Source: Acidobacteriota bacterium
Lineage (GTDB): Bacteria > Acidobacteriota > Thermoanaerobaculia > Gp7-AA8
Length of the DNA stretch: 52,375 nucleotides
Assembly (NCBI GenBank): GCA_039932995.1
Contig: JBDTOZ010000386.1
Span: 1 to 52,375 of the forward strand
Direction of reading: 5' to 3'
In this document: positions 1 through 52,375 of the stretch, one piece after another
How the letters are laid out: each line of letters opens with the position of its first letter
Numbering within the stretch: position 1 is the first letter of the stretch
The notes under the pieces: model-generated
What the model was told of the DNA's origin: nothing
Databases searched by the model: none
Seen by the model: only the letters and a program-made list of their open reading frames with translations
Program-made: the position numbers and the translations under genes

Positions 1-438
1 CCGGATCGAGCGGCACATACGCTCCCCCCGCCTGCAGAATGCCCAGCGCGCCCACGATCACGTCCGGGGTTCGCTCCATGCACAGCCCCACCAGCCGGTC
101 CGGCCCCACACCCTGCCCCTGCAGGTAGAGTGCGAGCGTCTGACTCCGGTCGAACAGCTCCTGATAGGTCAGCCGCTCTTTGCCACATACCAGGGCGATC
201 TTCTCCCCATGGAGCGCGGCCTGGCGGACGAATCCGTCCTGCAGACACTCGTCGTTCGGATACTCCGCCCGCGTGGCGTTGTACTCGACCAGCAGCCGCC
301 GCTTTTCCGCGGCGCTCAGATACTCGAGGTCGCGGACCTTCGCGTGAGGCGCGGCCACAATGGCTCGGCACAGCGCCTGGAAGTGCTCGGCCATCCGCTC
401 AATGGTCTGGGGGCGATAAAGAGCGGTGCTGTATTCGA
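1..438. repeat. Intragenic direct repeat (C/A junction of module 4), near-identical to 3397-3834
   Basis: ccggatcgagcggcacatacgctcccccc... at position 1 recurs at 3397 (offset 3396) with scattered SNPs; it probably continues beyond the window. Confidence 0.85.
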
Positions 439-3400
439 GGGATCCGGTCAGTCCCTGCGCGGTCTCCGTAAACGAAGCCGTCAGATCGAACTTGCTGATG
501 CCGCTGTCCATCGGATAGCGGGGAAAGCGCTGATCCAGCGTCCCGAGATCCGCGTTCTGGAGGATCACCATGATTTGAAAGATCGGGGTGATGGCCAGAT
601 TGCGCTGCGGATGGAGGATGTCCACCACTCTTTCGAATGGAGTGTCCTGATGCTCGTACGCCTCCAGGCAGGTGGTCTTGACCTGGGCCAGCAGATTGGA
701 GAAGGCCTCGTCATCCTTCACCTGGCTGCGCAGAGCGAGCGTATTGACGAACATCCCGATCAGACCCTCGGTCTCGGCATGCTGTCGATTGGCGATGGGA
801 GTCCCTACGCAGATGTCGTCCTGACCTGTGTACCGATGAAGCAACGTCTTGAACGCGGCCAGGAGAATCATGAAGAGCGTGCCGCCCTGTATCTGGGCAA
901 GGCTCTTGAGTTGCCGGCTCAATTGCGTGTCGAGCGCGAACGAGTACGTCGCGCCGGCGAAGCTCTGCACCCTGGGCCTGGAGAAATCGGTGACCAGATC
1001 CAGGGTTTCGGGAGCGCCGGTGAGCTTCTTCTGCCAGTAAGCGAGTTGCTTCTCCAGAGTACCGCTCTGTTCCAGCCACGTTCTCTGCCAGACACTGTAG
1101 TCGGCATACTGAATCGGCAGCGGGGCCAATTCCGGCCGCCGGCCCTCACGCAGGGCTTCCATGACCAGGCCGAGCTCCCGGATCAAAATGCCCTGCGACC
1201 AGCCGTCGCTGATGATGTGATGCATGTTGAGCAGGAGAATGTGCTGTTGCGCTTCGAGCTTGATCACTCGCCCACGAAGCAGCGGTCCGCGGGAGAGGTC
1301 GAACGGGACCGCCGTCTCCGCCTGACAGAGCTCGCGGGCCCTTTCGTCGCGCGCCTGCAGATTCTCGTAATGGCTGAGATCCGTGCGCGCCAGGGTGAAG
1401 TCCAGATTCTCCAGAATCCGCTGCTCGGCCTGCCCTTCCCGACTGGGAAAGATCGTGCGCAGATTCTCATGCCGCGCAATGATCCATTGGAATGCCTGGT
1501 CGAGTTGACTGAGGTCCAGATCGCCATGAAGCGTGACGGCGATCGGAACGTTGTAAATGCTGCCATCCGGCTCGAGCTCATGGACGAACCAGAGACGCTC
1601 CTGGGCAAAACTCAGGGGAAGTCTTTCGCCCCGCGACCGATCGACGGGGCGAATCGCCGAAGGGGAGGGCTCGGCTTCGGCCGGAACCGGAACAGACGTT
1701 TCGGCGTCCGCCATCATCTGGGCCAGTTCGGCAACACTGGTCTGCTCGAGGAGCGCCTTCAGCGATGAATCGAGATCGGCACGACCGCGAATTCTGGCCA
1801 TCAGTTGGGCGGCCAGCAACGAGTGGCGGTCTTCCTGACCCTGCTGCCGGCCATCCCCGGCGAGTGCGGCGTCAACGCCCTCCGCCTTGGCACAGACCTC
1901 ACCCAAGCGGGCCACCGTCGAACGCTCGAACAGGACCTTGAGAGCCAACTCCACGTTCAGACGGCTACGAATCTTGGCCACCAACTGCGTGGCCAGCAAG
2001 GAGTGGCCGCCGAGCTCGAAGAAGTTGTCATGGATGCCGATGGTCTCAGGCGCCAGCCTCAGGACCTCTGCCCAGATCGCCACCAGTTGCTTCTCGGTGT
2101 CATTCCGCGGCCCTACATAAGCCTGCCCGGATGCAATGGTCACGTCCATCCGCGCCAGCGCCCGCCGATCCACCTTGCCGTTCGGATTGAGCGGGATCGC
2201 TTCCAGGCTCACGAACGCGGCCGGGACCATGTAGTCCGGAAGCGTCTTGAGGAGGTGGGACCGCAGTTCCTCGTACGCCAGCTCCACCAGCTGCCCGGCC
2301 TCGCTGCCTTTGGCCCGATAGAAGGCCACCAACTGCCGCTCGCCGTCCTGCCCTTGTGCGACCACGGCGCTGTCCTGGATCTCCGGGTGCTGCTGCAGCC
2401 GGGCTTCCACCTCACCCAACTCGATGCGGAAGCCGCGCACCTTCACCTGAGTGTCGATCCTGCCCAGATACTGGATCGTTCCGTCATCGAGCCAACGAGC
2501 CAGGTCTCCCGTCTTGTACATCCGAGTGCCGGGCTCGAAGGGATTGGGGACGAAGCGTTCTTCCGTCAGCTCGCGGCGGTTCAGATACCCCCGCGCCAGA
2601 CCGTCGCCCGCGATGTGCAGCTCTCCGGCCACGCCGATCGGCTGCGAATGATTGGCGCGGTCCAGGATGTAGACCTGCGTATTGGCGATCGGCCGGCCAA
2701 TCGTCGGCGACGCGTTCGGCTCTCGGAGTACATAGGTCGAGTAGGTCGTGTCTTCGGACGGACCATAGAGGTCGTAGACCTTGCGGGCCGAGGTCGTGTT
2801 GTAGATCCGGTCCACTAGAGAGGTGGATAAAGGCTCCCCCGCCAGGTTGATGGTCAGGACCGAATCCGGCACTGCGCCGGCGCGCACCAGTTCCTCCATG
2901 GCCGACGGCACTGTATTGATCAGCGTGACCGATTCCCGGTGGTCGAGATCGATCAAGCCCAGCGCGTTCGGCACCAGGATGATCGTTCCACCGTTCGCAA
3001 GAGTGACGAAGATCTCGTAGACGGAGAGATCGAAACAGACCGAGGTCGACGCCAGTACGCCCGCCAGCTCTTCATGGCTATAGACGTCGCTTGCCCAATG
3101 CACGAGCGTCACCGGACTGTGATGCTCGATGGCCACTCCTTTAGGCACACCGGTGGAGCCGGAGGTGTAGATCACATACGCCAGATCGTGAGGACCGACC
3201 TCGCGCCGTAGAGAAAGTCCGCTCCTCTGCAACTCCGCCACCTGTTCGCGGATCTCCGGCCACTGCCGGTCGACGGCGATCAGTTGCGTGCCGGCCGGCA
3301 TCAGCGACGAAAGCTTTTCCCCCAGGCTCTCCTGCGTCAGGACGATCGCGGCCTGACTGTCGCGCAGCATGTGCGTGAGGCGGTCGTCCGGATACTCCGG

Positions 3401-6400
3401 ATCGAGCGGCACATACGCTCCCCCCGCCTGCAGAATGCCCAGCGCGCCCACAATTACGTCCGGGGTCCGCTCCATGCACAGCCCCACCAGCCGGTCCGGC
3501 CCCACGCCCTGCCCTTGCAGGTAGAGGGCGAGCGTCTGACTCCGGTCGAGCAGCTCCTGATAGGTCAGCCGCTCTTTGCCACACACCAGAGCGATCTTCT
3601 CCCCATGGAGCGCGGCCTGGCGGACGAATCCGTCCTGGAGACACTCGTCTTGCGGATACTCCGCGCGCGTGGCGTTGTACTCGACCAGCAGCCGCCGCTT
3701 TTCCGCGGCACTCAGATAATCGAGGTCGCGGATCTTCGCGTGAGGCGCGGCCACAATGGCCCGGCACAACGCCTGGAAGTGCTCGGCCATCCGCTCAATG
3801 GTCTGCGGACGATAAAGAGCGGTGCTGTATTCGATCAACCCATCCAACCCATCCGGAGTCTCGGTGAAGGCTGCCGTCAGGTCGAACTTACTGACGACAC
3901 TGTCGAGCAGGAGCCGCGGGAAACGCGGGTCCAGCCGGCCAAGGTCGGCATTCTGCAGAATGAACATCACCTGAAAGATCGGGCTCATCGCCAGATTGCG
4001 CTGGGGACGCAGGATGTCCACGACTTTCTCGAACGGGGCGTCCTGATGTTCGTACGCTTCGAGGCAGGTGTCTTTCACTTGCGCCAGGAGCTCGGTGAAG
4101 GACTGATGTCCCTCGATTCTCGTCCGCAGCGCGACCGTATTGGCGAACATTCCGATCAGGTCTTCAGTCTCGCCATACTGCCGATTGGCGATCGGGCTGC
4201 CGACGCAGAGATCGCCCTGACCCGTATAGCGGTGAAGCAAGACGTTGAAGGCGGCCAACAACGCCATATAGAGAGTGCCGCCTTCGCGCTGCGCCAGACT
4301 CTTGATCTTCTCCGCCAGGGGCACTTCGATGCGGAACGCGTGGGTGGCTCCTGCGAAGGTCTGTGCGTTCGGACGGGGATGATCGGTCACCAGATCGAGG
4401 CTCTCGGGGGCACCCGCGAGCTTCTCCTCCCAGTAGCCGAGCTGCCGTTGCAGCTTTCCGCCCTCGTCCAGCCAGTTGCGCTGCCAGATGCTGTAGTCGG
4501 AGTACTGAATGGGCAGCGGAGCGAGCTCCGGTTGACGCCCTTCGCGTAAGGCGTCCAGGATCAACCCGAGCTCCTTGATCAACACACCCAGGGACCAGCC
4601 ATCGCTGACGATGTGGTGCATCGTCAGGATGAGGATGTGCTCGTACTCCGTGAGCTTGAGCACTTTCCCCCGAAACAGGGGCCCGCGCGCCAGGTCGAAC
4701 GGTCGTACCGCCTCGGCCCCGCAAAGCTCCTGTACTTTCGCGTGGCGTGCCTCACCCGTGTAATGCCGAAGGTCGACCCGCTCCAGTTGAAAATGCAGAT
4801 GGGCCTGAATCTCTTGACGAGCGATTCCCTCGTCACTGGGGAAGCAGGTCCGCAAAATCTCATGCCGCTCCATGATCAGATTGAAGGCCTGATCGAGCTG
4901 GCTGATCTCCAGAACGCCGGAGAGGGTGATCACGCGGGGAACGTTGTAGACGGCATTGCCGGGCTCGAGCTGGTCGAAGAACCAGAGACGCTCCTGCGCG
5001 AAGCTCAGGGGCAGCCGTTCATAGCGCGATCGATCGATCGGACGGATCGGCGGGATGTCGTTCTGCGAAGCACCGGCAATGAGCTCGGCGAACGCGGCGA
5101 TGGTGGTCTGCTCAAAGAGCGTCTTGAGCGGCAGGTCGACGTTCAAGCGCCCTCGGATTTTTGAGATCAGCCTCGTGGCCAGAAGCGAGTGTCCGCCCAG
5201 CTCGAAGAAGTCGTCGTGCCGGCCCACACGCTCCACATGCAGCAAGTCCTGCCAGAGCGTGGCCAGCGTCTCCTCGATCTCCCCACGCGGAGCCTCATAC
5301 AGGCTCCTGGCGTAAGCCTCCGCCTCCGGTCGCGGAAGCGCGCGGCGGTCTATCTTTCCGTTCGGCGTCAGCGGCAGTGCCTCCAACAGCACGAACGCCG
5401 AGGGAACCATGTACTGCGGCACACTGGCCACCATGTGCGCACGCAGCTCTTCCACCTCAGGCGCCATTCCGCTCGTGGTCACATACGCCACCAGCCGCTT
5501 CTCGCCCGGCTCGTCCTCCCGCGCCAGCACCACCGCTTCCTTCACACGTGCATGCGCGACGAGCTGCGCCTCGATCTCTCCCAGCTCGATCCGGAAGCCG
5601 CGGATCTTCACCTGGAAATCGTTCCGTCCCAGATATTCGACCGTTCCGTCGTCCAGCCACCGGGCCAGGTCCCCGGTCCGGTACATCCGGGCATCGTCCT
5701 CATCCGCGCGGAACCGATCGCGCACGAAACGCTCCGCCGTCAGCACGGGCTGGTTGAGGTATCCACGCGTCACCTGCCCGCCGCCGATCCACAACTCGCC
5801 CGCAACTCCGATCGGCACCGGCTGCCCCTGCTCGTCCAGGATGTAGATCCGTGTCCCGTCCAGCGGCCTGCCCAGGGGGATGGCTCGGGAAGACGACCCG
5901 TTCCCTTCATGCTCGCCACAGAGCACACCGACACTGCATTCGGTGGGACCGTAGTGATTGAACACGCGGCATTCGGGACGAAGCTCACGGACCCGATCCA
6001 GGAGCGTGCGCGGCAACACTTCTCCGCCCAGGATCAGTGTGTGCGACGGAATCAATCGCGGATCTTCCCCATCTCCCAGCAATGCCAGCAGGTGCGAAGG
6101 GGTGATTTTCATGCAGTCGATGCGATGGGCCATGCAGTACGCCGCATAGTGATCGGCATCCGTGCTCGCTTCCCGGCCAAGCACATGGAGGGTTCCTCCG
6201 CCCAGAAGCGCGGGAAAGAGAACCGTGTTGCCCAGGTCCGCGGCGAAAGTGGACACGAGCGCGTAAGACGCTCCCTCCGGAAACTCCAGCTTCTTCTCGA
6301 TGGCCGTCACATAGCGGACGATGTGACGGTGCTCGACCATCACTCCTTTCGGTCTGCCGGTCGAGCCTGAGGTGTACATGACATAGGCGAGGTGGTGGGG

Positions 6401-9400
6401 CTTGACGTCGCGTCGCAAGACCGCGCCCGTGGCATTCATCTGCGCGGCGTGCGCGCGGATCTCCGGCCACTGCCCATCCAGCGTGACGATCCGCGTCCCT
6501 GCCGGCGTGATCGCGCGCAGTCTGTCCCGCAGTCTCTCCTGGGTCAGCACGATCGAGGCCCCGCTGTCGGCCAGCATGTACGCCAGCCGGTCATCCGGAT
6601 AGTCCGGGTCCAGCGGTGCGTAGGCGCCGCCCGCGCGCAGGACACCCCACAGTCCCACGATCACGTCCAGCGACCGCTCCATGCACAGGCCCACTCGTTC
6701 GTCCGGCCCCACGCCTTCGGACTGCAGATACGCTGCGAGCTCCAAACTCCGCTCTCCGAGCTCCCTGTACGTCAGTTGCCCGTCGCTGGAGATCACCGCG
6801 GTTCGATCCGCGTGCAGGGCCACCTGCTCCTCGAACCGCTCATGCAGACAGACTTCGATGACTTCCGCCGTCGTCGGCTCATCGGAGCCCGCCAGCAACC
6901 GCTGCTTCTCGCTCTCACCGAGATAGCCGAGATCGCGGATTGCGCAGTGTGGTGCGTTCACAATAGCCCGGCACAGGGCCACGAAATGCTCGCAGATCCG
7001 GGCGATGGTCTGCGGCCGGTACAAGGCCGTGCTGTATTCGATCGATCCGGCCAGGCCTTCTTTTCCTTCCGTAAACGTGGCCGTCAGATCGAACTTGCTG
7101 ATACCGGTTTCCACCGGATAGAGCGGGAAGCGATCGTTTGCCTCCCCCACCTCCGCTGCATTCTGGAGGACCATCATCACTTGAAAGATCGGAGTGATGG
7201 CCAGGTTGCGCTGAAGACGCAGAAGGTCGACGACTTTGTCGAAGGGCGTGTCCTGATGCTCGTACGCCTCGAGACACGTGGACCTCACGCGAGCAAACAG
7301 CGCGGCGAAGTCATCCCCTCCCTCGACCTGGGTGCGCAGGGCCAGGGTGTTGATGAACATGCCGATCAGGCCGTCCGTCTCGCCGTACTGCCGATTGGCG
7401 ATCGGACTGCCGACGCATAGATCGCTCTGGCCCGTATAGCGGTACAGCAGCACGTTGAAGGCCGCCAGCAAGGCCATATAGAGCGTGCCGCCTTCGCGCT
7501 GGGCCAGGCTCCGCAGCTCGCCGGCCAGTTGCGCGTCGAGGGTGAACGCATGGGTCGCACCTGCGTAACTCCGCGCGGCGGGACGCGGATAGTCCGGCAC
7601 CAGGTCGAGACTCTCCGGAAGGTCGGCCAGTATCTTCCGCCAATACGCCAGTTGCTTCTCGAGAATCCCACTCTCGTCGAGCCACGTTCTCTGCCACACG
7701 CTGTAGTCGACGTACTGAACCGGCAGGGTTGCAAGCTCCGGCTCCTGTCCCTGCTCCAGCGCATCCATGATCCGCCCCAGTTCGTGGATCAGCAGACCGG
7801 TGGACCACCCATCACTGATGATGTGGTGCATGTTGAGGAGGAGGATGTGCTCGCGCGCGTCCAGGCGGATGACGCAGCCGCGAAGCAGCGGGCCACCGGC
7901 CAGGTCGAAGGACGTCTGCGCCTCCAGACGACAGAGCTCGGTCGTCTTTCGCTCGCGCTCCTCGCGGTTCTCATCACTGAGATCCACGCGCTTCAGCCTG
8001 AAGTCGATCCGCTCCAGAATGCGCTGTCGCGGCTGACCGTCGACCCTCGGGAACACAGTGCGCAGGTTCTCGTGACGCACAATGATTCGCTGGAACGCCT
8101 CTTCCAGCACATCGATCGCCAATTCTCCCTTGATGGTCACGGCCTTCGGGAGGTTGTAGACGGCGTTGCCGGGCTCGAGCTGATCGAAGAACCAGAGCCG
8201 CTCCTGCGCGAAGCTCAGGGGCAGCCGTTCATAGTGCGATCGGTCGATCGGACAGATCGGCGGGATGTCGTTCTGCGAAGCACCTGCAATGAGCTCGGCG
8301 AACGCGGCGATGGTGGTCTGCTCAAAGAGCGTCTTGAGCGGCAGGTCGACGTTCAAGCGCCCTCGGATTTTTGAGATCAGCCTCGTGGCCAGAAGCGAGT
8401 GTCCGCCCAGCTCGAAGAAGTCGTCGTGCCGGCCCACACGCTCCACATGCAGCAAGTCCTGCCAGAGCGTGGCCAGCGTCTCCTCGATCTCCCCACGCGG
8501 AGCCTCATACAGGCTCCTGGCGTAAGCCTCCGCCTCCGGTCGCGGAAGCGCGCGGCGGTCTATCTTTCCGTTCGGCGTCAGCGGCAGTGCCTCCAACAGC
8601 ACGAACGCCGAGGGAACCATGTACTGCGGCACACTGGCCACCATGTGCGCACGCAGCTCTTCCACCTCAGGCGCCATTCCGCTCGTGGTCACATACGCCA
8701 CCAGCCGCTTCTCGCCCGGCTCGTCCTCCCGCGCCAGCACCACCGCTTCCTTCACACGTGCATGCGCGACGAGCTGCGCCTCGATCTCTCCCAGCTCGAT
8801 CCGGAAGCCGCGGATCTTCACCTGGAAATCGTTCCGTCCCAGATATTCGACCGTTCCGTCGTCCAGCCACCGGGCCAGGTCCCCGGTCCGGTACATCCGG
8901 GCATCGTCCTCATCCGCGCGGAACCGATCGCGCACGAAACGCTCCGCCGTCAGCACGGGCTGGTTGAGGTATCCACGCGTCACCTGCCCGCCGCCGATCC
9001 ACAACTCGCCCGCAACTCCGATCGGCACCGGCTGCCCCTGCTCGTCCAGGATGTAGATCCGTGTCCCGTCCAGCGGCCTGCCCAGGGGGATGGCTCGGGA
9101 AGACGACCCGTTCCCTTCATGCTCGCCACAGAGCACACCGACACTGCATTCGGTGGGACCGTAGTGATTGAACACGCGGCATTCGGGACGAAGCTCACGG
9201 ACCCGATCCATGAGCGTGCGCGGCAACACTTCTCCGCCCAGAATCAGTGTGTGCGACGGAATCAATCGCGGATCTTCTCCATCTCCCAGCAATGCCAGCA
9301 GGTGCGAAGGGGTGATCTTCATGCAGTCGATGCGATGGGCCATGCAGTACGCGGCATAGTGATCGGCATCCGTGCTCGCTTCCCGGCCAAACACATGGAG

Positions 9401-10309
9401 GGTTCCTCCGCCCAGAAGTGCGGGGAAGAGAACCGTGTTGCCCAGGTCCGCGGCGAAGGTGGACACGAGCGCGTAAGACGCTCCCTCCGGAAACTCCAGC
9501 TTCTTCTCGATGGCCGTCACATAGCGGACGATGTGACGGTGCTCGACCATCACTCCTTTCGGTCTGCCGGTCGAGCCTGAGGTGTACATGACATAGGCGA
9601 GGTGGTGGGGCTTGACGTCGCGTCGCAAGACCGCGCCCGTGGCATTCATCTGCGCGGCGTGCGCGCGGATCTCCGGCCACTGCCCATCCAGCGTGACGAT
9701 CCGCGTCCCTGCCGGCGTGATCGCGCGCAGTCTGTCCCGCAGTCTCTCCTGGGTCAGCACGATCGAGGCCCCGCTGTCGGCCAGCATGTACGCCAGCCGG
9801 TCATCCGGATAGTCCGGGTCCAGCGGTGCGTAGGCGCCGCCCGCGCGCAGGACACCCCACAGTCCCACGATCACGTCCAGCGACCGCTCCATGCACAGGC
9901 CCACTCGTTCGTCCGGCCCCACGCCTTCGGACTGCAGATACGCTGCGAGCTCCAAACTCCGCTCTCCGAGCTCCCTGTACGTCAGTTGCCCGTCGCTGGA
10001 GATCACCGCGGTTCGATCCGCGTGCAGGGCCACCTGCTCCTCGAACCGCTCATGCAGACAGACGTCGATGATTCCCCCCTCCGTGTTCGCGCCGGCGAGC
10101 GCCGCCACAGGCGTACGATCACGCTCAACCCATCCATGCGGAGCACCTTCAAGAAGGGCAATGATCTCCGATTTGAAGTGCACGATCCCGTCCTTGAGAT
10201 CGGTCGTGAGCATTCCCGGCGGCGCATAGCAATTCAACCGGCCGGCATCGGTGGACAACCTCACGCCTTTCACGGCCAATTTGTTGAGAAACTCTGTCAC
10301 CGTCTCCAT
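1..10309 (-). CDS. Multimodular NRPS, 3'-partial (runs off the window start): TubC-type docking domain-A(Asp)-T-C-A(Asp)-T-C-A(Ala)-T-partial T-C-A(start)
   Basis: Absent from the ORF track, presumably because it has no stop in the window; segments translated by hand. ATG at 10309 follows AAGGAAGGA and gives METVTEFLNKLAVKGVRLS. A3 motifs YVMYTSGSTGRPKG (x2) and YVIYTSGSTGVPKG. PCP motif FFELGGHSLL (x3). C motifs MHHIISDGWS (~7810), MHHIVSDGWS (~4600) and MHHIISDGW (~1210), each C domain starting LSFAQERLWF (LCL-like). Hand-read codes: DLTKIGHVGK (Asp/OH-Asp type) twice, DLYNNALTYK (Ala type) once. Confidence 0.93.
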   Translation of the reverse strand, partial: METVTEFLNKLAVKGVRLSTDAGRLNCYAPPGMLTTDLKDGIVHFKSEIIALLEGAPHGWVERDRTPVAALAGANTEGGIIDVCLHERFEEQVALHADRTAVISSDGQLTYRELGERSLELAAYLQSEGVGPDERVGLCMERSLDVIVGLWGVLRAGGAYAPLDPDYPDDRLAYMLADSGASIVLTQERLRDRLRAITPAGTRIVTLDGQWPEIRAHAAQMNATGAVLRRDVKPHHLAYVMYTSGSTGRPKGVMVEHRHIVRYVTAIEKKLEFPEGASYALVSTFAADLGNTVLFPALLGGGTLHVFGREASTDADHYAAYCMAHRIDCMKITPSHLLALLGDGEDPRLIPSHTLILGGEVLPRTLMDRVRELRPECRVFNHYGPTECSVGVLCGEHEGNGSSSRAIPLGRPLDGTRIYILDEQGQPVPIGVAGELWIGGGQVTRGYLNQPVLTAERFVRDRFRADEDDARMYRTGDLARWLDDGTVEYLGRNDFQVKIRGFRIELGEIEAQLVAHARVKEAVVLAREDEPGEKRLVAYVTTSGMAPEVEELRAHMVASVPQYMVPSAFVLLEALPLTPNGKIDRRALPRPEAEAYARSLYEAPRGEIEETLATLWQDLLHVERVGRHDDFFELGGHSLLATRLISKIRGRLNVDLPLKTLFEQTTIAAFAELIAGASQNDIPPICPIDRSHYERLPLSFAQERLWFFDQLEPGNAVYNLPKAVTIKGELAIDVLEEAFQRIIVRHENLRTVFPRVDGQPRQRILERIDFRLKRVDLSDENREERERKTTELCRLEAQTSFDLAGGPLLRGCVIRLDAREHILLLNMHHIISDGWSTGLLIHELGRIMDALEQGQEPELATLPVQYVDYSVWQRTWLDESGILEKQLAYWRKILADLPESLDLVPDYPRPAARSYAGATHAFTLDAQLAGELRSLAQREGGTLYMALLAAFNVLLYRYTGQSDLCVGSPIANRQYGETDGLIGMFINTLALRTQVEGGDDFAALFARVRSTCLEAYEHQDTPFDKVVDLLRLQRNLAITPIFQVMMVLQNAAEVGEANDRFPLYPVETGISKFDLTATFTEGKEGLAGSIEYSTALYRPQTIARICEHFVALCRAIVNAPHCAIRDLGYLGESEKQRLLAGSDEPTTAEVIEVCLHERFEEQVALHADRTAVISSDGQLTYRELGERSLELAAYLQSEGVGPDERVGLCMERSLDVIVGLWGVLRAGGAYAPLDPDYPDDRLAYMLADSGASIVLTQERLRDRLRAITPAGTRIVTLDGQWPEIRAHAAQMNATGAVLRRDVKPHHLAYVMYTSGSTGRPKGVMVEHRHIVRYVTAIEKKLEFPEGASYALVSTFAADLGNTVLFPALLGGGTLHVLGREASTDADHYAAYCMAHRIDCMKITPSHLLALLGDGEDPRLIPSHTLILGGEVLPRTLLDRVRELRPECRVFNHYGPTECSVGVLCGEHEGNGSSSRAIPLGRPLDGTRIYILDEQGQPVPIGVAGELWIGGGQVTRGYLNQPVLTAERFVRDRFRADEDDARMYRTGDLARWLDDGTVEYLGRNDFQVKIRGFRIELGEIEAQLVAHARVKEAVVLAREDEPGEKRLVAYVTTSGMAPEVEELRAHMVASVPQYMVPSAFVLLEALPLTPNGKIDRRALPRPEAEAYARSLYEAPRGEIEETLATLWQDLLHVERVGRHDDFFELGGHSLLATRLISKIRGRLNVDLPLKTLFEQTTIAAFAELIAGASQNDIPPIRPIDRSRYERLPLSFAQERLWFFDQLEPGNAVYNVPRVITLSGVLEISQLDQAFNLIMERHEILRTCFPSDEGIARQEIQAHLHFQLERVDLRHYTGEARHAKVQELCGAEAVRPFDLARGPLFRGKVLKLTEYEHILILTMHHIVSDGWSLGVLIKELGLILDALREGRQPELAPLPIQYSDYSIWQRNWLDEGGKLQRQLGYWEEKLAGAPESLDLVTDHPRPNAQTFAGATHAFRIEVPLAEKIKSLAQREGGTLYMALLAAFNVLLHRYTGQGDLCVGSPIANRQYGETEDLIGMFANTVALRTRIEGHQSFTELLAQVKDTCLEAYEHQDAPFEKVVDILRPQRNLAMSPIFQVMFILQNADLGRLDPRFPRLLLDSVVSKFDLTAAFTETPDGLDGLIEYSTALYRPQTIERMAEHFQALCRAIVAAPHAKIRDLDYLSAAEKRRLLVEYNATRAEYPQDECLQDGFVRQAALHGEKIALVCGKERLTYQELLDRSQTLALYLQGQGVGPDRLVGLCMERTPDVIVGALGILQAGGAYVPLDPEYPDDRLTHMLRDSQAAIVLTQESLGEKLSSLMPAGTQLIAVDRQWPEIREQVAELQRSGLSLRREVGPHDLAYVIYTSGSTGVPKGVAIEHHSPVTLVHWASDVYSHEELAGVLASTSVCFDLSVYEIFVTLANGGTIILVPNALGLIDLDHRESVTLINTVPSAMEELVRAGAVPDSVLTINLAGEPLSTSLVDRIYNTTSARKVYDLYGPSEDTTYSTYVLREPNASPTIGRPIANTQVYILDRANHSQPIGVAGELHIAGDGLARGYLNRRELTEERFVPNPFEPGTRMYKTGDLARWLDDGTIQYLGRIDTQVKVRGFRIELGEVEARLQQHPEIQDSAVVAQGQDGERQLVAFYRAKGSEAGQLVELAYEELRSHLLKTLPDYMVPAAFVSLEAIPLNPNGKVDRRALARMDVTIASGQAYVGPRNDTEKQLVAIWAEVLRLAPETIGIHDNFFELGGHSLLATQLVAKIRSRLNVELALKVLFERSTVARLGEVCAKAEGVDAALAGDGRQQGQEDRHSLLAAQLMARIRGRADLDSSLKALLEQTSVAELAQMMADAETSVPVPAEAEPSPSAIRPVDRSRGERLPLSFAQERLWFVHELEPDGSIYNVPIAVTLHGDLDLSQLDQAFQWIIARHENLRTIFPSREGQAEQRILENLDFTLARTDLSHYENLQARDERARELCQAETAVPFDLSRGPLLRGRVIKLEAQQHILLLNMHHIISDGWSQGILIRELGLVMEALREGRRPELAPLPIQYADYSVWQRTWLEQSGTLEKQLAYWQKKLTGAPETLDLVTDFSRPRVQSFAGATYSFALDTQLSRQLKSLAQIQGGTLFMILLAAFKTLLHRYTGQDDICVGTPIANRQHAETEGLIGMFVNTLALRSQVKDDEAFSNLLAQVKTTCLEAYEHQDTPFERVVDILHPQRNLAITPIFQIMVILQNADLGTLDQRFPRYPMDSGISKFDLTASFTETAQGLTGSLEYSTALYRPQTIERMAEHFQALCRAIVAAPHAKVRDLEYLSAAEKRRLLVEYNATRAEYPNDECLQDGFVRQAALHGEKIALVCGKERLTYQELFDRSQTLALYLQGQGVGPDRLVGLCMERTPDVIVGALGILQAGGAYVPLDP
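3397..3834. repeat. Intragenic direct repeat (C/A junction of module 3), partner of 1-438
   Basis: Direct comparison, offset 3396. Confidence 0.85.
4943..6853. repeat. ~1.9 kb near-identical A-T duplication (module 2 copy)
   Basis: Matches 8153-10063 at offset 3210. The ORF track shows identical shadow ORFs in both copies (e.g. 5161..5757 and 8371..8967). Confidence 0.95.
8153..10063. repeat. ~1.9 kb near-identical A-T duplication (module 1 copy)
   Basis: Matches 4943-6853 at offset 3210. Confidence 0.95.
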
Positions 10310-10461
10310 GGCTGATCCTTCCTTCGCATCTCGTTTCATCCGCGACGCAGAAGCCATCGCGTTCATTTTGTCTGAGGGATTTCTTGTCGATCCTCGAGTG
10401 AGGCCGGCGCGGCAATGAGGGCCGCGGACTCGTTTCGGAGCGGGATCGACGTCGTGAACTA

Positions 10462-10547
10462 AGGAGTCTGCGCGGTAGAGGCATTTGCCTCGGAGCGACC
10501 GTACGTGCCCAAGGCTATGCCAACCAGCGCTGGCGGCCGTGCCGCCC
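10462..10547. repeat. Dispersed ~98 bp repeat, copy A (shortened, 86 bp), abutting the stop of the upstream NRPS-like gene
   Basis: aggagtctgcgcgg...cggagcgaccgtacgtgcccaaggctatgccaaccagcgctggcggccgtgccgccc; shared with 36643-36740 and 51992-52089. Confidence 0.85.
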
Positions 10548-13500
10548 TAAAGTCGGGTCTTTCCCAGATACTGGATGCTGCCGTCCTCGCGCCAGCGGGC
10601 CCGATCGGCTGTCCTGAACATTCGCAGGCCAGGCTCGAATGGATTCTCGACAAAGAAATCCTTCGTCAGTGCCGCACGATTCAGATACTCCGCGGCCACC
10701 GTCTCGCCCCCAACAAAGAGCTGGCCCGCAACGCCAATGGGTTGCGGTCGATTGGCTGGGTCGAGGATATAGACCCGCGCTGCGCGAACCGGCCAGCCAA
10801 TCAGCGCCAGAGACGACGCCTGTTCCGAACCGTCACACACTGTGACCGCACCGCCAGCTTCGACGGGACCATAAACACAATCAAGCGAAGCCTCGGGAAA
10901 CCTCGCACGCAAACGAAGGACGCTTTCCCGGTCCAGAGGATCCCCGTGCCAGAAGAGACTGCGCACCTTGCCGCCGTCACAAACGCCCTCTTCCTGCAAT
11001 GCGCGGAGAAGAGCCGATCCGAGCCACAACGTCGTTACGCCTGATTGATCGATGAAGTCGCCCAGCCGGCGTGCATCTTGTGACGGCGCCGCTTGTGCAA
11101 AGACCACCGTCGCGCCTGCCGCCATGGGCCAGAGAAGCTCCCAAAGAAAAGTGACCTGCCCTGAGGGGGAGTGGTGCAAGACGATGTCACCGGGCCCCAA
11201 GGGCCGCCGGGCCTGCATCCACGCGATGTGAGTTGCCACGACCCGCGCGCCGAGCCTGACACCGGCAGGCTTGCCCGCCACGCCGTGACTGAAGAGAATG
11301 AAACCGCCATCGTCGGCCTGGCCATCCGAACGCAATCCGGTGGCCTTGGTTTGGGGATCGGCAGCGTATTGCTCGATCTCGGCCCACTGCCTGTCCAATG
11401 AGATCAGTCGCGCCCCGCGGACCGCAAGAGCGGCCAACCTGTATTTGAACGTCTCCTGTGTGAGGACGATGGAAGCACCACTGTCCTGCAACATCGCCGC
11501 GAGTCTGGCGTCCGGTTCCCCGAGGTCCAGAGGGACACATGTGCCACCCGCGATGGCGGTACCCATGATTCCGATCATCATGTCCGAGGAGCGAGCCATC
11601 CCCAATGCGACGGTGCCTCCGCGCGCCAGTCCGGCGGACTGCAGAAACACAGCGAGCTCGCGGCTCCGACGATCGAGCTCTGCGTAGGACAACACCAGGT
11701 CCCCACAGTTCACCGCCGGCCGATCCGAGTGATTCGCGACCTGCCCGCCAAACATTTCGAGGAAATGACGCACCGTTGGCATCACCGCATGATCTTCGTT
11801 GTACTCGATCAGAACGCGGTGTCTCTCCGCCTCGCTCAGGAATTCCAGGTCGCAGATCTTCCCGGACGGCTTCGCAACGATGGCGCGGCAAAGGTTGGAG
11901 AAATGACCGGCGATGCGCGCGATGGTGGCCGATTCGTAGGTGAGGGGATTGTATTCAATGAACCCGGCCACGCCGTCGACCGTCTCCGCCACCCTCATCT
12001 CGATGTCGCGCCCCACCTCGCCGGTCCCCTCCTCCCGCCACCCCTGCCGGCTGAACATGATCGTGAGAAGGTTTTCACCACCAGTCCTGAGCAAATCCGC
12101 CACCCGCTCGAACGACACATCCTGATGCCCGATCGCGTCGGCCCATGTCGTCTTCACGCGTGCGTGAAATGCGGAGAACGTGTCCTCCGGCTCTACCCGA
12201 GTGCGAAGTGCCACAACGTGGCCGCTCGATGGGTCATCCTCGTTCGTGCTCGCCTCCAGCGAATCCCCGATCCTGCTTCCGATGAACAGATCGGTCTGAC
12301 CCGTATACCGGTACAGCAGCACCTTGAAGGCAGCCAGCAGGATCGTGAACAGCGTTCCGCCACGGAGCGCGGCCAGGCTCTCGAGGCCGGCGGACACTTG
12401 CGCATCGATCAGGAGCTCATATCTCGCTCGAGCGGAATTCCGCCGACTTGGCTCCGGGAAGTCCGACGGAATCATCAGAGCCGGCGGCACATCGGCCAGC
12501 TTCTCCCTCCAATACGAAAGTTGACGCTTCCGGACGACTTCCACCAACGCACGCTGGTCAACCTCGCCTGCGAAGTTTCTCGGAATCACTCCGACGCTGA
12601 TGAACGCCACCGGGATGATCGATTCCCGCAACGTCCGCCGCAGGTGCTCACGAAGCTCCGCCTCCGGCAGTGCGACAACGCGCTCGGGCTTCGTGCTCTT
12701 GCAACGATAAGCAGCGGTGAGCCTCTGGTGGGGCGCCCGTCCAAGCACGAGCACGGCGCTCTCCTGCACATCTGGATGGCGATTGAGGTGCGCTTCGATT
12801 TCCTGCAGATGGACATGAATGCCGTCGATCAGGATCTTTCTGTCCGTGCGGCCGGCATGCTGAATGCGACCGTCGCTTCTCCTGAGCACGCGCTCGCCCG
12901 TTCTGTACGTCCGCTCCGGCGAGTCCCCAAAGGCACTGAACTTCGCCGCGGTCCAGTCGGGACGGTTCCGATACCCGCGCGCCACACCAGCACCCGAAAC
13001 GTGTAACTCGCCCCGGACACCCGTCGGCTGAAGGTGGCCGTGCCGATCGGCGACCGAAAGGTGCATGCCCGTGAGCGGATCTCCCATCGACAGCGCGTCG
13101 CTTCCCGGTTTCACCAATGACGCGGATGCGACAGTGGCCGTCTCCGCCGCGCCGTACAAACTCCAAAGGGGGCCGCCAGTCTCCAGGAGCCGATGCGCGA
13201 GTCCTCGCGGCAGCGCTTCGCCGGCAGAGAGCATCGTCAGCTTGGGGTTGCCGGACCACCGTGCCGCGAGCAACCCACGCCAGGTCGAAGGTGTGGCCTG
13301 CAGCATCGTCGCCCCACAGGTCCTGAGCGTTTTCAGCAGAGCAACGGCGTCGTGGCGGAGATCTCGTGCGGACAAAACCAAACGGGCCCCGGCCGCCAAC
13401 GGAAGGAGCAGCTCCAGAACGGCTGCGTCGAGCGACGCGGGAGCCAGTGCCATGAACGTGTCGTTCCTGGTGATCCCTGTCTTGTCGCGCATCGAGCGCA

Positions 13501-15631
13501 GGAGGCTCACCAACGCGCGATGAGGGAGCTCCACGCCGAGGGGTTCGTCTTCAGGACCGGACGTGTAGAGAACATAGGCCAGGCCGCCCGGTGCCACCAG
13601 CGACTTCAACGCGACCCCTGCCGCCTGCAACGCGGTGGCCCGGCTCGCGATCTGCTCCGCGTCACCGTCGACCGCGACGAAGCAAATGCCGGAAGGCGCG
13701 CAGGCAACGAGTCTTTCGCGGAGCGGCTCCTCGGTCAGCACGACGGCTGAATCACTGTTGCGCAGAATGGCGGTCAGGCGCTCGTCCGGGTCGTCGGGAT
13801 CCAGCGGCAGACAGGCCCCTCCTGCCCGAAGGACGCCGAGAACACTGACCACCAGTTTCGCGGACCGCGTCATACAGAGAGCCACCGGCCGGTCCGGCCC
13901 GACACCTAGCGTTTGCAGGTAGAGCGCGAGCTGGCGGCTTTCGTCTTCGAGCTGCGCGTACGTCAGTTGCGTCTCGCCACAAACGACCGCCACGCTCTCG
14001 CCGCAGCGCGATGCCTGCTCGAGAAGCAACCCGTGCAGGCTCTGGTCAGCGTCGCCCTGCTCCGGATTTTCCATCCCGGCCGGCAACGGACGCTCCCCGT
14101 CGGGCAGCATCGGGTAGGTCTCCAGCGATCGCGTGGGGTCTGCGCGGATGGCGCTGAGCAACGCACAATAGTGCGAGAAGAGGCGCGCGATGGTCTCGGT
14201 GCTGTAGAGCTCCGGATCGTGTTTGATGTGGATGTTGAAGGATTCCCCTTCGCCCTCATAGACCTCTAGTCCGAGCTCGAAGTCGCCCTCCTGCCATACT
14301 CCGGCAACGCTCTCGAGTTGAAAGGTCTCTTGTTGAAGCATGGAGAGGAAGTCCGCGGGTCGAACGAAGTTCTGGTATGCATAAGAGATGCGGAGAAGTG
14401 GGCCATCATCGTTGCGCCGGGCATGCAGACCCTCGATCATCAAGGGAAAGGGGTAGCTGGAGTGATAGAGCGCGTCCAGCATCGTCCCCCGCACTTTCCG
14501 CAGGAAGGCCGGCAACTCGATCGACTCGCCGAATCGCGTGCAGATCGGAACGAGGTTGATGAAATAGCCGACTTCCGCCGAAAACTGACGCGACGGCCGG
14601 CCCATGACCGGCATTCCGACGACGATGTCATCCTGATCTGTATGGCGATGAAGCAACAGTTGGAACACGGCCAGGAAGATCACCGACGACGGCAACGACT
14701 GCGCCTTGCTGAACTCGCGGATCCATTGGCAAAGGTCTGCTGGCAGAGCCTCGACGAGTGTGTCGCCCGTGAAGCTCTCGGTCGATTTACGGCGACCATC
14801 GGGCGGAAGCTCTGTGCCCGGTCGATGGCCCTCGAGTTGCCGCTGCCAATAGCGAGCATGCGCGCCGCCCTCCGCCGAGGCGAGCATCGCTTCCTCCCAG
14901 GCAACGAATTCCCGATAGTTGCCCCGCGGTGGCTGTGGCCCTGTGGTGCGGCCCTTGGCCAATTGTAGGTAACGCTCGATGAGGGCCTTCAGAGTGATCA
15001 CCGCCGAGGCCCCGTCAAAGACGATGTGGTGGACTGTGAGCAAGAGCACGGGTTTCTGGCCGGGAGGCACAAACAGTTCGATGCGCGTGAGTGGGCCGCT
15101 ACTCAAATCGAAGGGCCGCTTGACGCGCTCCCGCAGCGCGGCCACCAGTTGCTCGTCGCTCGTGAAGTCGACGGCGTACTGCTGGAGGCTCGTCCGGCAA
15201 CGCTCGTCCGGACGCTGCACCAAATCGGCGCCCTCTTCGAAGATCCGCGCCGTCAGGATGGGATACTCATCCAGCACCTGACCCCACGCCTTGTCCAGCA
15301 GTGCGGGCTCAATTCCGGCACTGATCCGGAAACAGAGGGGCACGTTGTAGGCGCTCATTCGCGGGTATCGCCGCTGCAGGAGATACAACCCCTTCTGTCC
15401 CGAAGACAGGGGGAATCCGCGGGGTTGCTGCTCGCCTCCCGCGGCAGGAGACCTCTTCGCTTCCATGCGCGCCAGGAGAGCGAGGAGCTCCGGCTTGAAC
15501 CGAAGGATCCCGTCCTTGAGATCCGTCGTGAGCGCTCCGCTCCGTGCGTGGCACTGGATCCGTCCTTCCTGTGCGGAAAGCTTGACGCCCCGGTTGGCCA
15601 GCTCGTCGAGGAACTCTGTCACTGTTTCCAT
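10547..15631 (-). CDS. NRPS-like protein: docking domain-C (intact)-degenerate A-half C-degenerate truncated A; no PCP
   Basis: ORF 10547..15673, likely start METVTEFL at 15631. C motif HHIVFDG. A3 reads YTSGPEDEPLG and A10 reads AGEVDQRAL (catalytic Lys replaced). No GxxS PCP motif seen. Second A3 reads FSHGVAGKPAG and the protein ends at A8 (DGSIQYLGKTRL*). Confidence 0.9.
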   Translation of the reverse strand: METVTEFLDELANRGVKLSAQEGRIQCHARSGALTTDLKDGILRFKPELLALLARMEAKRSPAAGGEQQPRGFPLSSGQKGLYLLQRRYPRMSAYNVPLCFRISAGIEPALLDKAWGQVLDEYPILTARIFEEGADLVQRPDERCRTSLQQYAVDFTSDEQLVAALRERVKRPFDLSSGPLTRIELFVPPGQKPVLLLTVHHIVFDGASAVITLKALIERYLQLAKGRTTGPQPPRGNYREFVAWEEAMLASAEGGAHARYWQRQLEGHRPGTELPPDGRRKSTESFTGDTLVEALPADLCQWIREFSKAQSLPSSVIFLAVFQLLLHRHTDQDDIVVGMPVMGRPSRQFSAEVGYFINLVPICTRFGESIELPAFLRKVRGTMLDALYHSSYPFPLMIEGLHARRNDDGPLLRISYAYQNFVRPADFLSMLQQETFQLESVAGVWQEGDFELGLEVYEGEGESFNIHIKHDPELYSTETIARLFSHYCALLSAIRADPTRSLETYPMLPDGERPLPAGMENPEQGDADQSLHGLLLEQASRCGESVAVVCGETQLTYAQLEDESRQLALYLQTLGVGPDRPVALCMTRSAKLVVSVLGVLRAGGACLPLDPDDPDERLTAILRNSDSAVVLTEEPLRERLVACAPSGICFVAVDGDAEQIASRATALQAAGVALKSLVAPGGLAYVLYTSGPEDEPLGVELPHRALVSLLRSMRDKTGITRNDTFMALAPASLDAAVLELLLPLAAGARLVLSARDLRHDAVALLKTLRTCGATMLQATPSTWRGLLAARWSGNPKLTMLSAGEALPRGLAHRLLETGGPLWSLYGAAETATVASASLVKPGSDALSMGDPLTGMHLSVADRHGHLQPTGVRGELHVSGAGVARGYRNRPDWTAAKFSAFGDSPERTYRTGERVLRRSDGRIQHAGRTDRKILIDGIHVHLQEIEAHLNRHPDVQESAVLVLGRAPHQRLTAAYRCKSTKPERVVALPEAELREHLRRTLRESIIPVAFISVGVIPRNFAGEVDQRALVEVVRKRQLSYWREKLADVPPALMIPSDFPEPSRRNSARARYELLIDAQVSAGLESLAALRGGTLFTILLAAFKVLLYRYTGQTDLFIGSRIGDSLEASTNEDDPSSGHVVALRTRVEPEDTFSAFHARVKTTWADAIGHQDVSFERVADLLRTGGENLLTIMFSRQGWREEGTGEVGRDIEMRVAETVDGVAGFIEYNPLTYESATIARIAGHFSNLCRAIVAKPSGKICDLEFLSEAERHRVLIEYNEDHAVMPTVRHFLEMFGGQVANHSDRPAVNCGDLVLSYAELDRRSRELAVFLQSAGLARGGTVALGMARSSDMMIGIMGTAIAGGTCVPLDLGEPDARLAAMLQDSGASIVLTQETFKYRLAALAVRGARLISLDRQWAEIEQYAADPQTKATGLRSDGQADDGGFILFSHGVAGKPAGVRLGARVVATHIAWMQARRPLGPGDIVLHHSPSGQVTFLWELLWPMAAGATVVFAQAAPSQDARRLGDFIDQSGVTTLWLGSALLRALQEEGVCDGGKVRSLFWHGDPLDRESVLRLRARFPEASLDCVYGPVEAGGAVTVCDGSEQASSLALIGWPVRAARVYILDPANRPQPIGVAGQLFVGGETVAAEYLNRAALTKDFFVENPFEPGLRMFRTADRARWREDGSIQYLGKTRL

Positions 15632-15681
15632 GGAGTGATGTCTGCAGCTCGAAAACGACCGCGCTTCTCGCAAGTTGAAAT

Positions 15682-18600
15682 TCAGAACGTCACGATCTCG
15701 TAGCCGTCATCGGGCGTGACGTCGGCCTGCCACAGCACTCGCTCCAGTACCTGGTCGCGATCCATCCCCGCCTGCGCGGCCGAGACGTCGGCATGCTCCG
15801 GTGACCGGACCTCTTTGTCTGCGAGGACATCGTCCTTCGGGCGCAGCGGCGCCGGTTTGGCGGGATGGAGCGGTCGCGATTGCTCTAACGGTGACGCTTC
15901 GCCGGCGATTCGGATCACATGGAGGACATCGATCTTGGCCGGATATGTCTTTGCGAGATAGGTGGCCAGGCTCTTGATGTCTGTGTAGTCGAAGAGCGCA
16001 CTCGGCGACAACTCCTCCTCCAGAAGCTGATTGAGGTTCCGGATGAGGTGCGCAATGGACAATGACGGAAGCCCCAGATCGAAGTAGCTCCGATCCAGGG
16101 GAACGCTCTCGATCGGCACTTGCAGTTGGACCGCGGTGGCCTGCTTCAGGAAGAGCTCCATCTTCTCCGCGGCGCCCATCGATCCATTGCGCGAGACCAC
16201 TGCACTCCCGGCCGCGATCTCTTTGGAGAAGAGCCAGCGAGGCTGAACTTCTTCCGTCGTGGCCGCCACTTCCCGATCGAAGTCGATTCCTTGCAGGGCG
16301 AGGGGCCTGGCACCGAATTCCGGCCGGGCCGGGGCTCCGGTCACCCAATAGCGCTCGCGCGCAAAAGGATACGTGGGCAATGGCACCCGTTTGGACTCCG
16401 TGGAGAACAGAGCCTGGAGGTCGATGGAATAGCCTTGGACAAAGAGTCCGGCGAGGGCATCGAGGCTCTCTACATACGCGGCGTCGTCCGTCGCGCTCCG
16501 GCACTCGTCGACGCAGTAATTTCCGAACTTTCTGAGGGCGGGCTGCTCCCGAACGCCACCCTCGGGGACCTCACCCGTGTGGACTTGCCGCGCCTCTCCG
16601 GTCTCGAGCCACCGCTCGAGAGCTTCGACCGCCTCCGGCAGACTGCCGGTCACACAAGCGAGTCGATGAGAGAGATGCATGCGGCCGACGAAGAGTGTGA
16701 AGCTCACATCGCTCAGAGCGAGATCCGGCGTGCCGCGGAGATGCTCCAGCAGGTTGCGGGCGTGCTCTCGCAGTTGCTCGCCACTCCGTGCGGAGAGCAG
16801 CAACAGTGAGGCCGGCACGTCCACGCCGGCACGCGTCTGGGAGGGGGCTTCTTCGATCACCAGGTGGGCGTTCGTACCACCGAAGCCGAATGAGCTCACG
16901 GCGCCCCGCCGCGCCCGATCCTCTCCCTGGGGCCAGTCTTTCAGCTCCGTATTGACGTAGAACGGTCCACTCCCGAGGTCGATGCCGGGACTGGGGCTCT
17001 GGAAATGGAGGGACGGCGGAATCTGACCGTGCTTCAGCGAGAGCAGGAGCTTGAGGAGGCTGGCGATCCCGGCCGCATTCCCCGCATGGCCGATATTGGT
17101 CTTCACTGAGCCGAGAGCGCAGAACTGCTGCCTTTCGGTATAGGCGCGAAACGCACGGGTCATTGCTCCATGCTCGATCGAATCGCCCAGGAGCGTACCG
17201 GTCCCGTGAGCTTCGAACATCTGAATGGTTCCGGGATCGATCGTGAACCGTTCATACACGGAGCGCTCCAACCGCTCCTGTGCACGTCCATTAGGTGCGG
17301 TCAGCCCATTGGATCGTCCGTCCTGATTGACGCCGCTGCCTGCAATCACTCCGTAAATGTGATCCCCGTCCCGCTGGGCGTCGCTCAAGCGTTTCAACAC
17401 CACCACGCCCACCGCTTCGCCCGGGACGAAACCGTTGGCGCGCGCGTCGAAGCTGTAGCATTTCCCATCGGGAGAGAGCATGCCTGCCCGGTTGCCGACC
17501 TGGTGAAACCCGGACGTGGCCTGGACATAGACACCGCCGGCCAGCGCCATCTCCGTCTCTCCGCACCACAATCCCTGACAGGCGAGATGCACAGCCACGA
17601 GTCCGCTCGAGCAGGCGGTATCGACGGCAACGGCCGGCCCCTGGAGATCGAGATGGTAGGCGATCCGCGAAGGAACGATCGAGTGCGAATTCCCCCACCA
17701 GGCCTGCGCTGGCGGATCATCTCCGAAGAGGTCCGAGTAATTGGAGGTTCCGCAGCCGACATAGACGCCACACTGCTTTTCCTGAACGCCTTTTCCGGCG
17801 TAGCCCGCATCTTCCAACGCCTTCCACGACTCTTCGAGGAACAGCCGTTGCTGCGGATCCATGTACAGGGCTTCACGCGCGGGGATGCCGAAGAACCCGG
17901 GATCGAAGCGATCGAAGGTGTCGATCGAGCTGGCCTGACTGCAATACGCGTGGCCATTCGAGCCCGACGCCGAGCAATCCGCGGCGCTCCACCGCGAGAC
18001 TTCCCGCACCAGGTTCGAGCCTTGCGCGAGGTGCTGCCAGAACTCCTCCAGCGTTTCCGATTGAGCGAAACGCCCGCTCATCCCGATGATGGCGATGCGC
18101 TCGGCACGGACCTCTCGGGCGCTGCCGCTCTGGCCCTCGACACGGGTCTGGTCCTTTTCGCCGACTTCATCGACTCGTAGAAACCGACGCGCCCCACTCA
18201 CCGGAATCCGATTCGGACTGGCGTCGCCGGAAGGGGTTCGCACCTCTACTGGCGTCGTCGCGGAGGGCTGCGACTCTGTCATGCCGGGCGAGAGAGTGGT
18301 GATGTATTGCGTGAGCTGATCGACCGTGCTGTATTCGAAGAGCTTCGTCGGGTCCAGCTCGATGAGCAGCACTTCGTTGAGCGTGCGCACGAAATTGACG
18401 CCAATGATGGAGTCGAGACCGTAATCGGCGAGCGGCGCATCTCCGCGAATCATGCCCGCATCCAGCCGGAGCGCCCGGGATAACTGCGTCACGATCACCT
18501 GTTGGATTTGACTGCTTCCCATCTGCACCGTCCGCTGCGCCGAAAAGCCGGCGTCCCTTGCACTGTCTCGTGTCACGGCCGGAGCCGTATTCTTGATTTC

Positions 18601-21600
18601 GACCGCGGGGCTCGCCGGCGCCGCGGCAGAAATCTGCCTCGACAGATGGCGCGTGATGGCCTCCGTCAGACTGGCGCCGACCGGAGCCTCGGCATTGAGC
18701 GTCTTGATCAGCGTCATCTGCTCGACATCCGATCGCATGAACCCCTGCAGCGCCGCCATCCCCTCGTCCGGCGTGATCAGGCCCATTCCGAGCCGGGCCA
18801 TGATCTTGTGATGCGACGGGTCGGCCGCGACACCGACCGTGCCCCAATAGCCCCAGTTCATGATTTTGACGGGGTACGCGCGCTCCTGCTGCAGTCTCTG
18901 CGCGAAGCTGTCCTTGAACGCGCAACCCGCCGCATAGTTCGACTGCCCGGGCGACCGGAAGAACGAGATGATCGAGGAGAAGAACAGCATGAAATCCAAT
19001 GCGTCTCCACCGAATACACGATCGATCTGCACACTCACATCGACCTTCGCCGTCAGGCCCGCTCGGAAACTCTCCTCGTCCATGCGCAGGAGGCTCTGAT
19101 CCCTCAGCACAATGGCGGAATGCACCACTCCATGGATGGCAGGATGCTTTTCCAGGATGGTCACGCGGGCCCGCTCCAGTGCGGCATGGTCCGTCGCATC
19201 AGCCGCGATGTAGAGGGGCGCCGGCCCGAGGAGACCCAGCTCTTTGATTTTGTCTTCGATCGACGCATCGCACTCACGGCGGCCGATCCAGATCAGGTTC
19301 GCGCCGTAATGCTCGATCATGAACCGGCTCCAGACCTCGCCGACCCCTCCCGCACCACCGACGACGACATAGACGCCGCCTTTTCGGTAGAGAGAAGTGC
19401 CCTCCTTGGGCGCGGGCAGGAGCTCCAATCCCTGCTGGAACCATTGGCCCTGACGATGGGCCCGCACGTTGCCCAACTCGTCCCACGGCTGCGAGAGGCA
19501 GCCGGACGCCGTCACGGCCTGGAGTGAATCGAGGTCGAGAACCCGCACATCCCAGTGCGGATACTCCTTGGCCAGACTACCCACCAGCCCGACGATCCCG
19601 GCGTGTGCAGGCTCAATGGTGTCCTCGGCTGTGACGCGCTGTGTCCTTCCGGTCAGGAGAGTCCATTGCAGTTTCTTGTTCCCATGACCGCGGTCCAGCA
19701 GGGTCTTGACGATTCTGAAAACCTGAAGAATCCCTTCTTCCTGCAGCGCGAGAATCGGTTCAGATCCTTCAACGCCATGCCCGGTCATTGGATCGAGGTC
19801 GGGAGCGATCCACAGTAGTTGATCGAAAGAGTCATGGGAGAGCATGTCGCCGTCGAGTGCCTCACTCGCCATCTGCGCGACGTCGCAGGGCCGTGCGTTT
19901 GGATACGACTGCCGGACCCACTCCAGCGCCGCGCCACGACTATCCAGCAGCACGATCCGGCTGGACATCGGAAGGGTGTCGCCGTTCACGTCTGCAGCCG
20001 GGCTCCAGGTGGAGCGTAGTGAGTGCAGGGTGGCGTTCGCCGCCAGGGATGGAGTATCGCTCGACCCCGGCACTGCTCTCTCCTGAATGCGCCGTGCCGG
20101 CAATGGCTTGGCGACAAAGTCCCTCACCCGCAGCAGGATCTCGCCGGCCGCGTCGAGGAGATGAAGCTGCATTCTGACTGCGCTCCCCGCCTTGTTCACC
20201 TCGACCGGATCCCAGGACGCATGCGCATACCGCGCGCCCTGTAATGAACGGAATACCTGGATCTCCGCCGCGGAGTACGGAACGCTCCAGGGCCGGTCGT
20301 CGCCGCTCCGGCGTTTCACGAAGCCGATGGCCGTGTGCAGAGCGCCATCGAGCAAGGAAGGATGCAGCCAGTAATGACCCGCGTCTTCCTGAAGATGCTC
20401 GGGAAGATGCAATACGGCCAAACACTCGCTTTCGCCTGCGTCAACCCGCTGGACGACCTGGAAACCAGGACCGAGATTCAGTTCGGACGTGGAAAGGAAT
20501 CGGTACCAGTCCGCGCCGTCGATCATTTCCGTCGCGCAACGTTCTCGGATCTCGGCCAGATTCAGGGCATTCGGCGGAGACAAGGTCCCGAGATAGGCCA
20601 GTTGGCCGCGACAATGAGTGACCGCGCTCTCTCCTTCGCCGCTCTTGACCGCGAACTCGACCCCATTGCGGGCGGGAAGCAGCGAGACCTCGACGTCCTG
20701 TCCGCTCTTGCCCACGGTAATCGGCGACAGCCAGACCATGTTGCTGAGGAACCGGACCTTCCGCTCGCCGGCCAGCTCACCGGCCGCGGCGGCCATCTCG
20801 ATATAGGCAACGGCCGGCAGAACCGGCTCCGTCTTCACGCGATGGTCCGCCAGGAAGAATTCAGCTCCCGTGAACCGCGACGTGAACTTCTGCTCGATCA
20901 GTGTCGAGACGTTGCGGTGAATCAAAGGATGCAGGCGGACTTCCGTCGCCGCGCTTTGCGGACGCCGGGTTTCAGACTGTGTTTCCGCTCCCGCCGGAAT
21001 CCAGTAGCGCTCCCTGGCAAAGGGATAGGTCGGGGCCGAGAGACGCCGGCGAGCTCCGGCTTGGTGGAGGAGACGCCAGTCGATCTTCGTCCCCGCAACC
21101 CATGACTCGGCCAATCCGGCAAGGTCTCTCCGAGAGATGAGGTCCTGCACGAAGGCGGTCTTCTCCGCGTCCGTCCCCTGTACCGCGCTTCGGACTTCGC
21201 GGCCATTGCGGTAGCCGTCTCGCGGCCATTCTTCGCTAACGACGATCGCCGAGAGTTTCTGCTTCAATTCTTCCAGGCTCGAGACCAGCCAGGCCGCTCG
21301 GGCCTGCATCTCGTCTCTGCCTACCTGCAGCGTGTAAGCAAGGTCGGCCAGTTCCACTGACCCGCGTTCCAGATACTCGGACAGCGAGCGAACATACGCG
21401 CGGAGGCGCTCCTCATTCTTCGCGGACAGGACGATCAATTGGAGCTCGTTCGCGACGACGGCCGCCGGGCGGCTTGCCGGAATGTACTCCTCCAGCACCA
21501 CGTGAGCATTCGCCCCACCAAATCCAAAGGAGCTCACACCCGCCCTGCGTGGAGCAAGCGACCCGTCCTCGCTCACCGGAGCTTTCCACTCCGTCAGGCG

Positions 21601-24600
21601 GTCGGCGATGTAGAACGGGGTCCCTGTGAGGTTGATGTACGGGTTGACCTCCTGCAGGTGAAGGTTCGCCGGAATCTGCTTGTGCTGGATGGCCAGCAGC
21701 GCCTTGAGCACGCCGGCGATGCCTGCGCCGGTCTCCAAGTGACCGATATTCGTCTTGACCGAGCTCAGTCCACAGTGCGGGATCTCCGCGGGACGTTTGT
21801 TGTGTCTCTTATACAGCTCCGCGAACGCCTTGCTCAATGCCTGGATCTCGATCGGATCCCCAAGACCGGTCCCGGTGCCGTGGCATTCGATGTACCCGAC
21901 CGTGGCCGGATCGACCTGGGCCTTCTCATACGCCTCGATGAGAAGGTCCATCTGCGCCACTGAATTGGGAGCGGTCATGGTGGTGACCCGGCCCCCATGA
22001 TTCTCCGCGGTGGCCTTGATCACCGCGTACACATGATCGCCATCCGCCTCGGCTTTCGACAGAGGCTTGAGGAACACCGCGCCGCAACCCTCTCCTCTCA
22101 CATAGCCGTTCGCGCCTTTGTCGAACGTCTTGCACTTCCCGTCTCCGCTCAACATTCCGGCCATGCCGAACGAGATGTAGGCGGCCGGGCTGAGCATGAC
22201 CTGAACGCCACCGACGATGGCCATCTCACAACTGCCGGAGTGAATCGACTCCAAGGCCCGGTGAAACGCCACCAGCGAGCTGGAGCACGCGGTATCGATC
22301 GGAGCGCTCGGCCCGCGCAGGTTCAGCAGGAATGAGACGCGGTTGGCGGTCACGGAGTGCGAGTTGCCGGAGGCCGTATAGCCGTCCAGCGCCACACCGC
22401 GGCTGCCGAGCAGACCGGCGTAGTCGGTGGTGCCGACGCCGAGGAAGAGGCCCGTTTTGGTGCCCGACAGATCCGACACCTTGTGGCCGGAGTCCTCAAT
22501 GGCTTTCCAGACATGCTCGAGGAAGATCCGCTGCTGCGGATCCATCATCTCCGCTTCTCTGGGCGAGATGCCGAAGAAGAGGGGATCGAACTTGTCGACC
22601 TCCCTCATGAACCCACCCCACTTCGAGTTCGACTTGTTCGCCTCCTTGAGAGGATCTCCGTAATACTCCTCCCAGTCCCAGCGGTCGGGAGGGATGACGG
22701 TGATCAAGTCCTTCGAGTTTCGGAGGTTCTCCCAGAATTCATGCAGGTCATCGGATTGCGGCATGACGCCACTCATCCCGACGATGGCGATCGGCTCCTG
22801 CACGAATCGGAGGTGGGGGGACAGGGATGCCGGCGCGACGGCCGCTTCCGTCTGTCGATTCAAAGCGGCTGGGTTCCAGCCCTTGTTGATGCCGACACTC
22901 GGCACGAGCTCCACCTGAGCGCCGGAGAGAGGAGCGACCGGCGGCCCGGAAGGCACAGCAGCGGCCGCGGACGCGGGCATGGAATCGCGATAGAAGGCCA
23001 GGAGCTCGGTCCGCCGCTCCACGGCCAGATGCTTTGCAATCTCACCGATCGACGGGTAGTCGAAGAACAGAATCGGCGTAATGTCCAAAAGGAAACGCTC
23101 GTTCACCGCATTGGCGAAGGTGGTCAAGCCGATGGAGTCGAAGCCGAGGTCCAGCAGAATCTTGTCCGCCGACAGATCGGCGGCCTCCAGCTTCAACAGC
23201 TCCATCACGATCTTCGCGAGATCGTTCTGGAATCGCAGAGGCAGCGCACCGTCCTCCGTCTCGGTCGTCGCGCTGGCGACGTCCGAATGCACGGGCGCGG
23301 CGGTCGTGGCCGGTGCCGGCGGCTTCTTGCCGCTCCACGCCAACTCCAGTTTTTCCTGGATGCCTTCCACGACCGCAAACTGCGATCGTTCGGAGGCGAG
23401 GCCCCGCACGAAGGCCTCGAGACCGGTGGCGGTGCTCAGGGGTTTCATCCCCATGGCTTTCCTGAGCAGCAGCTCGGTCTGTTCGTCCGGCTTCATCCCG
23501 CCGTCCGCCCAGAGAGCCCAGTTGAGACTCAGCGTTTTCCCTGAGCGCTCGCCTTTCGCACGAAGTCGCTCGCGGTCGGCGGCGAACGAGTCCATGAAAT
23601 GGTTGGCAAAGCTGTAATCACACTGGCCTACATTGCCCGTGATTGCCGCGAGCGAAGAAAATAGGACCAGGAAGTCCAACGCGCGGTCACGCGTCGCCTC
23701 GTCCAGATGCAGAGTGCCATGCACTTTGGACGCGAACACCGCCGCCATTTCCTCGGGGGTCTTATTCCGGACATACGAATCCCGGACCACACCCGCCGAG
23801 TGAATGATCCCGTGGATCTGCCCGAACCGCGCCTCGCCCTCGCGAAGGAGCTCCCGCACTTCCTGGCCGTCGGAGACATCGGTGATCCGATAGAGAACCT
23901 CGGCGCCGCGTCTCTCGATGTCGTCCACCCTGAGCTGCTGCAGGGAGGACAGCTTCGATCGCCCGGTGAGGATCAGTTTGGCCTTGTATTGCTTTCCGAG
24001 GAACTCCGCGAAGATCAACCCCAGCCCACCGGCCCCTCCGGTAATGAGGTAGGTGCCGCCCTCGCGCAACTCCGTTCGATCGGACGGTGCCAATTCTCTC
24101 TTCGCCTCGAGGTCGAACGCTTTCAGCTTTCTGACCGACCGCTCTCCGGCCTCGTAGCGCACGACGATCGCATCCTGCGACCGTCCCCGGAGCTCGGCCC
24201 AGAGAGCGTCAAAGATTTCTTCGTATCCGTCATTCGACCGCCGTACTTCCATGGTCTTGCAGACCAGCTTTGGATACTCGCCGCGAAGCGTCTTGACGAA
24301 ACCACCCATGGCCTCGTGGTGCGGTTGCACTTCGTCCTCTGCGGTGGCGTACAGGTAAACGAGCTGAGCTCGATTCTCGAGTTTGCACTGCACCATCGCC
24401 TGGCAGAGAAACAGGAACGACGAAACCCCTGCCTCCATCGACTCCCGCAGGCTGCCTTCCTCGCGGAAATGGGGATGGTGAACGGGCCAGGCAAAGCAGA
24501 TCTCCTCAACGGGGCAGGCTCTGTCGGCGAGGCGTTCCAGAACGCGCTTGAAATCATTCGCGGTCTGCGGGTTGATCTCGTACGTGCGTGCGTCCAGCTC

Positions 24601-27600
24601 CTGGAACTCAGAGCCCGGCCGTACCAGGACGACCTCTGCGTCGTCCGCTCCACTCGCCTTCAGCCTTGCCAGATAGAGCTCACGAAGGGTCTCGCCGGTG
24701 TCGAAGAGCAACAGCGTCTTCGCGGCGACGGCGCTCGATTCATTTGCAGGAAGTGGGGCTCTCTCCCAATCGTACCCGTAGGAGAGCCGTGCAAACTCCT
24801 CATCCGTGGCGGTTTCCTTCTTATGCACATCGCCGAGGGGAACGCCCGTGGATTCCCGAATTCTGGCCAGGACTTTCCCTGTGGGATCCAGAATGAGGAC
24901 GTTCGACTTGAGGACGCGGGAGGCCTTCTTCCCTTCCTTCGCCTCCGTCGTATGGCTATAACAGAGCTCCTGCAGCGGATGAAGAATCTCCACCTCGCCG
25001 ATCGAGTAGGGGACCATCATCTCCCCCACGTTCTCTCCGAGCCGTGCGGCCATGCCGGCCTGAAGCGATCCGTCAATGAGAGAGGGATGAAGGAGGAGAC
25101 TCTGCAACTCGCCCTGCCGGGCCTCTGGCAGCTTCAAGACGCCCAGCACCTCGCTGTCGCTCTTATAGATCTCTTGAAGCACCTGAAAACTCGGCCCGAG
25201 GTTCAGACCGACGGAGTTGAAGAGCGGATAGGCACTCCGGCCGTCCACTTCCTGCGAGCACCGCGCACGAATCGCGGCCAGATCGACGTACTCCGGCTCG
25301 GCAGCCGCTTCCTTCGCAGTCGTATAGAGAAGCTTTCCCTGCGAGTGCAGCGTCTTCTTGCCTTCCCATTCGCTGAAGACCTCGAACTGCACCGCCTCGC
25401 CATTGGGCTTGAGCTCGATGAAGACATCCTTCGGCAGGGAGTCCGAGATCGCGATGGGGCTGACCCAGAGAATGTTCTGAATTCTCCGCACGGGCCTGCC
25501 GGCCGCGATCTCCCCCGCTTTGCGCGCCAGCTCCAGGTAGGCCACACCCGGCAGCGTGGGAATGCCGGCCACGTGATGGTCATAGATGAAGAAGTCGCGA
25601 TCGTGAAATGTCTTCTTGAAGAGCTGCCGCTCGAAGGTGGACTCGTTGCTGTCGACCATCGGATGAAGGCCGGCCACTGTCGATGAGGTGCGTTGAACGG
25701 ACGCGGGAGCACCGATCCAATGACGCTTGCCGGCGAAGGGATAAGTGGGCAGCGGAATCGTCCTTCCGGCGGCCGTCATCGGAGAGCCCTGCCAGTCGGC
25801 CAGGAGGCCCTCTGCCCACAGTCCGGCGATCTTGAGCGGATCGCGACTCTGCGACAGCAACCGGATGAATTCCTGCTTTTCCTTGCGACTCAAGAGCCGG
25901 GTCACGCCTTCGGCCTGCTTCACGTGACCGACGAAACCGTCTTCGAACTTTCTCCCGTCGATGAAGGCCACCAGCTTTCCGACCAGCTCTTCCTGGGTGC
26001 TGGCGATCATCGCCAGGCGATGTTCAAACGACTTCCGGCCGTGCTGCAGCGTGTACGCGACATCGTCCAGATCGACACGGCGATCCGCGAGGAAGCGCGC
26101 CAGCCGAATGGCCGTCTCACGCAACTGATCTTCGGTTCTGGCCGAGAGGGGGAAGATCCGCTGGAGGGACTGGGCGGCCTCTTCGCTCACGGGCTGGGCC
26201 GGCTCGAAACTCTCCAGGATGATGTGTGCGTTCGCCCCTCCGGCCCCGAACGAGCTGATCCCGGCACGGAGCGGAAGCGCGACACCATCCACTTCTTTTG
26301 CCTTCCACTCCTCCAGCTTCTGCGGGACGTAGAAGGGAGAATGCTCGAAGTCGATGAACTCGTTCAGTTCGGAGGAATGGAGCGAGGGCGCGAGCTGACG
26401 GTGCTCCATCTGGAGCAGGACCTTGGCCACGCTCACGATTCCGGCGGCGGCTTCGAGATGCCCGATGTTGCTCTTGATCGAGCCGATCGCACAGCTCTGG
26501 TCCGCGACGTTGTCCTCGCTGAACGCGCGACTGACACCGGCGATCTCAATGGGGTCGCCCAGCTCCGTGCCCGTCCCGTGGGCCTCGACGTAGCCGATCG
26601 TGCCGGCCCCGATGTTGGCCTTCCGGAGTGCCGCCACAATGACGTTGCTCTGCGCCGCAGGGTTCGGAACAAAATAGCCACTGGTCCGTCCGCCATGGTT
26701 GACGACGGCGCTCTTGATCACTCCGTAGACATGATCGCGGTCCGCGAGCGCCTGTTGGAGCGGCTTGAGGAACAGCGCACCGACGCCTTCACCCGCCACA
26801 TAGCCGTTGGCGCCCTTACCGAAACTGCGACAGACTCCGTCCGCCGACAGGGCCCCGCCCACCTGATTGATGTTCAGTTTCGCCTGATGCAGATCCAGAT
26901 TCACACCGCCGACGAGGGCCGACGGACACTCCCCGGACCGGATGGACTCGCAGGCCAGATAGAGCGCCGTGAGACTGGAAGAGCAGGCGGTGTCGACCGT
27001 CAGACTGGGACCGGAGAGATTCATCCAGTACGAAACACGGTTGGCAATGCTCCAGAGAAACGAGTTGGGCGCAAAGTGATTGCCGGCATGTCGTTGTTCC
27101 ACACCGACGATCTGATACATGGACCACACGGCGCCGACATACACGCCAATGTTTCGCAGAGCCCCTTCCTCGGCCAGGATCTCAGGGTAATAGCCCGCGT
27201 CCTCGATCGCCTCCCACGCCACTTCGAGAAAGAGCCTCTCCTGAGGGTCGAGCATCTCCGCCTCTCTGGGAGAGATGTTGAAGAACAGCGAATCGAATTT
27301 GTCGACGTCGTCGATGAAGCCGCCGCGATACCGTTCCGCATTCCCATGCTGCCGGCGCTGCTCGTGCCGCTCCGCCGGGAGGTCTTCAATGCAATCCCGG
27401 CCCGCGGCCAGGTTTTGCCAGAGCTCCCCGGGATTCTTCGCCTTCGGATAGCGGCCGGACATGCCCACAATGGCGATGTCTTGCACACCACCCCACGGTT
27501 TCACGCGCGTGGCCGTAGGGAACGAGTCTTCGGACGTCTCCTTCTCCTCACCCTTCGACGTCGATTCTGCTGAAGACCGCTGAGCGGAGGGAGCGCCGGC

Positions 27601-30528
27601 CATGAATGGCTGCATGGCGGAAGCGGGCGCGGCAATCGCCGCGTCGTTCTCGGTCACGTTGTGCATCTCGAGCAGCCGGTAGCGGGCGAGTCCGAGTCCC
27701 GAGGCGGATGCACTACGGCCATCCACGCCAAGCTCGGGAATGTTGGCCTTCTCCTCGAAGGCCTGCACGAGCCGCTCGATCACTCGTTCCATCTGATGGC
27801 GCGGCAACCCCACAGGGATGGCCAGTCGGACCAGATCGTTCAGCGACGTGCGCTTCTGCATTCCCACACTGTGGGCGCCCGCGCGGATGCCCGTGCTGCG
27901 ATACAGCCAGGCCACAAACGACGCCACTGGTTCCTTCAGCCGCATGAACTCCGGGATCTGCTTGACGTCGATCAGGACGCAATGCCCGCCGGCGGGACTG
28001 GCGAGGGGAAGGCCATGCTCGGTTGCGGCCTGCCAAAGGAGCCGGACGTTCTCCATCCTCTCCGTCACGCTGGCCTCGATGTGCTTGCGATTCCGAAGAG
28101 CCAGGGCGATCAGCTTCTCGTCGACGAGATCGACGCCGGAGCCCTCTTCGTGCACGACCTCCTGCAGTCTCTTGTGGAGCTTGGCGTCGTTGATGGCGAT
28201 GATCCCGCCCTTGTCGACACAGAAGTCCTTGGTCAGGCTTCCGATGACCATGTCCGCGAGGCTGAGCGTTTCACGAACGACCGCCCACACACTCCTGCCG
28301 GCATGTTCCCGCTGGCGCTCAATGAGCTGCCGGGCATTCTCCACGACGCGGGTGGCGTCCATGACGAGGGGAATCGAATGCGGCGCCAGGACAGCCCTCA
28401 CCTCCGCCAGATGCTGGAGAGAAACGGGATAGCCGCCGGCAGCGTTGTTCCCCACCTCGATGCAGACGCAGGCAATGGCGCCATGATCCTCCGCCACCAG
28501 CGCCTTCAGTGCGTCGACTTCCAGATTTCCTCGGAAGAGTTCCTCCGAGCCGAGGTGAAAGACCTCGCCATGAGGGATTTCTCGCGGCTCAAACCCCTGG
28601 TCGAGCTGATGAAGGATGGTGCTCGGGAACAGGAGATTCTGGGGCACGAGCCCCTTCTTTCCCCAGGCCTTGAAGAAGAGGCGCTCCGCCGCCTGACCGG
28701 AAGCGGTCAAGACGAAGTGAGAGAACGGAAAGATCGCTCCGAGTGCGTCTTCCATGCGCACCGGCTGCTGCAGTCGTGCCTGCAGCTCACTCATCTGTGT
28801 CTCGATGGCCGGCAACGTCAGTTGCGCCCAGGAGTCGGTCTTCAAGTCGAAGTCGACGTGCTCCTGAGGAATGGCGAGGGGATTGAAGCCATACGCCGCC
28901 AGCAGTTCCGCTCGGTCCTTCCCGCCGTCCGAGAACCGGTCGAGGCCGACCGCCGCGAAGCGAGGCGTTGCCGAACGAGGTGCGTCCTCTACATCGCTGG
29001 TCGAGGTCTCCCTTTGCGCGGCGACGCCAAAATTGTGATTCTCGGCGTCGGACGTCTGCATCTTGTCCGGATCGGCGATCATCATGATGATGTCGATGGC
29101 ACTGTCCGGATTGCCGCTGCCTTCGGGCCGGCAGAGATAAATGGGTGTGTTCTCGGGCCGGAACTTGTTCTTGAACTGGAGATTGCCTTCGTCATTGAAG
29201 ATGTTCTGAGCGCGCAAATCATCGAGGAGCTTGTCGATGGCCGGGTCAGCGTTGGGCGATGCTTCCAGTTTGCAACCATAGGTGCCGCCGAGACTGAGCA
29301 CGTCACGGCCTTCCTTGACGAGCACGTCGATGATCTGCACGATCGCGAATTCCAACCCGCCCAGCGGCATGTCCGGCGGATAGAACTCCATGTCCATCAA
29401 GTAGCCGTTCTCCGCCGCAGACATGGCCGTGATGATGATGACGTTCTGAAGGGTTCCGTCGAGGAACGTGAGGAAGAGCCGATGTTCGCTCGGCAGTGTG
29501 CCGGCCAGAATCTCGCCCTTGACCTCATGGACCAGCGGGTTGACCATCGCCCGCGCTTCGCACCAACGGTCGATCACTCCCGCGATCTTCCCATCCATGG
29601 TTTGATCGGTCCCGCAACGGTACTCTTCGGTCCGGCATGCCCCCGACTTCTGAAACTTGCTCACCTGATAACGCAGCCGGCGCATCGGCCCGCCGTCGAG
29701 CGTGAACTCGCGGAGATTCCCGATGCGTTGCATCGCGCCGAAGGGCGTCGCCGTGAGCCGGATCGAGCCGATTGAAGGGCTGTCTCCTCCGCCCATGATG
29801 CTGATCTCGAATCCGCGGGCTTCGCAATAACGGGCCATCTCCTCCAGAAGTTGCGGGAGATGATCCTTTGGACCCGTATACCCGTACACGAGGATCAGCT
29901 TCTTGCTGCGCCCGTAGTGAAAATATCCGCGGCGCTCGCGGCCAATGAACAAATTCGGCGCAATCTTGCGGGTTCCCCGCGAGACCGACCCCTCAGCCTT
30001 ATGGAGTTCAAACAATGTCCGCACGAGCTCCCCGAGTTGGGGATGGACGATTGCGTCCTTCTCGAGAATGCGGATGGCCTCCGCCTGCTCTTCGCGGGGC
30101 TGCGGTTTGCTCGCTGCGGGAACGGCCACCTTCACGGAAGAGGTCACGAGCTTCGGGGCGCTGCTCTCGCGAACGCCATGTGTGGGCACGGCCTGCAGTT
30201 GACCGTTGAATCTCCCGACGAGCGTCTTCTCGTGCTTGGCTACGAAGTATTTAGCCAGATCATTGATATTGAAATTCTCGAAGAGCAGGCTCTTCGGCAA
30301 CGTGCCAAAGTCGGTCTCCAGTCGCCGGATGATCTTCAATACGTAAAAGGAATCGAGACCCAGCTCGGCGAATTGGGCCAGCGAGTCGAAATCGGCGCTC
30401 AGAGATCCGGAGACCTCGGCGATCAGCGATTTCAGGTAGGACTCAGTCAAGTCACGCAACAAGTCCTGGTCGATCATGGTGGTCTGGCGCGGTGAGGGTG
30501 TCAGCGAGCTATGGTTGGGCGGTAACAT
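15682..30528 (-). CDS. Trans-AT type I PKS: ACP-DUF2156(LPG synthase C-like)-PLP beta-eliminating lyase-KS-DH-KR-ACP-KS-DH-KR-ACP-KS-ACP
   Basis: 4948 aa (alternative start 30477). Three KS with TACSS/HGTGT/NIGH. No integrated AT. DH motifs DHHVAGIPTLP and DHRVKTEPVLP with LIDG/LLDG. KR motifs ITGGAGGLG...GQCDYSFAN and VVGGAGGVG...GQSNYAAG. ACP motifs LGLDSF, LGFDSI, YGLDSI, LGLPSL. Confidence 0.95.
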   Translation of the reverse strand: MLPPNHSSLTPSPRQTTMIDQDLLRDLTESYLKSLIAEVSGSLSADFDSLAQFAELGLDSFYVLKIIRRLETDFGTLPKSLLFENFNINDLAKYFVAKHEKTLVGRFNGQLQAVPTHGVRESSAPKLVTSSVKVAVPAASKPQPREEQAEAIRILEKDAIVHPQLGELVRTLFELHKAEGSVSRGTRKIAPNLFIGRERRGYFHYGRSKKLILVYGYTGPKDHLPQLLEEMARYCEARGFEISIMGGGDSPSIGSIRLTATPFGAMQRIGNLREFTLDGGPMRRLRYQVSKFQKSGACRTEEYRCGTDQTMDGKIAGVIDRWCEARAMVNPLVHEVKGEILAGTLPSEHRLFLTFLDGTLQNVIIITAMSAAENGYLMDMEFYPPDMPLGGLEFAIVQIIDVLVKEGRDVLSLGGTYGCKLEASPNADPAIDKLLDDLRAQNIFNDEGNLQFKNKFRPENTPIYLCRPEGSGNPDSAIDIIMMIADPDKMQTSDAENHNFGVAAQRETSTSDVEDAPRSATPRFAAVGLDRFSDGGKDRAELLAAYGFNPLAIPQEHVDFDLKTDSWAQLTLPAIETQMSELQARLQQPVRMEDALGAIFPFSHFVLTASGQAAERLFFKAWGKKGLVPQNLLFPSTILHQLDQGFEPREIPHGEVFHLGSEELFRGNLEVDALKALVAEDHGAIACVCIEVGNNAAGGYPVSLQHLAEVRAVLAPHSIPLVMDATRVVENARQLIERQREHAGRSVWAVVRETLSLADMVIGSLTKDFCVDKGGIIAINDAKLHKRLQEVVHEEGSGVDLVDEKLIALALRNRKHIEASVTERMENVRLLWQAATEHGLPLASPAGGHCVLIDVKQIPEFMRLKEPVASFVAWLYRSTGIRAGAHSVGMQKRTSLNDLVRLAIPVGLPRHQMERVIERLVQAFEEKANIPELGVDGRSASASGLGLARYRLLEMHNVTENDAAIAAPASAMQPFMAGAPSAQRSSAESTSKGEEKETSEDSFPTATRVKPWGGVQDIAIVGMSGRYPKAKNPGELWQNLAAGRDCIEDLPAERHEQRRQHGNAERYRGGFIDDVDKFDSLFFNISPREAEMLDPQERLFLEVAWEAIEDAGYYPEILAEEGALRNIGVYVGAVWSMYQIVGVEQRHAGNHFAPNSFLWSIANRVSYWMNLSGPSLTVDTACSSSLTALYLACESIRSGECPSALVGGVNLDLHQAKLNINQVGGALSADGVCRSFGKGANGYVAGEGVGALFLKPLQQALADRDHVYGVIKSAVVNHGGRTSGYFVPNPAAQSNVIVAALRKANIGAGTIGYVEAHGTGTELGDPIEIAGVSRAFSEDNVADQSCAIGSIKSNIGHLEAAAGIVSVAKVLLQMEHRQLAPSLHSSELNEFIDFEHSPFYVPQKLEEWKAKEVDGVALPLRAGISSFGAGGANAHIILESFEPAQPVSEEAAQSLQRIFPLSARTEDQLRETAIRLARFLADRRVDLDDVAYTLQHGRKSFEHRLAMIASTQEELVGKLVAFIDGRKFEDGFVGHVKQAEGVTRLLSRKEKQEFIRLLSQSRDPLKIAGLWAEGLLADWQGSPMTAAGRTIPLPTYPFAGKRHWIGAPASVQRTSSTVAGLHPMVDSNESTFERQLFKKTFHDRDFFIYDHHVAGIPTLPGVAYLELARKAGEIAAGRPVRRIQNILWVSPIAISDSLPKDVFIELKPNGEAVQFEVFSEWEGKKTLHSQGKLLYTTAKEAAAEPEYVDLAAIRARCSQEVDGRSAYPLFNSVGLNLGPSFQVLQEIYKSDSEVLGVLKLPEARQGELQSLLLHPSLIDGSLQAGMAARLGENVGEMMVPYSIGEVEILHPLQELCYSHTTEAKEGKKASRVLKSNVLILDPTGKVLARIRESTGVPLGDVHKKETATDEEFARLSYGYDWERAPLPANESSAVAAKTLLLFDTGETLRELYLARLKASGADDAEVVLVRPGSEFQELDARTYEINPQTANDFKRVLERLADRACPVEEICFAWPVHHPHFREEGSLRESMEAGVSSFLFLCQAMVQCKLENRAQLVYLYATAEDEVQPHHEAMGGFVKTLRGEYPKLVCKTMEVRRSNDGYEEIFDALWAELRGRSQDAIVVRYEAGERSVRKLKAFDLEAKRELAPSDRTELREGGTYLITGGAGGLGLIFAEFLGKQYKAKLILTGRSKLSSLQQLRVDDIERRGAEVLYRITDVSDGQEVRELLREGEARFGQIHGIIHSAGVVRDSYVRNKTPEEMAAVFASKVHGTLHLDEATRDRALDFLVLFSSLAAITGNVGQCDYSFANHFMDSFAADRERLRAKGERSGKTLSLNWALWADGGMKPDEQTELLLRKAMGMKPLSTATGLEAFVRGLASERSQFAVVEGIQEKLELAWSGKKPPAPATTAAPVHSDVASATTETEDGALPLRFQNDLAKIVMELLKLEAADLSADKILLDLGFDSIGLTTFANAVNERFLLDITPILFFDYPSIGEIAKHLAVERRTELLAFYRDSMPASAAAAVPSGPPVAPLSGAQVELVPSVGINKGWNPAALNRQTEAAVAPASLSPHLRFVQEPIAIVGMSGVMPQSDDLHEFWENLRNSKDLITVIPPDRWDWEEYYGDPLKEANKSNSKWGGFMREVDKFDPLFFGISPREAEMMDPQQRIFLEHVWKAIEDSGHKVSDLSGTKTGLFLGVGTTDYAGLLGSRGVALDGYTASGNSHSVTANRVSFLLNLRGPSAPIDTACSSSLVAFHRALESIHSGSCEMAIVGGVQVMLSPAAYISFGMAGMLSGDGKCKTFDKGANGYVRGEGCGAVFLKPLSKAEADGDHVYAVIKATAENHGGRVTTMTAPNSVAQMDLLIEAYEKAQVDPATVGYIECHGTGTGLGDPIEIQALSKAFAELYKRHNKRPAEIPHCGLSSVKTNIGHLETGAGIAGVLKALLAIQHKQIPANLHLQEVNPYINLTGTPFYIADRLTEWKAPVSEDGSLAPRRAGVSSFGFGGANAHVVLEEYIPASRPAAVVANELQLIVLSAKNEERLRAYVRSLSEYLERGSVELADLAYTLQVGRDEMQARAAWLVSSLEELKQKLSAIVVSEEWPRDGYRNGREVRSAVQGTDAEKTAFVQDLISRRDLAGLAESWVAGTKIDWRLLHQAGARRRLSAPTYPFARERYWIPAGAETQSETRRPQSAATEVRLHPLIHRNVSTLIEQKFTSRFTGAEFFLADHRVKTEPVLPAVAYIEMAAAAGELAGERKVRFLSNMVWLSPITVGKSGQDVEVSLLPARNGVEFAVKSGEGESAVTHCRGQLAYLGTLSPPNALNLAEIRERCATEMIDGADWYRFLSTSELNLGPGFQVVQRVDAGESECLAVLHLPEHLQEDAGHYWLHPSLLDGALHTAIGFVKRRSGDDRPWSVPYSAAEIQVFRSLQGARYAHASWDPVEVNKAGSAVRMQLHLLDAAGEILLRVRDFVAKPLPARRIQERAVPGSSDTPSLAANATLHSLRSTWSPAADVNGDTLPMSSRIVLLDSRGAALEWVRQSYPNARPCDVAQMASEALDGDMLSHDSFDQLLWIAPDLDPMTGHGVEGSEPILALQEEGILQVFRIVKTLLDRGHGNKKLQWTLLTGRTQRVTAEDTIEPAHAGIVGLVGSLAKEYPHWDVRVLDLDSLQAVTASGCLSQPWDELGNVRAHRQGQWFQQGLELLPAPKEGTSLYRKGGVYVVVGGAGGVGEVWSRFMIEHYGANLIWIGRRECDASIEDKIKELGLLGPAPLYIAADATDHAALERARVTILEKHPAIHGVVHSAIVLRDQSLLRMDEESFRAGLTAKVDVSVQIDRVFGGDALDFMLFFSSIISFFRSPGQSNYAAGCAFKDSFAQRLQQERAYPVKIMNWGYWGTVGVAADPSHHKIMARLGMGLITPDEGMAALQGFMRSDVEQMTLIKTLNAEAPVGASLTEAITRHLSRQISAAAPASPAVEIKNTAPAVTRDSARDAGFSAQRTVQMGSSQIQQVIVTQLSRALRLDAGMIRGDAPLADYGLDSIIGVNFVRTLNEVLLIELDPTKLFEYSTVDQLTQYITTLSPGMTESQPSATTPVEVRTPSGDASPNRIPVSGARRFLRVDEVGEKDQTRVEGQSGSAREVRAERIAIIGMSGRFAQSETLEEFWQHLAQGSNLVREVSRWSAADCSASGSNGHAYCSQASSIDTFDRFDPGFFGIPAREALYMDPQQRLFLEESWKALEDAGYAGKGVQEKQCGVYVGCGTSNYSDLFGDDPPAQAWWGNSHSIVPSRIAYHLDLQGPAVAVDTACSSGLVAVHLACQGLWCGETEMALAGGVYVQATSGFHQVGNRAGMLSPDGKCYSFDARANGFVPGEAVGVVVLKRLSDAQRDGDHIYGVIAGSGVNQDGRSNGLTAPNGRAQERLERSVYERFTIDPGTIQMFEAHGTGTLLGDSIEHGAMTRAFRAYTERQQFCALGSVKTNIGHAGNAAGIASLLKLLLSLKHGQIPPSLHFQSPSPGIDLGSGPFYVNTELKDWPQGEDRARRGAVSSFGFGGTNAHLVIEEAPSQTRAGVDVPASLLLLSARSGEQLREHARNLLEHLRGTPDLALSDVSFTLFVGRMHLSHRLACVTGSLPEAVEALERWLETGEARQVHTGEVPEGGVREQPALRKFGNYCVDECRSATDDAAYVESLDALAGLFVQGYSIDLQALFSTESKRVPLPTYPFARERYWVTGAPARPEFGARPLALQGIDFDREVAATTEEVQPRWLFSKEIAAGSAVVSRNGSMGAAEKMELFLKQATAVQLQVPIESVPLDRSYFDLGLPSLSIAHLIRNLNQLLEEELSPSALFDYTDIKSLATYLAKTYPAKIDVLHVIRIAGEASPLEQSRPLHPAKPAPLRPKDDVLADKEVRSPEHADVSAAQAGMDRDQVLERVLWQADVTPDDGYEIVTF
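27700..30080 (-). other. DUF2156-like + tryptophanase-family PLP lyase didomain (leinamycin DUF-SH-like) inside the PKS loading module
   Basis: First domain has MprF C-terminal-like motifs (FTLDGGPMRRLRYQVSK, YLMDMEFY, GGLEFAI, VLSLGGT, GNLQFKNKFRP). Second has tryptophanase-like motifs (DLKTDSW, GQAAE, NNAAGGYPVS, MDATRVVENA, SLTKDFCVDKGG with putative PLP Lys, GGHCVLID, LVRLAIP). Boundaries approximate. Confidence 0.8.
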
Positions 30529-30629
30529 TTGTCACTTATTGAGGTGTGCAATTACGCGGGTCGGCGGGCGAAGATGGTGCAGTCGAATGAGGGGGGACGT
30601 CGAGGAGAGGACGCCGGAGCTCTCGCTTC

Positions 30630-31502
30630 TCAGCGGTCGGTCTGTTGCTGGATCTGCTGCGTCATCCGCGTCAGAACGTTGCCCGGCCCGATCTCGGTGA
30701 ATTGCGTGACGCCCTGGCCGATCAGGAAGCGGATGCTTCGGGTCCACTGCACGGAATGGGTAATCTGGTCCACGAGGAGCGACTTGACCGATTCCGATGC
30801 GGCGTCGCTCGGATACGGCTGTGCGGTCGCATTGGCAATGACCGGCGTCTGCGGCGCGGCGAAGGACATCGGTGCGAGAAACTCCCTGAAAGCCTTCGCC
30901 GCCTCCGCCATGTAGCGCGAGTGAAACGCCGCGCTGACCTGCAGGGGAACGTACATCTGCGCACCGGCCTGGTCGAACAGCGGACCGGCGCGCCGAATAT
31001 CCTCCACCGGGCCGGAGACGACCGTCTGCGCAGGCGTATTGAAGTTGGCCACATCGAGCGTCGTCAGGCCGTTCTCGCGGATCACCGTAGCGATCTTCTC
31101 CGGGTCGAGACCGATTACCGCCCCCATCCCGCCGTTCTTCGCCTGGGCCATCAGCTCACCCCGCTTCTGGACCATCCGCAGCCCCGTGAGCAGGTCGAAC
31201 GCACCGGCTGCCAGCAGCGCGTTGTACTCACCCAGACTGTGGCCGGCGAGATAAGCGGGCCGCACGCCCTGAGCCACCGCCTTGTAATAGTGCAGTGCAT
31301 TCACGACATACAGACTGGGCTGAGTGAACTGGGTCTCCTTCAACCGGTTCTCGGGGTCCTCGAGGCACAATCGGCGCATCGAGTAGCCGACAACGGCATC
31401 AACGTCCTTCTCGACCGCCGCGTACTCAGGCACTTCGTCGAAGAGGCCTTGCCCCATGCCACGCTTCTGTGAGCCTTGTCCTGGAAATACGAAGGCAATC
31501 AT
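30630..31502 (-). CDS. fabD: Discrete malonyl-CoA:ACP acyltransferase (trans-AT, PksC/FabD-like)
   Basis: MIAFVFPGQGSQ, TQFTQP, AGHSLGEY, ANFN, SAAFHS, EIGPG. RBS GGAG and an ATGA overlap with the PPTase stop. Confidence 0.92.
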   Translation of the reverse strand: MIAFVFPGQGSQKRGMGQGLFDEVPEYAAVEKDVDAVVGYSMRRLCLEDPENRLKETQFTQPSLYVVNALHYYKAVAQGVRPAYLAGHSLGEYNALLAAGAFDLLTGLRMVQKRGELMAQAKNGGMGAVIGLDPEKIATVIRENGLTTLDVANFNTPAQTVVSGPVEDIRRAGPLFDQAGAQMYVPLQVSAAFHSRYMAEAAKAFREFLAPMSFAAPQTPVIANATAQPYPSDAASESVKSLLVDQITHSVQWTRSIRFLIGQGVTQFTEIGPGNVLTRMTQQIQQQTDR

Positions 31503-32362
31503 CCAACTCTCCTGTCGAAATGATGATGGGAGCGCTCGCAGTGTTGCTCTGAAGTCCTCAGGAACACCGGAGCCCAATGTTGTTCGCTCATCAAGGGAAC
31601 CGTCCGCCGGACGACCACGGCCGGCGCGCTTCCTTCGAGACGTTCGGCGCAAAGCGCCACGAGATAGCTCGCCTCGGGCCGGAACTGCCAGAACTGCCAG
31701 CGATCGGGCACGTCGGCCAACTCCGGATCGATGGCAATCTCCACGGCGCGCGCGCCGGGATATTGAAAGCTGAACTTGTCGAGGGGCAGGGACAAACCCA
31801 TTCCCCGTGCCTTGATGTATGCCTCTTTGAAGGTCCAGTACTCGAAGAAGCGATACTGCTGCTCGTGAGCGGGCGCCGCCATCAGCGTCGTCACCTCACC
31901 CGGCGCGAAGTAACGGTCGGCAATGTCCATCGGCACATTCCTCGCCTCGACGTTCTCGACATCCACTCCCAGCTCCCTCTGCCGCGTCACCGCCAACACG
32001 ATCAGACTGTGAGTGTGGGAGATGTTGAAGGTCAGCAGGTCACGCTGTGCGGCGACGTTGGCAATCTCGGGCCGCCCATAGGCGTTCGTCTTGAAGATCC
32101 AATCCGCCGGCGCGATGGACGCGTAGCGTGACAGCACCGTCCGCACGAGGGCTCTCGTCACCAGGTAGCGGCGACGATCTCTGGCGAAATGGAACCGCGG
32201 CTCCTGCGCCGCCTCCTCCGCGTTGAGGAGACCGCGGTAATGTGCGTGCAGAAGTGGGTCCTCGATCTCGTCGTAGGAGGTCAGCCACAGATGAATCTCC
32301 CCAGGCGTTAGGGGAAGCTCTCCAGGCGTCGACTGCGCGATGGCTCTTTCCTCAGCACTCAT
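31499..32362 (-). CDS. Sfp-type 4'-phosphopantetheinyl transferase
   Basis: YGRPEI, FNISHT, LGVDVE, FFEYWTFKEAYIKARGMGL. Start trimmed to MSAEER. Confidence 0.93.
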   Translation of the reverse strand: MSAEERAIAQSTPGELPLTPGEIHLWLTSYDEIEDPLLHAHYRGLLNAEEAAQEPRFHFARDRRRYLVTRALVRTVLSRYASIAPADWIFKTNAYGRPEIANVAAQRDLLTFNISHTHSLIVLAVTRQRELGVDVENVEARNVPMDIADRYFAPGEVTTLMAAPAHEQQYRFFEYWTFKEAYIKARGMGLSLPLDKFSFQYPGARAVEIAIDPELADVPDRWQFWQFRPEASYLVALCAERLEGSAPAVVVRRTVPLMSEQHWAPVFLRTSEQHCERSHHHFDRRVG

Positions 32363-33113
32363 GAATGCACAGCAGGTCCTTGGAGGTGATCCAGGTCTCG
32401 CTCGGATAGCCGAACGCGTTGTTGACATAGGAGACGCCGTCGATCTTCACGTTGCGGTTCACGTGACTGTGCCCGTAGACATGGATGTCGGCGTCGAGCC
32501 CGCGCAACTCTCGCTCCAGCCTCGACGAGCCGAGAATTGGGTAGAGAACCTTGCTTGCGCAGGGCATGAATGCGGGCATGACATCGATGCGCGGAAGGAA
32601 GTGCGAGTAGGTGATGATTTGATCCGTCGTCGCTGCCACGGGCCGGTCGTTCAAGGCAGAGAAATGGGCGGCCACATCGTCTTCCGAATAGCCGCTGGGC
32701 CACCGGCAGGCGCGGTAGTCCATCCACATCGCACGCAGCTCCTCACTGGGCGCGCCGAAGGAGTAGTCATACCAGGCCAGCAAAGGGATGATGGTCACGC
32801 CCTTCCCGCGAAATGCCTGCATGGACGCGCCGCTCGCCTCCACCACCGTACAGACGTCGTCGAATTTCTCCAGCGAAGTCTTGTGGCGTCCATCGCGGAT
32901 GACCCACAGGTCGTGGTTCCCCGGCACGAAGAGCACCTTCTTGAAGCGCTTCGCCAGGGTGGTGAGGCCCCACTCCAGCAGACGCAGGGTATCGGTCACG
33001 TCGCCGGCCAGGATGAGCACATCCTCTCGATAGTCACTGGTCGAGAGCTGTGCCACCCACTTCGCGTTCGCGTCGTAGTCGATATGGATGTCCGAGACGG
33101 CAAAGATTCGCAT
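32352..33113 (-). CDS. Calcineurin-like metallophosphoesterase
   Basis: SDIH, LAGDV, PGNHD, SHF, GHSH motifs. Start MRIFAVSD at 33113. Confidence 0.9.
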   Translation of the reverse strand: MRIFAVSDIHIDYDANAKWVAQLSTSDYREDVLILAGDVTDTLRLLEWGLTTLAKRFKKVLFVPGNHDLWVIRDGRHKTSLEKFDDVCTVVEASGASMQAFRGKGVTIIPLLAWYDYSFGAPSEELRAMWMDYRACRWPSGYSEDDVAAHFSALNDRPVAATTDQIITYSHFLPRIDVMPAFMPCASKVLYPILGSSRLERELRGLDADIHVYGHSHVNRNVKIDGVSYVNNAFGYPSETWITSKDLLCIHEC

Positions 33114-33136
33114 GGGTCGTTTCGTGGTCTTCCGCT

Positions 33137-34096
33137 TCAGTGACCGGCGGAGACGGTGGCCAAATTCTTGAGGTCTGTTCCGAACGGCGTGAGGATGGCA
33201 CTGACCGTCGAGGCCGTGCCTGATGGAAGCCCGTACTTGAGAAACGTGGCCAGCGTGCCGGCCGGGCCGACGTCGATATACCGCCAGGGACCCTGCCGCT
33301 CGAGCCCGGCGATGGTCTCCCGGAAGCGGATCGGCTTCCGCACCACGTCCCAGAAGTAACTCTCGGAAAGCTGGGACACGACGGTTCCCTGATCGCTGCA
33401 CACCATGGGAACGTGTCCCGGCCGTGTGCCAATGGACCGCATGAACGTCTGGAAAGGAGCCCGCGCGCCGTCGATCCATTGCGAGTGAAAGGGGAACGTC
33501 ACCGGGAGTTGCTGATGGTTGACCTCGTATCTCCTCAGGTCGGCCCCGATCCCGGCCAGCTCGGTCTGCCGGGCGGTCACCACGAAGTGAGAGGCGAAAT
33601 TCACCGCGGCCAGCTCACTGCGCGCGCTGAGGAAGCTCTTCGCAAACAGTGCCGGATCCGCCAGTACCGCGGTCATGCCTCCCGGCTCGGCCCATTCCTC
33701 GAGCGCCAACGCCTGATGAACCACGGCGCGCAGCGCGTCTTCCACGTCGAGGAATCCACTCACCGCGGCAGCTGCGAACGACCCCATGCTGACGCCCAGC
33801 ACCAGGCTCGGGGTCACACCTGCCTGCATCAACGCCCGCGCCAGCGCCACTTCGACCATGAAGATTGCCGGATGGGTCAGCGAAGTGCGATCGAACGAAT
33901 CGCCTTTACTCTTGCCTTCGGAATAGAGAGCGGCCAGCACCGACTGACCCGATGTCTGCCGGACGACGTCGTCCAATCGGTTCATCCAGTCACGAAATGT
34001 CCCGTTGGCATCGTAAAGAGCCCTGCCCATGTGGAAGTACTGGGAGCCCTGCCCGGAGAACATGAATACGGTGCCTGGCTGCCTCACCGCGTTCAT
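33137..34096 (-). CDS. AT-fold protein, probable proofreading acyl hydrolase (PksD/PedC-like)
   Basis: VFMFSGQGSQY, active site LGVSMG (not GHSLG), FPFHS, DVGP. Confidence 0.8.
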   Translation of the reverse strand: MNAVRQPGTVFMFSGQGSQYFHMGRALYDANGTFRDWMNRLDDVVRQTSGQSVLAALYSEGKSKGDSFDRTSLTHPAIFMVEVALARALMQAGVTPSLVLGVSMGSFAAAAVSGFLDVEDALRAVVHQALALEEWAEPGGMTAVLADPALFAKSFLSARSELAAVNFASHFVVTARQTELAGIGADLRRYEVNHQQLPVTFPFHSQWIDGARAPFQTFMRSIGTRPGHVPMVCSDQGTVVSQLSESYFWDVVRKPIRFRETIAGLERQGPWRYIDVGPAGTLATFLKYGLPSGTASTVSAILTPFGTDLKNLATVSAGH

Positions 34097-34113
34097 CTGG
34101 GCCGGGCCGTCGA

Positions 34114-34881
34114 TCACGATTGCTCCCACGGAAACACTCCATGCTCGACATAGCGGGTGATGGCCTTCAAGTTGCCGGCGTCGGAGAAGACCTCCTGATT
34201 CCCGGCAATGGCCGCCGCTCTCTGCTCGTGCAGAGGCACACCCAACTGGCTCACGTAGCTCTTGTAGCGCCGGATGCCTACCTTCGACAGGCGTCGCAAC
34301 CGTTGCAGGTGCCGCCGCAAGAGCCCTTCGCTGGTCGCCTCCCATGCGTCGACCAGGCCGATCTCACTGGCTTGCTTCGCAGCGATGGGCTGGGTCATCA
34401 GCGTGAGGTAGTGCGCTTTCTGGAAGCCAATCCGCCGCACGAGAAACGGGAGCACGCACGCCGGGTAAAGGCCGAAAAGAAGCTCGGATAAACTGAATTG
34501 TGCGGTCTCGTCGGCGAGCACGATGTCACTCGAGGCGACGAAGCCGATTCCACCGGCATTGGCCTTCCCCCGCACGTGCGCAATCGTCACATACGGACCG
34601 GTGGCCATGCGCGTCCAGAGGTCGTAAAGCGGACCCGGGCCCTCGTCCGCATCCTCCCCTGCCAGCGGCGCCGCTGCAATGCTCTTGAAATCGGCTCCGA
34701 AGCAGAACACTTCCGGCGAGCCGCTCAGCACGACCACGGTTGCGCGGTCCTCGCATTCATCCAGCACCTGATGACACTCGGTCACCAGCTGGCCGCTGAT
34801 CGTATTGTTCGCTTCAGCGCGATCGAGCTGCAGGTAGCAGGTCGATTCCTGAAACTGCACCTTAATGGTCTTATAGGTCAC
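34114..34881 (-). CDS. pksH: Enoyl-CoA hydratase, beta-branching ECH1 (PksH-like dehydratase)
   Basis: EVFCFGADF, GKANAGGIGFVASSD, FSLSELLFGLYPACVLPFL, C-terminal GVFPWE. Confidence 0.88.
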   Translation of the reverse strand: MTYKTIKVQFQESTCYLQLDRAEANNTISGQLVTECHQVLDECEDRATVVVLSGSPEVFCFGADFKSIAAAPLAGEDADEGPGPLYDLWTRMATGPYVTIAHVRGKANAGGIGFVASSDIVLADETAQFSLSELLFGLYPACVLPFLVRRIGFQKAHYLTLMTQPIAAKQASEIGLVDAWEATSEGLLRRHLQRLRRLSKVGIRRYKSYVSQLGVPLHEQRAAAIAGNQEVFSDAGNLKAITRYVEHGVFPWEQS

Positions 34882-34929
34882 GAGTCACCGATGAATGCCG
34901 GCCGAGAAACACTGGGGGTGGGTCCTCTG

Positions 34930-36186
34930 TCAATGAGTCCGCTGCCAGCAGAGCGCCGTATTGATTCCGCCGAATCCCATGCTCAGGGTGAGGGCGTGCT
35001 CCACGGAATGATCCACGGCCTCCGCGCCCACCCACTGAAGCTGTCCGTCGAGCGGGTGATCGAGATTGCGCGTGGGGTGGAGGCGACCGGCCTCCATCTG
35101 CAGCAGGGTTGCGATCACTTCCACTGTGCCTGCGGCACTCAGTCCATGCCCGATCAGCGATTTGGTGGCGTTCAGAGCGGCCCCCGCCAGGCCACTGGCG
35201 CGAATTGCGTTCAGCTCCGTCTCGTCGCCCACGATCGAGCCGGTGCCATGCGGATTGACATAGTCGATCTGCTCCGGCGCCCAGCCGGCTGCGCAGAGAG
35301 CTTCACGAATGGCTTCGACCTCTCCTTCCAGCGAAGGGTCGGGATTGCGATTGCCATCCATGACCAGTCCCCATCCGTGCAGACCCGCGGAGGACGTCAC
35401 ACCACGACGCGCGCTCGATTCCTGCGATTCCAGAACGACCGCGCCACAGGATTCGCCGAAAATGAAGCCGTCGTGATCGCGATCGAACGGCCGGCAGGCC
35501 AGAGAGGGTTGGTCCGCGAAACGGTCCGAGCCCATGGCTCCCAGTGCACGCAGCCCGCGGCATTCCCAATGCGACAGATCCATGAGCGCTCCGACCGCAA
35601 TGCAGACGTCCACCTGGCCCGTCAGAATTGCTTGCGCCGCCTGCACGATCGCCAATTGCCCGCTCGCGGAAGCGCCGCCGACGGTATAGGCGAGCCCGCG
35701 AATCCCGAAGTGCGCCGTGCAGAACCCGCAGATGTCCGAATCCATGAAGGACAGCGCATACGTCGGCCGCAGGAACGCCGCGGAGTCGCGGTGCGTCTCG
35801 TGCGTCCGGGACAGCTCTCTTTGCTGAACGTTCGATCCCCCCACGATCAGCCCGATGCGGCGGGGATCGACCTCACCCAACCGGGCCTCGGTCCATGCTT
35901 CGTCCAGTACGGCCAACGCCACCTGCGCCGACAACGAGGCCGCACGCAGCGTTTGAGGGGCGATTCCGGCGGGAAACTCGATCGCGCCGATCTCGGCGCC
36001 GAGGTAGGAGGACTCGCGCTGGCGACCGGGACGCTGCATGACGCCGAAGGCCGTCTCTCCGGCGAACAGTGCCCGCGCAAACGCCGCTTTGCCCTGACCG
36101 ATGGCGGAAATCACACCCATCCCCGTGACCACCGCTCGCGGAGCCGGGGCTGCAGGGAGGCTGTTCTTGAGTGATCGCACGTTCAT
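34930..36186 (-). CDS. pksF: Decarboxylating ketosynthase of a beta-branching cassette (PksF-like)
   Basis: Active-site Cys replaced by Ser (TVGGASASG); YVNPHGTGS, TKSLIGHGL, SMGFGGIN. Confidence 0.88.
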   Translation of the reverse strand: MNVRSLKNSLPAAPAPRAVVTGMGVISAIGQGKAAFARALFAGETAFGVMQRPGRQRESSYLGAEIGAIEFPAGIAPQTLRAASLSAQVALAVLDEAWTEARLGEVDPRRIGLIVGGSNVQQRELSRTHETHRDSAAFLRPTYALSFMDSDICGFCTAHFGIRGLAYTVGGASASGQLAIVQAAQAILTGQVDVCIAVGALMDLSHWECRGLRALGAMGSDRFADQPSLACRPFDRDHDGFIFGESCGAVVLESQESSARRGVTSSAGLHGWGLVMDGNRNPDPSLEGEVEAIREALCAAGWAPEQIDYVNPHGTGSIVGDETELNAIRASGLAGAALNATKSLIGHGLSAAGTVEVIATLLQMEAGRLHPTRNLDHPLDGQLQWVGAEAVDHSVEHALTLSMGFGGINTALCWQRTH

Positions 36187-36254
36187 GTTGGTGACGACCG
36201 GAGGAGTCCGGCTGACGGTGGGAAGCGGTAGAAGGCGAACGACGGACGGCCGGC

Positions 36255-36503
36255 TTACGCGGCGTTCATTCTCTGGAGAAACAGGTCCGCGAGCTCACCG
36301 ATGTTCTTGGGTCCGAAGAGCTCGACGCGAGGAACGGACAACGCCAGCGACTCCTGCACCAGCATGGCGATCTCTGCTCGATCGACGGAATTCGCGCCCA
36401 AGTCGACCAGCCGGTCGGAAGGGACGAACGGATGAGTATCGAGACCCGGCAGAATCTCGCGGGTGTGTTGCGCGATCAGATCGAGGATGTCCGTTCTGGT
36501 CAT
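36255..36503 (-). CDS. acpK: Stand-alone donor ACP (AcpK-like)
   Basis: 82 aa from MTRTDIL; LGANSVDRAEI and NIGELAD signature; RBS GAGGAG. Confidence 0.9.
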   Translation of the reverse strand: MTRTDILDLIAQHTREILPGLDTHPFVPSDRLVDLGANSVDRAEIAMLVQESLALSVPRVELFGPKNIGELADLFLQRMNAA

Positions 36504-36642
36504 GATGGTTCGCTCTCCTCTAGAAGGCTGACAAAGGATTTCACGCGGGTATTGAGGGCTTCGAAACCGGGCAGGGGAAGTACGTGCCTTGGAACGAAGG
36601 CACGTCTCCAGTGCGTGTTTGACAGGTCCGCTTGCGGTGCCG

Positions 36643-36770
36643 AGGAGCCTGCGCGGCAGAATGTTTTCGCGAGGACGCACCGACGGAGCGACCGCACGTG
36701 CCCAAGGCTAAGCCAACCAGCGCTGGCGGCCGTGCCGCCCTATGCCAACCAGCGCTGCTGGCCGTGCCGG
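36643..36770. repeat. Dispersed ~98 bp repeat, copy B (36643-36740), followed by a ~30 bp tandem duplication of its right end; abuts the ABC ATPase stop
   Basis: aggagcctgcgcggcagaatg...gccaaccagcgctggcggccgtgccgccc then tatgccaaccagcgctgctggccgtgccgg. Confidence 0.88.
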
Positions 36771-37493
36771 CTAGGCTACGGTGATGGCCGCGGCCCGCGG
36801 GCGAATGCGACGATCATCGATCAGCTTTCCGTCGAAGAACGACACCTGCCGCTCGGCACGCTCGGCGAAGCGCGAGTCATGGGTGACCATGACGATGCTG
36901 CTGCCCTGCTGATGGAGTGCGGCCAGCAAGTCCATGATGAGCTCCGCATTCTTCGAGTCCAGGTTTCCGGTCGGCTCGTCCGCGAGGAGAACCTTAGGCT
37001 CACCCACCAGCGCCCGGGCAATGGCCACTCTCTGTTGCTGGCCGCCCGACAACTGCGCGGGAAAGTGTTTCTGGCGGTCGGAGATGTTCACCTTGTCCAG
37101 TGCGGCCAGGACCAGCTCGCGGCGCTGCTTCCGTGTGAGCTCGCTCCGATAGGTGAGCGGCAGCTCCACATTCTCGAACGCGCTCATGTCGGCAATGAGG
37201 TTGAAGGCCTGGAAGATGAAACCAATCTCCCGGCTCCGCACCCGCGCCTGCTCGGCTGAATGCAGTCGCGTCACCTCGGCGCCATTGAGGTAATACTTCC
37301 CCTCGGTGGCCGAGTGCAGGAGGCCCATGACGGACAACAGCGTGGATTTCCCACATCCGGATGGTCCACTGATCGACACGTACTCACCCTGATCGATACT
37401 CAGGTGCACATTGTCCAACGCCGAGGTTTCCATCTCCTCGGTATAGAACTTTTTCGTAATGCCTTGAAGGCTGATTAAGGGCTGAATGCTCAT
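36771..37493 (-). CDS. ABC transporter ATP-binding protein (MacB/LolD-type)
   Basis: [32 protein letters not shown]. Confidence 0.95.
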
Positions 37494-37529
37494 TTGAATG
37501 ACTCCACTCGTTCAAATTTGGACTGGCGA

Positions 37530-39956
37530 TTACTCGTAACGGAGCGCATCTCCGGGCTCCAGCGCCACCGCGCGGCGGCCCGGAAGATACGTTGCGGCAA
37601 AGATCACGGCAGCCATCAGAAGCACGACACTGACCGTCGACAGCAGGGCGTAGTCGAAAATGTTCGTGTATACCCTGCTCATGGGCGCCATGAGCATGGT
37701 CCCCAGTGCGACACCGACCAGTGCCACCAGCAGATAGCGGGCGCCCTGACGATGGAACATCGAGGTGGAGCGCCACGGCGTGGCTCCCAGCGCCCGGCGG
37801 ATCCCCACTTCATGGGTGCGCTGCGCCACCGAGCGACTGATGAGGCCGAACAGACCCGACGCCGTGACCAGGGCCGTGATGAGGGCGATGGCGATGACGA
37901 TCGGCATCAGGGCCTTGAGGTTGAACCTCATTGCCGCGAGATAGTCATCCAGCGTCTGCAGATTCCGGAAGGGCAGATCGCGATCGACGCCAAACGCAGC
38001 GGCGCGGATCGCCACCCGGCTGTCGGGTGCCGTGCCCGGCAATCGTGTGAGGGTATGAAACTCCGCCGGCACCGCCTGACGTAGTGGGCGATACAGCGCA
38101 CCAATGTCATCCTTCGTATAAGGGCGGCCACCCGTCACGGAGGAGACCACCCCGACGATGGTGAGCCAGGGCCCGTTGTCCGTCGGGTTCAACTGCACCC
38201 GCTTGCCGATGACGTTCTGCCCCGGCCAGTAGCGCGTGGCCAGCTCTTCATCGACGATGGCCACGTTCAAGGAGGTGCCGTTGTCCGTACTATCGAATAG
38301 ACGACCCGTACGAAGCGTCACACCCAGCATCTCGAAGTAATTGTCGGACACCGCCGAGAACGGCAACGTGGCCTGTCCCTGTCTCTCGGTTCCCTGCCGG
38401 CCTTCGATCGCCGCGGGCACCCGTCCGGGCGTGCTGGGCTGGTCGGAGGCGAAGGCCACCTCGGAGCCGGAGATCTTGTTCTCGATTGCAGCCTTCAAAT
38501 CCTCCCAGTACCGGAGACGCCGAACCGGATCGGAATACCGGGCATCGAACACCGTGGCCGAGGTGGGCATGACGATGTTTGCGCTCTCGAGGCGGGTCGG
38601 TTTGCTGGTCTCCTTGTTGAGCGCAAGCACCATGCTCACGCAGATCACCATCACCAGGGAGGAAATGACCACCTGCAGACCGACGAGCAGGCCGGCACTC
38701 TTGTTGCTGCCACGGATGGCCACGCCCTTTCCGCTCCCTGCCAGCACCGTGGCCGCGTCATGACGCGTGATCCGCCAGGCCGGCACGAGAGTACTGAGCA
38801 ACCAGATGGCAATGGCGGCGCAGATGGCCACCGTCAGATCGATCGTCCGCAGCACAGGGAGCCCGTTCAGGCGTCCAATGGCCAGGAAGCGGTTCAAATA
38901 GTCCTGCCAGGCGTCGGTCCATCGGAAACCCATGACCGCCAGCGCGTACGCAACCACGAGGCCCAGCAACACCAGCGGCGCCGTCTCGAGCAGGGACTGG
39001 CGCAGGAGTCGCGCGCGTGAGGCGCCGAGCGCGGTTCGCAAGGCCAGTTCCCGGCTCCTTTCCAGCAGGCGCGCCAGAAACACCAGACTGATGTTCAGAG
39101 CGCCGAGCAGAAGCACGGACGCGGCCATGAAGATCAGAATGGCAACGACCGGCGTTGCGCCATAGAAGTACGTGCGATGCGAGGGAATCAGCGTTGGATG
39201 CCGGGCCGCATTGAACACATCCGGATAGTTCTTGTTGACGCCCGCCACGGCGGGGGTCATCTCGTTCAAGACCGCGCTCAGGTTCTGCTTTGGGCCCAGG
39301 ACGATGATGGGGTTCAGCATCGCCTTCGAGTCGCCCGGGCGCGCCAGACCGGCCAGACGCAGTGGAACGAAGAGCTCGAAGTCCCAGAGAACGAAGAACT
39401 CCTTGCGCATCACGCCGACGATCTGCACCGGCACCGCGTCGACTCGAATGGTCCTGCCGATGATGGCGGGATCCGCCGCGAAGTAGCTCTGCCAGGCGTC
39501 GTAGCTGAGAATCGCCACAGCGGGAGCGCCGAGCTGAGCGTCGCCCGGCTGGAGCGTACGGCCCATGAGCGGCACCACCTGCGCGAGCAGACGCGGGCTG
39601 ATGGTGGCCGTGCGCAACGTGGTACTGGCCTGTCCCTCACTGAGTACGGTCGCGCCGTTCACGAACGCGCCGAGATGTTCGACGGACCGGGTGCGCTTGA
39701 CGATTTCCTGGTAGGTGTAGGCATCGACGGAGGACGGCCGCGGCCGCGCCTTCGCGTCGGCGGCCATCTGGACGGTATACCAGCGCTCCGAATGCGGAAG
39801 TCCCATCGGCTTCAGAAGCTGCGGATAGGCCACCGCGCACCACGTCCAGAGTGCCAGGCCCACACTGAGAGCCACCACACTCGCGCAGAGCAGCGTATAG
39901 CCCCACGACTTGTTCAGCAGACGCCAGGAATACTTCAAATCGAGCAACGAACTCAT
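37530..39956 (-). CDS. ABC transporter permease (duplicated MacB-PCD/FtsX type)
   Basis: Start MSSLLDLKYSWR. Two FtsX-like motifs (RSRELALRTALGAS, RTHEVGIRRALGAT) and C-terminal ALRYE. Confidence 0.9.
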   Translation of the reverse strand: MSSLLDLKYSWRLLNKSWGYTLLCASVVALSVGLALWTWCAVAYPQLLKPMGLPHSERWYTVQMAADAKARPRPSSVDAYTYQEIVKRTRSVEHLGAFVNGATVLSEGQASTTLRTATISPRLLAQVVPLMGRTLQPGDAQLGAPAVAILSYDAWQSYFAADPAIIGRTIRVDAVPVQIVGVMRKEFFVLWDFELFVPLRLAGLARPGDSKAMLNPIIVLGPKQNLSAVLNEMTPAVAGVNKNYPDVFNAARHPTLIPSHRTYFYGATPVVAILIFMAASVLLLGALNISLVFLARLLERSRELALRTALGASRARLLRQSLLETAPLVLLGLVVAYALAVMGFRWTDAWQDYLNRFLAIGRLNGLPVLRTIDLTVAICAAIAIWLLSTLVPAWRITRHDAATVLAGSGKGVAIRGSNKSAGLLVGLQVVISSLVMVICVSMVLALNKETSKPTRLESANIVMPTSATVFDARYSDPVRRLRYWEDLKAAIENKISGSEVAFASDQPSTPGRVPAAIEGRQGTERQGQATLPFSAVSDNYFEMLGVTLRTGRLFDSTDNGTSLNVAIVDEELATRYWPGQNVIGKRVQLNPTDNGPWLTIVGVVSSVTGGRPYTKDDIGALYRPLRQAVPAEFHTLTRLPGTAPDSRVAIRAAAFGVDRDLPFRNLQTLDDYLAAMRFNLKALMPIVIAIALITALVTASGLFGLISRSVAQRTHEVGIRRALGATPWRSTSMFHRQGARYLLVALVGVALGTMLMAPMSRVYTNIFDYALLSTVSVVLLMAAVIFAATYLPGRRAVALEPGDALRYE

Positions 39957-40026
39957 GATCGATACCTCGCGAGGGAGAGATTGGCCGAAGCGATTGTGAC
40001 GAGGACGGCCGGGAGAGACTGGCCCG

Positions 40027-41247
40027 TCAGTGCTGGTACTTGTCCCAAAGATCGAGCGTGTTCTTGTGAGTCGGGTTATCCCACTTGAAGCCATTCAGCT
40101 CTTCGTCCAGCTTGAGCGAATTCATCAACTCGTCCGGGAACAGCGCTCTCACTTTCGGGGAGCCGTAGAACGCCTTCTGCGCTTCCGGAACGTCCGGCTG
40201 GTCGAGCTTGATGGCGATGCTGTAGGGCTCCAGCCGTCCGTAGTGATGCGTCGAGTGCTGACCGATGGCGACGGCCGCTTTCGGCATCTTCGGGTAGATG
40301 CCCGGGATGTACTGGTGCAGGTCCATGTCCTGCTTGATCTCGTAAGAGTAGAGGAGGAAGGGGATGATCGGGTTGTAGAACGGGATCGGGAACGCCAGCG
40401 TGCCGCGGAAGAACCCTTCCAGGAAGCCGTTCCCAGCCACCCCAATCAAGGCGCACGGAATGGCGTCGTGATGGGTGCCATGGAGAAAGATGAACTCGAA
40501 CTCCGAGTTATGACCCACCCAGTGATCCCGATAGAACCAGGCGTTCGTAGCCTTCAACCATCGCAGGTGTACGACCAGATTGATCAGGCAGGCGAACGGC
40601 ATGAAGACGAGGGAGTACTTGACGTGAGTCATCACCACATACCACGGAGTGATCAGCACCAGGTGCGTCAACAGGCCGGTCGCGTAGGCGTGCAGGATCT
40701 CCAGCGTGATGTTGGTCTTCGCGTTGATGACCCTCTTCCAGGGCGTCTGCATCAGGACTTCGCGCGCCAGCTCTCTCTTGGCCAGGTGCTTGATGAGAAT
40801 GGTCGTTCTGTACGCAGTGATGATCAGGATATGCGTGTAGAAGAGCACCAGCGCCAGGTTACGCATCCAGTCGACGTGATGAGGAAGGTTCGGCGTGGCC
40901 GCAATCAGCACGTTCTCCAGCAACAGCACCGCAATCGCGACCAGATAGAGCGGGGGAAGGTTCTGGAGCTTGTAGACGAACATGTAGAGCACGTCCTGCG
41001 GCCGCCGCAGAAACAGGGGAACCTTCAGCTCCACCCCGTGCCTCACCGGAAACATGACCAGCATGAAGGCGCAGAGAGCCATCCCCACCCACGCCAGGAC
41101 ATGTCCGAAGCCATACGAAGGCACGATGACGGCTCCCGTCACCAGGATCATCAGCGTGTAGTCGATGAGGTCCTTCCCATAGTAGGTGACTCTTGGTTTA
41201 TGCACGCCGTACAGCTTGTGGAAGACGGCCGGATCGTGTGTGGTCAT
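40027..41247 (-). CDS. Membrane protein with histidine boxes; probable di-iron fatty-acid hydroxylase/sterol-desaturase superfamily enzyme
   Basis: Several hydrophobic segments followed by HWVGH, HGTHH and HSTHH. Confidence 0.7.
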   Translation of the reverse strand: MTTHDPAVFHKLYGVHKPRVTYYGKDLIDYTLMILVTGAVIVPSYGFGHVLAWVGMALCAFMLVMFPVRHGVELKVPLFLRRPQDVLYMFVYKLQNLPPLYLVAIAVLLLENVLIAATPNLPHHVDWMRNLALVLFYTHILIITAYRTTILIKHLAKRELAREVLMQTPWKRVINAKTNITLEILHAYATGLLTHLVLITPWYVVMTHVKYSLVFMPFACLINLVVHLRWLKATNAWFYRDHWVGHNSEFEFIFLHGTHHDAIPCALIGVAGNGFLEGFFRGTLAFPIPFYNPIIPFLLYSYEIKQDMDLHQYIPGIYPKMPKAAVAIGQHSTHHYGRLEPYSIAIKLDQPDVPEAQKAFYGSPKVRALFPDELMNSLKLDEELNGFKWDNPTHKNTLDLWDKYQH

Positions 41248-41283
41248 GACATCCTCTTTGTGACCGGGTCGGAAAGATGTGGA

Positions 41284-42465
41284 TTACGCGGGCAGGGGTC
41301 CGACGGTGGCCAGACCGGAACCGAGGGCAGAGGGGTCGATCAGGATCTTTGCGTGCACCTCGGGATCCCCGAGCGCCGCGAACGCGGCGTCCACGCCTTC
41401 CAGTCCGACGGTGGCCGTGAGCATCGGCCGGGGATCGACCTTGCCGTTGGCCAGCATGTGCAGCATGTCGCGGAACTCCAACGGCGTGTAGGCGCCCACG
41501 AAGCGCAGGTCGATCTCCTTGCGGATGGCCATGGCCGGCATGAACTGGTCCGCGCCCATGGTGAACCCGACCACGACCACCCGTGAGAACAGCGGGGCGG
41601 TCTCGATCACACTCTGCAGCAACCCCGGCGCTCCCACGCATTCGAAGATCACCGGAGGTTTGGGCGCCGCCCCGAGCGTCTCCGCGAGACGCCAGGCGTG
41701 CCACCATCCCACCGGCAGACGGCCGAGCTTCTCCAGTGCGCCGACGGCGAGATTGAGTGCCGCCGGAATGTCTTTGAGGTGGCTCTTGCGGTCCACCGCG
41801 GTGAACAGTGAGCCCTGCGAGGGATCGACGACGACGTCCGCCCCGCAGGCCGTGGCCTTGGCGCGGCGACCGGGTGAGTAGTCGCTGGCCACGACCATTT
41901 TCACGCCTCTCGCTTTCAGCATCAGGATGACGCCCAGTCCGATGGGCCCGCAGCCAATGACGAACGCCACGGCCCCCTTGTCGACTTCTCCCCGCCGAAC
42001 GGCGTGCCATGAAACCGTCAGCGGCTCGGTCATCGCCGCCACCTCGGGTGCGAGGCCATTGGGCACCGGCATCATCAACGGTTCGGACACCAGCATCTGC
42101 TCGGCATAGGCACCGGGAGCGTGCAGGGAGTAGCCGAGCGTGTCCACGCCCTCGCTCCCGCGCAGCAGCGGCAACGCCACCACGTGCTTCCCCGACGGAG
42201 TGCGCCGCCGGCAACCCGGACCATAGTCCATGACCTCGCCGCTGAACTCGTGGCCGAAGACGATGGGCTCGTTCGCGCGACCGAAGCGGTGATAGCCAAC
42301 CCTGGCGGCCATGTCGGCCCAGGTGTCGAGCCCCTTCCGCGCGCTGACGTCGCCGCCACAGATCCCGCATCGAAGAACCTTGATGCGCACCTGTCCGGGA
42401 CCGGGAACGGGATCGGGCCGGTCGTCGACCGCGAACTGTGCATTCCTGCAAACGAGCGCCTTCAT
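41284..42465 (-). CDS. Zinc-binding medium-chain alcohol dehydrogenase
   Basis: MKALVC, CGICGGD, FGHEFSG, TEPL, IGCGPIG, FECVG. Confidence 0.9.
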   Translation of the reverse strand: MKALVCRNAQFAVDDRPDPVPGPGQVRIKVLRCGICGGDVSARKGLDTWADMAARVGYHRFGRANEPIVFGHEFSGEVMDYGPGCRRRTPSGKHVVALPLLRGSEGVDTLGYSLHAPGAYAEQMLVSEPLMMPVPNGLAPEVAAMTEPLTVSWHAVRRGEVDKGAVAFVIGCGPIGLGVILMLKARGVKMVVASDYSPGRRAKATACGADVVVDPSQGSLFTAVDRKSHLKDIPAALNLAVGALEKLGRLPVGWWHAWRLAETLGAAPKPPVIFECVGAPGLLQSVIETAPLFSRVVVVGFTMGADQFMPAMAIRKEIDLRFVGAYTPLEFRDMLHMLANGKVDPRPMLTATVGLEGVDAAFAALGDPEVHAKILIDPSALGSGLATVGPLPA

Positions 42466-42583
42466 GGGCGTGCCCCGCTCTCTGGACCGGCGTGGCATCC
42501 GACCGCATCAGGGCCGGGATTGAGCATGGTCTGCTTCATGAGATTCCTCACGTCACAATGATTTGGATAAACTTCGATGACGG

Positions 42584-43834
42584 CTACTTCAAGAGGATGC
42601 GTTCCTGATCCTGCCATTCGCCGATCTCCGAGGTGATGATGCGGTCGCCGGCACGCAGCCCCTCGAGGACCTGCAGATAGTTCAGCGATACCTTGCCGGT
42701 GCGGACGGGGACTTTCGTCGCATAGTTGCCGCTCGGATCGAGCTTGTACACGGTCATGGAAGCGTCGTTCTTGACGTACGCGGGCTTGCCCACATACAGG
42801 GTGTTCTTCAGTTGGCTGATGTAGATCGTTCCCTCGACAGGCAGTTGCGGACGGGCGCCCGCGGGCAGCGCGCCTTGCAGCGCCACATCCACGACCACAG
42901 TGCCGTCCGTGACGCCGGGATCGACCCGGGTCACGATCCCGTTCACGATTCCATTACGAGTGTCGATGATCGCCGATTGCCCGGCCTGTACCTGGGTGGC
43001 CTCGCGCGCCGGCACCTTCAGCTCCGCATAGAGCGCGTCCTGCTGCGCAATGCGGCCGATCGGACTGCCCGGTTGCAGTTGTTGTCCCACCTCGACGTTG
43101 ATGGCCTGCACCACGCCGCGGATGTCCGCGATCACTTTCAAGTCGCCTGCCTGGGCGCGGGCCCGATCCAGTGCACGCGCGAGCTGGGTCACCCGCGACC
43201 TTCTGACGGCCAATTGCACCTGAATGTTGTCGCGGAGTTTCTTGAGGCGGCTCGCTTCAATGGCGTACGTCTGCGTCAATGAGCTCAAATCGATCTGCGA
43301 GCGCTTCAATTCGATTCCTGAGATCAAACCGGCCCGGGAAAGGGCCTCATCGGCCTCGGCCTTCGCTTTCGCTTTCTCACCATTGAATTGAACCTGTGTG
43401 AGTACGACTTCCTGGTTCAACACATTGGTTTGCAGCTCCGCCTCGGAGGCCTGCAGTTCGGCCACCGCCCCTTCCCAGGCCGACTGGGCTTCCTCCGCGC
43501 TGGCGATGAGCTGAGGATTGGCCAGCTCCACCAGCACTTGCCCGGGCTCCACGAGCGCTCCCGGCTTGATGTCGGCCCGGGCTACCCGCCCCGGCACCCG
43601 GGCCGCCAGTTGCTCGATGTGTCGGGAGAGCAATTGACCATTGGCTCCGACCTTGATCTCCATCGCGCCCTGCTGGACGGTCTCGATGCTCAGCGTCGAG
43701 CGATCGACCCGTTGCGTGCTGAAGTCGATGCTGGCCAGCACCACCCCTCCACCGATCAGGGCAATGACCACGGCGGAGATGAGAACGACACGCTTGATGC
43801 GGACAGTTTTGGATTTTGGAATCGTGCGATCCAT
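42584..43834 (-). CDS. HlyD/MacA-family periplasmic adaptor (membrane fusion protein)
   Basis: N-terminal TM segment, lipoyl half-motifs (PGALVEPGQVLVEL, VGQQLQPG), coiled coil, EGLRAGDRII. Confidence 0.9.
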   Translation of the reverse strand: MDRTIPKSKTVRIKRVVLISAVVIALIGGGVVLASIDFSTQRVDRSTLSIETVQQGAMEIKVGANGQLLSRHIEQLAARVPGRVARADIKPGALVEPGQVLVELANPQLIASAEEAQSAWEGAVAELQASEAELQTNVLNQEVVLTQVQFNGEKAKAKAEADEALSRAGLISGIELKRSQIDLSSLTQTYAIEASRLKKLRDNIQVQLAVRRSRVTQLARALDRARAQAGDLKVIADIRGVVQAINVEVGQQLQPGSPIGRIAQQDALYAELKVPAREATQVQAGQSAIIDTRNGIVNGIVTRVDPGVTDGTVVVDVALQGALPAGARPQLPVEGTIYISQLKNTLYVGKPAYVKNDASMTVYKLDPSGNYATKVPVRTGKVSLNYLQVLEGLRAGDRIITSEIGEWQDQERILLK

Positions 43835-44362
43835 GGGCGGTTACCGGTGGGTTCTGTTCGTTGATTGGACGACGACAGCGTGCAGCACTGGCACGCTCAC
43901 GGGGGTTTCAGGATGGGCCACGAAATGGAAGGGTGACGGAGCAGCGAGGCCCGCTCCCCGTTCTTCGCGGGGTTCTGAGCAAGGCCCCGCCCCTCTCGTG
44001 TGGCGATTTCGCCTCACGACCATCCCGTTGCGGAGAGACTTGGTTGCTTTCGGTAGCGCTTCGCCCCGTCGGTTACAGGGAACCGTCAGGGCAAACCACG
44101 GACAGGAAAAGCGATGCCACGCCGTTCGGACTTCGTTGGGTAACCGAAAATTGGATCGACGGCACTTTCACAGAATCCCGGCAGTATGTCAATATGGATT
44201 CGTCATGAGATGGAAACAGTGCGTGACGGAAGTTACGCGTGATGGAAACGTCGCTTCGTCAAACGGTGAAGGCGGCAAATCGCACTTTTTGGGGCGATCC
44301 CGGGGGAAGAGGAAATGCCGGGCGCTGTCGTCGCGACGCGCCCCGTCCGCGGAGGAATCGGC
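43835..44362 (-). promoter_or_regulatory. Long intergenic / putative 5' leader of the biosynthetic operon, with short hairpins
   Basis: ~530 bp with no convincing gene, between the NusG paralog and the first operon gene. Inverted repeats at 43996-44019 and 44070-44085; AT-richer stretch near 44140-44230. Confidence 0.4.
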
Positions 44363-44944
44363 TCAGACCTTGCGAGGTCCGGACCCGGCCTCGCTCGATT
44401 TCACCTGCGCTAAAAGCTCGCGCGGAAACTCCACGGCCACCGACTTTCGCAGAATCGACACCGAGACGATCAGGCGCATCGCGCCCCGCTCCTTGATGAC
44501 GATTCCGGAGTAGCCGCTGAATGCTCCCTCGGTGATGAGCACCGCGTCGCCGGGTGCCAGCTCGATGCGCGGAGTGAGCACGGCGCCGCTGACCTGGAGC
44601 TGCCGAATCTGCAGCAGCTCGCCCGCGAGCTGTGCCTGATCCGGAACCTGGATCATGCTGACCACGGCGCTGGTCCGCCACAGCGTCTGCCGGAGTCCCT
44701 CCACACGGCGGAGGAAGATGTAGCCGGGAAAAAGAGGCAAGTGAGAGACGAACGTCCGGCCGGAACGACGGCTCTTCTGCTCGATCTGCGGGAGATAGAA
44801 CGGCTTTTCGCCGTCGAGGAGCAGGCGGGCGACGGCCTTCTCCTGCCGGCTACGCAGGTGCGCGATCTCCCACGGCGCATCCACCGTGGGCAGGTCGAAC
44901 AGCTCGGCCGGGAAGATGTCGCTCTCTTTTCGCAGGATCGGCAT
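44363..44944 (-). CDS. NusG-paralog transcription antiterminator (RfaH/UpxY/LoaP/TaA-like)
   Basis: NGN domain (RSRQEKAVA, LPLFPGYIF) and KOW domain (PGDAVLITEGAFSGYSG, VSVSILRKSVAVE). Confidence 0.88.
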   Translation of the reverse strand: MPILRKESDIFPAELFDLPTVDAPWEIAHLRSRQEKAVARLLLDGEKPFYLPQIEQKSRRSGRTFVSHLPLFPGYIFLRRVEGLRQTLWRTSAVVSMIQVPDQAQLAGELLQIRQLQVSGAVLTPRIELAPGDAVLITEGAFSGYSGIVIKERGAMRLIVSVSILRKSVAVEFPRELLAQVKSSEAGSGPRKV

Positions 44945-45139
44945 CGCGGCGAGTATATGCGTGATGAATCCTCCCGTTCCAACTCGCCGGCACCCTTTCT
45001 GATAACACTCTGAGAGTGAGCGAGATCATGAGCACCGAATCGATCTGCGAGGACCGGGCACGGAGGACCTCTCCGCGACCGGTCCCGCGAGGGGAAGAGG
45101 ACGGGTCGCGCCGGCAGTCGAGACTCCGGCGCGGCCGCG

Positions 45140-46516
45140 TCAAAGGTCTTCGTCCTCTCGCGGTGCGGGAGGCGGAGGAGGTCCGGGCGTGGGGTCCGGG
45201 CCGGGCATGAAATCCGTCAGAATCACGGGCTTCAACGCCGCGATCTGGGCCTTGACCTTCCCCTGCGTCAGATAAACGTTGGACCAGCGGTGAATGTAGG
45301 AAACGCCGTTGTTGAGAGCGACCAGGCCATACATCTCGGGATGGTCCTGCGCCCTGTAGTGCGCGTCCGAATCACAAATGACGGCAACCGGTGCCTCGCC
45401 GACGGTATGAGCTCCCGCCGCGTCGATGGGGCGGTTGTAGAACGCGTCGATGGCCTCCTGCGTCTTCTCGCGGACGGTGGTCCGATCGAGGGCGGGCTGA
45501 GGCCGCGAGGCCATGCCACTCACCCCGGAATCTCCGCCCCACAGGCTCCCGTGGAACTGGTACGCGTCGATGAGCGGAGAGCTGCGAACCCGGCCCGCGC
45601 CGTCGAGCAGTAGCGGCTTGAGGATGCTGCCGCCGGAGCGGGTGTGCGACAGCAGTTCCTCGGGCGCATTGATCGTCACCAGGTGCGAGCGCACATTCGT
45701 CCTCGGATCCCGGATCTTCGCGTCGACCCAATTCGCCACGGTGGTGAACCAGTTCGCCACCTGCAGTTCGCCGAGGTTCGGGTTCGGCTCGTTGAAGAGC
45801 TCGAACATGACGTTCCAGTACGGCTTGGCCGCGTTGACGACCGAGTCCACCACCAGCTTCTCGGCGGCGGCCAGGGCCGGGGAAGCCCCCAGCTTGCAGA
45901 ACGTACCGACGCCGTTCGCCTCGTCGATGAAACCATTGATGTTGTTCCTGAAGCCTCCCATGTCGGGCTTGGCACTAAAATTAAACGGATTCGCATCCCA
46001 GTCACCCCCGCCGGGGTTGTCACGCAGCATCTGGATGCTGGCGAACGAGATCTGCACGACGATCCCCTTTCGCCGCGCCAGCTCCAGGTAACGCGTCAGC
46101 CGGGCCATGTACACGCCACTCCGGAGCGTGAGGTCGTACCTTCCCCTCCGGTCCGCGGGCGCCGTCGGGCCGTATCGGAAGACCGGATACTGCCGGCAGA
46201 ACACTTCGGGGAAACAGAAGATGCGCGAATGGCTGATGGAGTGCTCCGCCAGGAAGGCCATCCACTGGCCATACGTCATGACGATGTTCTCACTGGCGTC
46301 GTGCGACAGCGCCGACCTCCAATTCTCGTTCGGAGGATCGGTGTCGGGCATCAGCTCCACGAACTTCGCGGGCGGTCGCGTGAGCAGCCCGCCGACCTCC
46401 CCGTAGAAACTGAACCCGGCAAGCCTGACCTCCCGCTGCGCCCCATCGCGATCGATCCAGATCTTGTACCGCGGCCTCCCACTCCCGTTCGACTTCACGA
46501 ACAAACGAGTCGCCAT
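45140..46516 (-). CDS. Hypothetical protein, possible GH-A clan (GH5-like) TIM barrel with Pro-rich C-tail
   Basis: 458 aa, RBS GGAGG. LELARRKGIVVQI, NVMFELFNEP, DAYQFHG resemble GH5-type motifs. Confidence 0.6.
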   Translation of the reverse strand: MATRLFVKSNGSGRPRYKIWIDRDGAQREVRLAGFSFYGEVGGLLTRPPAKFVELMPDTDPPNENWRSALSHDASENIVMTYGQWMAFLAEHSISHSRIFCFPEVFCRQYPVFRYGPTAPADRRGRYDLTLRSGVYMARLTRYLELARRKGIVVQISFASIQMLRDNPGGGDWDANPFNFSAKPDMGGFRNNINGFIDEANGVGTFCKLGASPALAAAEKLVVDSVVNAAKPYWNVMFELFNEPNPNLGELQVANWFTTVANWVDAKIRDPRTNVRSHLVTINAPEELLSHTRSGGSILKPLLLDGAGRVRSSPLIDAYQFHGSLWGGDSGVSGMASRPQPALDRTTVREKTQEAIDAFYNRPIDAAGAHTVGEAPVAVICDSDAHYRAQDHPEMYGLVALNNGVSYIHRWSNVYLTQGKVKAQIAALKPVILTDFMPGPDPTPGPPPPPAPREDEDL

Positions 46517-46687
46517 TGCGTATCCCTCCGAAGAGGAGAGACTCGAGTCGGCAGTTCCCTACCCGCGAGCGCATTCGAGACCGCCTCCCCTCGCGAGAGT
46601 CGCGGTCGTGCTTCTCGCGACAGCCGTCTCCACTCCCCGCGGAAACGGCGAGCCTGTAACATACGCCGCAGTCATGAGGAGCCAGTC

Positions 46688-47011
46688 CTGATCGCCGGTC
46701 CCGTCATCATCGCCGTGCTGCTCGTCGTGCTCCTGATCGCGGCGATCCGCACCTATTCGAAGCGTGCGGCCGAGCATCGCGCCGCCCACGACGCCAGGCT
46801 CCGCGCCATGGCGCAGATTCAACTGGCGACGGCCCGGAAGAAGAAGGCCGCGGATGAGGCCGCGGCGAAAGCCGCCCCGGCGCCGGTCCTCGAGACTCCG
46901 GCCATTCCGCCCGTGCGCGAAGAGCGCGACTGCCCTTTCTGCGCGGAGCCGATCCTGAAGAAAGCCAAAGTCTGCAAGCACTGCGGCCGCGACGTGGACG
47001 CCCTCGCGTAG
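46688..47011 (+). CDS. Small membrane-anchored zinc-ribbon protein
   Basis: C-terminal part of ORF 45644..47011: TM segment (VIIAVLLVVLLIAAI), Ala/Lys-rich linker, CPFCAEPILKKAKVCKHCG. Start uncertain (CTG 46688 after GAGGAG). Confidence 0.7.
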   Translation: MIAGPVIIAVLLVVLLIAAIRTYSKRAAEHRAAHDARLRAMAQIQLATARKKKAADEAAAKAAPAPVLETPAIPPVREERDCPFCAEPILKKAKVCKHCGRDVDALA

Positions 47012-47128
47012 AGAGCTGTCTCGCTGCCCGCCGTTCCATGCAAACCGGAGCGCCGCTCAGGAGTCGTGAAAACGCGACGCCGATTGGACGGCCCGTCACC
47101 AGGCCGTCCTTCCTCACTGCCCGGGAGC

Positions 47129-47350
47129 TCAGGCCTGCCGGCCGGCTTCCAGCATGACGATCACTCTCAGTTCGTTGGCGTCCTCAGGATCGCGCAGAAC
47201 GGAGACGATGCGTTCATAACCCTTCTTGTTGAAGATCGTCTCGGCTGCGTCCGCGGTGAGTGTCTCCATCGACACGTCACTGGCTTTGCGGACCTCGCCG
47301 GTTTTGCGGACCTTCGCGGTGCTGACCTTCGCCTTACTTTTCGTGGCCAT
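47129..47350 (-). CDS. Small hypothetical protein (73 aa, basic N-terminus)
   Basis: Strong RBS AGGAGG; overlaps the 3' end of the phosphatase gene, so it is probably co-transcribed. Confidence 0.6.
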   Translation of the reverse strand: MATKSKAKVSTAKVRKTGEVRKASDVSMETLTADAAETIFNKKGYERIVSVLRDPEDANELRVIVMLEAGRQA

Positions 47351-47978
47351 TCACGACCTCCTGTCGAGAGAATACTGAAAAGGGAAGACGTCCTTCAAGA
47401 GTCGGCGTAAGCCCCATGCCGGATTGCATCATCCGCACCACGACCGCTTCCGCCCCACGTGGGACGCCCGCCTCGTAGGGAAGCGCGAACGCAGAAAACG
47501 ACCCGACCAGCGAGGCGATCCAGTCGCCGTGGGTCAGCAGCACGATCGGCCGTGCGTCCCGGGCCCTCGAAGCAATCTGGCGCAGGTACGCGCGGGCACG
47601 GCGGCCGAGGTGCTCGGCAGTTTCGCCTCCGGGAGGCGCATAGCGAAACGAGGGCACGCGCGCGCGTGCGGCATCGCGACGGAACCGATCGCGACCCCTT
47701 CCTGCCAGCAGGCGATTGTCGCCCGGGAGCAGCTCGGTGGCGAAACGGACGGAGAGCGCCTCGGAGGACTGCCCGTGAACCACGTCCAGCGTCTCTCTAC
47801 ATCTCGCCATCGGACTGGAAAGGACCACCTGCGGCCGAAGCGTGGCCAGCAGCGGCGCAATCGCCTCAGCTTCGAGCAGGCCGCGATCGCTGAGGCTGCC
47901 ACCCAGATAACGACCCTGGTGCACGCCCTGCTCGTTCTCCACGGTGGTGCCATGGCGCAACAGCACGATGGACAGCAT
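47334..47978 (-). CDS. Histidine phosphatase (phosphoglycerate mutase-like) family protein
   Basis: LLRHG, SSPMARCRET, PPGGET, LLTHG. Confidence 0.88.
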   Translation of the reverse strand: MLSIVLLRHGTTVENEQGVHQGRYLGGSLSDRGLLEAEAIAPLLATLRPQVVLSSPMARCRETLDVVHGQSSEALSVRFATELLPGDNRLLAGRGRDRFRRDAARARVPSFRYAPPGGETAEHLGRRARAYLRQIASRARDARPIVLLTHGDWIASLVGSFSAFALPYEAGVPRGAEAVVVRMMQSGMGLTPTLEGRLPFSVFSRQEVVNGHEK

Positions 47979-48127
47979 GGCCACATGATACTGCAGGACG
48001 TAGGGTTGAATCTCCCTCCACACTCGCATATCCTCGCCCGCGGTCCCATGCCCCTCTTTCCATCATGGAAGCATGAGCTGCGTTCGGACGCCGCGATCCG
48101 ATCGGCTTCGCCGGGGCTCCACCGCGC

Positions 48128-49231
48128 GTGACGACCGTCGTGATCGGAGTCTGCGGAATTGGATTCGGGCACTCCGTGCGCGAGGCTGCATTAGCGTCTC
48201 ATCTGCGGTCCCGCGGCCATGACGTCTGCATCATCACCACACCGCAGCGTGAGCCTTTCTTCTCCGCAATGGAGTTTCCGGTTCTGGCGATGGATCTCCC
48301 CATCGTCTATGCGCGGCCGGGAGGACTGGCATTATGGCGATCATTCGCCGGAACCTTGCCCTCACTCCCGCGCATGTTGCACAGATTCCGGCAGGTCCGG
48401 CGCGAACTGCAGCGAAGGAACGCTCGCGTTTTCATCAGTGACTATGAGCCGGCCACGGCGCGGCTGGCCTATGCGCTCGACAAACCCCTGATCCTCGTCG
48501 ACCAGCAGAGTAAATACCGTCATTTCGACTTTCCGCCAATCGGCGAGCTCGATCAGGCCGGTGAACGGGAGCGGCTGCGACTGTTCTTCCCGCGCTTTGC
48601 GCACAATTTCATTCTGTCGTTTTTCCCACTTCCCTCCCATGCCATACCCTCGATCACAGTGCTGGCTCCACTCGTTCCGCAGGAACTGATCGCACAGCGC
48701 TCCATCCAACAGGGACCAAAGTCTCTCGTTCTGGTCTATCTGTCGGAACATCTCGGGATGGTCAGCAGTCTGGGTCACATTGACCTGCTGGCCACGGCCT
48801 TTCCTCATCTGGAGTTTCGCCTCTATACGTCGTCAGAGAAGCTGGCCTCGAACTCCGGCGCCACCTCAGCTCCGAACGTGACCCGTTCCCGCTTTTCCCG
48901 AGCGAAATTTCTGGCCGACCTCCCGAACGCCCTGGTCCTGATCAGCAATGCAGGCCACAACCTGATCTCCGAGGCCATCGCTGCCCAGATCCCGATGTAC
49001 CTGATCCCCCTCCCCACCTTCGACCAACATCTCTGCGCGTCACGGGTCCAGAGTGCCAGCCTCGGGCTCGTCAGCGAGGCCCCGTCCGTGACCTCACTCG
49101 GCACGCTGCTCGAGAATGCCGACGCCTATCGCAGGCGAATTCGCGATTACGCGCAAAACTGCCTGCCGCAAGGCGATTCCCTGGCCTGCATCACTCGGGA
49201 GGTCGAGCGGCAGGCGGCGGAGTGCGCATGA
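48128..49231 (+). CDS. GT-B glycosyltransferase (MJ1255/GT28-like)
   Basis: GVCGIGFGHSVR, FISDYEP, ISNAGHNLISEAI, PLPTFDQ. Confidence 0.85.
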   Translation: MTTVVIGVCGIGFGHSVREAALASHLRSRGHDVCIITTPQREPFFSAMEFPVLAMDLPIVYARPGGLALWRSFAGTLPSLPRMLHRFRQVRRELQRRNARVFISDYEPATARLAYALDKPLILVDQQSKYRHFDFPPIGELDQAGERERLRLFFPRFAHNFILSFFPLPSHAIPSITVLAPLVPQELIAQRSIQQGPKSLVLVYLSEHLGMVSSLGHIDLLATAFPHLEFRLYTSSEKLASNSGATSAPNVTRSRFSRAKFLADLPNALVLISNAGHNLISEAIAAQIPMYLIPLPTFDQHLCASRVQSASLGLVSEAPSVTSLGTLLENADAYRRRIRDYAQNCLPQGDSLACITREVERQAAECA

Positions 49232-50148
49232 TGGCGGCGTCGAGCATCGGTGTCACCATCGAGGCCGACGATTTCGGCGCCAGCGCCGCACGCGATCGCG
49301 GAATCCTCCTCGCAATCTCCTTCGGTCTGATCAACGCCGTCAGTGCGTTCGCCGTCTCTCGTTGGCGAGGTGACCGGAAGCTTCCGGAGCGCGTCCTGGC
49401 AACGCTGCGTCGCACAAGCGCGGGGATCCATCTCGATCTGACCGACGGCCCGTTCACCACGGAAGCGTTTGCACGCTGGGTGCAATCGCGCAGGCTACAC
49501 GGCGACAAGCGAGACGTCTGGCTCGCGGGAGTGGCCGGTGAGCTTCCTCTTTCTCTCGCCGGCGAAGAGATTCGTTCGCAGTTCGCGCGATTTCGGGAGA
49601 CGTTTGGACGGTGGCCTACTCACGTCAGCGGTCACAATCACATTCACATCTCCCATCCGGACCTGTTTGCCGTGACGTGTGACCTGTCGGCCGCTCACTC
49701 ACCTGGGACCGTGCGCGTCCCCTATGAGTCGCCGACCGAGCTTGACCCGCTCATTGTGTGTCGATGTGTTCCGGCCGTCAGCGACAGTAGGGGCACTTCA
49801 GTGGCCGGTCATGAGCGCGACGACCTGGCCATCCTCGTCCGCGCAATGCGCACGTGTCCCATCGCCGACTATCGATTGTATGAGCGATGCATCGAGCGTC
49901 TTCCCGCGGCGGACACTGAGCTCTATCACGGAACGACTTATGGTCACCTGCGTAGCCTGAAGGCTCTCGACCGCGTCCTCGCGCGGATGACTGCAATTCC
50001 CGGTGCGCATCGATTCGTCGTACATCCGGGCTTGTCCTGGCGTGGGAAGGCGTTCGAGGGGGCAGACCGGTTGCGCGAGCTCATCCTCCTCTATCGGCGG
50101 CGGCCCACACTGCGAGCACTCCTCGAAGGAGACCTTCATGAGTCGTGA
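49228..50148 (+). CDS. YdjC/ChbG/HpnK-family carbohydrate deacetylase
   Basis: EADDFG, GIHLDL, PTHVSGHNHIH, VHPG; ATGA overlap with the GT stop. Confidence 0.85.
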   Translation: MMAASSIGVTIEADDFGASAARDRGILLAISFGLINAVSAFAVSRWRGDRKLPERVLATLRRTSAGIHLDLTDGPFTTEAFARWVQSRRLHGDKRDVWLAGVAGELPLSLAGEEIRSQFARFRETFGRWPTHVSGHNHIHISHPDLFAVTCDLSAAHSPGTVRVPYESPTELDPLIVCRCVPAVSDSRGTSVAGHERDDLAILVRAMRTCPIADYRLYERCIERLPAADTELYHGTTYGHLRSLKALDRVLARMTAIPGAHRFVVHPGLSWRGKAFEGADRLRELILLYRRRPTLRALLEGDLHES

Positions 50149-51451
50149 ATTGGACGTCTGGCACCTGACCCATCTGTCGCGTTCCCTCGCCTATGCAGGG
50201 ACCGAGTCCGCGTGGTACGCGCGTCGCTGGGCCGCGGAGAGAATCGCCCCGCGCGATTTGCGGACCGCCCCCGACCTCGAGGGATTTCCGCTGACCTACA
50301 AGAGAGAGCTGCAAGACAGTGGCGAGGATTTTCGGGTGCGGTCCGTTCCTGCCACTTCCTTCCGCTCCACCAGCGGCACCACCGCGCGGCGGCTGATGCT
50401 GTATGGCCGCCGCGAGGAAGGCGTCGCCGCGACGCGCCTGCACGAACAACTGCGAGGTAGGTCCAAGCAGCCGTTCCTGCACATGAGATTGATTCCGGCC
50501 ATGCGCCGCACCCTGGAATCGGACGGAGGCGGCAGCAATTCCACGCTGCTCTTCACTTACGCCGCGCACGATAACCCCGGTAAATGGTTCGACGGCGCCG
50601 AGCATTTCGTGGAAACGCTGTGGCAGGAGTATGCGCTCTGGGGACGCTCGGTGCGCATTTCGGCCATCCACGTGACCCCACCGCCGCTGCTCGCCTATGT
50701 CACGGAACGAATGCTCGAGCGGGGCATCGACCCGGCCGGGTCCGGAGTTCAGGTCATCGCGCATTCAGGCGGGCCCGTATTCGAGCGTCACCGCCGGATC
50801 GTCACCGAGCACTGGCGCGCGCGTTCGACCTCTTCTTACAGTTGCACGGAGATCAATGGCTGGTGTGAGGAGTGTCCCACCCAGGCGGGCGTCTATCACG
50901 ATGCGCTCACGAGCTGGCTCGAGATCGTGGGCGACGACCAGAGAGCGGTCGGCCACGGAGAGTGCGGCAGTGTTCTGCTGACCTCCTATACGCCGTTCCA
51001 GGAGGTGACCCCGCTGGTCCGTTACTGGACAGGAGACGTCGCGGAGCGACTGGACAAAAGCTGTTCATGCAGGTCGGCCCGGCTGTCGTTTCGCATCGTC
51101 GGACGAACGCAGCACTGCGTCGACCTGACGCCCCTCGTCGGAACGCGGACCTTTCTCGGGCCGCTTCACGTCGGTGACGCCGTCTCGGGTCTGGCCGCGA
51201 TTCCACAGCACTTGTACCCTCACTTCCGCCTGGAACGGTCCGAGGGACCGCGCGGCGCCGTCATCAGACTGTTGCTGGAATCGAGCCTTCCTGAGTCCAT
51301 CCCCGCGCGTGAGCTCGGCACCGCCATCAGAAAACGTCTGCTCTCGGCGCGAGAGTCGTTCGCGCCCTTGAAGCGGCCCGGCGCTCTCGAGGTGGTTCTT
51401 CATCAGCGCGGAGGGGTCGAGGGTGCCTACAGCCTCTATCCTGACCGGTAG
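50138..51451 (+). CDS. PaaK/phenylacetate-CoA ligase-like adenylate-forming enzyme
   Basis: RBS AAGGAG; FPLTYKREL, STSGTT, SYSCTE, PLVRYWTGD, IVGR. Confidence 0.8.
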   Translation: MSRELDVWHLTHLSRSLAYAGTESAWYARRWAAERIAPRDLRTAPDLEGFPLTYKRELQDSGEDFRVRSVPATSFRSTSGTTARRLMLYGRREEGVAATRLHEQLRGRSKQPFLHMRLIPAMRRTLESDGGGSNSTLLFTYAAHDNPGKWFDGAEHFVETLWQEYALWGRSVRISAIHVTPPPLLAYVTERMLERGIDPAGSGVQVIAHSGGPVFERHRRIVTEHWRARSTSSYSCTEINGWCEECPTQAGVYHDALTSWLEIVGDDQRAVGHGECGSVLLTSYTPFQEVTPLVRYWTGDVAERLDKSCSCRSARLSFRIVGRTQHCVDLTPLVGTRTFLGPLHVGDAVSGLAAIPQHLYPHFRLERSEGPRGAVIRLLLESSLPESIPARELGTAIRKRLLSARESFAPLKRPGALEVVLHQRGGVEGAYSLYPDR

Positions 51452-52375
51452 CTGGGGGTTCCTGGCGCTCGTCTTTGGCGGGTTGACCCTCTATTGGCTC
51501 CTGGCCCTGATGATGGATGCCATTCGGTCATCCACCAGAACAGCTCTCCTCCTCGCGGCGGCCATTGCAGGATGCATCGCTGCCGCGGGCGATTATTTTC
51601 TGCGCGCCGGCACTCTCGACCTGCCTGGCCGCCTGGCGCTCCTCCTGAGCTGGATTCTCACGTGGAAGGTGGTTACTCGCGCGCAGCCGGAAGGCACGCT
51701 CTTCGGCGCAGATTGGAGAATTGCCGCCCTCGTGCTCGCAGTGGGAGCCTCCTTTCTGCCCGGTTTGTGGATTCCGTGGCTGGCCGTCTGCCTGGGGCCA
51801 CTGCACGGCTGGACGCATCACACGAGCCTCCCGTTTCGCTTCGTGGGCCTTCATGCCGCCGTCCATTGTGCGGAACTGGTCTTGATGACGCTTGGGATGG
51901 CGGTCTTCGACTGGACCGCTGTTCGCTGGGCGCTATCCCTCTCACTGTACGCCAGCCATTTCGTCGTGCCGGCGATCAGCAAGGTTCAGTTAGGAGTGCG
52001 CGCGGCAGAACATTCTCGCGAGGACGCACCGACGGAGCGACCGCACGTGCCCAAGGCTGGGCCAACCAGCGCTGGCGGCCGTGCCGCCCACGGGCTCGAG
52101 TGGGTGATCGTGAACCGCACCTCCTGCATCATCGCGAACGCCTGGGTGTGGGGATGGAGAATGCCCGGACTGAAGATGGCCCGCCTCCTCTGGAGCGTGG
52201 GCCGGCGCCATGAGCGTCTCATCAACACCGTGGTCCTGCTCATTGAGTTTGCTCCGCTCCTCGGGATTCTTTGGCCGGCCTTTCTTCCGGTTTCGCTGTT
52301 CCTGGCTCTTGTGTTTCTTGTGCTCGTCTTCGTGGGCACGGGGATCTGTTTCTGGGAGTATGCGGTCCTCACGAC
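51423..52375 (+). CDS. Polytopic membrane protein, 3'-partial (possibly HTTM-like), carrying an in-frame repeat insertion
   Basis: Translated by hand: open frame from GTG 51423 (after GGAGG) to the window end, with many TM segments; ...SHFVVPAISKVQLG[insert]HGLEWVIVNRTS...NAWVWGW...GICFWE. Confidence 0.72.
   Translation, partial: MPTASILTGSWGFLALVFGGLTLYWLLALMMDAIRSSTRTALLLAAAIAGCIAAAGDYFLRAGTLDLPGRLALLLSWILTWKVVTRAQPEGTLFGADWRIAALVLAVGASFLPGLWIPWLAVCLGPLHGWTHHTSLPFRFVGLHAAVHCAELVLMTLGMAVFDWTAVRWALSLSLYASHFVVPAISKVQLGVRAAEHSREDAPTERPHVPKAGPTSAGGRAAHGLEWVIVNRTSCIIANAWVWGWRMPGLKMARLLWSVGRRHERLINTVVLLIEFAPLLGILWPAFLPVSLFLALVFLVLVFVGTGICFWEYAVLT
51992..52089. repeat. Dispersed ~98 bp repeat, copy C, inside a CDS
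   Basis: About 8 mismatches to copy B over 98 bp by eye. Confidence 0.88.

Follow-up and report, generated by a model that had tools for sequence, protein, structure and literature searches.

A candidate split module for mid-chain sulfur insertion in an orphan trans-AT PKS–NRPS cluster from an uncultured acidobacterium

At what point would a polyketide acquire sulfur when the didomain expected to insert it stands at the head of the first PKS of its cluster? The question is raised by a 52,375-nt contig from an uncultured acidobacterium (hereafter the window, meaning the whole stretch of DNA analysed), in which the minus strand of positions 1–44944 carries a trans-AT PKS–NRPS cluster; all features described below lie on that strand. 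The original prediction had the didomain, DUF–SH, making a C3 thiol starter. From the analysis presented here, a split extension module that inserts sulfur in mid-chain is the best explanation as a whole, with a probability of about 0.68.

Content and extent of the cluster

Every gene named in the original prediction was found on this strand, and the cluster's own exporter, PPTase, trans-AT and antiterminator were all recovered in Pfam and NCBIfam scans of the window ORFs. The operon is headed by a NusG-like (UpxY/RfaH/LoaP-type) transcription antiterminator (44363–44944; Pfam NusG 28.4 bits, above the cut-off of 22.2; NCBIfam UpxY 62 bits, below the cut-off of 100), and NusG-like genes also stand ahead of the clusters of relatives L016 (Pfam), L006 and L015 (30–32% identity). 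The exporter comprises an HlyD/RND-type periplasmic adaptor (42584–43834; Pfam HlyD_D23 and HlyD_3; TIGR01730 115.6 bits, above cut-off), an ADOP/MacB-type duplicated ABC permease (37530–40094; two stretches each of MacB_PCD and FtsX; TIGR03434 ADOP E 1e-140; ortholog alignment from 39956) and an ABC transporter ATPase (36771–37493; Pfam ABC_tran E 1e-34), with 79%, 79% and 83% identity, respectively, to the orthologs in G002, a Thermoanaerobaculia MAG. A plus-strand ORF at 36432–37259 was rejected as a shadow ORF over the ATPase region. Between adaptor and permease lie a Zn-dependent medium-chain dehydrogenase/reductase (41302–42465; Pfam ADH_N and ADH_zinc_N; 81% identity to the G002 ortholog in the matching position), which could serve as a reductase acting in trans or on aldehydes, and a conserved protein with no match in Pfam or NCBIfam (40027–41247; 71% identity to the G002 ortholog).

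The trans-acting malonyl-CoA:ACP acyltransferase (30630–31652) is FabD-like (TIGR00128 330.8 bits, above the cut-off of 260.9) and keeps GHSLG, Arg and AFHS. In a second AT-like protein (33137–34345; Pfam Acyl_transf_1) the active site reads GVSMG and the malonate-binding Arg is replaced by Gln; on these motifs it is probably a proofreading acylhydrolase. Also present are a Sfp/HetI-type phosphopantetheinyl transferase (31499–32428; Pfam ACPS and AASDHPPT_N; NCBIfam HetI E 2e-39, below cut-off) and a calcineurin-like metallophosphoesterase (32352–33479; Pfam Metallophos), which is conserved in acidobacterial relatives at 58–75% identity (9 of 28 related loci).

Since the window is the entire contig C386 of its genome, the missing sequence must lie on other contigs. 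In G002 the whole cluster occupies one contig of 117,923 bp (G002:C4) in the order exporter, ACP, KS-S, ECH1, AT, metallophosphoesterase, PPTase, AT; PKS (4902 aa), NRPS (1215), NRPS (5398), MATE, FAD oxidoreductase, a 241-aa protein; and PKS (5043), PKS (7432), PKS (6057) and HMGS. All of these genes have matches on C386, C774, C7 and C705, with order kept and 58–83% identity. The downstream sequence, whose retrieval the original prediction had proposed, was located in this way: the cluster runs about 67 kb further over C774, C7 and C705, the four contigs being joined through synteny with G002 alone, without sequence overlap. The window holds the promoter-proximal 45 kb (about 40%) of an orphan cluster of about 110 kb. 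As originally supposed, literature searches turned up no characterised cluster or product for it; the family is large (1176 representative clusters match) and uncharacterised.

Downstream of PKS1, NRPS2 (10547–15673; 1708 aa) consists of a docking domain, a C domain with the motif HHIVFDG, a degenerate A domain, a C-terminal half-C and a degenerate A core. Both A domains lack core motifs (A3 is degenerate and the A10 Lys is changed to Glu), the second core ends at the A8 hinge, and the protein has no T domain, so NRPS2 would add no amino acid of its own, and with two dead-looking A domains the hand-over from PKS to NRPS appears unusual. These defects might be the scars of a decaying, productless cluster. 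We consider this very unlikely, given that the truncated end is also kept in the 1215-aa G002 ortholog, that the megasynthase frames are all open over 3.4–7.5 thousand codons, that the KS, DH, C and SH catalytic motifs are intact and that orthologs share 58–83% identity along the entire cluster.

NRPS3 (2–10366), with the order dock-A(Asp)-T-C-A(Asp)-T-C-A(Ala)-T-C-A(partial), runs off the contig. By motif position its first two A domains share the code DLTKIGHVGK and the third reads DLYNNALTYK, which we take to be Asp-like and Ala-like from reference codes; the part of A4 inside the window, its N-terminal 90 residues, is nearly identical to A3. The predicted Asp, Asp and Ala modules are borne out by these codes, but the proposed OH-Asp is without support, since no hydroxylase is among those window ORFs that were scanned against Pfam and NCBIfam. 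NRPS3 carries on into C774 as T-C-A(Ser)-T-R, and the R domain (NAD_binding_4, E 2e-61) is the sole release domain seen in the cluster. The equivalent NRPS block of Aliikangiella ends C-A-T-TE.

Position of the DUF–SH didomain in the assembly line

PKS1 (15682–30528; 4948 aa; 66% identity to its G002 ortholog over the full length) has the order ACP0-DUF2156-SH-KS-DH-KR-ACP-KS-DH-KR-ACP-KS-ACP in Pfam scans. Its three in-line KS domains all keep Cys-His-His, and both DH domains keep His and Asp (DxxxQ/H). The two KRs have Asp at the LDD-motif position (VRD and LRD), which we take to be B-type. The pair of KS-DH-KR extensions originally predicted, which fits a diene, is thus present, as is the final KS-ACP behind it.

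At the N-terminus, ACP0 (residues 31–94; 30247–30438; PP-binding E 3.8e-8) precedes the DUF2156/LPG_synthase_C domain, the ‘DUF’ of DUF–SH (residues 195–467; 29128–29946; Pfam PF09924 E 5e-15), and SH, a PLP-dependent cysteine/thiocysteine lyase (residues 537–936; 27721–28920). The residues around the PLP lysine (SLTKD) are conserved in SH, which matches Pfam Beta_elim_lyase (residues 587–854, E 3.5e-30), tyrosine phenol-lyases (E 1e-38 to 1e-40) and, best among solved structures, PDB 9cen, a ‘Polyketide Synthase Protein’ (residues 539–936 aligned, E 4e-58). The cluster carries a leinamycin-type DUF–SH sulfur-insertion didomain, the DUF–SH of the original prediction. The DUF2156 domain has distant matches to MprF/LpiA synthase domains, and its matches to aminoacyl-phosphatidylglycerol synthase domains (PDB 6lv0, 7f47 and 4v34; E 2e-8 to 2e-5) would allow it to charge ACP0 from tRNA with an aminoacyl group, which the lyase would turn into a sulfur-free keto-acid starter. 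We attach hardly any weight to this idea: the best solved match of SH is a PKS domain, the leinamycin-family SH cuts S-alkyl(thio)cysteine adducts such that the sulfur stays on the chain (in the available portion of PMC8479088), and the internal DUF–SH of fused relatives is unlike a loader.

If ACP0–DUF–SH were a loading module bearing a small thiol starter, PKS1 and the NRPSs would form a complete colinear line for a short mercapto-dienoyl acidic lipopeptide, and the downstream PKSs would be separate. In this cluster, as in G002 and Aliikangiella, PKS1 is indeed the first megasynthase gene to follow the accessory genes, and its counterpart comes first in every N-terminal-type cluster looked at; in 20 of the best 30 representative clusters DUF–SH lies at residues ~118–175, directly after one ACP, and the PKS1–NRPS block has its own terminal release domain. 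However, Pfam scans revealed neither a loading domain nor anything in PKS1 that could supply an enoyl starter; PKS1 also has no KS ahead of ACP0 and no A domain, and the downstream PKS block would be left without a final ACP and release domain.

That block, encoded past Ser-T-R, consists of three PKSs on C774, C7 and C705 with twelve modules, followed by HMGS. Modules are split at its internal boundaries: the C774 PKS ends KS-DH and C7 opens KR-ACP, while C7 ends with KS and C705 opens DH-KR-ACP. The last PKS, on C705, ends KS-DH without an ACP or release domain, and this terminal DH keeps both His and Asp. We found no recognisable docking domain at its C-terminus or at the N-terminus of PKS1. 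The C774 PKS opens with a condensing KS and no loading domain; the Aliikangiella equivalent has a TubC_N docking domain followed by an NRPS module at its N-terminus, a hint of a partner acting before it, which we did not find, and the last Aliikangiella PKS (DH-KR-ACP-KS) ends with KS.

The relatives of DUF–SH bear directly on the starter question. A KS N-terminal to the didomain is found in 13 of the 14 internal DUF–SH proteins examined, and four of these (P0133, P0134, P0162 and P0168), from more distant relatives, read KS-DH-ACP-DUF-SH-KS. Elsewhere L011 reads KS-DH-DUF-SH|ACP, and L012, L014 and L022 read KS-KR-ACP(-ACP)-DUF-SH-KS. The eight ACPs most similar to ACP0 all stand immediately ahead of DUF in fused proteins (57–75 bits, against 53 bits for the best ACP of its own cluster), so ACP0 groups with extension ACPs. 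Because the C705 PKS ends KS-DH without an ACP and PKS1 opens with an ACP without a KS, and because fused KS-DH-ACP-DUF-SH-KS relatives exist whose ACPs are nearest to ACP0, these sequence features indicate that ACP0–DUF–SH most probably forms the latter part of an extension module split over two proteins and is not the maker of a C3 thiol starter, which we regard as improbable. With that starter, the 7-mercapto-C7 arm likened to romidepsin and largazole loses its support. Nor does the ‘different logic’ once claimed for it seem apt: the ACP-first PKS1, the carrier-less last PKS and the KS-linked relatives point to the known leinamycin-type logic of mid-chain insertion.

Beta-branching and the proposed order of action

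The window also encodes part of a beta-branching cassette. A discrete 82-aa ACP (36255–36503; Pfam PP-binding E 2.4e-7), with 46% identity to the Aliikangiella ACP in the matching position and 80% to its G002 ortholog, whose gene directly precedes that of KS-S, is likely to be the donor ACP. It is accompanied by a free-standing non-condensing KS of the PksF-type malonyl-ACP decarboxylase class (34930–36186; NF005490 610.9 bits, above the cut-off of 445), in which alignment shows the catalytic Cys changed to Ser and both His retained, and by ECH1, a PksH-type dehydratase of beta-branching (34114–34881; PDB 3hp0, the B. subtilis PksH homolog, E 1e-99; NF005498 399.7 bits). On C7, both KS-DH modules without a KR are beta-branching modules (KS-DH-ECH-ECH-ACP). 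Their in-line ECH domains match an ECH2-like gene of Aliikangiella, not the ECH1 of the window, which is thus the sole ECH1 found in the cluster; no trans-acting ECH2 is present. The HMG-CoA-synthase-like gene (HMGS) lies on C705, 44 nt past the PKS that ends KS-DH. HMGS was found in all five relatives' genomes searched, in four of them 80–110 kb downstream of the DUF–SH PKS on the same strand. A homolog of the last DH of C705 directly precedes HMGS at three of the eight HMGS places in these genomes, two of the three being on DUF–SH contigs (G002:C4 and G004:C1), an arrangement as on C705.

We infer that the megasynthase genes do not act in gene order. The chain would most likely be built first by the C774, C7 and C705 PKSs, whose twelve modules include the two KS-DH-ECH-ECH-ACP, and then be passed on by elongation from the carrier-less KS-DH to ACP0, KS-DH and ACP0-DUF-SH working as one module. 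An alpha,beta-unsaturated thioester would form on ACP0, most likely via HMGS-type beta-branching by the donor ACP, Cys-to-Ser KS and ECH1 of the window together with the C705 HMGS; as there is no trans-acting ECH2, the carboxyl of this branch would be kept. The beta-carbon would then receive cysteine or thiocysteine through DUF, after which cleavage of the cysteinyl C–S bond by the PLP-dependent SH would leave a thiol or hydropersulfide on the chain, a step that we liken to module 8 of the leinamycin family. Thereafter the two KS-DH-KR modules would add the diene and KS-ACP a beta-keto unit, the NRPS2 C domain would couple the chain to Asp on NRPS3, and Asp, Ala, probably Ala and Ser would follow before the terminal R frees the chain as an aldehyde or an alcohol. 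Such a line would give a long polyketide carrying a pentapeptide and not a short lipopeptide. A strictly colinear reading would put PKS1 first in line, which we counted against this order.

The same split-module order could operate with ACP0 left unbranched: the DH of the module and a KR acting in trans would yield a plain 2-enoyl thioester, so that sulfur would sit on a secondary carbon. The His and Asp of the C705 terminal DH fit such a route, and we counted this motif-intact DH against the ACP0 branch. Many relatives read KS-DH-KR-ACP-DUF-SH or KS-KR-ACP-ACP-DUF-SH, and where DUF–SH is paired with KR or DH-KR no branch is needed; moreover two modules on C7 are already certain clients of ECH1, KS-S and the donor ACP. 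However, the module has no KR, the two other KR-less KS-DH modules of the line are both beta-branching, and the leinamycin-family precedent, as given in the accessible part of PMC7618002, is DUF–SH with an ECH1-only branch. Although it deserves consideration, we judge the unbranched route rather unlikely and favour beta-branching on ACP0. ACP0 has no Trp flag; leinamycin-type ACPs also lack it, according to the same part of PMC7618002.

Comparison with known sulfur-inserting systems

In the available portions of PMC8479088 and PMC7618002, module 8 of the leinamycin family is KS-ACP-ACP-DUF-SH-TE, the carboxylated branch is retained because there is no trans ECH2, thiocysteine addition is the role proposed for DUF, and thiocysteine lyase activity has been demonstrated for SH; the role of DUF is there described (PMC8479088) as a proposal without biochemical demonstration in any system. 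As in this family, the PKS is AT-less and its DUF2156 and tyrosine-phenol-lyase-like SH stand directly after an ACP, the beta-branching cassette includes a free-standing ECH1 but lacks a free ECH2, and among solved structures SH matches a PKS domain (PDB 9cen) best. The cluster differs in that the module has a single ACP where the family has two, lacks a TE, is not terminal but followed by three PKS and five NRPS modules, and would be divided over two proteins whose genes lie about 100 kb apart. There are about 15 PKS modules in place of the eight-module layout, and the host belongs to the acidobacteria and not to Streptomyces. The DUF–SH shares 37–41% identity with C-terminal, leinamycin-like forms.

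The N-terminal ACP-DUF2156-lyase-KS of PKS1 resembles both the uncharacterised non-leinamycin DUF–SH PKS families noted by Meng et al. 2021 (PMC8479088, in the portion available) and the CP-DUF2156-PLP-KS proteins of Kordia algicida and Lysobacter sp. ATCC 53042 (PMC3870968, 2013). A single ACP and no TE are likewise features of non-leinamycin DUF–SH modules in the accessible text of PMC7618002. For such proteins the available text of PMC8479088 and PMC3870968 gives architectures alone, with no product, partner KS or order of action.

As in bacillaene PksF/G/H/I-type HMGS cassettes, a donor ACP, Cys-to-Ser KS and ECH1 (in the window), an HMGS (on C705) and in-line ECH2-like domains (on C7) are present, but here the cassette is distributed over both cluster ends and lacks a free ECH2. 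The arm of FK228 (romidepsin) starts at a cysteine-activating NRPS module. Both systems would place cysteine-derived sulfur on a polyketide-extended chain beside peptide modules; in contrast to FK228, PKS1 has no A domain, and the sulfur would enter a long chain by conjugate addition and lyase cleavage.

Gene content of the window and the remainder of the cluster

The window is a complete contig of a 6.78-Mb metagenome-assembled genome (MAG; 953 contigs, 95% complete), in which a search for 16S rRNA gave no match. All cluster genes lie on its minus strand. First in gene order is a NusG/UpxY-like gene (44363-44944), followed by genes for an HlyD-type adaptor, a Zn-dependent dehydrogenase, a conserved protein of no known family, an ADOP/MacB permease of the ADOP family and an ABC ATPase (36771-37493); the 275-aa plus-strand ORF at 36432-37259 is a shadow of the ATPase gene. 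Next come a discrete 82-aa donor ACP (36255-36503), a free KS with Ser in place of the catalytic Cys (KS-S; 34930-36186; NF005490, 611 bits, above cut-off) and an enoyl-CoA hydratase-like protein close to PksH of B. subtilis (ECH1; 34114-34881; PDB 3hp0, E = 1e-99). An AT-like protein, in which GVSMG is present and the malonate-binding Arg absent, a metallophosphoesterase, an Sfp-type PPTase and a FabD-like AT (TIGR00128, above cut-off) then precede the three megasynthase genes. Upstream of the NusG-like gene, between 45140 and 52375, ORFs lie mostly on the plus strand and encode a 458-aa protein without known family, a histidine phosphatase, a glycosyltransferase, a YdjC-like protein and two products without matches; these genes probably do not belong to the cluster. 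A second HlyD, ADOP permease and ABC ATPase set occurs on another contig of this genome (C693, 2573-7064), and is 62-79% identical to the exporter proteins of a Thermoanaerobaculia relative (the MAG G002), with the same alignment ranges as the window's own copies.

The megasynthase PKS1 (15682-30528, minus strand; 4948 aa) reads ACP-DUF2156-SH-KS-DH-KR-ACP-KS-DH-KR-ACP-KS-ACP by Pfam. This is the domain order of the original prediction, which is borne out both by the Pfam order and by the KS, DH, KR and SH motifs. Cys-His-His is kept in all three KS domains and His and Asp in both DH domains, and the Asp of the LDD motif is present in both KRs. The N-terminal ACP (ACP0, residues 31-94) adjoins a DUF2156 domain (PF09924, 195-467), directly followed by a tyrosine-phenol-lyase-like PLP domain (SH; PF01212, 587-854), so that a complete DUF-SH didomain is present. 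A 400-residue stretch of SH aligned to a PKS domain of solved structure (PDB 9cen, E = 4e-58); its matches to tyrosine phenol-lyases were weaker, and the PLP Lys is conserved. DUF2156 gave only distant matches to aminoacyl-phosphatidylglycerol synthase domains. The line is of the trans-AT type: Acyl_transf_1 was absent from every megasynthase piece scanned, two discrete AT-like genes are present and the linkers behind the megasynthase KS domains are RhiE-like or CurL-like.

NRPS2 (10547-15673, minus strand) has an unusual shape, comprising a TubC_N docking domain, an intact C domain (HHIVFDG), a degenerate A domain, the C-terminal half of a C domain and a degenerate A core, with no T domain. 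In the first A domain the A3 motif is degenerate and the A10 Lys is replaced by Glu; the second core ends exactly at the A8 hinge. Misassembly was rejected as the cause, because the 1215-aa ortholog in G002 (contig G002:C4, 28934-32581) ends in the same truncated fashion. What is conserved is an intact C domain, A domains that are all degenerate and the absence of a T domain, ahead of an NRPS that starts with docking domain-A-T. That protein, NRPS3 (2-10366, minus strand), has a docking domain near-identical to that of NRPS2 and continues A-T-C-A-T-C-A-T-C-A, the last domain being partial. The ten specificity positions, read by motif position, are DLTKIGHVGK in A1 and A2 and DLYNNALTYK in A3, presumably specifying Asp, Asp and Ala by comparison with reference codes, and the 90 visible residues of A4 are almost the same as in A3. 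Modules 1 and 2 have A domains near-identical at the protein level, with a repeat period of 3210 bp. The contig ends within the fourth A domain, an assembly break probably caused by such repeats. No hydroxylase was present among the scanned ORFs of the window, so the hydroxy-Asp alternative originally proposed is without basis.

In G002 the entire cluster lies on a single 117,923-bp contig (G002:C4). Downstream of the orthologs of the window genes, this contig encodes a MATE exporter, an FAD oxidoreductase, a 241-aa protein, PKSs of 5043, 7432 and 6057 aa and an HMG-CoA-synthase-like protein (HMGS), all of which map in the same order, at 58-83% identity, onto three other contigs of our genome, C774, C7 and C705. 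Since the orthologs continue in this way, the cluster spans roughly 110 kb, about 40% of it in the window, the four contigs being joined by synteny with G002 only. By Pfam, C774 reads T-C-A-T-R, then the MATE, FAD oxidoreductase and 241-aa protein genes, then a PKS of KS-DH-KR-ACP-DH-ACP-ACP-KS-DH-KR-MT-ACP-ACP-KS-DH. Its A domain has the Ser-like code DVWHFSLIDK, and its R domain (NAD_binding_4, E = 2e-61), at the NRPS end, is the sole release domain seen. C7 continues KR-ACP-KS-DH-ECH-ECH-ACP-KS-DH-KR-ACP-KS-DH-ECH-ECH-ACP-KS-KR-ACP-KS, and C705 DH-KR-ACP-KS-DH-KR-ACP-KS-DH-KR-ACP-KS-KR-ACP-KS-DH, followed after 44 nt by an HMGS gene with both PF01154 and PF08540. The KS motif pattern, which missed some of the KS domains on C7 and C705, was used solely for PKS1 and the first KS of C774. 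Across the four contigs we count about 15 PKS and 5 NRPS modules. The 241-aa protein (C774, 7466-8188), directly before the first PKS of this second block, is 62% identical to its G002 counterpart and 34% to that of Aliikangiella coralliicola; it has no Pfam match, and a START/SRPBCC-like assignment (Atlas, score 0.98) is a lead only.

Position of the DUF-SH didomain in the assembly line

Judged from domain architecture, ACP0-DUF-SH is most likely not a starter unit; instead the terminal KS-DH of C705 and the ACP0-DUF-SH of PKS1 most likely constitute one extension module split over two proteins. At the end of the last PKS, on C705, KS-DH is followed by no carrier and no release domain, and the N-terminus of PKS1 has a carrier that no KS precedes. 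The PKS boundaries in the second block are all split modules, KS-DH / KR-ACP and then KS / DH-KR-ACP. No docking domains were recognized at the end of the C705 PKS or at the N-terminus of PKS1. Fused homologs of the proposed module exist: a KS lies upstream in the same polypeptide in 13 of 14 mapped internal DUF-SH forms, and four representative proteins (P0133, P0134, P0162 and P0168) read KS-DH-ACP-DUF-SH-KS, exactly the module proposed to be split here. The internal position also occurs in loci L011, L012, L014 and L022. The eight best ACP matches of ACP0 are ACPs directly before the DUF in fused proteins (57-75 bits), its best match within its own cluster scoring 53 bits.

The original prediction had DUF-SH making a C3 thiol starter. 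This is not supported, as PKS1 lacks a loading domain and no gene of the cluster would supply an enoyl starter. The anatomy of the original prediction stands; its reading of starter and product does not. The PKS on C774 begins with a condensing KS and also has no loading domain; its equivalent in Aliikangiella coralliicola has a docking domain and an NRPS module at its N-terminus. In the same organism the equivalent block ends C-A-T-TE and the last PKS ends in KS.

β-Branching genes and the proposed sulfur step

A cassette for β-branching is distributed over the cluster, with the donor ACP, KS-S and ECH1 encoded in the window, HMGS on C705 and in-line ECH2-like domains on C7. Unlike PksH, a free ECH2-like gene of Aliikangiella resembles these in-line domains (46% identity). 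The cluster yielded no free ECH2, and ECH1 of the window is its only ECH1. The idea that the free ECH1 serves ACP0 alone was rejected on this ground, since with ECH2-like domains in line ECH1 must serve the C7 modules too. The Trp flag of β-branching ACPs is absent from all four PKS1 ACPs; it is not diagnostic, as leinamycin-type ACPs are also described as lacking it (PMC7618002).

HMGS genes were present in all five relatives' genomes searched. In four of these, HMGS shares the strand of the DUF-SH PKS and lies 80-110 kb further downstream, with contig identity confirmed for G002:C4 and for the Aliikangiella contig G005:C8 only. In the relatives HMGS sits at the far end of the cluster, and none was found among the scanned ORFs upstream of PKS1 in loci L009, L015, L016, L018, L021, L024 and L028. 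A DH like the last DH of C705 directly precedes HMGS at three of the eight HMGS places in these genomes, two of them on DUF-SH contigs (G002:C4 and G004:C1), as it does on C705. G002 carries two further HMGS genes on a second contig (G002:C61; loci L032 and L037), one preceded by a DH 57% identical to the last DH of C705 and one followed by a C domain; this is probably a paralogous cluster. In Aliikangiella, HMGS and two ECH genes at the cluster end are directly followed by PvcA-like (DIT1_PvcA, E = 2e-82) and TauD-like genes (L046, 5325-7117), a pair that makes isonitriles.

In the leinamycin family, the branch installed by the HMGS cassette in module 8 is described as keeping its carboxyl for want of a trans ECH2; ECH1 makes an unsaturated thioester, addition of thiocysteine is the proposed role of DUF, and SH has been shown to cleave the adduct so that -SSH stays on the chain (PMC8479088, PMC7618002). 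Adduct formation with C-S cleavage that leaves sulfur on the chain is reported as shown solely for SH domains of this family (PMC8479088). The sulfur step most likely works in the same way here. We favour a β-branch on ACP0, with sulfur then introduced by conjugate addition and lyase cleavage, because the window encodes the donor ACP, KS-S and the sole ECH1, and because the other two KR-less KS-DH modules of the line are both β-branching modules; the donor ACP, KS-S, ECH1 and HMGS would then act on ACP0. A serious rival dispenses with the branch: the motif-intact DH together with a trans-acting KR would furnish a plain enoyl chain for sulfur insertion, and other relatives do pair DUF-SH with KR or DH-KR. 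After sulfur insertion, the two KS-DH-KR modules would give a diene and the KS-ACP a β-keto unit. The C domain of NRPS2 would have to act on the first A-T of NRPS3, the peptide part would comprise Asp, Asp, Ala, probably Ala, and Ser, and the R domain would release the chain.

Distribution and comparison with known systems

The first 1,000 residues of PKS1 match 404 proteins among 1277 candidates scored; query cover is 79-98% and identity 53-66% among the 120 matches listed. The closest cluster homologs are in MAGs of Thermoanaerobaculia, Terriglobales, Blastocatellia and Candidatus Angelobacter, and a scan of one genome per species gave 28 loci in Acidobacteriota, Gammaproteobacteria, Bacteroidota, Fibrobacteres, Lentisphaeria and a Ruminiclostridium MAG. 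Searched exhaustively with HMMER, the DUF-SH region matched 1176 representative clusters at E ≤0.001 (295 at ≤1e-30). Among the best 30 of the 1176, the didomain lies right behind a single N-terminal ACP in 20 and internally in six, the other four being fragments or unclear.

Overall, the trans-AT PKS-NRPS cluster is real, orphan and very large, and places a known device for sulfur insertion in a new context. Tentatively, at a probability of about 0.4, it belongs to an uncharacterized, phylum-spanning family of assembly lines of >100 kb (Acidobacteriota, Gammaproteobacteria, Bacteroidota and others), with genes circularly permuted relative to the order of action, and specifies a new chemotype: a long β-branched polyene with a tertiary thiol or hydropersulfide beside a carboxymethyl branch, and an Asp-Asp-Ala-Ala-Ser cap released as aldehyde or alcohol. 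Such a molecule would combine a reactive sulfur group with a possible peptide-aldehyde warhead. To our knowledge, DUF-SH is the only PKS route for placing a thiol or hydropersulfide on a growing chain, and we know of studies of it solely in the leinamycin family of Streptomyces, where the module concerned is the terminal one. Here the unit has a single ACP, most likely acts in mid-chain and is split over two proteins, and belongs to a very large family from uncultured soil bacteria. In genome mining, a cluster that opens with ACP-DUF-SH should not be read as a small thiol-starter pathway, and its partner KS and HMGS should be looked for as far as 110 kb away. Instead of a C7 lipopeptide, the predicted product becomes a polyketide-peptide of about 15 + 5 modules, and cultured relatives such as Aliikangiella coralliicola M105 open the family to experiment.

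The arm of FK228/romidepsin starts with a cysteine-activating A domain. Pfam found no AMP-binding domain in PKS1, and the likening of the product to the 7-mercapto-C7 arm of romidepsin and largazole does not hold. Kordia algicida and Lysobacter sp. ATCC 53042 already appeared in a 2013 listing with an N-terminal CP-DUF2156-PLP-KS layout (PMC3870968). Three DUF-SH families outside the leinamycin type are distinguished among 109 clusters by Meng et al., 2021 (PMC8479088), and a 2024 paper describes non-leinamycin DUF-SH modules as having one ACP and no TE (PMC7618002). No product or functional study of these families was found in searches of full-text literature. The leinamycin-family module 8 has a fixed layout, reported as KS-ACP-ACP-DUF-SH-TE (PMC7618002), whereas PKS1 has one ACP, no TE and a KS after DUF-SH. 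Of the genes for the carboxylated branch in leinamycin, free ECH1, KS-S, donor ACP and HMGS are present here, a free ECH2 not having been found. The eight modules of the leinamycin family contrast with about 15 PKS and 5 NRPS modules in the present line.

Follow-up and report, generated by a model that had tools for sequence, protein, structure and literature searches.

What does an NRPS contribute to its assembly line when only one of its domains appears to be alive? The question is raised by a gene in the window, by which we mean the whole 52,375-nt stretch of acidobacterial DNA analysed here. We refer to this gene (10547-15631, minus strand) as X, to the next NRPS gene as Y, and to the domains of X as C1, A1, C2 and A2. 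An initial annotation, made from the sequence alone, had proposed that X supplies its C domain in trans to Y, that its dead domains are kept as scaffold, and that the gene may be a snapshot of two modules being lost. The features of the locus are collected in Table 1.

Table 1. Position of the features of gene X, gene Y and the end of the upstream PKS in the window.
Feature	Position	Strand	Residues	Basis or remark
Gene X: dock, C1, A1 relic, half C2, A2-core relic	10547..15631	-		1694 aa from ATG
TubC_N beta-hairpin docking domain of X	15473..15622	-	18-67	PF18563, 41.3 bits, cut-off 26
Condensation domain C1 of X	14090..15415	-	87-528	PF00668, profile 5-452/456
C1 His motif HHIVFDG	15011-15031	-	215-221	motif location
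A1 relic	12536..14020	-		58/86 near-invariant A columns kept
A1 degenerate P-loop TSGPEDEPLG	13535-13564	-	704-713	motif location
A1 YRTGER, A7 Asp to Glu	12890-12907	-	923-928	motif location
A1 NFAGEVDQ, A10 Lys to Glu	12554-12577	-	1033-1040	motif location
C-terminal half of C2	11789..12535	-		matches reference positions 169-443 of 443
Half-C2 start SYWREKL	12497-12517	-	1053-1059	motif location
A2-core relic, Ser-type by descent	10550..11788	-		without A-sub domain, stops at A8 hinge
A2 degenerate P-loop FSHGVAGKPAG	11261-11293	-	1461-1471	motif location
X C-terminus ...IQYLGKTRL	10550-10576	-	1700-1708	A8 hinge
REP-like dispersed repeat in X-Y spacer, beginning at X stop codon	10462..10549	.		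120 BLAST hits in assembly
Probable Y start (ATG 10309, AAGGAAGGA before) and Y beta-hairpin dock	10148..10309	-		PF18563, 41.5 bits
Y first module: A domain and PCP, without C before	8279..10045	-		code DLTKIGHVGK; GGHS 8390-8407
PKS C-terminal tail DDGYEIVTF, presumed short linear docking motif	15685..15711	-		end of trans-AT PKS

The frame of X is uninterrupted over 1694 codons, as had been described. The ORF extends over 10547..15673 when read from a TTG; homologues begin at METVTEFL, which corresponds to the ATG at 15631, and the coordinates 10547-15631 of the initial annotation are therefore right. A Pfam profile search placed a TubC_N docking domain (dock) at the N-terminus. This dock is absent from the initial annotation. 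The same search returned Condensation with a second, partial stretch and AMP-binding (552-901) with a second stretch, and its AMP-binding_C match in X was weak (21.5 bits, below the cut-off of 24.5). X had neither the broken frame nor the neutral evolution of a pseudogene, and pN was lower than pS across all of its regions.

C1 spans the full two-lobe Condensation fold. H215, H216, D220 and G221 were invariant in eight family members, and C1 retained 76 of the 78 columns in which 39 related C domains hardly vary, in agreement with the earlier description of an intact domain. Its median dN/dS was 0.23, compared to 0.27 for the live C domains of Y, both being rough values since dS was saturated. 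No second C1-type domain was found elsewhere in the source genome. The best explanation of these sequences is that C1 is the sole catalytic part of X.

A1 and A2, judged by their motifs, are non-catalytic relics. Neither matches the A3 P-loop (T/S)SG(S/T)TGxPKG (TSGPEDEPLG in A1, SHGVAGKPAG in A2), and neither has an A10 Lys on an A-sub domain, A1 having Glu for Lys and A2 having no A-sub domain. Of the 86 A-domain columns near-invariant across 45 working domains, A2 retained 45, and 22 of those missing belong to the absent A-sub domain. At position 235, which we take to follow the PheA numbering convention, A1 retains Asp and A2 has Val; the A7 Asp is replaced by Glu in A1 and kept in A2. PCP1 and the N-terminal half of C2, including its His motif, are deleted from X. 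No PP-binding domain (PF00550) was found in X at E<=1. A T-domain HMM based on 70 related sequences and run on all six-frame ORFs of at least 40 aa of the window found no PCP in X in any frame at E<=10; its matches in the window lay only in Y (four) and the PKS (four). No free-standing carrier protein was found within the window. The remaining half C2 and A2 core were modelled with a mean pLDDT of 81.6 and a pTM of 0.82, a confident half-C plus A-core fold with a TM of 0.83 to teixobactin Ser-module C-A structures. The domain anatomy observed by the initial annotation is thus confirmed in every detail, from the broken P-loop and A10 Lys-to-Glu change of A1 to the second C that starts at SYWREKL without HHxxxDG, the end of A2 at A8, and the lack of a PCP, for which it had itself named the HMM check. 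Its Gly-type, Ser-like and Asp calls are consistent with the specificity positions and the A-domain tree, given the amino acids that we presume these codes (Asp, Ser, Gly) to mean.

Anatomy of this kind could in principle be an artefact, with the missing PCP and half C lost as assembly deletions, or X and Y wrongly joined. The source is a short-read metagenome bin of 953 contigs, and repeats lie at two sensitive places. The REP-like repeat in the X-Y spacer (~90 nt) gave up to ~100 BLAST hits over one position, has a depth ~50 times that of its flanks, and is a point at which public contigs break. Modules 1 and 2 of Y have a common 1.9-kb repeat of 99.2% identity, so the Y module count may be mis-assembled; a separate repeat search on the Y gene returned 300-nt families only. 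Against an artefact, contigs of four runs, which belong to one study and of which one run may be the source, covered X without indels or joints, and contigs of runs other than the likely source span the internal junction. A 2466-nt contig of run X3 crossed the A10/half-C junction without difference, and this junction was also present in independent assemblies, in which X is likewise followed by Y. The X-Y adjacency in the window crosses the dispersed repeat and is based on the assembly together with synteny in five other loci. We regard an assembly origin as extremely improbable.

The X layout was also present in ten distinct proteins from other assemblies, in Thermoanaerobaculia-labelled records or unlabelled metagenomes, so the decayed form recurs in the comparison of homologous clusters that the initial annotation had suggested. 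The family alignment contained 11 rows with 10 distinct proteins; metagenome bins are the source of all X-type loci, and some of the rows are closely related. The PCP/half-C deletion was identical across all members, and the A8 hinge was the end point in 9/9 other distinct proteins with a visible C-terminus, with 0-7 extra residues past the hinge, or ~17 in one (L019X). In a tree of 39 C domains the X-type C1 domains formed one clade (7/7, SH-aLRT 96), nested among the C domains of ordinary dock-C-A-T elongation modules. The half C2s fell on one side of a branch (7/7, support 95), and the A2 relics formed one clade (5/5, support 99), sister to working Ser-type A domains. The A1 relic of locus L014 was of a different A type, clear evidence of recombination among A and C domains. 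Natural lengths were graded from 1694 down to 856 residues. A1 was wholly deleted in 4 of 10 distinct members and, by this comparison, is dispensable.

The same C type occurred in a normal dock-C-A-T gene, as one ORF, in 25 of 46 related loci examined. The X type was found in none of five same-genus genomes, in each of which the best-matching locus was readable through the first module and was an intact dock-C-A-T; the distribution is therefore patchy. A search for shorter proteins (27 matches, most of them cut by contig ends) gave no clear case of an X-clade protein of dock and C only. P0127 (529 aa, 51% identity), in which C is followed by no more than a few unrelated residues, was considered as such a protein and rejected as it lies outside the X-clade identity levels.

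Analysis of dN/dS by domain, also suggested by the initial annotation, gave medians of 0.17 for the X dock (15 pairs) and of 0.23 for C1, as above, and values of ~0.2-0.6 for the relics, all rough given a dS between members near saturation (0.8 to above 2). Indels in the relics were all in frame. Taking motifs and substitution rates together, the relics are non-catalytic but not neutral. These values bear on the view that a duplication left X, or even the entire cluster, as a slowly decaying remnant without function, of which nothing is used. Two dead A domains, a missing PCP and a half C would suit such a remnant, as would an indel density ~3 times higher in the relics (107 gap blocks in 1178 residues) than in dock plus C1 (14-16 in 516), and the branches of the window copy, which were the longest in all three trees (C1, A and half C2). 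However, substitution in the dock and C1 follows the pattern of live domains, and even the relics have a pN well below pS. Despite the age of the clade, the frame stays open to the same end point in all 10 distinct proteins whose C-terminus is visible. The dN/dS of C1 was no higher between the window and the other members (0.13-0.26) than among the others (0.14-0.25), and the long branch thus reflects divergence rather than relaxation. We consider a useless remnant very unlikely. The age of the state, with dS saturated, and its presence throughout the clade also leave the "snapshot" of the initial annotation unsupported. Nor were two modules lost in function: one was (A1-T1), and the A-T function of the second persists in Y.

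Y is complementary to X. Its N-terminal dock matched PF18563 above the cut-off of 26 and had a median dN/dS of 0.15 (15 pairs); by these values the docks of X and Y are both under purifying selection. Y started with its own dock in 6/6 X-type loci in which its start was visible. In three of the six (the window, L014 and L017) the dock was followed directly by A-T, which bears out the earlier claim that the next NRPS begins A-T without a C and adds the docking domain that precedes it. In the other three it was followed by a C with a dead motif (HRIIADS in L013, HQIVADG in L015, HQLISDA in L019); both His were kept in all 33 further full-length C domains examined that belong to this type. The upstream gene (15682-30528) encodes a trans-AT PKS, and a tail of the type Y-[EDL]-x-x-[TA]-[FI], mostly YEKVTF, was present in 28/28 of the related PKS C-termini listed. 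A predicted complex of the last PKS ACP and tail (16 rows) with the Y dock (6 rows) scored 0.22 and 0.21 against a mark of 0.32, in a run without controls, and weighs neither for nor against docking. The idea that the X C-terminus (...DDGxIQYLGR) mimics the PKS tail (...SYEKVTF) and so docks Y was rejected, the two being alike only in "DDG" and only in this window.

With C1 live and the first module of Y never having a live C (six loci), supply of the C in trans is the best reading. X probably donates C1 to the first A-T of Y, both proteins docking on the tail of the upstream trans-AT PKS. The trans supply proposed in the initial annotation thus gains a live, conserved C1 and a partner with no live first C, on comparative rather than experimental grounds. 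X would be a functioning component of a trans-AT PKS/NRPS line. Its beta-hairpin dock would bind the ACP/tail at the end of the PKS, and C1 would accept the polyketide from the PKS ACP. C1 would then couple this chain to an amino acid, Asp by its code, carried by the first PCP of Y, which has its own dock of the same kind and no live C. Since C1 is on X and Y has no live C, one elongation module would be split over two proteins, C on one and A-T on the other. X and Y are both probably recruited by PKS tails, the PKS presumably being a dimer that offers two. We infer each of these binding and catalytic steps.

A different assignment of roles would make X a stand-alone chain-release or acyl-transfer C enzyme (Bamb_5915 or VibH type) whose acceptor for the polyketide is a free amine or alcohol, or else a carrier that lies beyond the window. 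Y would then be a separate NRPS with chain initiation at its A-T, the domain set that NRPS initiation modules usually have. X has a dock and a C and no PCP, and stand-alone dock-C enzymes are known (PMC9113145). However, Y keeps under purifying selection an N-terminal dock that initiation modules do not need, and the dead C between dock and A in 3/6 loci suggests that Y descends from an elongation module. The nesting of C1 among the C domains of elongation modules also speaks against a stand-alone X, and dock plus C are not its only domains, ~1170 relic residues following C1. We judge this assignment improbable.

Under the trans supply of C1, the ancestor would have been dock-C1-A1-T1-C2-A2(Ser)-T2... 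Its rearrangement, for which a tandem duplication with its end at the A2 A8 hinge is the simplest form, would have been followed by complementary loss, X retaining C1 and Y retaining A-T onward. Module 1 would thereby be gone from the product. The relics A1, half C2 and A2 core would persist as a translated, folded tail, if for no other reason because mutations that break the frame would, by polarity, shut off Y and because unfoldable tails would be selected against. Polarity through untranslated RNA is a possible reason for the open frame. Translational coupling was rejected as its cause: the gap from the X stop to the Y dock varied from ~20 to ~475 nt among loci, so tight coupling is not conserved.

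Do the relics do more than stay open? If C1 is indeed supplied in trans, a specific scaffold role for them is possible but doubtful. The sharper proposal, that half C2 and A2 core form a specific scaffold which binds Y or the PKS and is required by the split module, is unlikely. Half C2 and A2 core were kept in all members, including the 856-aa P0125, and 342 relic columns were filled in all 11 rows. The last 85 residues of X kept the general A-domain consensus and evolved about as slowly as C1 (dN/dS 0.13-0.33). Gene conversion from the A domains of Y was rejected as what keeps the A2 end, same-locus identity being 0.46-0.77 and the other-locus maximum 0.57-0.83. The confident predicted fold also favours a scaffold, and structural roles have been proposed for inactive A domains (PMC13643306, PMC11291136). 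On the other hand, no partner or interface was identified, large in-frame A2 deletions are tolerated (P0006, P0008, P0012, P0125), the X C-terminus is unlike the PKS tail motif, and the same pattern is expected if selection forbids only frame breaks, with their polarity on Y, and misfolding. Of the earlier suggestion that the pseudo-domains are kept as scaffold, what stands is a retained, confidently folded half C2 and A2 core evolving below neutrality; A1, deleted in 4/10 members, does not fit it.

The full picture would then be a single module built in trans from a dock-C-relic tail protein and a dock-A-PCP protein, whose docks are paralogous and which are recruited by the identical tails of one PKS, with the half-C/A-core relic as a required strut; we hold this, too, to be unlikely. 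Such a split module would have arisen through duplication, degeneration and complementation at the level of domains, a process that also removed a module from the product. If true, this would be the first case in nature of a dock immediately N-terminal to an A domain, and would offer a natural guide to dividing an NRPS module at the C-A boundary. The choice of cut sites and the tolerance of C domains for foreign partners are difficulties of NRPS engineering, and here a module divided between C and A, with a same-kind dock on each half and dead domains as leftovers, has apparently been maintained for a long time in several lineages. If the supply in trans is real, the locus offers a split point tested by evolution, an example of how duplication with complementary loss can delete a module, and natural truncations (the graded lengths above) that show which relic parts are removable. 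Genome mining by colinearity would err here, adding two extra residues and missing the link between PKS and peptide.

A full-text literature search, with subscription journals outside its coverage, returned no description of a dock-C protein with a relic tail paired with a dock-A-PCP protein. Canonical PKS-to-NRPS junctions are among the closest known systems. At the EpoA/EpoB, TubB/TubC, PcdC/PcdK and DepC/DepD junctions, a tail-motif ACP docks onto a beta-hairpin-dock-C-A-PCP subunit (PMC13324335, PMC9113145). X and Y resemble these in their PF18563 docks, the conserved PKS tail and the C type. In contrast, they place C and A-PCP on two proteins, each with its own dock, and the C-bearing X, which lacks a PCP, drags along the remnants of a dead A, a half C and an A core. 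Passages of PMC9113145 list docks before C, E, Cy, TE, MT, reductase and halogenase domains and not before A domains, and describe one tail motif as able to recruit more than one docking-domain subunit. The rhabdopeptide NRPS Kj12A-C, in which one tail serves several dock-bearing partners, is the precedent for X and Y (PMC9113145). The Kj12A-C partners are complete alternative modules used in turn, whereas X and Y would be complementary module halves.

Bamb_5915 of enacyloxin is a stand-alone beta-hairpin-dock-C enzyme recruited by a carrier-protein tail (PMC9113145); X would likewise be a dock-C unit without A or PCP function of its own that takes a carrier-bound acyl donor. Unlike in Bamb_5915, the acceptor of X is likely an aminoacyl-PCP on a second dock-bearing protein. 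Bamb_5915 reportedly releases the chain onto a free small-molecule nucleophile and carries no relic domains. Dead A domains are kept in working synthetases, with a proposed structural role, in the Ax of Dol15D-M2 and the truncated A of FbsE, which is loaded in trans (PMC13643306, PMC11291136). These modules keep their own PCP and hold the dead A inside an otherwise complete module, whereas the relics of X form a PCP-less tail behind its only live domain. Duplication-degeneration-complementation is the subfunctionalisation of duplicated genes. X and the head of Y resemble such a pair in being paralogous, each having lost what the other kept. In contrast to the gene-level case, their complementation would act on domains within one module, after a duplication that we infer.

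Gene X, a minus-strand NRPS gene, lies within an open reading frame (10547..15673) opening with TTG. All homologues start at METVTEFL, which matches the ATG at 15631, so the extent given in the initial annotation, 10547-15631, is correct. Every motif quoted there was located in the protein. Pfam detected a β-hairpin docking domain (dock) that the annotation lacked, a full condensation (C) domain, a second, partial Condensation match, two AMP-binding stretches and an AMP-binding_C match below threshold, with no PP-binding match at E<=1. BLASTP against reference domains taken from neighbouring genes gave the order dock, C1, A, C, A, in which A1 covered reference positions 5-502 of 510, the second C (C2) only 169-443 of 443 and A2 only 12-401 of 510. 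C1 carries the His motif HHIVFDG. In A1, TSGPEDEPLG occupies the place of the P-loop and A10 reads NFAGEVDQ, with Lys changed to Glu. The half C2 opens with SYWREKL, and the protein ends ...IQYLGKTRL, at the A8 hinge.

C1 retained 76 of 78 near-invariant columns, defined as those with at most two deviants among 39 related C1 domains. Judged against the 86 near-invariant columns of 45 working A domains drawn from those loci, A1 kept 58, with losses in the P-loop, A5, A7, A8 and A10, and A2 kept 45. Absence of the whole A-sub domain accounts for 22 of the columns missing from A2; its other losses are in the P-loop, position 235 and A6/A7. An HMM built from 70 T (PCP) domains of related loci and run on six-frame ORFs of at least 40 aa found carrier domains in the window only in the next NRPS, Y (4), and the PKS (4), with no PCP in any frame of X and no free-standing carrier protein. 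These results bear out the proposed domain states: C1 is intact, A1 and A2 are degenerate, C2 is a half domain, A2 stops at the A8 hinge, and the PCP is missing by both Pfam and the HMM.

The missing PCP and half C are not assembly artefacts. The X stretch was present in four public runs of one study, one of which may be the source, and their contigs covered 30 of 30 bins with zero indels and zero joints. In run X3, the A10/half-C junction near 12535 is crossed by a contig of 2466 nt (12266-14731) with no difference. Short variant contigs with 6-7 differences and lower depth occurred in several runs, so the samples also contain another strain's version of the gene. The public contigs break at 10510-10556, where the depth of a short element, the dispersed repeat in the table, exceeds that of its flanks ~50-fold. 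This repeat gave 120 BLAST matches across the assembly, including two at other places in the window, and one copy (~90 nt) begins exactly at the X stop codon, inside the X-Y spacer. The window is a complete contig from a bin of 953 contigs. Because of a direct repeat within Y, the A-T stretches of modules 1 and 2 hardly differ. The repeat points to a duplication or gene conversion of recent date, and short-read assembly is at risk of collapsing or mis-joining it.

Features of the locus, with pairwise Nei-Gojobori dN/dS; dS is near saturation (0.8 to above 2) and only contrasts between ratios are readable
Feature	Position	Strand	Details	dN/dS
NusG-like gene	44363-44944	minus	PF02357, E 2e-6	
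PKS without AT domains	15682-30528	minus	4948 aa; upstream of X	
PKS loading region	27967-29946	minus	all before first KS	
Last KS of PKS				median 0.14
X dock, TubC_N	residues 18-67		Pfam, 41.3 bits, cut-off 26	median 0.17
X C1, full Condensation	residues 87-528		Pfam	median 0.23
A1 relic				0.34-0.60
Half C2				0.17-0.51
A2, N-terminal part				0.17-0.51
A2, last 85 residues				0.13-0.33
Y, NRPS	2-10366		downstream of X; runs off contig	
Y dock				median 0.15
First T of Y				median 0.32
First live C of Y				median 0.27
Dead C of Y				median 0.42 (3 pairs)
Half T remnant after third PCP of Y	1706-1825	minus	profile positions 38-77 only	
Direct repeat	8167-10066 and 4957-6856		1900 nt, 99.2% identity, spacing 3210 nt	
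REP-like dispersed repeat	10462-10549, 36684-36769, 52033-52089		~60-90 nt; GC-rich hairpin GGCGGC...GCCGCC	
Variant short contigs	12476-12560, 14833-14894, 15043-15125			

The PKS has the order ACP, LPG_synthase_C-like, PLP-dependent lyase-like, KS-DH-KR-ACP, KS-DH-KR-ACP, KS-ACP, and its C-terminus reads ...DDGYEIVTF. Its loading region is unusual: the ACP is followed by a lysyl-phosphatidylglycerol synthase C-terminal-like domain (PF09924, E 8e-14) and a PLP-dependent β-eliminating-lyase-like domain (PF01212, E 1e-28). The region farther upstream encodes two discrete ATs, a PPTase, an enoyl-CoA hydratase, a free KS and MacB/HlyD export proteins. It also has, close to the trans-AT PKS genes, a NusG-like gene, possibly encoding an antiterminator dedicated to this very long operon. 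Y, which probably starts at the ATG at 10309, preceded by AAGGAAGGA, has its own TubC_N dock (41.5 bits), directly followed by A-T, then C-A-T, C-A-T and on. The ten-position specificity codes are DLTKIGHVGK in its first two A domains and DLYNNALTYK in the third, which we take to be Asp and Cys codes, respectively. The half T remnant of Y, in which GGHS is changed to DRHS, is shared with the Y of a related locus, L015 (residues 3463-3504), and so represents another conserved relic in the assembly line.

A search of a protein collection for relatives of X gave 1047 matches among 8000 scored candidates. Seven proteins combined dock, C and A without PP-binding (P0005, P0006, P0008, P0010, P0012, P0013 and P0014), all from sources labelled Thermoanaerobaculia or nameless; P0125 (856 aa) and P0124, a partial sequence, came from a further search among shorter proteins. 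The family alignment comprised 10 distinct proteins in 11 rows, since P0014 is also one of the locus proteins. Every row has a dock and a live C1 (HHI[VI][FI]DG), none has a PCP, and C2 is a C-terminal half throughout. All end at the A8 hinge with 0-7 further residues, or ~17 in the X protein of locus L019.

We fetched 116 related loci (36 from genome contigs, 80 from metagenome contigs) and mapped domains in the best 46, plus the window. Six of the 46 were X-type (L013, L014, L015, L017, L019 and the partial L049), 25 had C1, A and T in succession within a single ORF, several of these loci being near-copies of one another, and the other 15 were truncated by a contig end, broken or irregular. 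The order PKS, X, Y is found in the window, L014, L017 and L019; in L013 and L015, X precedes Y and the PKS is off the contig. With the window counted, Y opens with a dock in all six X-type loci that show its start. The dock is followed directly by A-T in the window, L014 and L017, and by a full-length C lacking the second His in L013 (HRIIADS), L015 (HQIVADG) and L019 (HQLISDA). Among 36 full-length C domains of this type, from 16 loci, no others lacked the His pair; one further such domain reads HHVVSDA. Thus, in each of these loci where C1 stands apart from its module, the first module of the next gene lacks a working C. In L015, an open frame upstream of the Y dock (L015:3508-3890) repeats the low-complexity TQSFDSATQSF... 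many times. At L033:7651-11821, dock-C1 (609 aa) and A-T (824 aa) lie in two overlapping frames, divided within the start of the A domain. The cause is either a frameshift from sequencing or a natural split after C that arose independently.

X-type C1 domains formed one clade (7/7, SH-aLRT 96, 39-row tree), with nearest relatives that include L050, an intact dock-C1-A-T-C-A-T-C-A-T gene. The half C2s fell on one side of a branch (7/7, support 95), and the A2 relics formed one clade (5/5, support 99), sister to working A domains with the code DVWHFSLIDK, presumably for Ser, which include the second A domain of L050 and, in L017, the one that opens Y. Among the A1 relics, those of the window, L013 and L019 grouped together; that of L014 (L014:9959-14875) fell in the DLYNNALTYK-type clade, which means that recombination had replaced this dead domain. 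The arrangement has a single origin. In the simplest history, whose order of events we infer, an ancestor dock-C1-A1-T1-C2-A2(Ser)-T2... would have undergone a duplication with its endpoint at the A8 hinge of A2, followed by complementary loss of PCP1 and the N-half of C2 from X, and of C1-A1-T1, with or without C2, from Y. In five same-genus genomes the best matches were intact dock-C1-A-T-C genes (L002-L006), with no X type among these five readable loci; a sixth was cut by a contig end. This tally takes in three unpublished genomes (G002, G024, G030), on which no claim rests.

The suggestion that X supplies its C domain in trans is supported by this comparative evidence, chiefly because the first module of Y has no working C in any of the six loci that show it. 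According to two reports, β-hairpin docks hold an upstream carrier protein by its C-terminal motif and/or its body and offer it to the C domain, a single tail motif is able to recruit two or more subunits that carry docks, and a stand-alone dock-C enzyme is known (PMC13324335, PMC9113145). X would dock on the PKS end and C1 would take the polyketide; Y would attach to a tail of the same type, plausibly that of the second protomer if the PKS is a dimer, and C1 would then acylate the aminoacyl-PCP of Y's first module. We regard this whole mechanism as moderately probable. In passages of one review, the domains that docks precede are C, E, Cy, TE, MT, reductase and halogenase, with A absent from the list (PMC9113145), so the Y layout in the window, L014 and L017 looks unusual. 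Full-text literature searches found no description of a dock-C protein with a relic tail that is paired with a dock-A-PCP protein.

Both docks and C1 are under purifying selection. The window copy is the longest branch in each tree, and its C1 dN/dS against other members (0.13-0.26) is not raised. The relics are perhaps relaxed 1.3- to 2-fold, yet not neutral; terminal branches of A2 relics were 0.35-1.07 versus 0.16-0.33 in the working sister group. The relic part held 107 distinct gap blocks versus 14-16 in dock and C1 (~3 times denser), all its indels being in frame. The idea of a snapshot of two modules being lost is rejected: X belongs to an old, conserved split module.

The proposed scaffold role of the relics fared less clearly. 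Such a specific role is possible, given that relics are kept in all family members (342 relic columns are filled in all 11 rows) and that the A2 end evolves slowly. However, A1 is dispensable, spanning 516 residues in the window and 328-483 in five members but reduced to 5-20 in five rows, which represent four distinct members; the half C2 varies between 133 and 255 residues and A2 between 238 and 418, with large in-frame deletions inside A2 tolerated; and no partner was identified. The same pattern would be expected if the relics persisted merely because selection forbids frame breaks and misfolding, frame breaks being disfavoured because RNA left untranslated ahead of Y would tend to cause polarity. 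On the side of a scaffold, the AlphaFold2 model built from an 8-row alignment for residues 1047-1708 was folded, with mean pLDDT 81.6, pTM 0.82 and low confidence limited to half-C loops. The relic is therefore predicted, leaning on homology, to stay folded as a half-C and A-core platform. In Foldseek, the model fits C-A didomain structures, the best matches being the serine modules of teixobactin Txo1/Txo2 (TM 0.83 on query, 30-31% identity).

Follow-up and report, generated by a model that had tools for sequence, protein, structure and literature searches.

The locus and its ACP-DUF-SH terminus

The window, by which we mean the whole stretch of 52,375 nucleotides that was analysed (contig C386), carries a PKS gene encoding 4948 amino acids (Table 1). 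A domain scan of the whole protein found no AT domain, and the enzyme is therefore a trans-AT PKS. Since alignments with relatives begin at residue ~18, the real start is probably Met18 (nt 30477), which would place the beginning of ACP0 ~10 residues downstream of it. The LGLDS motif of ACP0 lies at residues 56-60, making Ser60 (nt 30349-30351) the carrier serine. The preliminary description had read the stretch 27700-30528, residues 1-943 of the PKS, as an ACP (LGLDS), an MprF/LPG-synthase-C-like domain and a lyase with SLTKD, followed by a KS. Pfam bears out this order, with profile matches to LPG_synthase_C (54 bits, cut-off 27.5) and Beta_elim_lyase (residues 587-854, E 1.7e-29).

Table 1. 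Features of the window, in order of position.
Feature	Position (nt)	Strand	Basis or remark
NRPS 2: docking domain, A, then three C-A units (3 PP-binding matches, Pfam)	2..10366	-	Pfam / domain parse
NRPS 1: TubC_N docking domain, C, A, second A-core	10547..15673	-	Pfam / domain parse
trans-AT PKS, ACP0-DUF-SH-KS-DH-KR-ACP-KS-DH-KR-ACP-KS-ACP	15682..30528	-	ORF and domain scans; start from alignments
KS1, first KS after SH	26191..27480	-	motifs and KS blast
SH domain, PLP beta-eliminating lyase, thiocysteine-lyase type, residues ~539-936	27721..28914	-	Pfam, 9cen_A match, Foldseek
DUF domain, LPG_synthase_C / DUF2156, MprF C-terminal-like, residues 195-467	29128..29946	-	Pfam E 1.6e-14
ACP0, residues 31-94	30247..30438	-	Pfam PP-binding E 6.4e-08
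trans-acting malonyl transferase, FabD-like (AT_a)	30630..31652	-	Pfam Acyl_transf_1; TIGR00128 fabD 330.8 bits, cut-off 260.9
Sfp-type phosphopantetheinyl transferase (PPTase)	31499..32428	-	Pfam ACPS and AASDHPPT_N
metallophosphoesterase	32352..33479	-	Pfam
second acyltransferase (AT_b)	33137..34345	-	true start probably near nt 34070-34100
ECH1-type enoyl-CoA hydratase, beta-branching cassette	34114..34881	-	Pfam ECH_1 8e-56; NCBIfam PRK07112 5e-120
free-standing KS0, PksF-type decarboxylase	34930..36186	-	NCBIfam PRK07103 1.2e-183
discrete donor ACP, beta-branching cassette, 82 aa, GANSVD motif	36255..36503	-	Pfam PP-binding 2.4e-07

In both sequence and fold, the SH domain comes closest to the guangnanmycin thiocysteine-lyase (SH) domain, whose structure has been solved: 9cen_A matches with E 1.1e-58, against 1e-40 for tyrosine phenol-lyase, and 9cen is also the best Foldseek match of the model (pLDDT ~90; E 3e-30, TM 0.78-0.80). 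The PLP lysine is kept as Lys767 (nt 28228-28230) within SLTKD (residues 764-768), which aligns with SLSKD of 9cen_A and, in tyrosine phenol-lyase, with the lysine block SGKKD; DATR, NNAAGG and VRLAIP blocks are likewise conserved. By analogy with published in vitro work on LnmJ, GnmT and WsmR, the domain would be active as a C-S lyase. The DUF domain matches LpiA/MprF chains (E 2e-9 to 8e-5) and holds a conserved QFKNKFRP block at residues 451-458; its model has pLDDT values of ~50-93 in 10-residue blocks, lower around residues 441-461. Passages in PMC8479088 and PMC7618002 describe DUF function as without biochemical demonstration to date. These results confirm a leinamycin-type sulfur-installing domain pair behind a carrier domain, the one DUF-SH pair of this genome.

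KS1, whose ketoacyl-synt match starts at residue 1017 (Pfam), has intact Cys/His/His motifs (DTACSSS, EAHGTGT, NIGHLE). Of its 445 KS blast matches, the best 121 all lie behind an SH domain; 9 of the 20 mid-line cases are among them, and this speaks for an extension module. Downstream, the PKS is partnered by NRPS 1, and NRPS 2 leaves the contig within its fourth A domain, with repeated modules 96% identical at the contig end. The metallophosphoesterase gene adjoins that of the PPTase in many related loci.

A KS-DH-ending PKS on a second contig

The preliminary description took the pair, standing before the first KS, for a loading module that builds the starter unit. Gene order alone fits this, since 73 of the 80 related loci have no PKS inside the upstream flank, some flanks being shorter than 3 kb. 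The same genome, however, contains a PKS on contig C705 (ORF 7234-25476, 6081 aa) that terminates in KS-linker-DH; the protein stops 29 residues beyond the DH, without a PP-binding match. The terminal KS motifs are intact (DTACSSS/EGHGTGT/NLGHSE), and from its own motifs (HLVHGERIFP, HYGP, DGALQ) the DH looks intact as well.

The best matches of this KS are themselves terminal, followed by a DH and the protein end, in related loci L011 (78.0%), L023 (77.6%) and L012 (76.9%), and further in Massilia (68%) and Lysobacter (64%). In L011, L012 and L023, which fall in the same 10-row clade as the window (support 99), the orthologous gene is located directly 5' of the ACP-DUF-SH gene, against the loading reading. 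The KS-DH-ending ORF of L011 stops at 9872 and its ACP-DUF-SH ORF starts at 10013, while just an LnmK homologue and HMGS separate the two in L023. Each of five further genomes (Fulvivirga, Aquimarina, Chitinophaga, Caballeronia, Steroidobacter) has one standout orthologue of the terminal KS-DH, with 54-60% identity vs 41-43% for the next match, and in all five the frame ends some 16 to 27 codons past the match. The arrangement does vary: the upstream PKS of L067 and L076 ends in a KS without DH, and the split is therefore not uniform, a point against the split module proposed below.

Fused KS-DH-ACP-DUF-SH-KS proteins also occur, again speaking against a loader. Among the representatives listed, the domain parse, which was run in phmmer from one-sequence queries and may overlook ACPs, called KS-DH-ACP-DUF in P0015, P0044 and P0114 and KS-DH-KR-ACP-DUF in 9 of 150; P0014 and P0108 resemble the former, with one domain each called differently between two parses. 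The N-terminal layout is already described and widespread: we confirmed it at 258 loci in several phyla, and Table 2 of PMC3870968 tabulated CP-DUF2156-PLP-KS proteins in 2013.

Gene order and chain release

The Massilia cluster runs from PKS1 (ACP-DUF-SH...) to PKS2 (ACP-KS0-ACP-TE), then transport genes, an oxidoreductase, an AMP-ligase and an SDR, then PKS4, starting with a KS, PKS5, and PKS6, ending in KS-DH, before the HMGS cassette. PKS genes are ordered likewise in Lysobacter, and the last-encoded PKS ends in KS-DH in both complete clusters. Release follows directly after the DUF-SH protein in both gene orders (a thioesterase by Pfam in Massilia only), a position that speaks against chain initiation there. 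Where Massilia has its thioesterase, this genome has a terminal reductase, the last domain of an NRPS on contig C774 that closes with PCP-C-A-PCP-reductase. Behind this gene come MatE, a GMC oxidoreductase and a KS-starting PKS.

A physical order for four contigs (C386, C774, C7, C705) is proposed from domain logic and synteny with other genomes. A comparison of these four contigs found no end overlaps, and no loading module for the KS-starting PKS was identified in this genome; both count against the split module proposed below. So does the lack of a Trp at S+6 in ACP0 (motif check), a flag that the beta-branching ACPs of contig C7 carry. The free-standing KS near the gene, on the other hand, has its active-site Cys replaced by Ser (GGASASG) and belongs to the HMGS cassette as a decarboxylase, not as a priming KS. 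The only HMG-CoA synthase gene in the genome follows the C705 PKS, while its partners KS0, ECH1 and donor ACP are in the window, which speaks for both contigs belonging to one system. Taken together, the evidence does not support a loading module. The tRNA-dependent pyruvoyl starter offered as a variant has the family resemblance of the DUF to MprF as its one argument.

A probable split extension module

From the carrier-less KS-DH terminus, its orthologues beside the ACP-DUF-SH gene in relatives, the fused proteins and the place of chain release, we consider it likely, with good though not full confidence, that ACP0-DUF-SH completes an extension module split over two proteins, the other half being the C-terminal KS-DH of the C705 PKS. 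Such a module would be charged when a trans-AT loads malonyl on Ser60, whereupon the C705 terminal KS would extend a long polyketide chain onto ACP0. The module has no KR although its DH is apparently intact, a point against this reading. The beta position may become an alpha,beta-unsaturated thioester in either of two ways, by a trans-acting reductase together with the DH or, as in leinamycin, by the HMGS/ECH1 cassette. The DUF may then promote the conjugate attack of L-cysteine or L-thiocysteine on C-3, and PLP-dependent SH would cleave the cysteinyl C-S bond, releasing pyruvate and ammonia. The group staying on the chain would be -SH or -SSH. From KS1 the chain would travel along another three PKS modules and five or more NRPS modules before reaching the terminal reductase on C774. 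Most likely, then, sulfur is placed on C-3 mid-chain, and the carrier with its sulfur-installing pair makes up the latter half of a module shared between two proteins rather than a new way to start a polyketide chain.

The window PKS opens with an ACP and a DUF-SH didomain

The window, which is the entire 52,375-nt contig C386 of a genome assembled in 953 contigs (6.78 Mb, ~95% complete), encodes a trans-AT polyketide synthase (PKS) between accessory genes and two NRPS genes. The preliminary description had read the start of this PKS as ACP, LPG_synthase_C, Beta_elim_lyase and KS. A Pfam scan returned all of these domains in that order, with Beta_elim_lyase following LPG_synthase_C directly inside the PKS polypeptide, and the two motifs named earlier, LGLDS (Ser60) and SLTKD (Lys767), were at their places. 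We refer to these four domains as ACP0, DUF, SH and KS1. Behind the lyase, Pfam placed three modules (KS-DH-KR-ACP, KS-DH-KR-ACP and KS-ACP) and found no AT domain in the 4948-residue protein. Since the alignments of relatives begin at residue ~18, the probable start of the PKS is Met18 (nt 30477).

Features of the window PKS and its neighbourhood (locations in nt of the window unless residues are stated)
Feature	Location	Strand	Details
trans-AT PKS ORF	15682-30528	minus	4948 aa
ACP0 (PP-binding)	residues 31-94 of PKS		Pfam
LPG_synthase_C (DUF2156)	residues 195-467 of PKS		Pfam E 1.6e-14
Beta_elim_lyase	residues 587-854 of PKS		Pfam E 1.7e-29
HlyD/MacB/ABC export set	upstream of PKS	minus	first of the upstream series
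Discrete ACP	36255-36503	minus	next after the export set
Free KS, PRK07103/PksF-type, Cys -> Ser	upstream of PKS	minus	NCBIfam and sequence
ECH1-type hydratase (PRK07112)	upstream of PKS	minus	NCBIfam
AT, metallophosphoesterase, PPTase, FabD-like AT	upstream of PKS, in this order	minus	
Two NRPS genes with TubC-type N-terminal docking domains	downstream of PKS		second runs off the contig

In a sequence search SH matched PDB chain 9cen_A at E 1.1e-58, followed by tyrosine phenol-lyases (TPL) at 1e-40 and then by tryptophanases. The 9cen entry is titled as the thiocysteine lyase (SH) domain of the guangnanmycin pathway, and it was also ranked first by Foldseek with an AlphaFold model (pLDDT ~90 in the SH region). 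The 9cen_A/TPL alignment showed that SH keeps the PLP lysine, with Lys767 aligned, and the DATR, NNAAGG and VRLAIP blocks. SH shares with TPL and tryptophanase the character of a fold-type I PLP lyase, the lysine and the DATR, NNAAGG and VRL blocks, but the lower scores of these enzymes place it nearer to a proven thiocysteine lyase than to their free-standing forms. At the presumed site of the phenol-protonating Tyr of TPL, the same alignment has a residue other than Tyr in SH. The ACP-DUF-SH model as a whole was of moderate quality (mean pLDDT 67.6, pTM 0.47), so we used only its confident SH part and drew nothing from the packing of the domains.

DUF2156 domains are GNAT-related. The window DUF matched the C-terminal domains of LpiA and MprF at E values of only 2e-9 to 8e-5, and it shares with them the Pfam family LPG_synthase_C and sequence matches that include an FKxKFxP block. 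It differs from them in lying inside a PKS, in having no membrane flippase domain and in showing no sign of tRNA use. The two free-standing lyase paralogues of the genome are only 31-32% identical to SH. Because of the matches of both domains and this low paralogue identity, we regard the pair as a genuine DUF-SH didomain, and the earlier assignment to the leinamycin type stands, SH being nearest to the guangnanmycin SH by sequence and by fold with its PLP lysine kept. The didomain is real, and the acidobacterial trans-AT PKS-NRPS that carries it is an orphan. In the parts of the leinamycin-field papers available to us, lyase activity that leaves -SSH or -SH has been published in vitro solely for LnmJ, GnmT and WsmR (PMC8479088), and the role of the DUF is a proposal (PMC8479088, PMC7618002).

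Several features of the neighbourhood were observed in passing. The metallophosphoesterase and the PPTase, which is of the Sfp type (window 31499-33479), also lie as a pair 5' of the DUF-SH PKS in many related loci from several phyla. Between the MacB permease and HlyD genes (window 40027-42508) are two ORFs of 406 and 436 aa that had no Pfam or NCBIfam match; homologues of the 406-aa ORF, with 57-61% identity, lie close to the DUF-SH gene in four acidobacterial loci (L019, L022, L025 and L041). NRPS 1 (window 10547-15673) reads docking-C-A and then a second A-core up to its stop, with no Pfam PP-binding match at E <= 0.001, and the gene after it opens with a docking domain that precedes a complete A domain; this junction may reflect an unusual split or a misassembly. 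The NRPS modules (window 1-10600) repeat with a period of 3.2-3.4 kb, and nt 1-300 of the contig share 96% identity with nt 3397-3696. The contig probably breaks inside an NRPS gene because of these 96% identical module repeats, which account for the break and leave the link to the next contig unexplained.

Distribution of the layout

A HMMER search of 1.84 billion representatives gave 313 proteins at E <= 1e-30. Domain maps were made for the best 150 of these by phmmer with single-sequence queries, by which some ACPs may be missed. Within these 150 proteins, 32 start with ACP(-ACP)-DUF and 60 carry an upstream KS on the same polypeptide, while 22 are fragments beginning within the DUF, 18 had no detected DUF, and the other 18 start differently, for example with DH-KR-ACP-DUF or KR-ACP-DUF. 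When one genome of each species was scanned, 258 loci were confirmed; the 80 best of them all span residues ~4-20 to 927-950 and come from Acidobacteriota, Bacteroidota, Pseudomonadota and Fibrobacterota. The layout was present in six of 24 other genomes searched from the window's genus and in none of 16 searched from other genera of its class.

A FastTree of 108 DUF-SH regions placed the window with L011, L012 and L023, three related loci in other genomes, in a clade of 10 rows (support 99). Regions of the N-terminal type group in a clade of 37 rows (support 100), apart from a 31-row leinamycin-like clade with terminal TE. In a BLAST comparison with 445 collected KS domains, the top 121 matches of KS1 all follow an SH domain, and they include nine of the 20 mid-line cases. 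Three MAGs carry two paralogous DUF-SH clusters each (L009 and L011; L022 and L012; L014 and L023); one cluster of each pair has accessory genes upstream as in the window, and the other has a KS-DH PKS directly upstream.

The didomain probably belongs to a module split between two proteins

Split modules in trans-AT PKSs are single modules divided between two polypeptides. A candidate partner is encoded on C705, another contig of the window's genome, where a 6081-aa PKS ends in KS, linker and DH, 29 further residues and a stop, with no carrier. The catalytic Cys/His/His motifs of this terminal KS are intact, and the terminal DH has the HxxxGxxxxP, YGP and DxxxQ motifs; the module contains no KR. 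We also considered the KS as the non-elongating KS0 of a dehydrating bimodule, which its intact motifs ruled out. The sole HMGS gene of the genome directly follows the C705 PKS and completes the HMGS cassette for beta-branching, whose Cys-to-Ser KS0, ECH1 and donor ACP are encoded in the window. Because the cassette is distributed in this way over C705 and the window contig, we treat the two as one system. No end overlaps were found between C386, C705 and two further contigs proposed for the same assembly line, C774 and C7, and we infer how these four contigs join.

Comparison with other genomes provided counterparts of this protein. The best matches of the C705 terminal KS among the 445 KS domains were the terminal KS domains upstream in L011, L023 and L012 (77-78% identity), each of which is followed by a DH and the protein end; identity to the last PKS was 68% for Massilia and 64% for Lysobacter in the same comparison. 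In L011 the KS-DH ORF stops 140 nt before the ACP-DUF-SH ORF, and in L023, from a Thermoanaerobaculia MAG, only a LnmK homologue and HMGS (7393-9861) separate the KS-DH and ACP-DUF-SH proteins. The C705 KS-DH protein has one standout orthologue in each of five further genomes of other phyla (54-60% identity versus 41-43% for the next match), and in all five the frame stops ~16 to 27 codons past the end of the match. The split is not uniform, however, since the PKS upstream in L067 and in L076 has a KS as its last domain and no DH after it. The phmmer domain parse called a fused KS-DH-ACP-DUF-SH-KS in three representative proteins (P0015, P0044 and P0114); P0014 and P0108 look equally fused, with one domain in each called differently between two parses. 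The same parse found KS-DH-KR-ACP-DUF-SH-KS in many proteins. A carrier-less KS-DH end, an ACP-first partner and fused homologues of the two were therefore all found.

The order of the genes was read from complete genomes. The Massilia atriviolacea cluster begins with PKS1 (ACP-DUF-SH-KS...) and PKS2 (ACP-KS0-ACP-TE), continues with transport genes and with genes for a GMC oxidoreductase, an AMP-ligase and an SDR, and ends with a KS-first PKS, two more PKSs, the last of which ends in KS-DH, and the HMGS cassette. A complete Lysobacter genome, compared for PKS genes only, has the identical PKS gene order. The KS of the small PKS that follows the DUF-SH protein in both (PKS2; L096, 11815-15249, in Massilia) is a non-elongating transfer KS, since its catalytic histidines are absent (NVNCASS / EVDGYAT / NIGNVE). 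In Massilia, where the ACP-KS0-ACP-TE reading is that of Pfam, this KS0 lies just before the thioesterase. C774 of the window's genome carries an NRPS ending in PCP-C-A-PCP-reductase and, after it, MatE, a GMC oxidoreductase and a KS-first PKS. Release domains come after the DUF-SH protein, and therefore the large PKSs encoded later must act earlier. The likeness to split trans-AT modules lies in the KS-DH-ending protein, the ACP-first protein, the fused equivalents and the occurrence of other cut points (DH-KR-ACP-DUF, KR-ACP-DUF). The difference is that the halves lie at opposite cluster ends in the window's genome, in Massilia and in Lysobacter, from which we conclude that the gene order is rotated relative to the biosynthetic order. 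These results suggest with good probability that ACP0-DUF-SH is one half of a split mid-line module that installs sulfur. Against this reading stand the lack of overlapping contig ends, the missing KR of the module, the missing Trp flag of ACP0, the KS-first PKS for which the genome yielded no loader, the KS endings of L067 and L076, and 73 of 80 related loci in which the upstream flank holds no PKS.

Proposed chemistry and the origin of the acceptor

In such a module the C705 KS would extend the chain onto malonyl-ACP0, and an enoyl thioester would arise either by the DH route or by an HMGS/ECH1 route. The DUF may then promote addition of cysteine or thiocysteine at C-3, and SH would cleave the C-S bond so that -SH or -SSH stays on the chain, a chemistry taken from the work on LnmJ, GnmT and WsmR. 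KS1 would carry the chain onward.

It is possible, though on balance doubtful, that the Michael acceptor of the split module is made as in leinamycin, with the HMGS cassette building a carboxylated beta-branch that ECH1 dehydrates, in place of KR and DH. The missing KR is consistent with this route, as is the position of HMGS after the KS-DH protein in the window's genome, Massilia and Lysobacter. The L023 LnmK homologue, an acyltransferase/decarboxylase hot-dog domain (Pfam E 1.4e-63), lies with HMGS exactly between the two halves, an arrangement that echoes leinamycin beta-alkylation. The KS ending without DH is followed by HMGS and ECH1 in L067 and by an ECH1 match in L076, where HMGS was not detected. 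According to the available part of PMC7618002, module 8 of the leinamycin family works in this way. Against the route, the motifs of the C705 DH are intact, and many mid-line DUF-SH modules have DH-KR and need no branch. ACP0 also lacks the Trp flag, and the presence of the cassette is already explained by C7, where in-cis ECH domains have flagged ACPs next to them. The absence of the flag is not decisive, because branching ACPs of the leinamycin family are also without it (PMC7618002, as far as available).

On C7, two PKS modules (~nt 6051-7430 and 15561-17465) contain in-cis ECH2-like domains, with a weaker ECH-like stretch ahead of each, and at least one of these domains is followed by a Trp-flagged ACP (GLDSIGGVTWIRK). 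These modules are likely sites of HMGS beta-branching.

We consider it improbable that the module is split but its chemistry unlike that of leinamycin, with the DUF transferring an aminoacyl group from tRNA before beta-elimination, or with the sulfur transient or the pair silent and the product free of thiol. In favour of such a chemistry, the DUF retains the block that is best conserved among aminoacyl-phosphatidylglycerol synthases, its QFKNKFRP matching FKSKFHP of LpiA, and the consulted text of PMC8479088 and PMC7618002 describes DUF function as proven in no system. The layout also occurs in Aquimarina sp. Aq78, A. muelleri and RHTr2 (confirmed loci L037, L039 and L045), strains for which the sources seen in part report the trans-AT gene cluster of the polyketide cuniculene. 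These three loci are a tentative lead to cuniculene as their product. The primary cuniculene paper is reportedly Helfrich 2019. A departure from leinamycin chemistry is countered by the nearness of SH to a proven thiocysteine lyase with the PLP lysine and its three blocks kept. A PLP lyase moreover requires a free amino group on its substrate, which an S-alkyl-cysteine adduct has, and the joint conservation of the didomain and the following KS across phyla points to a function that has been kept.

The didomain as a possible loading module

The preliminary description had placed DUF-SH in a loading module. This idea is not supported, given the carrier-less KS-DH protein in the genome, its orthologue adjoining in L011, L012 and L023, and release after the DUF-SH protein. 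As a true loader, ACP0-DUF-SH would convert a short enoyl-ACP into a 3-mercapto or persulfido starter and KS1 would condense first, which we hold to be very improbable. The PKS is indeed the first megasynthase gene after the accessory genes of the window, its ACP begins only ~10 residues into the protein, where a docking domain was not detected, 73 of the best 80 of the 258 loci have no KS match in the upstream flank, and no other loader was found for the assembly line. However, neither a domain nor an enzyme that would prime ACP0 with a short enoyl unit was found, the adjacent KS being a Cys-to-Ser decarboxylase and the ECH belonging to the HMGS cassette. A loader would furthermore leave the KS-DH-ending PKS carrier-less in all 11 genomes or loci examined and ~14,000-18,000 aa of PKS past the release domain without a release domain of their own, and close relatives have the KS-DH protein directly upstream.

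Pfam found no loading AT, GNAT decarboxylase, KSQ, CoA ligase/A domain or FkbH in the PKS protein, and no loader for the KS-first PKS was found in the window's genome. The DUF might conceivably act in priming, as DUF2156 is GNAT-related. The free KS was considered as a priming KS for ACP0 and ruled out, as it is of the PRK07103/PksF type with its active-site Cys replaced by Ser. The chance is accordingly slim that ACP0-DUF-SH is primed directly and builds a thiol or persulfide starter, with another carrier serving the KS-DH PKS; we retain this reading, for clusters laid out as in the window, in view of the unjoined contigs, our failure to find another loader and the lack of a PKS in the upstream flank of those 73 loci. 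In the main text of the literature on this layout that was available, no passage terms ACP-DUF-SH a loading module or names a KS-DH protein as its partner. The most likely role of ACP0-DUF-SH in the window is to install sulfur mid-line, as part of a split module.

Comparison with known DUF-SH systems

Like the leinamycin-type systems, the window has a DUF2156-type domain followed directly by Beta_elim_lyase, after an ACP and in an AT-less PKS; its SH is nearest to the solved GnmT SH domain, and its genome has an HMGS cassette with a discrete ECH1 and no discrete ECH2. In contrast to these systems, the window DUF-SH is not in the last module and is followed by a KS, with no TE. It has a single ACP rather than a tandem pair, and the KS of its module lies on another protein, together with a DH. 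Its clade is separate from the terminal-TE clade, with 33-39% identity to proteins of that type, and its hosts are MAGs and isolates of Acidobacteriota, Bacteroidota and Pseudomonadota, not Streptomyces. The terminal KS-ACP-ACP-DUF-SH-TE of an eight-module NRPS/PKS, which marks the LNM family proper, is not found in the window.

As far as the sources were available, Meng et al. 2021 (PMC8479088) describe 109 DUF-SH gene clusters that fall into four families, of which three lie beyond the leinamycin family. In the 2024 Angewandte paper (PMC7618002), DUF-SH modules of the non-leinamycin kind are said to contain a single ACP and to lack a TE. CP-DUF2156-PLP3-KS-KR-CP-KS(-KR) proteins from Kordia algicida (A9ECY5) and Lysobacter sp. 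ATCC 53042 (F8TUA6) appear in Table 2 of Milano et al. 2013 (PMC3870968, seen in part). These two proteins and the non-leinamycin PKSs of Meng et al. have the same N-terminal domain layout as the window. For none of them does the consulted main text (PMC8479088, PMC3870968) name a product, a partner protein or a position in the assembly line.

Should the split-module reading be right, the window PKS would be an ordinary family member and not a new initiation strategy, and automated annotation would be prone to misread such a module as a loader. The didomain would act mid-line, as part of a module divided over proteins whose genes can lie at opposite cluster ends. Massilia, Lysobacter, Fulvivirga, Aquimarina and Chitinophaga are cultivable carriers and hence tractable for DUF function, a question still open in the leinamycin field according to the consulted text. 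The sulfur-installing DUF-SH toolkit would then extend to a large cross-phylum clade (258 loci; 32 N-terminal cases among the best 150 of 313 proteins).
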